A stretch of DNA of 25,636 bases, taken from contig DAIEFO010000002.1 in NCBI GenBank assembly GCA_027325475.1, positions 1-25,636 of the forward strand. The letters are read 5' to 3'. Source of the DNA: Desulfobacteraceae bacterium. GTDB lineage: Bacteria; Desulfobacterota; Desulfobacteria; Desulfobacterales; Desulfatirhabdiaceae. Each line of letters starts with the position of its first letter. The stretch's first letter is position 1. Below, one piece after another: positions 1 through 25,636 of the stretch. A model generated the notes under the pieces. It ran no database searches. It was not told where the DNA came from and saw nothing but the letters and a program-made list of their open reading frames with translations. Made by a program: the position numbers and the translations under genes.

Positions 1-233
1 GGTTTGATCAGCGAAAGGGTGATCTGAAGCCCGCCGGTTCCCCAGCCGCGGGCAATCGGCATTTCCCGCGAACCATACGGCACCTGGTATCCCGGAATGG
101 CGACCGCCTTAAGGATGCCGCGGCGAATTTCCTTTTTGGCGCCCTCATCCATAAACCCAAAGGGGTATCCCGCCACACGTTCTTCATCATGCTCCGATGA
201 ACGATCCTGCTGCAGCCATTCATGCATCTGCAT
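1..233 (-). CDS. phnJ: Alpha-D-ribose 1-methylphosphonate 5-phosphate C-P lyase (radical SAM), 5' part only; runs off the window edge
   Basis: Not in the ORF track; translated by hand from ATG at 233: MQMHEWLQQDRSSEHDEERVAGYPFGFMDEGAKKEIRRGILKAVAIPGYQVPYGSREMPIARGWGTGGLQITLSLIK. This matches the PhnJ N-terminus (ILKAVAIPGYQVP..REMP..GWGTGG, including the glycyl-radical Gly in IPGYQ). GGAGG RBS upstream; overlaps the phnI stop. Confidence 0.95.
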   Translation of the reverse strand, partial: MQMHEWLQQDRSSEHDEERVAGYPFGFMDEGAKKEIRRGILKAVAIPGYQVPYGSREMPIARGWGTGGLQITLSLIK

Positions 234-1338
234 GGGCATCCTCCTGAACTTTTCCGGCGCGGGCCAGATCCTGAGCCTTTCTGAGACGATCCAGATCGGA
301 AAGAAAATCCACATAGTGCGGCAGTTTCCAGTGATTGCAGAACCCCATCGCCTCGATGCCGTCAATATGATACAGAACGAATTCCTGGTCTTCGGCGGGA
401 CACGAGGGTTTTTCAGTCCGGGTGCAGCGGTCCAGTATCGCCATGGCGATTGCCTTGATCTCGTTCTGACCGAAGCAGAGCCCATAGCCCAGACTGAAGC
501 GCGGCATGCCGTCATTTCCCTGAAAACGGGCCAGAACTTCCGCTTCCGTCACCTTGACCTCACCGGCGACATAAGGTTCTCCGGTTACCGGATGCGGCAT
601 TGTAAGCGGCAGATAGCCGATACGCAGTTCGCCCAGGGTCGGGTGGATATTCCCGTAACCGCGCATGCTGGAATAGGCCAGTGTCAGCATCCCGCCGGTT
701 TCGCCCCGGGCAAGCGCCTGCAACCGGGCGCTTCGAGGAGCCGGGAAGATGAGGGAGCGCCGGGTGATGTCAAACACCTCCTCTTCCGGGTGTGACGCCG
801 CAATGGATTCTTCCAGTAACCCTTCCCGGCGGAGAATGGCGATCACCTTTGGAAACGTGGCCGGAATTTCGGCATCGGCAGGAAGGCTGCCGAATATGCG
901 TTCACGAAAGGCATTCCGTCTCGCCGCATCATCTTTCAGCAGGTCAAAATCCAGCAGCCTCAGGGTATAATCACTGGTAGCGCCCAGAATCTGGCCACCG
1001 GGGATATCTTTAAACGCGGAGGAAATTCTTCGGACAACCCGCATCTTTTCGGCGCCAACCGGCAATGAGTAGCCAAGCCGCTGCTGGGTAGCCCGAAAGG
1101 CGCGCACCATAAAAGAGGCCTCCAACGTGTCACCGGCGGATTGTTTGAGGGCCAGAGCGGCCAGCTCCGGTGCATAGAGCGCTCCTTCCCCCATGACGCG
1201 ATCCACGGTCAGGTAGAATTGTTCCCTGATCTGGTCCACTCCCAGCACCGGGGAATTTCCCTTGATGCGCTCATAGGCAAAGAGCCGGCAGGCGTTTTCA
1301 ATAGCTTCGTTTCCACCTTTAACCGCAACATATCCCAT
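220..1338 (-). CDS. phnI: C-P lyase complex subunit PhnI (ribose 1-methylphosphonate 5-triphosphate synthase)
   Basis: 372 aa. MGYVAVKGGNEAI start, RRISSAFKDIPGGQILG, LARGETG, GYG..HPTLGELRIG, and C-terminal HWKLPHYVDF with the two Zn-binding His. Confidence 0.95.
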   Translation of the reverse strand: MGYVAVKGGNEAIENACRLFAYERIKGNSPVLGVDQIREQFYLTVDRVMGEGALYAPELAALALKQSAGDTLEASFMVRAFRATQQRLGYSLPVGAEKMRVVRRISSAFKDIPGGQILGATSDYTLRLLDFDLLKDDAARRNAFRERIFGSLPADAEIPATFPKVIAILRREGLLEESIAASHPEEEVFDITRRSLIFPAPRSARLQALARGETGGMLTLAYSSMRGYGNIHPTLGELRIGYLPLTMPHPVTGEPYVAGEVKVTEAEVLARFQGNDGMPRFSLGYGLCFGQNEIKAIAMAILDRCTRTEKPSCPAEDQEFVLYHIDGIEAMGFCNHWKLPHYVDFLSDLDRLRKAQDLARAGKVQEDAHADA

Positions 1339-1340
1339 TT

Positions 1341-1895
1341 TCAGTTCACTCCGATCTGCGATGAGCGGGGAATGCAGGCGATGCGCCCGCTCCGGTCAAG
1401 AAAAACGGCATCCACGCCAAGGGGAAATTCACGGTTCACTTCCTTTAAAAGACGCCATTCACCCGGATGAATGCCCGTAATCCGAAGTGAGGCCGTACCC
1501 TTGACCCCAGGCCCTGTCACAACAATGTCATTTCCGGCATCGCTCAGTTCTTCCACCAGATAGAGGAGGGTAGCGCCGGTATGCGGATATTCGAGGCTGC
1601 CCCGCTTGAAATGGATCAGGTTGCCGAAAGTGGCGCCATTACAGGCAACGATGAAATCCGCGTGTTCAAAAGGCACGATCCGGCTGCCGGTATGCCGGCT
1701 CAGCGCTGATTCCAGTTCCGCATCGTCAATGACGGCAAGGCTTGCTTCATTGTCCATCAGGCAGCCGAGAAGCTGGACAGCGGCAGATTCAGCTTCGGAC
1801 ACATCCGGCAAAAGATATACTTTTCCGGGGTGGCTCATCCCCTGAAGGATCACCCGGAAAGTCTCATGATCCTGGATCGTTCTATTGGTATTCAT
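1341..1895 (-). CDS. phnH: C-P lyase system protein PhnH
   Basis: 184 aa. FRVILQGMSHPG, GSLEYPHTGATL, TGPGVKG, FPLGVD..F and IPRS motifs; sits between phnG and phnI. Confidence 0.92.
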   Translation of the reverse strand: MNTNRTIQDHETFRVILQGMSHPGKVYLLPDVSEAESAAVQLLGCLMDNEASLAVIDDAELESALSRHTGSRIVPFEHADFIVACNGATFGNLIHFKRGSLEYPHTGATLLYLVEELSDAGNDIVVTGPGVKGTASLRITGIHPGEWRLLKEVNREFPLGVDAVFLDRSGRIACIPRSSQIGVN

Positions 1896-1897
1896 GA

Positions 1898-2323
1898 TCA
1901 GGCTCCCGACATCAGGTCGAAATTTACTTTTGTGGAAGCAATCAGCGCTGCGCTTTCCGCCAGTCTGCGGTTGAGCGTTACCGCCTCCTGCTTCAGACGC
2001 GCCACCAGATTTTCCTGGATTGCAGTGGGCTCAGGACACCGAAGCACCGCATCCGCCGCCGCCCGCGCCAGCGCCTTTCGGGGCGCCTCTCCCATGGCCA
2101 TGCCAAAGCCTTCACAGCCGCGAAACAAAACGCGAGCCTCTGTCACCAGAACTTCTCCCAGGTGAAAATCGGTTTCAAAGCTGTCTTTCACGGTCAACAT
2201 CACAAGCCCAGACCGTGGAGGGCAACGAATCGTCAGTTCCACACCGGCAAACAACGCCAGCAAATCTTCCACGTTTTCTTCATCCATGGCATCGATCAAA
2301 GCTGTCATATCAGCGCAATTCAT
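1898..2323 (-). CDS. phnG: C-P lyase system protein PhnG
   Basis: 141 aa. P.SGLVML, FHLGEVLVTEARV, A.ALARAAADA and TKVNF motifs; operon position. Confidence 0.9.
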   Translation of the reverse strand: MNCADMTALIDAMDEENVEDLLALFAGVELTIRCPPRSGLVMLTVKDSFETDFHLGEVLVTEARVLFRGCEGFGMAMGEAPRKALARAAADAVLRCPEPTAIQENLVARLKQEAVTLNRRLAESAALIASTKVNFDLMSGA

Positions 2324-2787
2324 TTTGTTTCACTTTCGGTTTTATTCATCATCATATAAAAGCTGTAGCCATGCTTTTCGAAACCCAGCGACTCGTAAAA
2401 ACGATGGGCAGCGTCCCGATTCCGGTTGCTGGTAAGGGACATCTTGTAGCATCCTTTTTCCCGGCAGAGACTGTTGGCATAACGCATCATCTGATGGCCG
2501 ATTCCCTGACTGCGTATTCCTTCTTCCACCACAACATCCTCAAGAATCGCTGATGGGGTTCCCATGTGGGCGATGTTGTCCAGAATTAGAAGGGCAAACG
2601 TGCCGACAATCCTGCTGTTCAGCAGGGCAATATAAATGTGATAGTCCGGATAGGTTTTCATCCGGGCAAAAATACGGCCGGCCGCCTCTAAACTGAGAAC
2701 TTTGCCGTCATCCTGCCCGAGCTGGGCATACAGCGTGAGTATGGCGGGCAAATCGGCTTCAGTTGCCTCCCGCAGGGTAATTTCCAT
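2320..2787 (-). CDS. phnO: GNAT N-acetyltransferase, PhnO-like (aminoalkylphosphonate N-acetyltransferase)
   Basis: 155 aa. GNAT acetyl-CoA motif (VVVEEGIRSQGIGHQMM) and SNRNRDAAHRFYESLGF, resembling PhnO; 4-bp overlap with phnG inside the phn operon. Exact orthology not provable by eye. Confidence 0.72.
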   Translation of the reverse strand: MEITLREATEADLPAILTLYAQLGQDDGKVLSLEAAGRIFARMKTYPDYHIYIALLNSRIVGTFALLILDNIAHMGTPSAILEDVVVEEGIRSQGIGHQMMRYANSLCREKGCYKMSLTSNRNRDAAHRFYESLGFEKHGYSFYMMMNKTESETK

Positions 2788-2802
2788 GATACGCTCCGGA
2801 GT

Positions 2803-3672
2803 TTAAGCCTTTTGATGGATGTTAGACTTCATGTGGGTGGCGATCATTTCCAGAACAATCGCAAACGCCAGTACAATATAGGTAATCAGCCCGACTTCCT
2901 TCAGATCGAAATAATATCCGCCGGCCATGAAGAGATCGAAACCGATTCCGGCAGCACCGGCGGCAGCGCCCATGGCAATGGCGTTGGCGAAGTTGATTTC
3001 AAACCGCATGAAAGTCCAGGACAGCAGATATGCAGCGGATGAAGGGATGACCGCCTGAAAGACAATCTGCCACCAGTTGGCGCCGCTGGCCGATAAGGCT
3101 TCGATAACGTTTCTGTCCAGTTCTTCAAAGGATTCGGAATAGGCTTTGGTCAGATAGCTGATGGAGTGAAACGTCATGCCGATGACTGCCGCCGCGCTGC
3201 CCAGTCCTGCGGCAACCGCAAAAATCAGGACCCATAAAATGGTGGGAATCGCCCGGATAAAAGCGACAAAACTTTTGATACAACAGGTAATCCGCCTTGG
3301 CGCCAGATTCTGAGCGCTTAACAGCCCCAGAAACAAGGCGATAACGCCGCCAAACAATGTGGTCAGAAACGCCAGACCCAGGGTGATCAGAACCTCATAA
3401 AAAGCGTCCCACAGCCCAAGACGCTGGGTGGAAGGTTCCATAAAGATGATCTTGAAGTTGTGAAGCGTATCCATTGTTGCCTTTGCAATGTCAACCCCCT
3501 GATAATCCATGGTGAACAGTGCATAAAGGGTCAATAAAGACAATGTCATCAGGAAAATCCGGATAGTGAAAGACTCCCTGTTCAGAGGCCTTCCGGAGCC
3601 AAAGATATCCGGAGAGATCATTTCATCGCTGCACAATTGTCCCCAATTGTTGATTGTTTCTTCGGTTTCCAT
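2803..3672 (-). CDS. phnE: Phosphonate ABC transporter permease
   Basis: Hydrophobic; FIRAIPTILW and EAA loop (ESFEELDRNVIEALSASGA). The ATG at 3672 overlaps the upstream stop (TGATG). Confidence 0.9.
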   Translation of the reverse strand: METEETINNWGQLCSDEMISPDIFGSGRPLNRESFTIRIFLMTLSLLTLYALFTMDYQGVDIAKATMDTLHNFKIIFMEPSTQRLGLWDAFYEVLITLGLAFLTTLFGGVIALFLGLLSAQNLAPRRITCCIKSFVAFIRAIPTILWVLIFAVAAGLGSAAAVIGMTFHSISYLTKAYSESFEELDRNVIEALSASGANWWQIVFQAVIPSSAAYLLSWTFMRFEINFANAIAMGAAAGAAGIGFDLFMAGGYYFDLKEVGLITYIVLAFAIVLEMIATHMKSNIHQKA

Positions 3673-4460
3673 CACATAATATTCCTTCGAATCATATTGG
3701 ATGCCGTTTCGATGATGATAATCGTAATGACGATCAGCATCACCACCAGACTCGCCGCATGAAAATTCATGCTCTTGTAATACAGGTCAAAGGAAAACCC
3801 GATACCGGTTCCCGTGAGAAACCCCACCAGCGTGGCGTCGCGGATATTCGTATCGATCATGAACAACAGCCAACTGATCATCTGCGGCAGGCTGGAAGGA
3901 AGAACCGCTTGAAATATGACATGGAAATAGCCGGCGCCCGTGGCTTCCAGAGCTTCAACCGCATCATGACTCACTTCGTCGATGGTTTCGATGAAAGAAC
4001 GGGTGAGAAATCCCAGAGAGCCGAAAAACAGGGCCAGATAACCTGTCAACGGGCTCTGGCTGAAAGCCAGCATCAGCACCATGGCCCAGGCTACCAGCGG
4101 AATGTTTCGAAACAGCGAAGCGATACCCCTTGCCATCACGCTGAAAAAACGGCTCATCCTCGTTGTCCGGGAACCCGCCAGCGACAGCAGAATGGCGAAA
4201 ACAGCGGCAATCGTAGTGGAAGCAATAGACATCAGCACCGTTTCCCGCAATTTCAACAAGATATCCGGCAGTTTTGCCATGGATTCGATATCCGGATAAA
4301 AATTGGAAATCCCCCAGACAAAGGCCTTGACGATACTGGTAAACCCTTTCAGCACGTCGTACCGGGTAATGATAACCGAACCAACGGTTAGAACCGCCAG
4401 TACGGCAAAGAATATCCAGCGGTCATTCCTGCGTTTGACAAAAATATCAGCCTGCTGCAT
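3672..4460 (-). CDS. phnE: Phosphonate ABC transporter permease
   Basis: 262 aa. FRNIPLVAW, EAA loop (ETIDEVSHDAVEALEATGA), NIRDATLVG..GTGIG. Confidence 0.9.
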   Translation of the reverse strand: MQQADIFVKRRNDRWIFFAVLAVLTVGSVIITRYDVLKGFTSIVKAFVWGISNFYPDIESMAKLPDILLKLRETVLMSIASTTIAAVFAILLSLAGSRTTRMSRFFSVMARGIASLFRNIPLVAWAMVLMLAFSQSPLTGYLALFFGSLGFLTRSFIETIDEVSHDAVEALEATGAGYFHVIFQAVLPSSLPQMISWLLFMIDTNIRDATLVGFLTGTGIGFSFDLYYKSMNFHAASLVVMLIVITIIIIETASNMIRRNIM

Positions 4461-5253
4461 ATCTTTCCTCTGAATCCGTCATCAGGTCTTTGGCGGTCGA
4501 ACCGTAAATATCCGATATCCGTTCGGTTGTCAGTTGATCCGGTGATCCGTCAAGAACCAGTTTCCCTTTGTTGACACCGATAATTCTGTCCGAGTATTTA
4601 AGCGCTACATTTACCTGATGCAGATTCACAATGAAGGTGATGCCCATTTCTCTGGAAATACTTCTTAGCAGATCCATAATGATTTTCGATGAATTCGGGT
4701 CCAGCGAAGAGATCGGCTCGTCACACAAAATCATTCTGGGATTTTGCACCAACGCCCTGGCGATTCCCACCCGCTGCTTCTGGCCGCCGCTTAACTGGTC
4801 GCACCGCTGATATACCTGGTCATGCAAGCCCAGGATATTGATAATGCGGTGCGCCTGCATCTTTTCTTCCTGGCTGTAACGCCCCAGAACCCCGGCCATG
4901 GTGGACTTGTACCCCAGCCTGCCGTGAAGCACGTTCTCGATGACGGTCAATCTGTCCACAAGGTTATAATGCTGGAAGATCATGCCTATTTTGGTTCTGA
5001 GTTTTCTTAAATCCCGTTTTTTCAGTTGTGAGGTGATGACACCATCGAAGCACACTTCCCCGCTGCTCACCTCGATCATCCGGTTGATACAGCGAAGAAG
5101 TGTGGATTTCCCGGAACCGGAAGGCCCTATGATGGAAATGAACTGGCCATCCATGATGGAAAAGCTGATATCAGCAAGCGCCGGCGTTGTACGGTTGTAG
5201 TACTTGATGACATTTTTCAATTCCAACAGAGGGTTACTGGTTTCTGGTGTCAT
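4447..5253 (-). CDS. phnC: Phosphonate ABC transporter ATP-binding protein
   Basis: Walker A GPSGSGKS, GMIFQHYNLVDRLTVIENVLHGRLG, signature LSGGQKQRVGIARAL, Walker B LCDEP, NLHQV. Confidence 0.93.
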   Translation of the reverse strand: MTPETSNPLLELKNVIKYYNRTTPALADISFSIMDGQFISIIGPSGSGKSTLLRCINRMIEVSSGEVCFDGVITSQLKKRDLRKLRTKIGMIFQHYNLVDRLTVIENVLHGRLGYKSTMAGVLGRYSQEEKMQAHRIINILGLHDQVYQRCDQLSGGQKQRVGIARALVQNPRMILCDEPISSLDPNSSKIIMDLLRSISREMGITFIVNLHQVNVALKYSDRIIGVNKGKLVLDGSPDQLTTERISDIYGSTAKDLMTDSEERYAAG

Positions 5254-5269
5254 ATGTTGTTAATACCCC

Positions 5270-6310
5270 TTATTTAATTCCAAGAACTTTTCTCATCGGG
5301 TCATACCAGGCATCGGTAACCTTCAGAAAACGGTGCGGCTGGACAAATACAGCCCCTTTGGCGCTTTTGGGCGCGAATATCTTCGAATCCTTGGTTACAT
5401 GCTCCGAGGTAAGCGCATGGGTGATGGCGGCGATGGTCTTTTCACTTAAAAATTCGCTGTTAACCTCAACAGGCGTGTTCAGAACGGGTATCGGCTTGAT
5501 GACAACGTACTGAGCGCCTGCAAGGCTGTTGAACGGGGCATCGGCGTCTTTGCGGATGGTATAAACGGATCCGGCTTCGTTTTCTTTTCCTTGAGTCAAC
5601 TCCACATACTGCGCCACATCAATATCGTCCACCGCCGATACATCGGATTTTCCGGTCAGCACATTGACCAAAGACAACTGGTGAGAACCCGCAAAAAGCA
5701 CCTGGCTGAAAAATTTTCCTTCGCCGCCTTGGGCCAGGTCATCTTTGGTAAGGTTTTTCCATTTGTCCTGCTGAGCGAATTGGCCCAGGATCACGGCGGC
5801 GGGCATATTGAAGCCGGATGTTGAGCTACTGGAAACAAAGGACATTCTTTTTCCGGCGATGTTGTCAATGCCATAACCGCCAGCGGATTTGTATTGGTCT
5901 TCATTGCCTTTCTTGACAAGGAATCGGCTGTAGTAAAGGGCGTCTTTCAGGGTTCCTGAATCACCGCTTTCGACCACCATCGGCAGAATTCTGGGATTGG
6001 CGGCATGAGACACCAGATACTCGTTGGGACCGAACCAGCCTATCTGAGCCTCGCCGTTTTCCAGGGCTTTGATGGCGATAATGTAATCGGTAGTCAATTT
6101 ATTCTCCACTTTTTTACCTGTGGCTTCCGAAATGATTTTGCCGAATTCTTCACGCATTACCTTCTCTTCGTTTCCCGAATTGTTCGGCAGCCAGGCAATG
6201 GTGATGGTATCGGGTTCTTTGACAGATGCGGCATGGGCAAGCGGAATGACCGTCGCCGCGCCGCAGATGGTCAGGGCAAGAGCGACAACTGTTCTGAAAA
6301 ACTGTTTCAT
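5270..6310 (-). CDS. phnD: Phosphonate/phosphite ABC transporter substrate-binding protein
   Basis: 346 aa with signal peptide (..AHA|A). TTDY, YYS, SSSTSG phosphonate-binding motif and GSH His. AAGGAG RBS; first gene of the operon. Confidence 0.88.
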   Translation of the reverse strand: MKQFFRTVVALALTICGAATVIPLAHAASVKEPDTITIAWLPNNSGNEEKVMREEFGKIISEATGKKVENKLTTDYIIAIKALENGEAQIGWFGPNEYLVSHAANPRILPMVVESGDSGTLKDALYYSRFLVKKGNEDQYKSAGGYGIDNIAGKRMSFVSSSSTSGFNMPAAVILGQFAQQDKWKNLTKDDLAQGGEGKFFSQVLFAGSHQLSLVNVLTGKSDVSAVDDIDVAQYVELTQGKENEAGSVYTIRKDADAPFNSLAGAQYVVIKPIPVLNTPVEVNSEFLSEKTIAAITHALTSEHVTKDSKIFAPKSAKGAVFVQPHRFLKVTDAWYDPMRKVLGIK

Positions 6311-6440
6311 TGTTTTCTCTCCTTGGGCTGAATGTGGAAAATGAAATCTGTAAGCTGCAACAAAGTGACATGCTTCAAAACGACACCGGACGCACCCATT
6401 TGCTTTTCAATGGATGTCCATGTCATCGTTTACAAAACCG

Positions 6441-6484
6441 TTTATAATCCGGAATTGTTAGAGGGATATTGCGGAATTGTTAGA
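6441..6484 (-). promoter_or_regulatory. Putative Pho-box-like direct repeat plus -10 for the phn operon
   Basis: A perfect 13-bp direct repeat CGGAATTGTTAGA at 6450-6462 and 6472-6484 (22-bp period = 2x11). The minus strand reads CTAACAATTCC-GCAATATCCCT-CTAACAATTCC-GGAT-TATAAA. PhoB assignment is inference. Confidence 0.5.
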
Positions 6485-6495
6485 CTCGTATTAAT

Positions 6496-6531
6496 GACGA
6501 CTTCGTGAAAAGTCCGCATGCCGCATTGCGC
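6496..6531 (-). repeat. Truncated, inverted copy of the interspersed TIR element (right end only)
   Basis: 30/36 nt identical to the reverse complement of 16254-16289. Confidence 0.8.
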
Positions 6532-6552
6532 TGCTGACAAGACGGTGAAATA

Positions 6553-6568
6553 TGGCATTAATATTGCT
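6553..6568 (+). promoter_or_regulatory. Sigma54 -24/-12 promoter of the aldehyde oxidoreductase operon
   Basis: TGGCATTAATATTGCT: GG-N10-GC with flanking consensus, about 95 bp upstream of the ATG at 6663. Confidence 0.8.
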
Positions 6569-6662
6569 TTCTTGGTCTGTCAAATCTACCTTTTATATGA
6601 GCAGTGTCAGCTGGATCGACATGACGTGTTCGGCATATTTCCCTATCAAACAAGGAGTGAAA

Positions 6663-9326
6663 ATGAAACGGATAGCGTTAACCATCAACGGCGCAAAACA
6701 TGAATTTGTAGTCGGCCCGGAACGGGTGCTGCTGGATTTGCTGCGTGATGACCTCGGACTGACAGGCGCCAAACAGTCCTGCGACCGAAAAGGTCAGTGC
6801 GGCGCTTGCATGGTGATTGTGAACGGCAAAACGGTGCTTTCCTGCCTGACAAAGGTCTATACCCTGGAAGAGGCGGAGGTGATTACTGTGGAAGGGCTGG
6901 GTACTCCGGAAAATCCTCACCTCATTCAGCAAGCATTCGTTCTGGCGGGCGCCATTCAGTGCGGATACTGCACTCCCGGCATGATCATGGCGGCCAAGAC
7001 GCTGCTGGACGCCTGTCCGGATCCTTCTGTCGAAGACATCAAAAAAGGATTGTCACGGAACCTGTGCCGATGCACCGGTTATAAAAAAATAATCGAAGCC
7101 GTCCAGTTGGCTGGCAGGTTCATCCGCGGCGAAATCACTCCGGATGCCGTATGTCCGACTTCCGACGACAAGTCCATGGGCGTTTGTCATCCCCGGCCAT
7201 CGGCCTTGGCCAAAGCTTGCGGTACGGCGCATTTCACCGCCGATATCCGACTGAAAAACGCTCTGGAGCTGGCGGTTCTCAGGAGTCATCTTCCCCATGC
7301 CCGCATTGTTTCCATCGACGCCACTGAAGCGCTTGCCATGCCCGGGGTTGCCGGCGTTGTGACCGCGGCTGACGTCAAAGGTTCCAATATCCTGAAATAT
7401 ATCGTGGCGGACCGGCCGGTGCTGTGCAAAGACAAGGTCCGCTACATCGGGGATCCGATTTTGATAGTGGGGGCTGAAACAAAAGCGCAGGCGGAGGCGG
7501 CGATTTCGGTTGTCCGGGTTGAACTGGAACCTTTGCCGGTCATGAGCTGTCCGGAAGATTCCCTTGGACCCGACGCTGTCAGTGTTCATGACGAGCTTCC
7601 CAATCTCTGCTTTCAGCAGCCCCAGATCAAGGGAGATGCCGAAACAGCCCTTAAAAATTCCGACGCTGTCATCGAAGCACAATTCAAAACGCAGATCAAT
7701 CACCAGGCTCCCCTGGAGCCTGAAGCAGCAGTAGCTTACTGGGAAGATCCTGGGGAAGGCGAAGATCCAACGCTGGTGATCGTCAGCCGCAGTATCAACA
7801 TCCATCTGCACCTTGCAATGCTTCAGGCCGCCCTCGGCTGGGAAAATATGCGTTACCGGGAGGCCTATTCCGGGGGGCAGTTCGGTATCCGGATCGATGT
7901 GATTTCGGAAGGAATTGCGGGCGCCGCCGCCATCCATTTCAAACGGGCTGTGCGCTACATTCCGAGTATCGCCGAAAGTATGCTGATGAGTTCCAAGCGT
8001 CATTCCTTCAAGATGCACGTCAGGATGGGCGCGGACAGCCACGGAAAGCTGACGGCTTACTGTAACGATATCCTGATTGACAAAGGGGCCTATTATTCCA
8101 TTGGTCATGTGGTGCTGCACAGGTCTCTGCTCATGCTCTCAGGTTCTTACCATATTCCCAATATCCAGGCGATGGGAAGGCTTGTTTACACCAACAACCC
8201 CTGGGGCAGTGCAGCCAGGGGTGCCGGTCCTCCTCAGACCAATTTTGCCCTCGAATGCGCTATGGATATGCTGGCGGATAAGATCGGCATGGATCCGTTT
8301 GAATTTCGTCTGCTGAATTCGCTTCAACCTGGTCAGAGTAAATCCACGGGGCGAGTGGTCGATATGTGGTGTTTCCCTGAACTCATGGAAGCCATGCGAC
8401 CCCATTACGAGAGAGCGGTCAGAGAAGCCAAAGCGATGTCCTCCGGCCGAATCCGGCGAGGGGTTGGCATAGGCGCCGGGGCTTTCGGCATAGGCGGGCC
8501 GGGCGATGTTTCGGTGGCTGCGGTCGAACTGGATGCGGACGGCGGCGTCAGTGTCTATGCCGCTGCCGCCGACCCGGGCGAAGGCAATGATTCCATGCTG
8601 AGCCAGTTAACGGCCGCCTTTATGAATATCCCTCTGCGTAAGGTGCGGCTCCACACCCGGGATACGAATAACACCGCAGCCAGCGGCCCGGCTGCCGGCA
8701 GTCGCATCACATATATGATCGGCGGGGCGCTGATCAACGCACTGGAACAATTGAAAGCCGCCATGCAGGAAACCGGAGCCAGAACTTCCGTTGAGCTGGA
8801 AACTGCCGGTAAATCTAAACGTTACCTGGGACGGAAGAAAAATGAAGACGCCGGCCCCCTGGATCCGCAGACAGGGCAGGGGCCGTCCTTTGAATCCCAG
8901 GTGCATGCCGTACAGATGGTCGAGCTGGAAGTGGACACCGAAACCGGCCAGGTTGTTATTCGCAAAATGACAACCGCCGTGGATGCCGGGCGGGTCATCA
9001 ATCCGCAGAACCTGACCGGCCAGCTTGAAGGCGGTATGGATATGGGCGTCGGATTTGCGCTCCGGGAAGAATATGTGGCCGGAAAGACCAGAGACTGGGT
9101 CAGCTTTAAATTCCCGACGATCCGGACAAGTTTTGAGATGGAAACCCTGATCCGTGAAACGCCAAGACCTAAAGGCCCTCTGGGCGCCACCGGCATCGGT
9201 GAGATGTGTATGGTCCCCACAGCTCCGGCCGTTATCAACGCCATCAGGAACGCCGCTGGTATCTGGATATGCGATCAGCCGGCCACGCGGGAAAAAATCA
9301 AGGCCGCCCTGAATCCAGAGAAATGA
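6663..9326 (+). CDS. mop: Molybdopterin-dependent aldehyde oxidoreductase, Mop/xanthine-oxidase family (2x[2Fe-2S] + Mo domain, no FAD domain)
   Basis: Start moved from 6552 to ATG 6663 (AAGGAG RBS; the upstream ORF part overlaps the promoter). CDRKGQCGAC...C and QCGYCTPG...CRCTGY Fe-S motifs; GGQFG, RGAG.PQ, GEG, SR and GIGE (catalytic Glu) Mo-domain motifs; about 887 aa, like Desulfovibrio Mop. Confidence 0.9.
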   Translation: MKRIALTINGAKHEFVVGPERVLLDLLRDDLGLTGAKQSCDRKGQCGACMVIVNGKTVLSCLTKVYTLEEAEVITVEGLGTPENPHLIQQAFVLAGAIQCGYCTPGMIMAAKTLLDACPDPSVEDIKKGLSRNLCRCTGYKKIIEAVQLAGRFIRGEITPDAVCPTSDDKSMGVCHPRPSALAKACGTAHFTADIRLKNALELAVLRSHLPHARIVSIDATEALAMPGVAGVVTAADVKGSNILKYIVADRPVLCKDKVRYIGDPILIVGAETKAQAEAAISVVRVELEPLPVMSCPEDSLGPDAVSVHDELPNLCFQQPQIKGDAETALKNSDAVIEAQFKTQINHQAPLEPEAAVAYWEDPGEGEDPTLVIVSRSINIHLHLAMLQAALGWENMRYREAYSGGQFGIRIDVISEGIAGAAAIHFKRAVRYIPSIAESMLMSSKRHSFKMHVRMGADSHGKLTAYCNDILIDKGAYYSIGHVVLHRSLLMLSGSYHIPNIQAMGRLVYTNNPWGSAARGAGPPQTNFALECAMDMLADKIGMDPFEFRLLNSLQPGQSKSTGRVVDMWCFPELMEAMRPHYERAVREAKAMSSGRIRRGVGIGAGAFGIGGPGDVSVAAVELDADGGVSVYAAAADPGEGNDSMLSQLTAAFMNIPLRKVRLHTRDTNNTAASGPAAGSRITYMIGGALINALEQLKAAMQETGARTSVELETAGKSKRYLGRKKNEDAGPLDPQTGQGPSFESQVHAVQMVELEVDTETGQVVIRKMTTAVDAGRVINPQNLTGQLEGGMDMGVGFALREEYVAGKTRDWVSFKFPTIRTSFEMETLIRETPRPKGPLGATGIGEMCMVPTAPAVINAIRNAAGIWICDQPATREKIKAALNPEK

Positions 9327-9329
9327 ACC

Positions 9330-9689
9330 ATGGATGTGCACCCAACCGGCAATTCGCCCCAGAACCCCGGCCCATGGGTGCGCATCATCGACGGGCGGAA
9401 AATCCTGTTTGACCGGGATGGATATCTGAATGATTTCGATGACTGGTCGGAATCCGTTTTTGAAATTCTGGCCAACGAACTGGGGCTGATTCAAATAACG
9501 GCCCCACACCGGCAGGTCATTCGGTTTCTACGGGAATTTTACGCCTATCACGGACGAGCCCCGCTGAACCGTCAGCTCCGGGAGGGAACCGGCCTGACGG
9601 TGATGGAGATCGAAAAACTGTTTCCGGGCGGGCTGAAAGAAGGCGCCCGCCGGCTTGCCGGTCTTCCCAACCCCAAAACCTGCAACTGA
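9330..9689 (+). CDS. tusE: TusE/DsrC-family sulfur relay protein (terminal Cys only)
   Basis: 119 aa. DRDGYL.DFDDWSE, HRQVIRFLREFY, LFPGG..GA.RLAGLPNPKTC. The position 11 residues before the terminal Cys (the second Cys of true DsrC) is Arg. Confidence 0.85.
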   Translation: MDVHPTGNSPQNPGPWVRIIDGRKILFDRDGYLNDFDDWSESVFEILANELGLIQITAPHRQVIRFLREFYAYHGRAPLNRQLREGTGLTVMEIEKLFPGGLKEGARRLAGLPNPKTCN

Positions 9690-9705
9690 ACAGAGGGGCA
9701 ATCTC

Positions 9706-10866
9706 ATGGAACCTTCTCCACTCATTTATATGGACAACGCCGCCACTTCCTACCCCAAGCCCGCCGATTGTCTGAATCGCGCACTTCTCCGATATCTGAA
9801 GCTCGGGGCGTCTCCCGGTCGGGGGGGATACGATCTGGCTCAGGAAGCCGAAGAGGCTGTATCTGAAATTCGAAACCGCTTGCGGCACTTCTTCGGCGCT
9901 GCTCCGGACTGGCCGCTTTGCTTCGCTGCGAACGCCACCGATGCGCTCAACACCTTGATTCAGGGGATGACCGAACCCGGCGATCATGTGGTCAGCACCC
10001 GCCTGGAGCACAACTCCGTGTTGAGGCCACTGAACCACCTGCGTGAAAATGGCCGGATCACATTCGATCTTGCCCGGTTCGATACCGATGGATTCGTGGA
10101 TCCAAGTGAAATTAGAGCGCTTATCCAATCCAAAACCCGCCTGGTAATTCTCAACCACGCGTCCAATGTCCTGGGTACGGTTCAGCCGGTTGCCGCCATT
10201 GGTCGAATCTGCCGTGATGCGGGTATTTCTCTGGTGATAGATGTTTCACAGAGTGCCGGGGTCATTCCTGTCGCTATGAAGGACTGGGGGGTTTCCGCCC
10301 TGGCTTTCACGGGTCACAAATCTTTGATGGGGCCCTCCGGCATCGGTGGTCTTGTCATCCGTCCAGACATTGCAATCCGTCCAATTCGCTTCGGCGGTAC
10401 GGGTATCGATTCTGCCAATCCCTTTCATACAAAAGAGTTTCCATACCGGCTTGAAGCCGGCACACTGAATCTTCTGGGAATCCTGGGGCTGGGTGAGTCT
10501 CTGTCTTTTCTGGAAGAACAGGAAGCCGGTGGATTCCGCGCCCTGGAAATGGCGCTGACCCGGCAGCTCATAGACGGATTTTCCGAAATTGACGGCGTCA
10601 CCCTGTATGCCGCCAGAAGCCTTGAAAATCATATTCCGCTGTTAAGCTGCAACGTGAATGGAATTGCAGCATCGGATGCCGCAGCCGTTCTGGACGGCGA
10701 CTTCAATATTGCCGTGCGCGCCGGCCTGCACTGTGCTCCTCTGGTGCACGAAAGTCTCGGCACAGCCTCCGGGGGCGCTATCCGTTTCAGCCTCGGTGTA
10801 TTCAATCAACTGTCGGACATCGAAGCCGCTGTCCATGCCATGTCGATCATCGCCGGAAGCGCTTGA
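9706..10866 (+). CDS. Cysteine desulfurase-family PLP enzyme (class V aminotransferase, SufS-like/EF2568-type)
   Basis: Start at ATG 9706 (GAGGGG RBS). IYMDNAATSYPKP, EHNSV, HASNVLG, PLP-Lys TGHK and catalytic RAGLHCAP. Confidence 0.88.
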   Translation: MEPSPLIYMDNAATSYPKPADCLNRALLRYLKLGASPGRGGYDLAQEAEEAVSEIRNRLRHFFGAAPDWPLCFAANATDALNTLIQGMTEPGDHVVSTRLEHNSVLRPLNHLRENGRITFDLARFDTDGFVDPSEIRALIQSKTRLVILNHASNVLGTVQPVAAIGRICRDAGISLVIDVSQSAGVIPVAMKDWGVSALAFTGHKSLMGPSGIGGLVIRPDIAIRPIRFGGTGIDSANPFHTKEFPYRLEAGTLNLLGILGLGESLSFLEEQEAGGFRALEMALTRQLIDGFSEIDGVTLYAARSLENHIPLLSCNVNGIAASDAAAVLDGDFNIAVRAGLHCAPLVHESLGTASGGAIRFSLGVFNQLSDIEAAVHAMSIIAGSA

Positions 10867-10911
10867 TCCGGTCGGTTTCTCTATGAACAGCATCTGAACG
10901 AATTTATCATA

Positions 10912-10927
10912 TGGTATGCAACTTGCT
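10912..10927 (+). promoter_or_regulatory. Sigma54 -24/-12 promoter of the large glutamate dehydrogenase gene
   Basis: TGGTATGCAACTTGCT: GG-N10-GC, about 60 bp upstream of the ATG at 10986. Confidence 0.75.
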
Positions 10928-10985
10928 TTAAATATTAGGAAATGCGCATTCCGCCGCACCCAATTTCAAAAGCTGAGGAGGCACC

Positions 10986-13900
10986 ATGAACCATCCCCCA
11001 CCCGAACGTCCCAATGTGCAGTCCCAAGGGGCATACATCATCCACAAGGCCCAAAGCGTCAAACTCAATCCCAGCACCCTGTACGAGGCGGTGATTGATT
11101 TGTCCGCCGAAGGGCTGCTGACGGCCAACTGCATTAATATGGCCGCCGGTATCCTGCTGGACGATCTGGGGCTTCCGACGTATTTTTTCGAAAACATCCA
11201 GAAGGAATCTCTGAAGCATATTCTGGCCTCCATCGCCACCAACCTGACGGTTGATGACAGCGGACAGGTTGTTCTGGTGGGCCGGGTGGCACACATCGAT
11301 TTCAGCCTGGAGCAAGGCGGCAGCAATGTGCAGCGGGTACGTATCGCCACACAGGAAACCCGGGACAGCATGGAAAAAATTCTGGAGAATATGCTCCCCG
11401 GTCACCGGCGGGAATATTATTACAGCTTCAAAAGTCAGTACTATACTTACATCATCCGACCGGAAACAGTGCAGGATTTTCCCCGGAACGCTTTCAGGGA
11501 TTCGCGGTTTCTGTTTGCCTTAGCCGGTGACTATGCGATCACACCGGAGGCCACGCGAAGGCGGTATGAAAACTTCCTGAAATCTTATGAAAAAAATGTC
11601 AGCCCTCTGATTGAAGTGTTCAATCTGTCCGATACCGAAGAAACGCGTCTGATGTTCAACAGCGATTTTGCATCTCCGCAACTGCCCGTTCTCCGGAAAT
11701 TGATTGCGGATCACGATCTGGTGCTCAGCCGCGCTTATTGGGAACCTTACTGCGGCAAATCTTCCTGCGCTTCCTCCATCTGTTCCCTGTACATCCTGGG
11801 AGAGCTTTCCAGAAAGAAAGAGTCGGCGTTATTACGCGATTTATGCGCTTTTCTGGCCTTCAACATCAACCGGATCACGGACAGTTATGTTCGAGGAGAT
11901 CTGAGCTTCCAGGAAATGCTGTTTGCCGGTAACGCCGTGGATTTTACCCATATGTTCATTTTCAAGGAACGTGATAACGCCACAGACCGTGAAATTCTGA
12001 ACAGCCTGACCGGAAAGGATCACCGGGAAGCGTTTGCCGCCCGGATTCATGGTTCCAACAAGTCCGCCTACGTTCATAAAGAAATTCTGGAAGCGGCCAT
12101 GGAAAATCCGGATATAGTGAGATCCCTTTACGATCTCTTCGAACAAAGGTTTAATCCGGATATGAAAAATCGGATTTCATCCGCCGAGCTTGAGAAAAAA
12201 TTTCAGAAATTCGACAAGACGCTCTCCCACCGGTTCATGGACAACTGGCTCTATGCCGATATTTTCCGCTTTATGTTCAAGCTGATGTCCCGCCTGTTGA
12301 AAACCAATTTCTACAAAACCGAAAAACGATCTTTCGCTTTTCGCTTCGACAATGCGGTGCTGGATCCGCTAGTGTTCGAGCAGTTCGTTTACGGTGTTTT
12401 TTTTGTCAATGGCCACTATTCTTGCGGTACTCATCTGCGGGCTGCGGACATCGCCCGGGGAGGGCTGCGGCTTATCCGGGTGTCCGCCGCCAATCACGCT
12501 ACTGAACTGGACAATGCTCTTCTTCTGAATTATGCGCTCGGCCCCAAAGCCCAGAGGCTGAAACACAAGGATATCTGTGAAAGCGGCTCCAAGGGGGTGG
12601 TTGTGCCGCATGCCATTTACGCCGCTCAGGGAATGGACGCTCTCTTTGATTACACGGAAGGCGTCATGGATCTGGTGATGGGCGATGAGCGTATCATCGA
12701 CGATTACGGTCTGCCTGAGATGATTTTTTTCGGGCCGGACGAAGGCACCGCGCCTTTGATGGATGCGGTAGCAGTGCGGTGCCGGGACCGCGGTTACCGG
12801 TACTGGCGTACGATCGCCACCGGAAAGAGCACCGGCATTCCCCATGACACGTACGGAATTCTGAAAACAGGTGAAATTTTTGGGTTGATCGGCAATATCG
12901 CCGATGGCGTCGATCTTCAAATCGAAGGGGTCAGCGTTGCCGCCACTGCCGATATGGATATTCTTTATAACCGGATCGGCAATCAGATCGTTTCCAGCGG
13001 CATGACCACCACCGGTATTATGGGATCCTTTCGGACACTGATTTCTCATTACGGGTTCAAGGAGCAAGAACTCAATCTGATGATGACCGGCGGTCCGGAT
13101 GGGGATTTAGGCGCCAATCAGATACAGTGCTACCACGGCAAAATCTGCCTGCTCATTGACGGCGGCGCCATCCTTTTTGATCCCGATGGTCTGGACCGGG
13201 AAGCTCTGATGAAAATCGCTTTCATGCGGCATACTTCTCCCCGGGCTGATTCCCGGTCGTTCCCGGAGAATAAGCTGAGCGCCCGCGGGTTCAAGGTGAT
13301 GGTTGACGCCAGAAACGTGCGTCTGCCGGATGGTACCCTTGTTGAAGACGGCGCCTTGTTTCACCGTGACTTTTTGTCCAATCCGGAAAATCGTCGATTC
13401 ATTCAGGATGCCGACATACGGGCGTTTATTCCCTGCGGCGGCTTCAAAGACACGATCAACCGGAACAATGTCAGGGCTTTTCTAAACCTGTTTCAGGAAA
13501 TCAGGTTCATCGTCGAAGGCGCCAATGTCTTTTTTGATGACGCCGCACGCCGGGCCATTGCGGCTACTTCCATTAAACACATCAAGGATACCACCGCCAA
13601 CAAGGGCGGTGTTTTTTCAAGCTCTGTGGCCGAGGTACTGACCGCATTTCTGTTGCAGGAAGACTATGAAACAGCCCTGCTGGATGATATCGGAACGCGG
13701 TGGGCGCTCATCCGCGATATCCTGACGCTGGTGGATCGGTATGCCCGGGCCGAAACTCAAATGCTGCTCCGGATTCATGAAACCAATCCGTCTGTTCCCC
13801 TTTTCGAGCTTTCAGAGATAACCAGTGAACAGATTTTCGCGCTCCAGCAGATTTGCGATCAACACCTGGATATTATCCTGTCCGATGAAGAGCGGGTGTG

Positions 13901-14141
13901 GGCTGTTATGGAGCAGTACATCCCGACGATTCTCATCCAGCGGCTGGGGCGCGCCTCCATTCTCAATACGTTTCAGGCAGAAGACCTCAAACCCTATAGA
14001 AATGCCATTCTTACCAAGAAACTGGCTTCACTGGCGTTTTATACCTTCGGCGTTGAATGGCAGGCGTTGATGAACCGGGTGGTCGCCGATTTCAATGACG
14101 GATTTCAGTTTATCTGTGAAACCATCTCGCCCGCACCCTGA
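10986..14141 (+). CDS. gdh: Large NAD-specific glutamate dehydrogenase (~115-kDa, fungal Gdh2-like class)
   Basis: 1051 aa. DIARGGLR, KHKDICESGSKG, FFGPDEGTA, TGKS..GIPHDTYG, TGGPDGDLGANQI, FIPCGG, IVEGANVF and KDTTANKGGV.SSS follow the large NAD-GDH motif series. GAGGAG RBS. Confidence 0.88.
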   Translation: MNHPPPERPNVQSQGAYIIHKAQSVKLNPSTLYEAVIDLSAEGLLTANCINMAAGILLDDLGLPTYFFENIQKESLKHILASIATNLTVDDSGQVVLVGRVAHIDFSLEQGGSNVQRVRIATQETRDSMEKILENMLPGHRREYYYSFKSQYYTYIIRPETVQDFPRNAFRDSRFLFALAGDYAITPEATRRRYENFLKSYEKNVSPLIEVFNLSDTEETRLMFNSDFASPQLPVLRKLIADHDLVLSRAYWEPYCGKSSCASSICSLYILGELSRKKESALLRDLCAFLAFNINRITDSYVRGDLSFQEMLFAGNAVDFTHMFIFKERDNATDREILNSLTGKDHREAFAARIHGSNKSAYVHKEILEAAMENPDIVRSLYDLFEQRFNPDMKNRISSAELEKKFQKFDKTLSHRFMDNWLYADIFRFMFKLMSRLLKTNFYKTEKRSFAFRFDNAVLDPLVFEQFVYGVFFVNGHYSCGTHLRAADIARGGLRLIRVSAANHATELDNALLLNYALGPKAQRLKHKDICESGSKGVVVPHAIYAAQGMDALFDYTEGVMDLVMGDERIIDDYGLPEMIFFGPDEGTAPLMDAVAVRCRDRGYRYWRTIATGKSTGIPHDTYGILKTGEIFGLIGNIADGVDLQIEGVSVAATADMDILYNRIGNQIVSSGMTTTGIMGSFRTLISHYGFKEQELNLMMTGGPDGDLGANQIQCYHGKICLLIDGGAILFDPDGLDREALMKIAFMRHTSPRADSRSFPENKLSARGFKVMVDARNVRLPDGTLVEDGALFHRDFLSNPENRRFIQDADIRAFIPCGGFKDTINRNNVRAFLNLFQEIRFIVEGANVFFDDAARRAIAATSIKHIKDTTANKGGVFSSSVAEVLTAFLLQEDYETALLDDIGTRWALIRDILTLVDRYARAETQMLLRIHETNPSVPLFELSEITSEQIFALQQICDQHLDIILSDEERVWAVMEQYIPTILIQRLGRASILNTFQAEDLKPYRNAILTKKLASLAFYTFGVEWQALMNRVVADFNDGFQFICETISPAP

Positions 14142-14158
14142 TTCGGTGATTCCAATAC

Positions 14159-14210
14159 AAAAAGGCTGAAAGAACGCTGCTTACACGCATTCTTTCAGCC
14201 TTTCTTTTTT
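14159..14210. terminator. Bidirectional rho-independent terminator between convergent gdh and gabT
   Basis: Perfect 14-bp stem AAAGGCTGAAAGAA (14161-14174) / TTCTTTCAGCCTTT (14190-14203), with a T-run after it on + and an A-run before it. Confidence 0.85.
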
Positions 14211-14236
14211 CAGTCTCCAGAGGGTTCGCTTTTCAG

Positions 14237-15541
14237 TTATTTTTTTAACTCACTCAGCGCTTCTTCAAAAATACCCAGTCCTTTCTCGAGTTGCTCATCG
14301 GTAATAACCAGCGGCATCAGTGTCCGGATGACATTGCTCTTGTGACCGCAGGAAAGCAGCACGAGCCCTTTTTCATAGCAGGATGCCAGGAGTTTTTTTG
14401 TCTCTTCTGTAGCCGGGGCTTTGGTGTGACGATCTTTGACCAGTTCCAGAGCGATCATGGGCCCCTTGCCGCGGACATCCCCGATGATTTCGTATTTGTT
14501 TTTCATGTCCTGAAATCTTTTCCAGAGCTTTTCTCCCAGAATTTCAGCTTTCTGCAGCAGATTGTCTTCAAACAGCACATCCAGCACCGCAAGACCCGCC
14601 CGGCAGGCGATCGGATTACCTGCGTAGGTGCCGCCCAGACCGCCGACATGAGGTTTATCCATCATTTCTTTTCTGCCAATGACCGCACTCAGGGGAAGCC
14701 CGCCGCCGAGGCTTTTGGCCATTGTGATGATATCTGGAGCAATGCCCCAGTGATCGATGGCGAACATCTTGCCGGTGCGACCGGCGCCCGTCTGTACTTC
14801 ATCGATGATCAGAGCGATGCCATATTTCTGGCAGATTTGTTGAAGCTTTGGAAAATATTCGGGTGGCGGTGTGATGAATCCACCTTCACCCTGGATGGGT
14901 TCGGCGATTATGGCGGCAGTGGATTCCGCAGCTACATGTCCTGCAAAAAAATCCTCCAGATAATCCGCGCAGGCCGTTTTGCAGGACGGATAATTCAGAC
15001 CGAAGGGGCACCGATAGCAGTAGGCGAAGGGAGCGCGGTAAATTTCGGGGGCAAAGGGGCCGAAACCGAATTTATAGGGTTTGACCTTGCTTGTAAGGCT
15101 CATTGTCAACTGGGTGCGGCCATGAAAGGCGTTTTCGAAGCAGATGACAGCCGGACGGCCTGTGGCGTACCGGGCGACCTTCACGGCATTTTCCACTGCC
15201 TCAGCGCCACTGTTGGCAAACATCGTCATTTTCGGAAAATCTCCTGGGGCCAGGCTATTCAGCTTTTCCGCCAGTCTGACGTAAGGTTCGTACATGGCCA
15301 CATGAAAGCAGGTGTGAATGTATTTATCCACCTGGTCTTTAATGGCCGCCACCACCCGGGGATGGCAGTGACCGACGTTGTTGACGCCGATTCCACCGGC
15401 AAAATCGATAAGTTCGCGGCCATCCATATCGATCATCACTGCGCCCCTGGCTTCCCGGATAAACGCGGAGGTGACGTGAAACGGTCCCTGGGGAATATGT
15501 TGTTTTCTTAGATTCAGAAGTTCCTGTTTCGAGGTATCCAT
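14237..15541 (-). CDS. gabT: 4-aminobutyrate/5-aminovalerate:2-oxoglutarate transaminase (class III)
   Basis: 434 aa. IDFAGGIGVNNVGH, HTCFHV, NSGAEAVENAVK, FHGRT..TMSLTSKVKPYKFGFGPF, EPIQGEGGF, DEVQTG, PLP-Lys AKS. GABA versus 5-aminovalerate specificity cannot be resolved by eye. Confidence 0.9.
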   Translation of the reverse strand: MDTSKQELLNLRKQHIPQGPFHVTSAFIREARGAVMIDMDGRELIDFAGGIGVNNVGHCHPRVVAAIKDQVDKYIHTCFHVAMYEPYVRLAEKLNSLAPGDFPKMTMFANSGAEAVENAVKVARYATGRPAVICFENAFHGRTQLTMSLTSKVKPYKFGFGPFAPEIYRAPFAYCYRCPFGLNYPSCKTACADYLEDFFAGHVAAESTAAIIAEPIQGEGGFITPPPEYFPKLQQICQKYGIALIIDEVQTGAGRTGKMFAIDHWGIAPDIITMAKSLGGGLPLSAVIGRKEMMDKPHVGGLGGTYAGNPIACRAGLAVLDVLFEDNLLQKAEILGEKLWKRFQDMKNKYEIIGDVRGKGPMIALELVKDRHTKAPATEETKKLLASCYEKGLVLLSCGHKSNVIRTLMPLVITDEQLEKGLGIFEEALSELKK

Positions 15542-15629
15542 TGATTTCTCCTTTCTACATGTGCGTTCCTGTCCGCATATTCAATCAAGCGGCAATTTGC
15601 GTTTATGAAGTCGTCGATTTTTCACTTTT

Positions 15630-15728
15630 GACGGTTTCGTAAAAAGCCGGTTTTCGGCTGTTTTTCTCTTGTAACATGTTTAATTTACAGTATCTAAATT
15701 TCAAAATTTGACTTTTTACGAGAGCGCC
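15630..15728 (+). repeat. Short (~99 bp) variant TIR element with an AT-rich interior
   Basis: Left end GACGGTTTCGTAAAAAG, right end CTTTTTACGAGAGCGCC (imperfect inverted repeat); same terminus type as the 125-bp element but an unrelated interior. Confidence 0.7.
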
Positions 15729-15757
15729 GTTTTTACTTCATCTTCTTACGCAGGTTA

Positions 15758-15773
15758 CGCAAGGAATATACCA
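15758..15773 (-). promoter_or_regulatory. Sigma54 -24/-12 promoter of gabT
   Basis: The minus strand reads TGGTATATTCCTTGCG: GG-N10-GC, pointing to gabT. Confidence 0.7.
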
Positions 15774-16064
15774 GTTTGTCATTTGCCGGGCTCAGGTTGC
15801 TGAATATAAGACAATCCTCCGATCAGCCTGTTTTCTGTTCGTTTGGCCCGGATTCCTTCTCGAAATTGCGACTTCAGCCATCTCCGACCATGAAAAATGA
15901 ACTCTTTATCATAACAGGTAACGCTCATTGCCGTTTGGGGGTCTGGAAGAATCCAATGCAGGGGCTGGCTCAAGCCAAGTTGAATGTCCGCAAGCTGCAT
16001 TATGCGCCTCTGGATATTATATGAAGCCTTCAAGATTTCGTACAGAGAGCATAAGAATGTAAAG

Positions 16065-16092
16065 TTGCATATATTATGCAGATGTGCATAAT
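16065..16092 (+). promoter_or_regulatory. Possible sigma70 promoter of the regulator gene, overlapping the upstream palindrome
   Basis: TTGCAT (16065-16070) - 16 nt - CATAAT (16087-16092). Confidence 0.35.
16075..16090. promoter_or_regulatory. Putative enhancer (UAS) palindrome 1
   Basis: TATGCA-GATG-TGCATA; same arms and spacing as 18141-18156. Confidence 0.6.
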
Positions 16093-16106
16093 AAGAACAC
16101 ATCTCA

Positions 16107-16289
16107 GAGGGTTTTGAAAAAGTTCGCAGGCAAGATGGATGTCCTCGTAAAAAGTCGATTTGGGGACGGCTTTGTAAAAAGTTCGCAGGCAAGGCGCGCA
16201 AATCCTGAGGGATGAAGCGTACTTTTGGATACGCTGCAATGACGAAGGATGCGGCGCAACGCAGCATCCGGACTTTTTACAAAGCCGTC
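16107..16289 (+). repeat. Stack of repeat termini plus a full 125-bp TIR element
   Basis: Truncated left end 16107-16134; 27-bp leader 16138-16164; core 16165-16289 with perfect 18-bp TIRs GACGGCTTTGTAAAAAGT / ACTTTTTACAAAGCCGTC and internal hairpins. Confidence 0.88.
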
Positions 16290-16344
16290 AATTTTAAGAT
16301 GCTGGAAAATCAGGACGTTGTTTTCAAAAATGGAGAAATCACCA

Positions 16345-18138
16345 ATGCAGAACGAATCTCTGCCCATATCATTCTTATCACCCGCCGAGGCGTGGATATA
16401 TATGTCTGTCCTGTCAAACATTCGGGAAGCGGTTGTTGCGGTTCTTCCGACCGGGGTGATCGGTTACGTCAACCCTGCGGCGTCCGCCGCTTTCGGGCTG
16501 ACGCTTGGTATCCAATTTGAATCAAAGTTTCCTGAACTGAAACAACCGCTGATGCGTGTCCTCAAGAGTCGCCAGGATTGCCTGAATGTTAATATCACCA
16601 TTGATCGGTGCGAATATCAGGTCAATCTCTATGCGCTCCGTGAACAGGACCAACCGATCTGGGCGGTGTGCATTTTGGAAAATCATACCGAAATGAACCG
16701 GACAATTCAACAAATGCTGTCATTTCAAGAACTTTCTCGTGAGCTTGACACAATCATCGACGCCGCTTATGACGGACTGTGGATTTGCGACGCCAATGCC
16801 ACAGTTCTTCGGATCAACGCCGCTTCCGAGCGTCTGAACAATCTTCGGGCATCCGAAGTGGTCGGCCGCAATATGTCGGATTTAATTGCCGAGGGGTTTA
16901 TCAACCGGTCTGCGACGCTGGAAGTGATCAAAACCGGTAAAACAGCCACACTGCTTCAAAACACGGGCACAGGCCGCAAACTCATGATTACGGGCAATCC
17001 CATTTTCGATGAAACCGGTCAATTGGTGCGCGTTGTCGTGAATGAACGGGACATCACGGAAATTGACGCCCTGCACGAAGCGTTACAGCATCAGGAGGCC
17101 ATCAAGAATCAGTATCGGAATCACATGCTTGAAATGCAGCTTGCGGAAATGGAGTCCCGCCGGATTATCGCCCGGAGTCCCTGTATGACCAAACTTCTTC
17201 AGCAGGCTATCAAGGTCAGCAAGGTGGATTCAACGGCCATCATCCTGGGAGAGTCTGGAGCCGGCAAGGAATTGGTCGCCGATCTCATCCATAAGCACTC
17301 GAAAAGGGCAACCCAGCCCATGATCAAGATCAACTGCGGCGCCATCCCTGAATCGCTGGTCGAGTCCGAACTCTTTGGTTATGAAAAAGGCGCCTTCACC
17401 GGTGCTCAAAAACAGGGAAAACCTGGATATCTGGAACTGGCCCAGGACGGCATGCTGTTCCTGGACGAGGTTGCGGAGCTTCCTCTGGCTTCGCAGGTCA
17501 AGCTTCTTCGGTTTCTGGAAGACGGCATGGTCTGCCGTGTCGGTGGTGTGAAGAGCTACAAGCTCAACGTCCGCATCCTGACTGCCACCAACCGGGACCT
17601 CAAAGAAATGGTGCGAACCGGTGCTTTCCGAAAAGATCTGTTTTATCGGCTGCACGTCATTCCTCTCCATGTACCGCCCTTGAGAGAGCGAACCGAGTGT
17701 ATTCTGCCGCTGCTCCATCACTACCTTCATTATTTCACCGATAAAATCGGTAAAACCGGATTTATTCGCCTTTCCAAACCGGTTACGGACATCCTTCTTT
17801 CGTATCCTTATCCCGGAAATGTCCGTGAGCTGATCAATATCTGTGAACGAGCGGTTGTCATGTGTGACGGCGAGTGGATATCTCTGGACGATCTGCCTCG
17901 GGACGTAACCGATGCCGCCAATTCCAAGGAAATCTTCGATATGGTGAATTTATCCTGTTGCTCCCTCAAGGAACTCATGGAAAACTTCGAACGTTCCGTG
18001 CTGGTCAAAGCCACCGCTCAGTACGCCACCCAGAAAAAGATCGCCGCAGCCCTGGGGGTCAATCAGGCCACCATCGCACGGAAATTGAAACGATACGCCG
18101 TCCCCTTGAACGCATTCAGAGAGTTTGCTGCGCACTGA
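16345..18138 (+). CDS. PAS-domain sigma54-dependent transcriptional activator (bEBP)
   Basis: Start moved to ATG 16345 (GGAGA RBS; the ORF-track extension lies in the repeat). Two PAS-like segments, Walker A GESGAGKE, intact ESELFGYEKGAFTGA, LFLDEV, RKDLFYRL, YPGNVREL, C-terminal HTH. No receiver domain. Confidence 0.92.
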   Translation: MQNESLPISFLSPAEAWIYMSVLSNIREAVVAVLPTGVIGYVNPAASAAFGLTLGIQFESKFPELKQPLMRVLKSRQDCLNVNITIDRCEYQVNLYALREQDQPIWAVCILENHTEMNRTIQQMLSFQELSRELDTIIDAAYDGLWICDANATVLRINAASERLNNLRASEVVGRNMSDLIAEGFINRSATLEVIKTGKTATLLQNTGTGRKLMITGNPIFDETGQLVRVVVNERDITEIDALHEALQHQEAIKNQYRNHMLEMQLAEMESRRIIARSPCMTKLLQQAIKVSKVDSTAIILGESGAGKELVADLIHKHSKRATQPMIKINCGAIPESLVESELFGYEKGAFTGAQKQGKPGYLELAQDGMLFLDEVAELPLASQVKLLRFLEDGMVCRVGGVKSYKLNVRILTATNRDLKEMVRTGAFRKDLFYRLHVIPLHVPPLRERTECILPLLHHYLHYFTDKIGKTGFIRLSKPVTDILLSYPYPGNVRELINICERAVVMCDGEWISLDDLPRDVTDAANSKEIFDMVNLSCCSLKELMENFERSVLVKATAQYATQKKIAAALGVNQATIARKLKRYAVPLNAFREFAAH

Positions 18139-18160
18139 TATATGCAATATTGCATATATC
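18137..18160. promoter_or_regulatory. Putative enhancer (UAS) palindrome 2
   Basis: Perfect 24-bp palindrome GATATATGCAATATTGCATATATC with core TATGCA-N4-TGCATA, overlapping the regulator stop codon. Confidence 0.7.
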
Positions 18161-18363
18161 AGGTCATAATGTTGCAAATTACCAGACTGCGGCGGTAATA
18201 TGCCATTTAGAGATTGGATGGGATCCCGTTGCTGCAAGGAACATTCTGTTCTTATCCCTTAAAAATATATATTTTGTTCATTATTATCGCCTGCCTATAA
18301 ATTACATTTTTGTTATTAATTGTTCGATCGGTCCACCCTTTCATTTTTTTTACAAATCACTTC

Positions 18364-18409
18364 AATAACAGGTTGATATTAAATTATGTTTTAATATCAA
18401 CCTGTTATT
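18364..18409. promoter_or_regulatory. 20-bp perfect inverted repeat with an IHF consensus in each arm
   Basis: AATAACAGGTTGATATTAAA-N6-TTTAATATCAACCTGTTATT; TATCAACCTGTTA (18395-18407) fits WATCAANNNNTTR. Lies between the UAS and the sigma54 promoter. Confidence 0.6.
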
Positions 18410-18453
18410 TCTTGCATGGCGGATTTGGCGACGGAAAAATTCTTGGAAAGAAG

Positions 18454-18469
18454 TGGCATGTAACTTGCT
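18454..18469 (+). promoter_or_regulatory. Sigma54 -24/-12 promoter of the ABC transporter operon
   Basis: TGGCATGTAACTTGCT, near-perfect consensus, about 65 bp upstream of the ATG at 18536. Confidence 0.85.
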
Positions 18470-18535
18470 GAACTTGTTTACAGCACGCTGTCAACGGTTG
18501 AACGGTTATTTATTCATTCATTTCAAGGAGGCAAC

Positions 18536-19771
18536 ATGAAGGGACGAACCAGGTTAATGGCTTTACTGTTGGTTTTGGTGATGTCTGTTCCGGTATGGGC
18601 GGATCAGGCGAGAGACTACTTCAAGGTCGGCGTTATTACCTCACTTTCTGGCAGTCTGGCTACCGGCGGCAATGTCACCAAACGCGGCTACGATTTATGG
18701 GCGAATGCCGTGAACAAGGCAGGCGGCATTGAGATCAAAGGCAAAAAATATCCGGTGAAACTTTATTATGTGGATGATCAGTCCGAACCCGCCCAAGGTG
18801 CTTCCGCCGCCGAGCGGTTGGCCACTCAGGAAAAAGTCGATTTCGTCCTGGGGCCCTATGCATCCGGTCTTACCCTTGCAGCCGCACCTGTCCTAGAAAA
18901 ATATAAAATCCCAATGATTACGGGATCTGCAGAATCTCCGTTAATCTGGAAGGAAAAATTTCATTACACCTTCGGCACCATTCCTCCTGTGAATTATACC
19001 GGTTCAGCGCCTATTGACACTCTGGCCAAGCTTGACCCTAAACCCAAAACAGCTCTGATCCTGGGCTCCAACGATGCATTTTCCAAAGCGACAGCCGAAG
19101 CTTTCCAGGATGCTGCCATCAAAGCCGGCATCAAGATTCTGAAATTTAACATAGTTCCCTCCGGGCAGGATTTGATTCCCTATCTTTCCGCCGCAAAGGC
19201 CATGCAGCCGGATATAATTGCTTTCGGAGGTCATGATGAGGAACTGATCAACTTTGTCAAGGCTCTCAATCAGATCAACTACACGCCCAAGGCTTTGCTG
19301 ATGCACTACGGTGTTACTGAACCGGCTTTCATTGAAGCGCTGGGAAAAAGTGCAAATCAGGTTTTTGGCGCCTCCGTATGGACAGATTCCATTCATACCA
19401 AGGGCGAAGTCCTGTGGCCTGACGCCAAATCGTACGCTGAAGCCGCCATGAAGGCCTACAATGTACCGGCCGATTACACGCAGGCAGGTTCTTCCGCTGC
19501 CGGCATTGCTTTTCAAGAAGCTCTGATCAAAATCAACGCCGTTCCCCCGCTGGACGAAAAAAAGCGGGATGAATTGGTTACCGCTCTTGAAAATCTGAAA
19601 GTTCAGACTTTTTATGGTCAGATCGCCTTCGCCACCTCAGGCCAGTTCTTTCACGCCAATGTGGGCCTGACACCGCTCACCATCCAGATTCAGGACGGCA
19701 AGGTTGTTGTCGTAGGGCCGCCCAATCTGGCAGAGAGCAAGCCGATATATCCTATGAAAGCCAATAAATAG
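18536..19771 (+). CDS. Liv/HAAT-family ABC transporter substrate-binding protein
   Basis: 411 aa. Signal peptide (VWA|DQ), KVGVITSLSG, INxxGG-like NAVNKAGGI, YVDDQSEP, VLGPYASG. AAGGAGG RBS. Confidence 0.9.
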   Translation: MKGRTRLMALLLVLVMSVPVWADQARDYFKVGVITSLSGSLATGGNVTKRGYDLWANAVNKAGGIEIKGKKYPVKLYYVDDQSEPAQGASAAERLATQEKVDFVLGPYASGLTLAAAPVLEKYKIPMITGSAESPLIWKEKFHYTFGTIPPVNYTGSAPIDTLAKLDPKPKTALILGSNDAFSKATAEAFQDAAIKAGIKILKFNIVPSGQDLIPYLSAAKAMQPDIIAFGGHDEELINFVKALNQINYTPKALLMHYGVTEPAFIEALGKSANQVFGASVWTDSIHTKGEVLWPDAKSYAEAAMKAYNVPADYTQAGSSAAGIAFQEALIKINAVPPLDEKKRDELVTALENLKVQTFYGQIAFATSGQFFHANVGLTPLTIQIQDGKVVVVGPPNLAESKPIYPMKANK

Positions 19772-19857
19772 ATATTTCATGCCAACATCTGTCATGAATG
19801 TGTTCATCCCCTGAATAATTCAGGAACGAATCGATCAATCAGGGGAAACTCAAAATC

Positions 19858-20010
19858 GATGCCCTTGGAAAAAGTCGAATTTCAGACGGCTTTGTAAAAT
19901 ATTCACCGGCAGAGCGCACAAATCCATAAGGAGTTAGGCGTACTTTTGAGTGTGCCGCAACGACAAAGGGTGCTGTGCTGAAGCGGCTACGGACTTTTTA
20001 CAAAGTCGTC
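19858..20010 (+). repeat. Leader plus diverged full TIR element
   Basis: 27-bp leader GATGCCCTTGGAAAAAGTCGAATTTCA (19858-19884); core 19885-20010, GACGGCTTTGTAAAA...ACTTTTTACAAAGTCGTC. Confidence 0.85.
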
Positions 20011-20099
20011 AGGATTTTTCTTTTGACGATGAGGGACGCGGGGGACGGTCAACCAGACGATCCCCCCGGAATTTCGCAGGATCAATCGGAGCATACACC

Positions 20100-20984
20100 A
20101 TGGAACTACTACCTCAGGCCCTGATAGACGGCCTGCTGATCGGCGGTATTTACATCACGATCGCGATCGGATTTTCCCTGGCCTACGGCGTCATGCACAT
20201 CATCGATTTCGCCGTCGGCGAATGGATCATGCTGGGGGCTTTTCTCGGATATTACCTCAACCTGTGGTCAGCTCTGGATCCGTTTATCCTCCTGCCGGCG
20301 GTATTTCTGGCTTTCTTTCTCATTGGATATTTGATCCAGCCTCTGGTTTATCGGGTCATCAGCGGAAAAAAAGGCAATCCCGTCCTCATGGGGCTGGTAT
20401 TCACCTTCGGACTGGGTTTGATGTTTCGAGGCTCCGCCCTGACAGGTTTCGGTTTTTATTCTCACTCCATTCCATCAGCGATTTCGCAAAATTCCTTTTT
20501 TCTGGAAATGGGTGGTATGTTCATCACCATCCCATATGTACGTCTGGCCGGTCTCCTGTACGCCCTGGCCGTCACGATGGTGCTGCACTTCGTCCTGAAA
20601 AAAACCAATTTCGGCCGGGCAGTCAGAGCCCTGTCACAGCACCGTGAAGCCTCCGGTCTGATGGGGATCAACGCCAAACGGATCAGTTCTTACGTTTATG
20701 GTATTTATGTGGGAATCAGCGCCATGACCGGCGTCATCATTGGAAGCATTTTCACCATCAATGCCCAGATGGGCGGAGAATATTCCATTCTGGCGTTTTT
20801 TATTGTAGTGCTGGCGGGCATGGGATATCTGCCCGGCGTCCCATGGGCCTCGTTTCTTCTTGGGCTGGTGCAGTCATTTTTTCTTATCTATCTGAATCCC
20901 AGTTACACTCTGATGGCTGTTTTCGGCATTCTGTTCACCATTTTGTTAATTTCCCCCAAAGGGCTGTTTGGAAGAGGCGTATGA
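20100..20984 (+). CDS. livH: Liv-type ABC transporter permease
   Basis: Start moved to ATG 20100 (MELLPQALIDGLLIGGIY). IGFSLAYGVMHIIDFA.G, KTNFGRAVRALSQ...A.LMGIN, VVLAGMG. Confidence 0.88.
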   Translation: MELLPQALIDGLLIGGIYITIAIGFSLAYGVMHIIDFAVGEWIMLGAFLGYYLNLWSALDPFILLPAVFLAFFLIGYLIQPLVYRVISGKKGNPVLMGLVFTFGLGLMFRGSALTGFGFYSHSIPSAISQNSFFLEMGGMFITIPYVRLAGLLYALAVTMVLHFVLKKTNFGRAVRALSQHREASGLMGINAKRISSYVYGIYVGISAMTGVIIGSIFTINAQMGGEYSILAFFIVVLAGMGYLPGVPWASFLLGLVQSFFLIYLNPSYTLMAVFGILFTILLISPKGLFGRGV

Positions 20985-21961
20985 GCCGAAAGTATCTTTT
21001 ATTGATTCTGTTCTGCGGTATTTTACTGGCGGTGCCTTCCATAGTCCGCGACACGTTCTATCTGCGGATCGTCACGGAAGCCTTCATGTGGATCGGTCTG
21101 GCCATTTCCTGGGATGTTCTGGCAGGATACACCGGCTATCTGAATTTCGGACATGGCATATTTTTCGGAGTCGGGGCATATACCACCTCCATCCTCATGA
21201 ATCTATGCGGCTGGTCGTTTTTCATGACGCTTCCTGTCTCGGCTCTGGTGGCTGCCGTTGTGGCCGTGATTGCCGGAATTCCGACCCTTCGACTGAAGGG
21301 CGCCTATTTCGCCATTGCTACCTGGGCACTGGCCAGAGCCATCCAGCAGATGGTGCTGGTCGCCAGCTTCACTGGCGGACCCGATGGCATGCGGTTGCCC
21401 CCGTTTCTGCATCCGGGCTTCTTCTATTATACTATGCTGATCGTGGTAGGCGGTGTTTTCGCTCTCAACTGGTTCCTGCTGGAAAAAGCGCCGTTCGGAC
21501 TGAAAGTCAAGGCAATCCGCGAAGACGATCAGAGCGCTATGTCTCTGGGACTAAATCCGACAAAAATCAAGCTCCAGGCATTTCTTCTTTCCGCTGTGCC
21601 CGCCGGAATCCTGGGCGCCATTTATGCCTACTGGATCACGTATATCGATCCTGCATCCGTTCTCGGCGATATGGTGACGGATCAGGCTGTGGTTATGGCG
21701 GTATTCGGGGGACTTGGCACCCTGATAGGCCCGGCCATCGGCGCTGTCATTATCTTTTTATTCAAGACATATTTCTGGGCATATCTGTCCGATTATCAGG
21801 TTCTCTACCTGATAATTCTAGGGGGGGTGATTGCAGCCAGCGTTGTTTTCCTGCCCAATGGTCTGTGGGGAACGATCACAAGTTACCGGCAATCCGACAA
21901 GGCTCTGAAGCACGAACCGGTTTCTTCCCGCTCAGACGATAAAGGAGACCCTCATGTCTGA
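20981..21961 (+). CDS. livM: Liv-type ABC transporter permease
   Basis: ATG 20981 overlaps the livH stop. GYTGYLNFGHGIFFGVGAY, LRLKGAYFAIAT, FTGGPDG, GLKVKAIRED, FGGLGTLIGPAIGA. Confidence 0.88.
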   Translation: MSRKYLLLILFCGILLAVPSIVRDTFYLRIVTEAFMWIGLAISWDVLAGYTGYLNFGHGIFFGVGAYTTSILMNLCGWSFFMTLPVSALVAAVVAVIAGIPTLRLKGAYFAIATWALARAIQQMVLVASFTGGPDGMRLPPFLHPGFFYYTMLIVVGGVFALNWFLLEKAPFGLKVKAIREDDQSAMSLGLNPTKIKLQAFLLSAVPAGILGAIYAYWITYIDPASVLGDMVTDQAVVMAVFGGLGTLIGPAIGAVIIFLFKTYFWAYLSDYQVLYLIILGGVIAASVVFLPNGLWGTITSYRQSDKALKHEPVSSRSDDKGDPHV

Positions 21962-22679
21962 ACCTTTTCTTCAAGTCAATGCCGTCACCAAAACATTTGG
22001 GGGATTGCACGCGGTTTTTCAAGTATCTTTTCAGATGAACGCCGGTGAAATCATTGGGCTTATCGGCCCGAACGGCGCTGGAAAAACCACGCTCTTTAAT
22101 GTGATCAGCGGTTTTTATGCGCCTAATAGTGGCAAAATCCTTTTTAAAAATCTGGATATCAGCGGCAAACCGCCTTATAAACTCGCCAGACTCGGTATCG
22201 GCCGCACCTTTCAGGTCGTAAAACCTTTCGCGGGTCTTACGGTTCTGGAAAACGTCGTTATCGCCTCATTTGTCAAATATCCTCAACGCCGCAAGGCGGA
22301 AAAACATGCCTGGCAGATTCTGGAAATGACGGGTCTGGTGGATCGGGCCAATGTCCAGGCATCCAGTCTGACCCTGGCCGGTCGAAAGCGTCTTGAGGTC
22401 AGCAAGGCTCTGGCCTTGGAGCCGACGCTGCTGCTTCTTGACGAAGTGGTGGCAGGCTTGAATCCGACAGAAGCGGATCGCACCATCGAGCTTATTCTGT
22501 CTCTACGCAGCCAGGGTATCACCATTCTGATTGTCGAGCACATTATGCGGGTTATTATGAACATCAGCGACCGCGTCGTGGTACTCAACTTCGGGCAGAA
22601 AATCGCGGAAGGCAGTCCCCGGGATGTGGCCAAAAATCCCGAGGTCATTCAAGCATATCTGGGAGAGGCGCCACAATGA
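21954..22679 (+). CDS. livG: Liv-type ABC transporter ATP-binding protein
   Basis: FGGL.AV, GPNGAGKTT, GIGRTFQ, LLLLDEVVAGLN, IVEH, VI.AYLG. Confidence 0.92.
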   Translation: MSEPFLQVNAVTKTFGGLHAVFQVSFQMNAGEIIGLIGPNGAGKTTLFNVISGFYAPNSGKILFKNLDISGKPPYKLARLGIGRTFQVVKPFAGLTVLENVVIASFVKYPQRRKAEKHAWQILEMTGLVDRANVQASSLTLAGRKRLEVSKALALEPTLLLLDEVVAGLNPTEADRTIELILSLRSQGITILIVEHIMRVIMNISDRVVVLNFGQKIAEGSPRDVAKNPEVIQAYLGEAPQ

Positions 22680-23386
22680 ACATTCTGAACATCAAGGACA
22701 TTTCCGTGTGTTATGGCGATATCCAGGTTCTATGGGATATCTCCCTTTCTGTCACCTCAGGGCAGATCGTAGCGCTTCTTGGAACAAACGGCGCTGGAAA
22801 AACCACAACCCTGAAAACGATATGCGGTTTGCTGCCGAGCGTTTCCGGCCAGATAGATTTTGAAGGAAAGGCCATCAGCGGCTTTCCTGTTCACGATATC
22901 ACCAATCTTGGAATCACTCTGGTTCCCGAAGGTCGTCAGCTTTTCCCCAAAATGAATGTCGAAGAAAATCTGCTGATCGGCTCTTATCTGCGCCGGACTC
23001 ATGAACACCGGGCCAGAAATCTGAAAACGGTCTATGAACTTTTTCCCCGGCTTGCCGAACGAAAAAATCAGACTGCGGAAACCCTGTCCGGCGGCGAACA
23101 GCAGATGGTGGCTATCGGTCGGGCGTTGATGCAGAACCCGAAGCTCATCATGTTCGATGAACCCAGCCTGGGACTTTCCCCAATACTGGTTCAGGAAGTG
23201 TTTCGAGTCATCCAGGAATTGCACGGTCAGGGACTGACAATTTTTCTGGTCGAGCAGAATGTTCACCAGACACTTAAAATTGCCGATTACTGTTATGTTC
23301 TGGAAAACGGGCGCGTGGTGAAGGAAGGTGCGGGAAAGGATATGGAACAGGATACCGCTATCCGGGAGGCCTATCTGGGTTTCTGA
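22676..23386 (+). CDS. livF: Liv-type ABC transporter ATP-binding protein
   Basis: GTNGAGKTT, VPEGRQLF, LSGGEQQMVAIGRALM, DEPSLGL, LVEQNV, REAYLG. Confidence 0.92.
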   Translation: MNILNIKDISVCYGDIQVLWDISLSVTSGQIVALLGTNGAGKTTTLKTICGLLPSVSGQIDFEGKAISGFPVHDITNLGITLVPEGRQLFPKMNVEENLLIGSYLRRTHEHRARNLKTVYELFPRLAERKNQTAETLSGGEQQMVAIGRALMQNPKLIMFDEPSLGLSPILVQEVFRVIQELHGQGLTIFLVEQNVHQTLKIADYCYVLENGRVVKEGAGKDMEQDTAIREAYLGF

Positions 23387-23491
23387 AGTGTCGCGTGAGA
23401 CTCCCCACATCCTTCCTTTTTCCTTTCCCGGCTTTTTGTTCGGACAGTAATCGCTGAAGCGTCTATCCGTCGGTTGTCAACACATTACCGT

Positions 23492-23514
23492 AATCGACTT
23501 TTTACGAGGGCATC
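23492..23514 (-). repeat. Solo repeat leader/terminus
   Basis: Reverse complement GATGCCCTCGTAAAAAGTCGATT is 22/23 identical to 16138-16160. Confidence 0.75.
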
Positions 23515-23576
23515 AATTTTACTTCAGTGAAGATGTATCGCCTGAAATCTTTCAATAAAATTGTTAAAATTCGGTA

Positions 23577-23585
23577 TGTTATAAT
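23577..23585 (+). promoter_or_regulatory. Extended -10 sigma70 promoter for gctAB
   Basis: TG-T-TATAAT (TGnTATAAT) just upstream of the AAGGAG RBS and the ATG at 23609. Confidence 0.5.
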
Positions 23586-23608
23586 ATTATGGGTCAAGGA
23601 GCCAATAC

Positions 23609-24586
23609 ATGAGCATCAATCGAGATAAAGTGATGACGCTGAAAGATGCGATCAAAACGTATGTCACAGATGGATGTCACATATCGATCGGCGGATTCAC
23701 GGTCAGCCGCAATCCCATGGCCGCCGTCTTTGAGATCATGCGGCAACGAAAGAGAAATCTTCATTGTTATGCCCATTCAAACGGTACGGGTATTGACGAG
23801 CTTGTCGGCGGCGGATGTATTTCAAAGCTTGAGATCGCCTATGGGGGAAACGGCAAGGCGGCCCCGACTTGTATTCGTTTTAAATCAGCCATTCAAAACA
23901 GAGAGATTCTTTTCGAAGATTATTCGAATTACCAGATGTCTCTTCGCTTTCATGCCGGCGCTATGGGTGTTCCATTTATTGCGACACGATCCGGATTAGG
24001 GACGGATATTTTAAAAAAATGGGGATTTTCTGAACAAATGAGGAGTAAGGATCCGAAGTTGCCTGATAAAAAAATTGAAATCATTGATAATCCTTTCAAC
24101 GGATGGGCAGGCGCTTCGAAGGTGGTGCTGGTTCCGGCAATAAACCCCGACATCACAATCATTCACGTTCAGAAAGCGGATAAGTATGGCACATGTAGGA
24201 TCGAAGGGCTGAACTTCGCCGATGTCGATCAAGTTAAGGCATCGCGAAATGTCATCGTTACCTGCGAAGAGATCGTCGATACAGATACGCTGAGAGAAAA
24301 ACCTGAATACAACCAAATCCCGTTTATTCATGTAAGCGCTGTTGTCCATGTCCAGTACGGCGCATATCCCTCCGCATGCTACAATTATTATGATTATGAC
24401 CCCAAATACTTGAGCCAGACCAGCAAATTCGCCAAAGACGACAGGTTATACGAAGAATACCTGAAAAAATTTGTCTATGGTGTGAAAGACCACCAGGAAC
24501 TACTGAATCTCATAGAAAAAGAGCAATTAAAAAATATTTCAGCGGACAAACGCACTGGATATGCCACCGGTTTGGACAGGCGATAG
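23609..24586 (+). CDS. gctA: Family I CoA-transferase subunit A, glutaconate CoA-transferase-like
   Basis: KVMTLKDAI..YV..G.HISIGGFT..R.P.AAVFEI.RQ, EDYS, HAGAMGVPF, IDNPF, VTCEEIV, YGAYPS.CY..YDYD; collinear with recalled Acidaminococcus GctA. Confidence 0.85.
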   Translation: MSINRDKVMTLKDAIKTYVTDGCHISIGGFTVSRNPMAAVFEIMRQRKRNLHCYAHSNGTGIDELVGGGCISKLEIAYGGNGKAAPTCIRFKSAIQNREILFEDYSNYQMSLRFHAGAMGVPFIATRSGLGTDILKKWGFSEQMRSKDPKLPDKKIEIIDNPFNGWAGASKVVLVPAINPDITIIHVQKADKYGTCRIEGLNFADVDQVKASRNVIVTCEEIVDTDTLREKPEYNQIPFIHVSAVVHVQYGAYPSACYNYYDYDPKYLSQTSKFAKDDRLYEEYLKKFVYGVKDHQELLNLIEKEQLKNISADKRTGYATGLDRR

Positions 24587-24590
24587 GCTG

Positions 24591-24744
24591 GGCGCTCTTG
24601 TAAAAAGTTGATTTGGCGACGGTTTTGTAAAAAATTGCGCAGGCAAGGCACGCAAATTCGCAAGGAACACGGCGTACTTATGGTACGCCGTGGCGTCGGA
24701 ACATGCAGCGCTGGCGCGGCATCCGGACTTTTTACGAAGCCGCC
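24591..24744 (+). repeat. Leader plus diverged full TIR element between gctA and gctB
   Basis: Leader 24591-24617; core 24618-24744, GACGGTTTTGTAAAAAAT...ACTTTTTACGAAGCCGCC, with 10-bp hairpin CACGGCGTAC/GTACGCCGTG. Confidence 0.85.
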
Positions 24745-24769
24745 GGGCTTCGACGGGGAGGTGAAAACG

Positions 24770-25531
24770 ATGGAATACACATTGAAAGAACTGATGACGA
24801 TTATGGCGGCAAGAGAAATTCAGGATGACGATATCGTCTTTTGCGGCACTGGAATTTCCATGGTTGCGGCCATGGCCGCCAAACATATCAATGCTCCGAA
24901 CAGTATCATTTTTTTCGAAACAGGAGCTATCGATTCAAGGCTTGAAGAGGTGCCCATGGCGGTTGCAGATCCGCGAGTGATGTTCGGGGCTGCATCCAAC
25001 AGTGGTTTACTGGAGTCTTTTGCAACCATGCAGAACCAAATCACGGGCGGTCGCGTCATCGGTATATTGGGTGCAGCTCAAGTCGATAAATACGGAAATC
25101 TGAATTCCACCTGTATCGGTGATTATTTTCAGCCTCAGATTCGTTTCTCCGGAAGTGGGGGCGCCTGCGATGTCGCATCATTTGTGCCCAGATGCCTCAT
25201 TTTCATGCAGCACGAAAAGCGAAAATTCCCCATTATGCTGGATTATCTGACCAGTCCAGGCTATTTGGACGGCCCCGGCGCCAGAGAAAACGCAGGACTG
25301 ATGTCTGGTGGCCCAACAGCAGTCATCACCAATCTGGGGGTGATGTATTTTGACCATGACACCAAAGAAATGTATCTGGCATATTATTATCCGGGAGTTT
25401 CCCCTCAAACGATTCTCGACAACATGGAATTTGGGGTAGATATTTCGCGTGCGAAAGAAGCGGAATCACCGACAGAGCATGAGTTGAAAATCCTGCGGGA
25501 AACCGTCGATCCCCACAAATTGATTCTTTAG
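24770..25531 (+). CDS. gctB: Family I CoA-transferase subunit B, glutaconate CoA-transferase-like
   Basis: Start moved to ATG 24770 (GGAGG RBS). Catalytic Glu in IIFFETG; AQVDKYGNLNSTCIGDY..P..RFSGSGGA, MQHEKRKF, DYLTSPG, MYLAYYYP. Confidence 0.87.
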   Translation: MEYTLKELMTIMAAREIQDDDIVFCGTGISMVAAMAAKHINAPNSIIFFETGAIDSRLEEVPMAVADPRVMFGAASNSGLLESFATMQNQITGGRVIGILGAAQVDKYGNLNSTCIGDYFQPQIRFSGSGGACDVASFVPRCLIFMQHEKRKFPIMLDYLTSPGYLDGPGARENAGLMSGGPTAVITNLGVMYFDHDTKEMYLAYYYPGVSPQTILDNMEFGVDISRAKEAESPTEHELKILRETVDPHKLIL

Positions 25532-25636
25532 TCGATCTTTATGCTGGATATGCGGATGTCTGGCCTGATAAGAGCGGGGAAACAGTCTATATGTTCTCCC
25601 TGAATCCGTGGCGCACATCAGGAATAACTTACGCAG

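Follow-up and report, generated by a model that had tools for sequence, protein, structure and literature searches.

Candidate omega-amino acid oxidation locus of a Desulfobacteraceae bacterium with a Mo hydroxylase in the place of an aldehyde dehydrogenase

In the gabDT and davDT systems (GabT-GabD of E. coli; DavT-DavD of Pseudomonas, followed by a glutarate CoA-transferase and GcdH), an omega-amino acid is converted to a semialdehyde, a dicarboxylate, and then a CoA ester, and the glutaryl-CoA route has been described (PMC6667623, PMC5974017). For E. coli GabT, GABA and 5-aminovalerate are about equally good substrates, and the E. coli enzymes accept both (PMC6265302). The gab cluster of Bacillus thuringiensis is catabolic and is controlled by GabR, a sigma-54 activator of the PAS-AAA+-HTH type, with GABA or succinic semialdehyde as inducers (PMC4279683). 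The locus described here shares the aminotransferase family and the proposed reaction order with gabDT and davDT. It differs from them in that it has no NAD(P) aldehyde dehydrogenase, but instead the aldehyde oxidoreductase Mop with its own sulfur relay and a built-in glutamate dehydrogenase (GDH). In addition, the glutaryl-CoA dehydrogenase is of the non-decarboxylating Desulfococcus type, and the organism is a strict anaerobe.

Among described enzymes, Mop resembles the Desulfovibrio gigas MOP (PDB 1sij/1vlb). The two proteins align from end to end (1sij, E 7.8e-179), and Mop retains the catalytic Glu as well as the cysteines of both [2Fe-2S] motifs. The Mop of the window stays under the cut-off of the NCBI equivalog NF045668 for pterin aldehyde oxidoreductase (775 bits, cut-off 1100). 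We know of no physiological substrate for D. gigas MOP, whereas the genomic context here proposes one; other members of the family hydroxylate heterocycles.

Gene content and proposed pathway

The window, i.e., the whole stretch of DNA that was analyzed (25,636 nt), is one entire contig of a MAG that is 67.6% complete (assembly 2.4 Mb), and it stops 105 bp past the end of gctB. The Desulfobacteraceae bacterium (G000) is an uncultured relative of sulfate reducers from mine drainage. It was compared with further genomes (G0xx) and with gabT loci from other families (L1xx). Profile and structure-database matches recovered every gene listed in the sequence-only reading, namely mop-tusE-csd, gdh, gabT, one activator gene, a five-gene ABC importer, and gctAB (Table 1). 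The window also contains no PF00171 match, in agreement with the claimed lack of a GabD/DavD-type aldehyde dehydrogenase. The start of mop, which had been placed at 6552, was corrected to 6663. The starts of csd, the activator gene, and gctB were also corrected and are approximate; the long ORFs of the activator (from 16249) and of gctB begin within a ~135-bp repeat.

Table 1. Features of the window
Feature	Position	Strand	Evidence or remark
Sigma-54 -24/-12 promoter, mop operon	6553..6568	+	TGGCAT-N5-TTGCT
mop, Mo-hydroxylase-type aldehyde oxidoreductase, 887 aa	6663..9326	+	two [2Fe-2S] motifs, Moco domains, catalytic Glu
tusE-like sulfur carrier	9330..9689	+	TIGR03342, 72.5 bits (cut-off 53.5); single C-terminal Cys (...KTCN)
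csd, class V cysteine desulfurase	9706..10866	+	TIGR01977, 402 bits (cut-off 377); ORF from 9655
Sigma-54 promoter, gdh	10912..10927	+	TGGTAT-N5-TTGCT
gdh, large GDH, 1051 aa	10986..14141	+	PF00208 and PF05088
gabT/davT-type omega-amino acid:2-oxoglutarate aminotransferase	14237..15541	-	TIGR00700, 545 bits (cut-off 506)
Sigma-54 promoter, gabT	15759..15774	-	TGGTAT-N5-TTGCG
Tandem candidate activator-binding palindromes	16056..16090		TATGCA-N4-TGCATA and degenerate neighbour, ~300 bp upstream of gabT promoter
PAS-AAA+-HTH sigma-54 activator (bEBP)	16330..18138	+	GAFTGA motif, residue 381 (long-ORF numbering)
Perfect 28-bp palindrome, putative ABC-operon enhancer	18135..18162		contains TATGCA-N4-TGCATA
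Sigma-54 promoter, ABC importer operon	18454..18469	+	motif match, kept in relatives
Liv/HAAT-type ABC importer, five genes	18536..23386	+	Pfam matches, PDB relatives
Importer binding protein	18536-19771	+	
Importer permeases	about 20100-20984; about 20981-21961	+	
Importer ATPases	21954-22679; 22676-23386	+	
Short repeat piece, ABC-gctA spacer	23496..23526		also in gabT leader, about 15710-15745
gctA, glutaconate/glutarate CoA-transferase alpha	23609..24586	+	1poi_A, E 9e-68; PF01144
Copy of ~135-bp dispersed repeat between gctA and gctB	24608..24744		>40 copies in assembly
gctB, CoA-transferase beta	24770..25531	+	profile match

We consider it fairly probable that these genes encode an inducible system for the uptake and oxidation of a short omega-amino acid via Mop. 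The Liv-type ABC transporter would bring in the omega-amino acid, and the GabT/DavT-type aminotransferase would transfer its amino group to 2-oxoglutarate, yielding glutarate (or succinate) semialdehyde and glutamate. From the glutamate, the large GDH would probably regenerate 2-oxoglutarate under release of ammonium. Mop would oxidize the semialdehyde to the dicarboxylate and presumably pass the electrons to a low-potential carrier. Its molybdenum cofactor would be matured by TusE and the cysteine desulfurase, the latter being the probable sulfur donor. GctAB would form glutaryl-CoA, which would enter a route of non-decarboxylating glutaryl-CoA dehydrogenase and beta-oxidation genes elsewhere in the genome. 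Apart from the choice of substrate, the core of this pathway, as proposed from the sequence, gained strong comparative support (a tungsten-type aldehyde:ferredoxin oxidoreductase, AOR, in the slot of Mop, fusions, promoter pattern, repeated recruitment of GDH, and a gctAB operon; see below).

Sigma-54 promoters and the PAS-type activator

The motif TGGYAY-N5-TTGCW matched three times in the window (at 6553, 10912, and 18454; expected 0.11), and three or more matches were found in 0 of 100 shuffles. A fourth site, TGGTAT-attcc-TTGCG, is present on the minus strand (15774..15759). The whole assembly contains 43 such sites in 2.4 Mb, or about 0.018 per kb, and thus, four sites in 25.6 kb represent a roughly nine-fold excess. 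All four promoters were kept in genomes of the same genus. The motif scan, the shuffles, and the conservation in the genus bore out the claim of four sigma-54 promoters, and the single PAS-type activator is present as stated. The mop promoter is also present in G005, G008, G015, G007, and G001. The gdh promoter is kept in G015 and G008 and is absent in G005, where gdh directly follows csd, and at stand-alone gdh loci of another genus. The core of the gabT promoter is invariant across four genomes, and similar promoters precede gabT in other families.

The tandem palindrome pair at gabT is shared with G005, G015, and G008, and the palindrome of the ABC operon was kept in G015, G008, G007, G004, G016, and others. 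In the whole 2.4-Mb assembly, the perfect palindrome has two copies, both inside the window, one at gabT and one at the ABC operon. Orthologues of the activator gene are divergent from gabT in several families, and the regulon core (gabT, divergent activator, ABC operon, their sigma-54 promoters, and the identical palindrome) recurs within the genus, elsewhere in the family, and in other families. We hypothesize that the activator would bind the TATGCA-N4-TGCATA palindromes flanking its own gene and, together with sigma-54, would turn on gabT and the importer, and we infer that the gene units are co-induced. The upstream regions of the mop and gdh promoters of five genomes were searched for the palindrome or another shared motif, and none was found. 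The proposal of one activator for all four promoters is therefore backed by palindromes at gabT and the ABC operon, but not at mop or gdh.

As in the B. thuringiensis gab cluster, a PAS-domain sigma-54 activator encoded beside gabT would drive gabT from a -24/-12 promoter (PMC4279683), a likeness that is based on domain layout and regulatory logic. Unlike in B. thuringiensis, which belongs to another phylum, the activator would also drive an ABC importer, and the aldehyde step would not be performed by GabD. Sigma-54 control and a GDH are also classic features of nitrogen metabolism, and most genomes of the genus have no gctAB linkage. The locus could thus serve nitrogen scavenging and not energy metabolism, with aminotransferase and GDH freeing ammonium and Mop only detoxifying the carbon skeleton before its excretion. 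This is very improbable, because the activator is a dedicated PAS protein and not NtrC, the B. thuringiensis cluster under a PAS/sigma-54 activator provides a catabolic precedent (PMC4279683), and a glutaryl-CoA dehydrogenase and beta-oxidation operon lies behind gctAB orthologues and is present in G000.

GDH, GctAB, and the probable substrate

The large GDH had no match among NCBIfam models or PDB structures. It is patchy among the relatives; four genomes have it, among them G005 with co-transcription of gdh and mop. In G001, a small 421-aa ELFV GDH lies in front of gabT. L109, from another family, has a large GDH (64% identical) in a gabT-aor-gctAB locus. Across these loci, GDH has joined at least two times independently, in the large 1051-aa and the small 421-aa form.

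Glutarate is a known substrate of the GctAB of Acidaminococcus fermentans (PDB 1poi), which is a two-subunit family-I CoA-transferase like the enzyme described here. Unlike the A. fermentans enzyme, the latter would probably act catabolically on glutarate, ahead of glutaryl-CoA dehydrogenase, and not in glutamate fermentation. The gctAB orthologues of G005, the nearest relative (gctA 84%, the pair 84–87% identical), head an operon with a Desulfococcus-type glutaryl-CoA dehydrogenase (NF045552, 785 bits, cut-off 470), a crotonase, Hbd, and thiolases, and the same glutaryl-CoA dehydrogenase is encoded on contig C446 of G000 (97.7% identity). The linkage of gctAB to the cluster is tentative: the genes are present on the contig, but gctAB was not found beside the ABC operon in the other genomes of the genus, and the ABC-gctA junction lies within a repeat at which four independent assemblies break. 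The ~135-bp repeat between gctA and gctB has a depth of about 600–1500, compared with about 20–40 on its flanks, and the gctA-gctB gap of G005 comprises only 27 bp.

In other families, CoA-transferase genes were found next to gabT. L113 contains an operon gabT-aor-gctA-gctB under a sigma-54 promoter, L110 and L115 contain gabT-gctAB, and in L102 and L114, gabT-aor adjoins IclR, a family-III CoA-transferase, and glutaryl-CoA dehydrogenase. These neighbours favour 5-aminovalerate, and we infer that it is the most likely substrate, probably with GABA as well.

Class-III aminotransferases are promiscuous, and the importers of gabT loci differ (TRAP in L109, PotD-type ABC in L102, NCS1 permease and C-N hydrolase in L115). 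Furthermore, the binding protein of the window has weak similarity (41–74 bits) to Leu/Ile/Val and amino-acid binding proteins of known structure. The substrate could thus be another amine or amino compound (putrescine, cadaverine, beta-alanine, 6-aminohexanoate, or taurine), and Mop would then act on a different aldehyde. We regard this as improbable, since GabT scored above the curated cut-off for 4-aminobutyrate transaminase, E. coli GabT (1sf2, E 6.5e-125) ranks first among its PDB matches, and no proteins other than GabT and PuuE are among its best structural relatives. In addition, the recurrent glutarate-activating CoA-transferases and glutaryl-CoA dehydrogenases fit a C5 omega-amino acid, and importers of the HAAT family transport amino acids, not diamines.

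Mop and AOR at gabT loci

Outside the genus, an AOR gene (PF01314/PF02730) lies directly downstream of gabT at 9 of 19 loci and within 5.3 kb at 2 more. The survey of the family added seven loci, all of them aor-gabT, and aminotransferase-AOR fusions of about 1058 aa occur in three genomes. The gabT-AOR loci of Desulfobacterales and other anaerobes share gabT (orthologues 64–90% identical), the divergent activator, the ABC operon, the sigma-54 promoters, and the palindrome with the window. However, they encode a tungsten-type AOR that is co-transcribed with gabT, whereas the oxidoreductase of the window is an unrelated Mo/[2Fe-2S] enzyme that is encoded, together with TusE and cysteine desulfurase, by a separate operon convergent to gabT. 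A literature search yielded no publication on the gabT-AOR pairing or on the substitution by Mop.

Within the genus, mop-tusE-csd is convergent to an AOR-less gabT in G000, G005, G007, G008, G013, and G015, and in G001, 17.6 kb of one contig separate it from an AOR-less gabT. Mop has a sigma-54 promoter in every genome with an AOR-less gabT that includes the upstream DNA, and its presence was confined to genomes of this kind. Fifteen mop loci with no link to an AOR-less gabT had no such promoter (G010, which keeps aor-gabT; G014 and G020, both without gabT; G011; and 11 more distant loci). Regarding the suggested co-occurrence of gabT, mop, gdh, and gct, the mop-gabT association is confined to this one genus, and the adjacency of gctAB to the ABC operon was not kept in the other genomes of the genus.

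The mop-tusE-csd module is conserved at 7 of 12 close mop loci, and it is an independent module that many genomes have unaccompanied by gabT. Whether or not the gene has the sigma-54 promoter, the Mops show the same degree of similarity (84–86% identity) and do not separate in the tree; the protein gives no pointer to a new specificity. In addition, a GabD-type succinate-semialdehyde dehydrogenase (TIGR01780, 754 bits, cut-off 646) is encoded outside the locus in G000 (contig C410) and in G005 and could perform the same step as Mop. The reading of Mop "instead of" an NAD dehydrogenase is supported for the window, but not for the genome. Gene gabT, the activator, and the ABC importer could thus form an ordinary GABA/5-aminovalerate module, with the NAD(P)-dependent GabD from elsewhere in the genome oxidizing the semialdehyde. 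The mop-tusE-csd module would then be a chance neighbour under a different sigma-54 activator, and its Mo hydroxylase would serve general aldehyde detoxification or act on an unknown substrate, in line with the missing sites for the local activator at mop and gdh. This explanation is rather unlikely. Neither a sigma-54 site nor the palindrome was found in the vicinity of the C410 gene, and G007, G015, and G016 have no GabD-like match of that strength by the Pfam score pattern, although G007 and G015 still have mop-gabT. Moreover, chance placement does not predict that the mop promoter is confined to genomes in which the AOR was lost from gabT, and the joint transcription of gdh and mop in G005 also argues against it.

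In the favoured reading, with Mop as the semialdehyde-oxidizing enzyme, the ancestral order would have been aor-gabT, activator gene, ABC operon. Some members of the genus would have lost the tungsten-type AOR, and a pre-existing mop-tusE-csd would have acquired a sigma-54 promoter and replaced it. Judged from gene order and promoters, the Mop substitution appears to be a lineage-specific variant of the GabT-AOR arrangement. Mop would here fill the slot that is occupied by a tungsten-type AOR in the relatives and by an NAD-dependent dehydrogenase in textbook bacteria.

Gene content, promoters and activator

With its 25,636 bases, the window comprises the entire contig C222 of a metagenome-assembled genome (MAG) of 2.4 Mb (461 contigs, 67.6% complete). 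The nearest relatives of its genes belong to uncultured Desulfobacteraceae and Desulfobacterales, and its sequence was also present in mine-drainage metagenomes. The genes, promoters and lone activator described by the sequence-only reading were borne out, with amended gene starts. The phosphonate gene cluster appears to have no relation to the finding.

Features of the window, listed by position
Feature	Position	Strand	Basis or remark
Phosphonate C-P lyase operon (phnJ, I, H, G), GNAT acetyltransferase, phosphonate ABC transporter	3-6310	-	divergent from mop
Sigma-54 promoter of mop	6553		TGGYAY-N5-TTGCW
mop	6663-9326	+	1sij alignment
TusE-like carrier, one cysteine (C-terminal)	9330-9689	+	
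Cysteine desulfurase (csd)	~9706-10866	+	
Sigma-54 promoter of gdh	10912		TGGYAY-N5-TTGCW
Glutamate dehydrogenase (GDH), 1051 aa	10986-14141	+	PF00208, PF05088
gabT	14237-15541	-	TIGR00700
Insertion in gabT leader, ~120 nt	15586-15710		
Terminator-like hairpin in insertion	15645-15659		opposite strand
Shorter repeat piece	~15710-15745		gabT leader
Sigma-54 promoter of gabT	15774..15759	-	ending TTGCG
Perfect palindrome and degenerate twin	16056-16090		between gabT and activator gene
~135-bp repeat	16157-16287		
PAS-AAA+-HTH activator with GAFTGA	~16330-18138	+	
Second palindrome, extended to 28 bp	18135-18162		directly past activator stop codon
Sigma-54 promoter of ABC operon	18454		TGGYAY-N5-TTGCW
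Liv-type ABC importer, 5 genes	18536-23386	+	
Shorter repeat piece	23496-23526		ABC-gctA spacer
gctA	23609-24586	+	
~135-bp repeat	24608-24744		between gctA and gctB
gctB	~24770-25531	+	

Sigma-54 promoters were defined as TGGCAC-N5-TTGCW-like sequences that lie upstream of a gene and in which the GG and GC doublets are spaced by exactly 10 nt. All four promoters that had been claimed were found, 59–218 nt 5′ of the start codons. The three matches to TGGYAY-N5-TTGCW compare with 0.11 expected, and no shuffle gave three. The whole assembly contains 43 such sites, so that the four in the window represent an about nine-fold excess. The promoters of mop, gabT and the ABC operon were kept at the same relative positions in genomes of the same genus, while that of gdh was retained in G015 and G008 and absent from the nearest relative, G005. 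The insertion in the gabT leader, which is missing in the three other aligned genomes, increases the distance between promoter and start codon to 218 nt. Scans of the window for sigma-70 promoters and terminators yielded no more hits than shuffled sequences, a terminator scan of the interval between the ABC operon and gctA gave nothing convincing, and an Rfam scan of the window (e.g. for a Moco riboswitch within the conserved leader of mop) gave no match.

As had been proposed, a single PAS-type sigma-54 activator is encoded in the window. It contains PF00158 (2.9e-66), a PAS domain (residues 165–271), HTH_50, and GAFTGA at residue 381, and this combination of an N-terminal sensor, an AAA+ sigma-54 domain with GAFTGA and an HTH marks the predicted protein as a bacterial enhancer-binding protein. 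Of the two palindromes that flank its gene, the first is a perfect TATGCA-N4-TGCATA with its twin 19 bp away. The distance from each palindrome to the outward-facing sigma-54 promoter that it precedes, that of gabT or that of the ABC operon, is about 300 bp. The perfect palindrome was found at no other place in the assembly, and the palindrome occurred at equivalent spots in relatives of the same genus, of the family and of other families. Because it is limited to these two sites and recurs across relatives, gabT and the importer are taken as the predicted regulon of the local activator. In five genomes, the mop and gdh promoters had neither the palindrome nor another shared motif upstream, and a search of the mop promoters of five genomes for the palindrome with up to 4 mismatches or for a common 10-mer found nothing. 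The mop and gdh promoters would still need an activator, be it the local one or another. The suggested co-regulation by one activator is backed by predicted sites at gabT and the ABC operon, but not at mop and gdh.

The ~135-bp intergenic repeat is dispersed in the assembly in more than 40 copies of 75–81% identity. It inflates the activator and gctB ORFs and coincides with assembly breakpoints; at 24652–24763 the depth was 576–1460, compared with about 20–40 on the flanks. The spacer between the ABC operon and gctA, which includes a short piece of the repeat that is also found in the gabT leader, has a length of 222 bp and is unrelated to the upstream region of gctA in G005. Logan contigs from four metagenome runs all stopped at 23491/23496, an exact bridging unitig of 81 nt was found in only one run at about half the flanking depth, and the depth was equal on both sides of the junction in every run. 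Either a genuine, repeat-mediated rearrangement or a chimeric join could account for the junction.

The proposed aldehyde-oxidizing step next to gabT

The aminotransferase scored 545 bits with TIGR00700 (cut-off 506), and its top 14 PDB matches were all GabT or PuuE, which assigns it to the predicted GabT/DavT type. Of 301 genomes sampled from the order, 106 had a gabT orthologue (E below 1e-120). Outside the genus, 19 fetched gabT loci were compared. A gene for a tungsten-type aldehyde:ferredoxin oxidoreductase (AOR, with AFOR_N and AFOR_C) was located directly 3′ of gabT in nine of them and within 5.3 kb in two more. In three genomes, a class-III aminotransferase and a complete AOR were fused in single ORFs of 987–1058 aa (L113:8455-11631, L117:6157-9330 and L105:12066-15029), which were flanked by genes for a TetR regulator and a 2x[4Fe-4S] ferredoxin. 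These single-ORF fusions provide direct evidence that transamination and aldehyde oxidation are coupled, and they represent a natural coupling of transamination to ferredoxin-linked aldehyde oxidation. Beside gabT-aor in genome G234 (L102:704-3239 and 13768-14418), a gene for a B12-binding protein was observed together with genes for two methyltransferases, one of the MttB family and one matching the dimethylamine methyltransferase Dimeth_PyL (472 bits), which hint at methylamine metabolism in a Desulfobacterales genome.

Within the family of the window, seven loci comprise aor-gabT, a divergent activator and the ABC operon (G004, G009, G010, G016, G019, G022 and probably G021). Six genomes of the genus lack the AOR (the window's own genome, G000, and G005, G007, G008, G013 and G015), and in these mop-tusE-csd and gabT converge; four of the six have the large gdh in the interval. 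In G001, gabT is also without an AOR, and mop-tusE-csd lies on the same contig at a distance of 17.6 kb. In the orthologous cluster of G008 (L016, G008:C52), many frameshifts and stops interrupt mop, csd, gdh, the gene of the binding protein and further genes, which looks like assembly error and not decay.

Mop aligned with 1sij over its full length and has two [2Fe-2S] cysteine motifs, the Moco-binding domains and the catalytic glutamate of the G-x-G-E segment. Its score with NF045668, the equivalog model of pterin-dependent aldehyde oxidoreductases, was 775 bits, below the cut-off of 1100, and it is, judged from its sequence, a relative of D. gigas MOP and not the curated equivalog. The three genes mop-tusE-csd (window 6663–10866; other loci L018–L023 and L029) form a conserved module of their own in Desulfobacterota and in a Limnocylindrales (Chloroflexota) MAG. 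Among 12 close loci, which extend from Desulfobacterota to Chloroflexota, 7 had the module without gabT. The single C-terminal cysteine of the TusE-like carrier, together with the desulfurase, suggests a dedicated persulfide relay that would sulfurate the Mo cofactor.

A sigma-54 promoter preceded mop in none of 11 loci of the stand-alone kind. Within the genus, the promoter and a conserved leader were present in G000, G005, G007, G008, G015 and G001, i.e. in the genomes with an AOR-less gabT for which the DNA upstream of mop was available. The promoter was missing from G010, which retains aor-gabT, from G014 and G020, both without gabT, and from G011. This complementarity of promoter and AOR is the strongest argument that Mop was recruited to the omega-amino-acid system as a replacement of the AOR. 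The Mops of both contexts were 84–86% identical to the window Mop, and a Mop tree, inspected for one clade of sigma-54-linked Mops, was a polytomy without resolution. Because the Mops of the two contexts are alike and not separated in the tree, the recruitment looks like a regulatory change rather than an altered enzyme specificity.

The window encodes no NAD(P)-dependent semialdehyde dehydrogenase (PF00171) with the aminotransferase. A GabD-type succinate-semialdehyde dehydrogenase is encoded on other contigs of G000 and G005 (TIGR01780, 754 bits, cut-off 646), so that a complete lack of GabD in G000 is ruled out. Neither a sigma-54 site nor the palindrome was found near this gene, and G007, G015 and G016 had no GabD-like match of that strength. 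In gene content, the window fits the proposal of a Mo enzyme instead of an NAD dehydrogenase, but the proposal has to be qualified for the genome.

Glutamate dehydrogenase, CoA-transferase and substrate

The large GDH gave weak Pfam matches to the ELFV (PF00208, 5e-19) and Bac_GDH (PF05088, 6.4e-11) catalytic domains and no match in NCBIfam and PDB searches. Its distribution is patchy, with 4 of 16 genomes of the genus, all three of a sister genus and one of another family, at 64% identity. At the latter locus (L109) it is accompanied by a TRAP transporter, gabT-aor, an activator, gctBA and a 2-oxoacid:ferredoxin oxidoreductase; in another genus it lies in unrelated surroundings without a sigma-54 promoter. 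In G005, gdh lacks a separate promoter and begins about 50 bp after csd, so that it is transcribed with mop. In G001, an unrelated 421-aa ELFV GDH (L133:11740-13005) is encoded directly upstream of gabT in the same orientation, inserted between the palindromes of the activator and gabT and preceded by a -24/-12-like site and tandem palindromes. Other species of the genus recruited the 1051-aa enzyme instead. GDH would regenerate 2-oxoglutarate for the aminotransferase, and the apparently separate recruitment of different GDHs fits this role.

GctA was similar to the glutaconate CoA-transferase of A. fermentans (E 9e-68), and GctAB consists of two PF01144 subunits that are homologues of 1poi and have a genomic link to glutaryl-CoA metabolism. 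In G005, the gctAB orthologues (84–87% identical) have a separate sigma-54 promoter and lie behind the gene for a second PAS activator. The operon that they head also encodes a crotonase, a glutaryl-CoA dehydrogenase and a further acyl-CoA dehydrogenase, as well as a 3-hydroxybutyryl-CoA dehydrogenase and two thiolases. The glutaryl-CoA dehydrogenase is of the Desulfococcus type (NF045552, 785 bits, cut-off 470), and a 97.7% identical enzyme is encoded with thiolases on contig C446 of G000. Adjacency of gctAB and the ABC operon was not found elsewhere in the genus, where gctAB lies away from the operon, and its conservation in the genus is ruled out. Of the gene association that had been predicted, the mop/gabT part recurs in the genus, but the gctAB part does not.

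In other families, gabT was found in gabT-aor-gctA-gctB under a sigma-54 promoter (L113), in gabT-gctAB (L110 and L115), and in gabT-aor located 3 kb from genes for an IclR regulator, a family-III CoA-transferase and a glutaryl-CoA dehydrogenase (L102 and L114). Because gabT is linked with glutarate activation in these three different ways, the gene neighbourhoods point to 5-aminovalerate as a substrate. Succinate would need no CoA-transferase, and most gabT loci are without one. For the latter reason, and because enzymes of the GabT family accept GABA and 5-aminovalerate to about the same degree (PMC6265302), GABA is fully possible too, and both may be used.

Proposed pathway and its implications

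The window locus shares its chemistry with the gabDT/davDT routes (PMC6265302) and with the route from glutarate to glutaryl-CoA (PMC6667623, PMC5974017), and differs from known routes in the enzyme of the aldehyde step and in the built-in GDH. The canonical gabDT/davDT operon has an NAD(P) dehydrogenase with the aminotransferase, whereas the window locus is without it. The regulatory logic matches the one known from B. thuringiensis, where the PAS/sigma-54 activator GabR controls the gab cluster (PMC4279683). Searches of the open-access literature found no paper tying gabT, GABA or 5-aminovalerate to AOR or Mop, and nothing relevant on these terms together with tungsten or sulfate reducers.

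Taken together, the locus holds a genuine sigma-54 regulon that is conserved among relatives and would serve the catabolism of omega-amino acids. Most likely, Mop with the TusE/csd maturation pair replaced the tungsten AOR at the semialdehyde step in a lineage-specific manner within the genus, and we regard the proposed mechanism as a whole as reasonably probable. We are more doubtful about its most specific form, which we propose only tentatively: that Mop oxidizes glutarate/succinate semialdehyde in an anaerobic pathway for 5-aminovalerate/GABA, with ferredoxin or flavodoxin as its partner, and that it recently displaced the tungsten AOR via a gained sigma-54 promoter, bringing along a dedicated TusE/csd sulfuration relay.

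Fermentation and stress commonly yield GABA and 5-aminovalerate, which arise when glutamate is decarboxylated, proline is reduced, or lysine or cadaverine is broken down. To our knowledge, their use by strictly anaerobic sulfate reducers is poorly described. If the semialdehyde step feeds a low-potential acceptor and not NAD(P), the energy yield of the pathway changes. The natural substrates of the long-studied Mop enzymes are, as far as we know, unclear, and these enzymes would gain a concrete physiological role if the proposal is true. The locus would then also be a natural case in which a molybdenum enzyme took over from a tungsten enzyme within a single regulon, and the metals available in mine drainage may have driven this exchange. 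Close genomes with either the AOR or a newly sigma-54-promoted Mop would offer a clean natural case of non-orthologous replacement by regulatory rewiring, with defined testable parts, i.e. promoter, palindrome, activator, binding protein and enzyme.

Follow-up and report, generated by a model that had tools for sequence, protein, structure and literature searches.

Xanthine-oxidase-family enzymes normally need an equatorial Mo=S ligand. Sulfate reducers live amid sulfide, and sulfide can chemically resulfurate such enzymes, which speaks against the reading proposed below. Within this family, a system-specific sulfido supply of the NifS type has been described for the xanthine dehydrogenase of Rhodobacter capsulatus (XdhC with NifS4) and for PaoABC of E. 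coli (PaoD) (PMC10609526, PMC2997495). In E. coli formate dehydrogenase is served by IscS via FdhD, a small dedicated sulfurtransferase with its cysteine on a flexible element; XdhC/NifS4 and FdhD/IscS are thus precedents for a path from desulfurase through carrier to the molybdenum cofactor, Moco (PMC10609526). The EF2568/SclA locus of Enterococcus faecalis has a desulfurase beside a single-chain Fer2-Fer2_2-MoCoBD hydroxylase, together with SelD, YqeB, YqeC and a SirA-like protein (PMC2276186). The aldehyde oxidoreductase of Desulfovibrio gigas (Mop, DgAOR) is active without a sulfido ligand (PMC10223205). Among proteins of the DsrC fold, DsrC itself inserts a GLPxPxxC swinging arm into the deep catalytic channel of DsrAB, a large sirohaem redox enzyme, and E. 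coli TusE, a single-cysteine PF04358 member, carries a persulfide in the IscS-TusA-TusBCD-TusE-MnmA relay.

We analysed a window of 25,636 nucleotides (the whole stretch of Desulfobacteraceae DNA under study) in which three genes encode a Mop-like molybdenum enzyme, a DsrC-fold carrier and a desulfurase. Unlike XdhC and PaoD, this carrier is a 119-aa DsrC-fold protein without the Moco-binding Rossmann domain, and the model has it working on an already folded enzyme, by way of the substrate tunnel, instead of on free Moco ahead of its insertion; the ten triad genomes tested still carry an unlinked XdhC. FdhD has another fold, binds the cofactor itself and serves a Mo-bisPGD enzyme. The carrier differs from DsrC in its single cysteine and its molybdoenzyme partner, and from TusE in that its genomic partner is a molybdenum enzyme. 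The E. faecalis locus has a desulfurase of the same family but no DsrC-like carrier, whereas the triad has the carrier and its close relatives lack YqeB. DgAOR, the closest studied enzyme, shares the architecture and catalytic Glu of the triad enzyme, whose neighbours hint at aldehyde oxidation, but the two belong to sister clades. No paper or experiment on the triad was found in the literature. The triad probably marks an undescribed route that places sulfur (possibly selenium) on the molybdenum centre of its enzyme. We assign a probability of roughly 55% to the reading that the triad is a single unit serving the maturation and repair of Mop-like molybdenum hydroxylases of one specific clade.

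The operon and its protein families

The features of the window that bear on this reading are the following.

6553..6567, + strand: sigma-54 type -24/-12 promoter element TGGCATTAATATTGC (motif match), serving the three-gene operon
6663..9326, + strand: Mop-like molybdenum (MCD-type) oxidoreductase, 887 aa (ATG 6663, TGA 9326)
9330..9689, + strand: single-cysteine DsrC/TusE-family carrier, 119 aa (ATG 9330, TGA 9689), after a 3 nt gap
9706..10866, + strand: EF2568/SclA-family PLP-dependent cysteine desulfurase or selenocysteine lyase, 386 aa (ATG 9706, TGA 10866)
16249..18138, + strand: PAS-domain sigma-54 enhancer-binding protein (profile matches)

The three genes are co-directional on the + strand, with spacers of 3 bp and 16 bp, the latter containing GAGGGG. 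The sigma-54 site reads TGGCAT-N5-TTGC, and the ATG of the Mop-like gene lies 96 nt downstream. Four matches to TGGYAY-N5-TTGC occur in the window against 0.23 expected (0/100 shuffles gave 4), each of them intergenic and just 5' of an operon. Since the next site, at 10912, lies beyond the desulfurase stop, the three genes make up one unit. The sequence-only reading had placed them 3 and 16 bp apart under one sigma54 promoter, and the coordinates, gaps and -24/-12 site all match. Similar sites precede the Mop-like gene in four close relatives (L011, L012, L015, L017), and the PAS-domain enhancer-binding protein also neighbours the triad in four (L008, L012, L015, L017). It is likely the activator of all four sigma-54 promoters in the window, the triad's own among them.

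The first protein has the Pfam domains Fer2, Fer2_2, a/b hammerhead, MoCoBD_1 and MoCoBD_2, with its two [2Fe-2S] domains in residues 1-150. All five domains and a catalytic Glu near the C-terminus place it among the molybdenum hydroxylases of the xanthine oxidase family. This Glu, in GIGEM, aligns with Glu869 of DgAOR, and 38 relatives all keep it, as E847. The closest solved relative is DgAOR (1sij/1vlb, 600 bits). The protein is not Mop proper: on the equivalog NF045668 it scored 775.6 bits against a cut-off of 1100, true Mop orthologues reach 1636-1698 bits, and in the tree it falls in the sister clade.

The carrier ends in ...GARRLAGLPNPKTCN, and its C-terminal arm, GARRLAGLPNPKTC-N, bears Cys118. 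It belongs to the DsrC/TusE/DsvC superfamily by PF04358 (85.2 bits, cut-off 24.9), by TIGR03342 (72.5 bits, cut-off 53.5) and by a C-terminal GLPxPxxC with a penultimate Cys. DsrC proper requires two cysteines, a penultimate CysA and a CysB about 11 residues upstream. In the carrier CysB is replaced by Arg (GARRLAGLPNPKTC versus GACKMAGLPKPTGC), so DsrC proper was rejected and only the terminal Cys is kept, in the tail GLPNPKTCN, as had been read from the sequence. Arg holds this position in nearly all 80 carrier relatives, and the arm GARRLxGLPNPKxC is almost invariant in relatives. The replacement makes a DsrC-type trisulfide/disulfide cycle impossible; persulfide carriage is still possible. 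The genome has a separate canonical two-Cys DsrC for sulfite reduction, 39% identical to the carrier. TusE proper was likewise rejected: the equivalog NF008562 gave 50.6 bits against 191, and TusB/DsrH (PF04077) was found in 0/5 genomes (the own genome, three 98-100% complete genomes of the same genus and a Syntrophobacter chromosome). The nearest solved relatives are 2xsj_C and 2v4j_C at about 70 bits; the TusE-type chain 7syb reached only 35 bits.

Distribution of the triad

Loci were collected through the carrier and, separately, through the enzyme. A Mop-like gene was present in 80/80 carrier-found loci; in 76 of them it immediately precedes the carrier gene, on the same strand, and the two genes often overlap by 4 nt. 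The desulfurase was found in 69 of the 80, and 7 of the remaining 11 loci reach a contig edge. Two gene orders, Csd-Mop-DsrC and Mop-DsrC-Csd, follow lineage, and the loci spread over at least four phyla (Thermodesulfobacteriota, Bacillota with Desulfotruncus arcticus, Chloroflexota and Actinomycetota). Conservation of the triad, which the sequence-only reading had named among the checks on its proposal, is far above chance. The carrier subfamily is essentially confined to the neighbourhood of the Mop-like enzyme clade, and no further gene is common to more than 13 of the 80 loci.

In the tree of enzyme-drawn samples all carrier-linked enzymes formed one clade (SH-aLRT 99, stem 0.53), whose sister group is classic Mop of the D. 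gigas type. D. gigas-type Mop and remoter paralogues have neither carrier nor desulfurase as a partner; true Mop orthologues, including the own genome's copy, have none within 1.5 kb. The sulfido independence cited earlier for D. gigas Mop concerns a different, sister clade without the partners. For the carrier-linked clade we assume that Mo=S is needed. The carrier was lost in at least four lineages inside this clade, with XdhC nearby in one case alone (G038), and is therefore not indispensable. In multi-copy genomes every paralogous enzyme has its own carrier (L052/L072/L085, L044/L084, L130/L136).

The placement of XdhC was examined in the same loci. XdhC, TusA and TusBCD genes were not found in the window by profile searches, so XdhC-dependent Moco sulfuration of the kind in which XdhC or PaoD stands beside the structural genes does not describe this locus. 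XdhC lies within 8 kb in just 5/80 loci; an unlinked XdhC was present in 10/10 triad-bearing genomes tested. The proposed lack of XdhC thus holds for the window and fails for the genomes. The relay need not replace XdhC, and with this established chaperone for sulfuration and insertion encoded in all ten, a second system is not obviously needed.

Predicted complex and proposed sulfur transfer

Structure prediction of the carrier with the Mop-like enzyme gave an ipSAE of 0.65 (runs 0.08, 0.71 and 0.65), and the best of 3 controls was 0.00; the calibration mark was reached by 58/80 solved complexes and 2/110 mismatched pairs, which are rough counts, with our own alignments used here. Contact between the TusE-like protein and the Mop-like enzyme, implied by the relay read from the sequence, is thus predicted with the controls passed, although one of three runs gave 0.08. 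No Mop-DsrC complex was found among the solved relatives. The predicted interface has 74 contacts and takes in positions 113-118 of the carrier and 411, 480 and 483 of the enzyme; the latter three align with DgAOR Phe425, Phe494 and Leu497. In DgAOR, Phe425 stacks against bound benzaldehyde in the active site (PMC4726530). In the model the C-terminal Cys arm is predicted to enter the substrate tunnel and to contact the Phe425 equivalent, and the clade-specific invariant carrier residues R76, N80, N114 and K116 fall within the predicted interface.

These data suggest the following scheme. The desulfurase would strip L-cysteine of its sulfur, keep this as a persulfide of the GLHCAP cysteine and hand it to Cys118 on the flexible arm of the carrier. 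The carrier would then dock on the Mo domains, the arm threading through the substrate tunnel, and the terminal sulfur would arrive at the buried molybdenum, where the equatorial Mo=S is formed or restored. That the DsrC fold acts here as a "sulfur syringe", its desulfurase-loaded persulfidated or selenylated arm installing or repairing Mo=S/Se in a folded, Moco-containing enzyme, is a tentative reading to which we give slightly less than even odds. If true, it would be a third solution to Moco sulfuration, independent of XdhC and MOCOS, and would add a new role to those of the DsrC fold. The desulfurase-to-TusE-to-Moco relay first proposed is supported in part, by the linkage, the clade specificity and the predicted tunnel docking; it need not replace XdhC, and the clade can do without the carrier.

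The same contacts would also suit a carrier that is a working partner of the enzyme, whether as a subunit in fixed stoichiometry, as a gate or as a desulfurase-loaded (per)sulfide co-substrate. Such a partner might take part in forming a thiocarboxylate, or in a transfer of sulfane sulfur that is coupled to oxidation of the aldehyde. The large interface in the substrate tunnel resembles that of DsrC as a substrate of DsrAB, translational coupling (4 nt overlaps or the 3 nt gap) suggests 1:1 synthesis, and each paralogous enzyme keeps its own carrier. However, a tunnel-filling arm would bar aldehyde entry, and no known chemistry of the family uses a protein persulfide. That lineages have repeatedly dropped the carrier while keeping the enzyme is more in line with an accessory role than with a subunit or co-substrate, and alcohol dehydrogenase and aminotransferase neighbours suit ordinary aldehyde oxidation. 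We regard this alternative as unlikely.

We consider it highly improbable that carrier and desulfurase meet another sulfur demand ([2Fe-2S] assembly, the molybdopterin dithiolene or tRNA thiolation) and are merely co-expressed with the enzyme. Class V desulfurases do supply all those pathways, TusE-family proteins work in tRNA thiolation in E. coli, and the enzyme requires Fe-S clusters and molybdopterin sulfur. Yet the carrier subfamily consistently adjoins the Mop-like clade and no other gene, other Fe-S/Moco enzymes (sister Mop paralogues included) manage without such partners, TusBCD is missing and the TusE equivalog score falls short. The predicted contacts, moreover, lie on the Mo domains and tunnel, away from the Fe-S domains. 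We therefore retain the maturation and repair unit as the preferred reading.

Sulfur or selenium, and the surroundings of the triad

The desulfurase scored 402.3 bits on the EF2568/SclA family TIGR01977 (cut-off 377) and 273.7 bits on PF00266. As reported from the sequence, it retains the catalytic loop GLHCAP; it also has the motif EHNS. Among triad desulfurase orthologues GLHCAP is kept in 64/67 and EHNS in 63/67. Its best solved relatives are SufS-type desulfurases, and selenocysteine lyase SclA proper was rejected (NF040779, 296.3 bits versus 525). Going by the EHxS motif, Asn occupies the position of SclA H100. The family has already been tied to a molybdenum hydroxylase locus of the same architecture (PMC2276186), and its sole characterised member prefers selenocysteine (bioRxiv 10.1101/2020.02.07.939272), so sulfur and selenium both remain candidate elements.

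The same relay could thus deliver selenium, with a selenocysteine lyase, a Cys-S-Se(-) carrier and a labile Mo=Se like that of nicotinate dehydrogenase and the clostridial purine hydroxylases, independently of YqeB/YqeC. The founder of the desulfurase family, EF2568, is SclA, which is specific for L-selenocysteine and whose gene lies in the locus of a selenium-dependent hydroxylase (PMC2276186; bioRxiv 10.1101/2020.02.07.939272). The second-best family of the enzyme is the selenium-dependent xanthine dehydrogenase TIGR03311 (563 bits), a Sec-type SelD occurs in 9/10 triad genomes, and the near-invariant EHNS sits at the selectivity-residue position (hSCL D146, SclA H100). Against this, TIGR03311 and NF040779 are both well under their cut-offs (563/830 and 296/525 bits), SelD is commonplace in these anaerobes and was undetected in one triad genome, and Asn in the selectivity position predicts nothing known. 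YqeB, which marks the known trait of a selenium-labile cofactor, was found in none of three 98-100% complete genomes of the same genus, and in Desulfotruncus it is located in a locus other than the triad's. Of the selenium genes named for a correlation check, YqeB does not go with the triad, and SelD is present. With the TIGR03311 score and YqeB in 0/3 genomes, the selenium-dependent hydroxylase system of Haft and Self 2008 was rejected. We tentatively infer sulfur rather than selenium, and delivery of selenium seems improbable.

Other neighbours among the loci are alcohol dehydrogenases and aminotransferases, hinting at an aldehyde-oxidising role. In the window the operon is one of four sigma-54 units. 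The likely role of these units, together with a GABA-type aminotransferase, a large GDH-like protein and an amino-acid-type ABC transporter, is the oxidation of an amino-acid-derived aldehyde. Some loci also include genes for a MocA-like cytidylyltransferase and for molybdate transport, both of which belong to Moco supply.

Three genes with Mop, carrier and desulfurase features

The window is contig C222 of a metagenome-assembled genome of a sulfate reducer (461 contigs, 68% complete) and contains three co-directional open reading frames separated by 3 nt and then 16 nt. A GAGGGG ribosome site precedes the third.

Triad and its promoter element
6553-6567, sigma-54 -24/-12 element before the triad
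6663-9326, + strand, Mop-like molybdenum enzyme (the enzyme), 887 aa
9330-9689, + strand, DsrC/TusE-family protein (the carrier), 119 aa
9706-10866, + strand, class V desulfurase (the desulfurase), 386 aa

Profile searches revealed the full single-chain xanthine-oxidase-family architecture in the enzyme (Fer2, Fer2_2, hammerhead and MoCoBD_1/2). Its top NCBIfam model was the Mop-type aldehyde oxidoreductase, below the cut-off (775 of 1100 bits). The carrier was assigned to the DsrC/TusE family (PF04358, 85 bits), and the TusE equivalog model was rejected (50.6 of 191 bits). The carrier ends in GARRLAGLPNPKTCN and is 39% identical to the genome's own canonical DsrC; alignment to this protein and to solved DsrCs placed an Arg at the position of CysB, the second redox cysteine of DsrC. 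The desulfurase scored 402 bits against TIGR01977 (EF2568 family, class V desulfurases; cut-off 377) and contains GLHCAP. Coordinates, gaps, families, the GLHCAP motif and the sigma-54 site were all re-derived, and the sequence-only observation of the three genes was borne out.

Conservation of the triad and loss of the carrier

Carrier matches at E below 1e-5 comprised more than 600 proteins of about 118 aa whose tail hardly varies. When 185,579 species were scanned, each through one genome, 182 stretches encoding such a protein came up, of which the best 80 were retrieved. Among these best 80 of 182, a Mop-like gene was present in 80/80 loci, immediately upstream of the carrier on the same strand in 76, and a desulfurase was present in 69. 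Seven of the 11 loci without a desulfurase stop at a contig edge, and four (L031, L080, L085 and L086) truly have none within their flanks. These counts confirm the conservation across genomes that had been named as a check. The predominant gene order was Mop-carrier-desulfurase, with desulfurase-Mop-carrier in a Syntrophobacteraceae-type group. No other gene family was common to more than 13 of the best 80 loci; the variable neighbours encoded Fe-alcohol dehydrogenases, aldehyde dehydrogenases, class III aminotransferases, FdhA-like proteins, molybdate-transporter parts and MocA-like cytidylyltransferases. Hosts included Thermodesulfobacteriota, Bacillota (Desulfotruncus arcticus DSM 17038), Chloroflexota and Actinomycetota, and some genomes carried two or three copies. 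In two Chloroflexota loci, L079 (9556-11649) and L061 (10033-11245), the genes after the triad encode a MocA-like NTP-transferase with a fused HD domain and small proteins consisting solely of the XdhC N-terminal domain.

Conservation was also assessed from the side of the enzyme, free of the bias of a search by carrier, with the triad enzyme of the window as query in two genome samples. In the first, drawn from the class (100 genomes, each at least 90% complete), six had a close homologue and five of the six had the carrier, all four same-genus genomes included. The second, 400 genomes from the phylum, gave 22 loci at 53% identity or above, 14 with the carrier and 8 without. A maximum-likelihood tree of 71 sequences (quick method, midpoint root) placed all 52 carrier-linked enzymes and 8 carrier-less ones in a single clade (SH-aLRT 99, stem length 0.53) whose sister is the D. 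gigas-type Mop. The carrier-less enzymes are nested inside this clade, and at least four state changes are needed on the tree. Its simplest reading would be a single gain of the carrier at the clade base followed by several losses. One such loss occurred in a genome (G462) whose second copy is a complete triad. Because the carrier appears to have been lost repeatedly, an accessory factor for maturation or repair fits better than an obligatory subunit. In one genus (g104; L138-L140 and L144) a gene for a distant class V aminotransferase-like protein, with about 30% identity to the desulfurase of the triad, comes after the carrier-less enzyme, and no DsrC-like gene was found at these four loci.

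True orthologues of the D. gigas-type Mop scored 1636-1698 bits against NF045668, and neither carrier nor desulfurase was found within 1.5 kb of them or of more distant paralogues. The source genome has its own classic Mop, split over two contigs (C149:2008-3873 and C295:1-1068); the C-terminal two thirds scored 1101 bits, with no adjoining carrier or desulfurase. The sequence-only reading had remarked that D. gigas Mop was reported active without a sulfido ligand. That enzyme belongs to the sister clade without the partners, and this contrast, if anything, strengthens the idea of a tie between the partners and the sulfido ligand.

A predicted complex and the proposed relay

Complex prediction used the full-length enzyme with alignment A2 and residues 20-119 of the carrier with alignment A1, in three runs and with three controls. 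The ipSAE was 0.65 (runs 0.08, 0.71 and 0.65) versus 0.00 for the best control; in the calibration of the method the mark used is reached by 58/80 solved complexes and 2/110 mismatched pairs, counts that are approximate here as custom alignments were used. Runs 2 and 3 had 91% of contacts in common. The confident interface of the model involves the arm (113-118) and loops 34-37 and 72-81 of the carrier, and residues 411, 480, 483, 614-620, 668-678 and 718-731 of the enzyme. By alignment, enzyme residues 411, 480 and 483 are Phe425, Phe494 and Leu497 of the D. gigas aldehyde oxidoreductase (DgAOR). Phe494 and Leu497 line the tunnel. Phe425 makes a stacking contact with benzaldehyde at the active site of DgAOR (PMC4726530). 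Four carrier residues of the interface (R76, N80, N114 and K116) are invariant in the carrier-linked clade and differ in DsrC; four interface residues of the enzyme (N395, V618, A672 and A673) are likewise invariant there and differ in other Mop-like groups. Since no Mop-DsrC complex was found among solved relatives, it is unlikely that the prediction merely recalls a known complex. The modelling, which the sequence-only reading had suggested, supports binding of the carrier to the enzyme at the level of prediction.

The terminal sulfido (or selenido) ligand is catalytically essential in xanthine-oxidase-family enzymes, and recombinant members are often obtained as inactive desulfo forms. Few systems are known that deliver this ligand to the buried molybdenum, namely XdhC/NifS4 and the eukaryotic Moco sulfurase. 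For the triad, a dedicated relay would be the most economical mechanism, in which the desulfurase would load Cys118 of the carrier and the carrier would serve the molybdenum of the triad enzyme, its DsrC-type swinging arm reaching the metal via the substrate tunnel. In logic this relay would resemble XdhC/NifS4 and FdhD/IscS (PMC10609526), and in carrier-enzyme geometry DsrC entering DsrAB.

A role of the carrier in an E. coli-type tRNA relay is unlikely, as TusB/DsrH was not found in the source genome, in three 98-100% complete same-genus genomes or in one Syntrophobacter chromosome. The position of XdhC is less simple. No XdhC gene is present in the window, and only 5/80 carrier loci have one within 8 kb, yet XdhC was encoded somewhere in all 10 triad genomes tested. 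The earlier argument from missing XdhC thus holds for the locus and not for the cell, and the triad was ruled out as a marker of genomes without XdhC. One same-genus genome has a full-length orphan XdhC (L102, 5560-6813) next to an AMP-binding enzyme, a radical SAM protein and a methyltransferase, with no molybdenum enzyme adjoining. Substitution of XdhC for a lost carrier fits a single genome. The complete genome G038 has a clade enzyme and wholly lacks the carrier. At a distance of 3.3 kb from the enzyme it encodes a full XdhC and a MocA-like protein, the only case seen with XdhC near the enzyme in place of carrier and desulfurase. Substitution is not a rule, as XdhC was found within 8 kb of 0/8 other carrier-less loci. 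The G038 locus (L111, 3264-10364) encodes, besides XdhC and the MocA-like cytidylyltransferase, a histidine phosphatase and an aldehyde dehydrogenase.

The element delivered may be either sulfur or selenium. Within the desulfurase family a single member has been characterised, a lyase specific for selenocysteine whose gene lies in the locus of a selenium-dependent hydroxylase (PMC2276186; bioRxiv 10.1101/2020.02.07.939272). This favours selenium, but known selenium-cofactor markers do not go with the triad. YqeB was absent from three same-genus genomes and sits at another locus in Desulfotruncus, so the correlation with yqeB that had been put forward was not observed. Sec-type SelD was present in 9/10 genomes; it is near-ubiquitous in such anaerobes, and this marker is uninformative for the triad. 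In triad desulfurases the selectivity position is a near-invariant Asn (EHNS, 63/67).

No paper describing an association of DsrC/TusE with a molybdoenzyme was found in open-access text. The relay would offer a new, directly testable mechanism of molybdenum sulfuration and a route to fully sulfurated recombinant xanthine-oxidase-family enzymes, and the DsrC fold would gain a role that is neither respiratory nor tRNA-related. The sister D. gigas-type Mop, without partners and without need of a sulfido ligand, provides a natural contrast that could account for a long-standing oddity of this model enzyme. For annotation, 'TusE/DsrC' matches beside molybdoenzymes indicate neither sulfite reduction nor tRNA thiolation.

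Sigma-54 promoters and neighbouring genes

A slightly relaxed pattern gave four sigma-54 sites in the window, each ahead of an operon, where 0.23 were expected by chance.

Other sigma-54 sites and the activator gene
10912-10926, sigma-54 site
15759-15773, minus strand, sigma-54 site
18454-18468, sigma-54 site
16249-18138, PAS-domain sigma-54 activator (enhancer-binding protein; profile search)

The 10912 site falls after the desulfurase stop and before the following gene, from which we infer that the triad is one transcription unit. The other three operons encode a 1051-aa glutamate dehydrogenase (GDH)-like protein, a 4-aminobutyrate (GABA)-type aminotransferase and a branched-chain/amino-acid-type ABC transporter, and a CoA transferase is encoded near these units. 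At about a dozen loci the aminotransferase again neighbours the triad, and alcohol dehydrogenases occupy its place in other genomes. In the source organism the substrate of the enzyme is probably an amino-acid-derived semialdehyde, and the four operons with the activator probably form a compact regulon for amino-acid catabolism via an aldehyde.

Some 70-100 nt upstream of the sigma-54 site of the triad, the 12-nt sequence GGAATTGTTAGA stands twice as an exact direct repeat, at 6451-6462 and 6473-6484 (22 nt apart). The repeat may bind an activator; it is missing at the other three promoters, and activator sites common to all four were rejected on this ground. AT-rich palindromes, ATATATGCAATATTGCATATAT (18140-18161) and TGCATATATTATGCA (16064-16080), flank the activator gene and may be operator or activator sites.

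The 1051-aa protein (10986-14141), with its own sigma-54 promoter, matched ELFV_dehydrog and Bac_GDH_CD only weakly and no NCBIfam model at all. Its gene also adjoins the triad in three other loci (L008, L012 and L017), and it appears to be an unusual large glutamate-dehydrogenase-like enzyme. A partial phosphonate C-P lyase operon at 1-6310 (- strand; phnCDEE transporter genes, a GNAT acetyltransferase, phnG, phnH and phnI) is unconnected with the triad finding. No RNA sequencing runs containing the stretch were found; five DNA metagenome runs contain it, of which four come from mine drainage and the fifth from hot springs.
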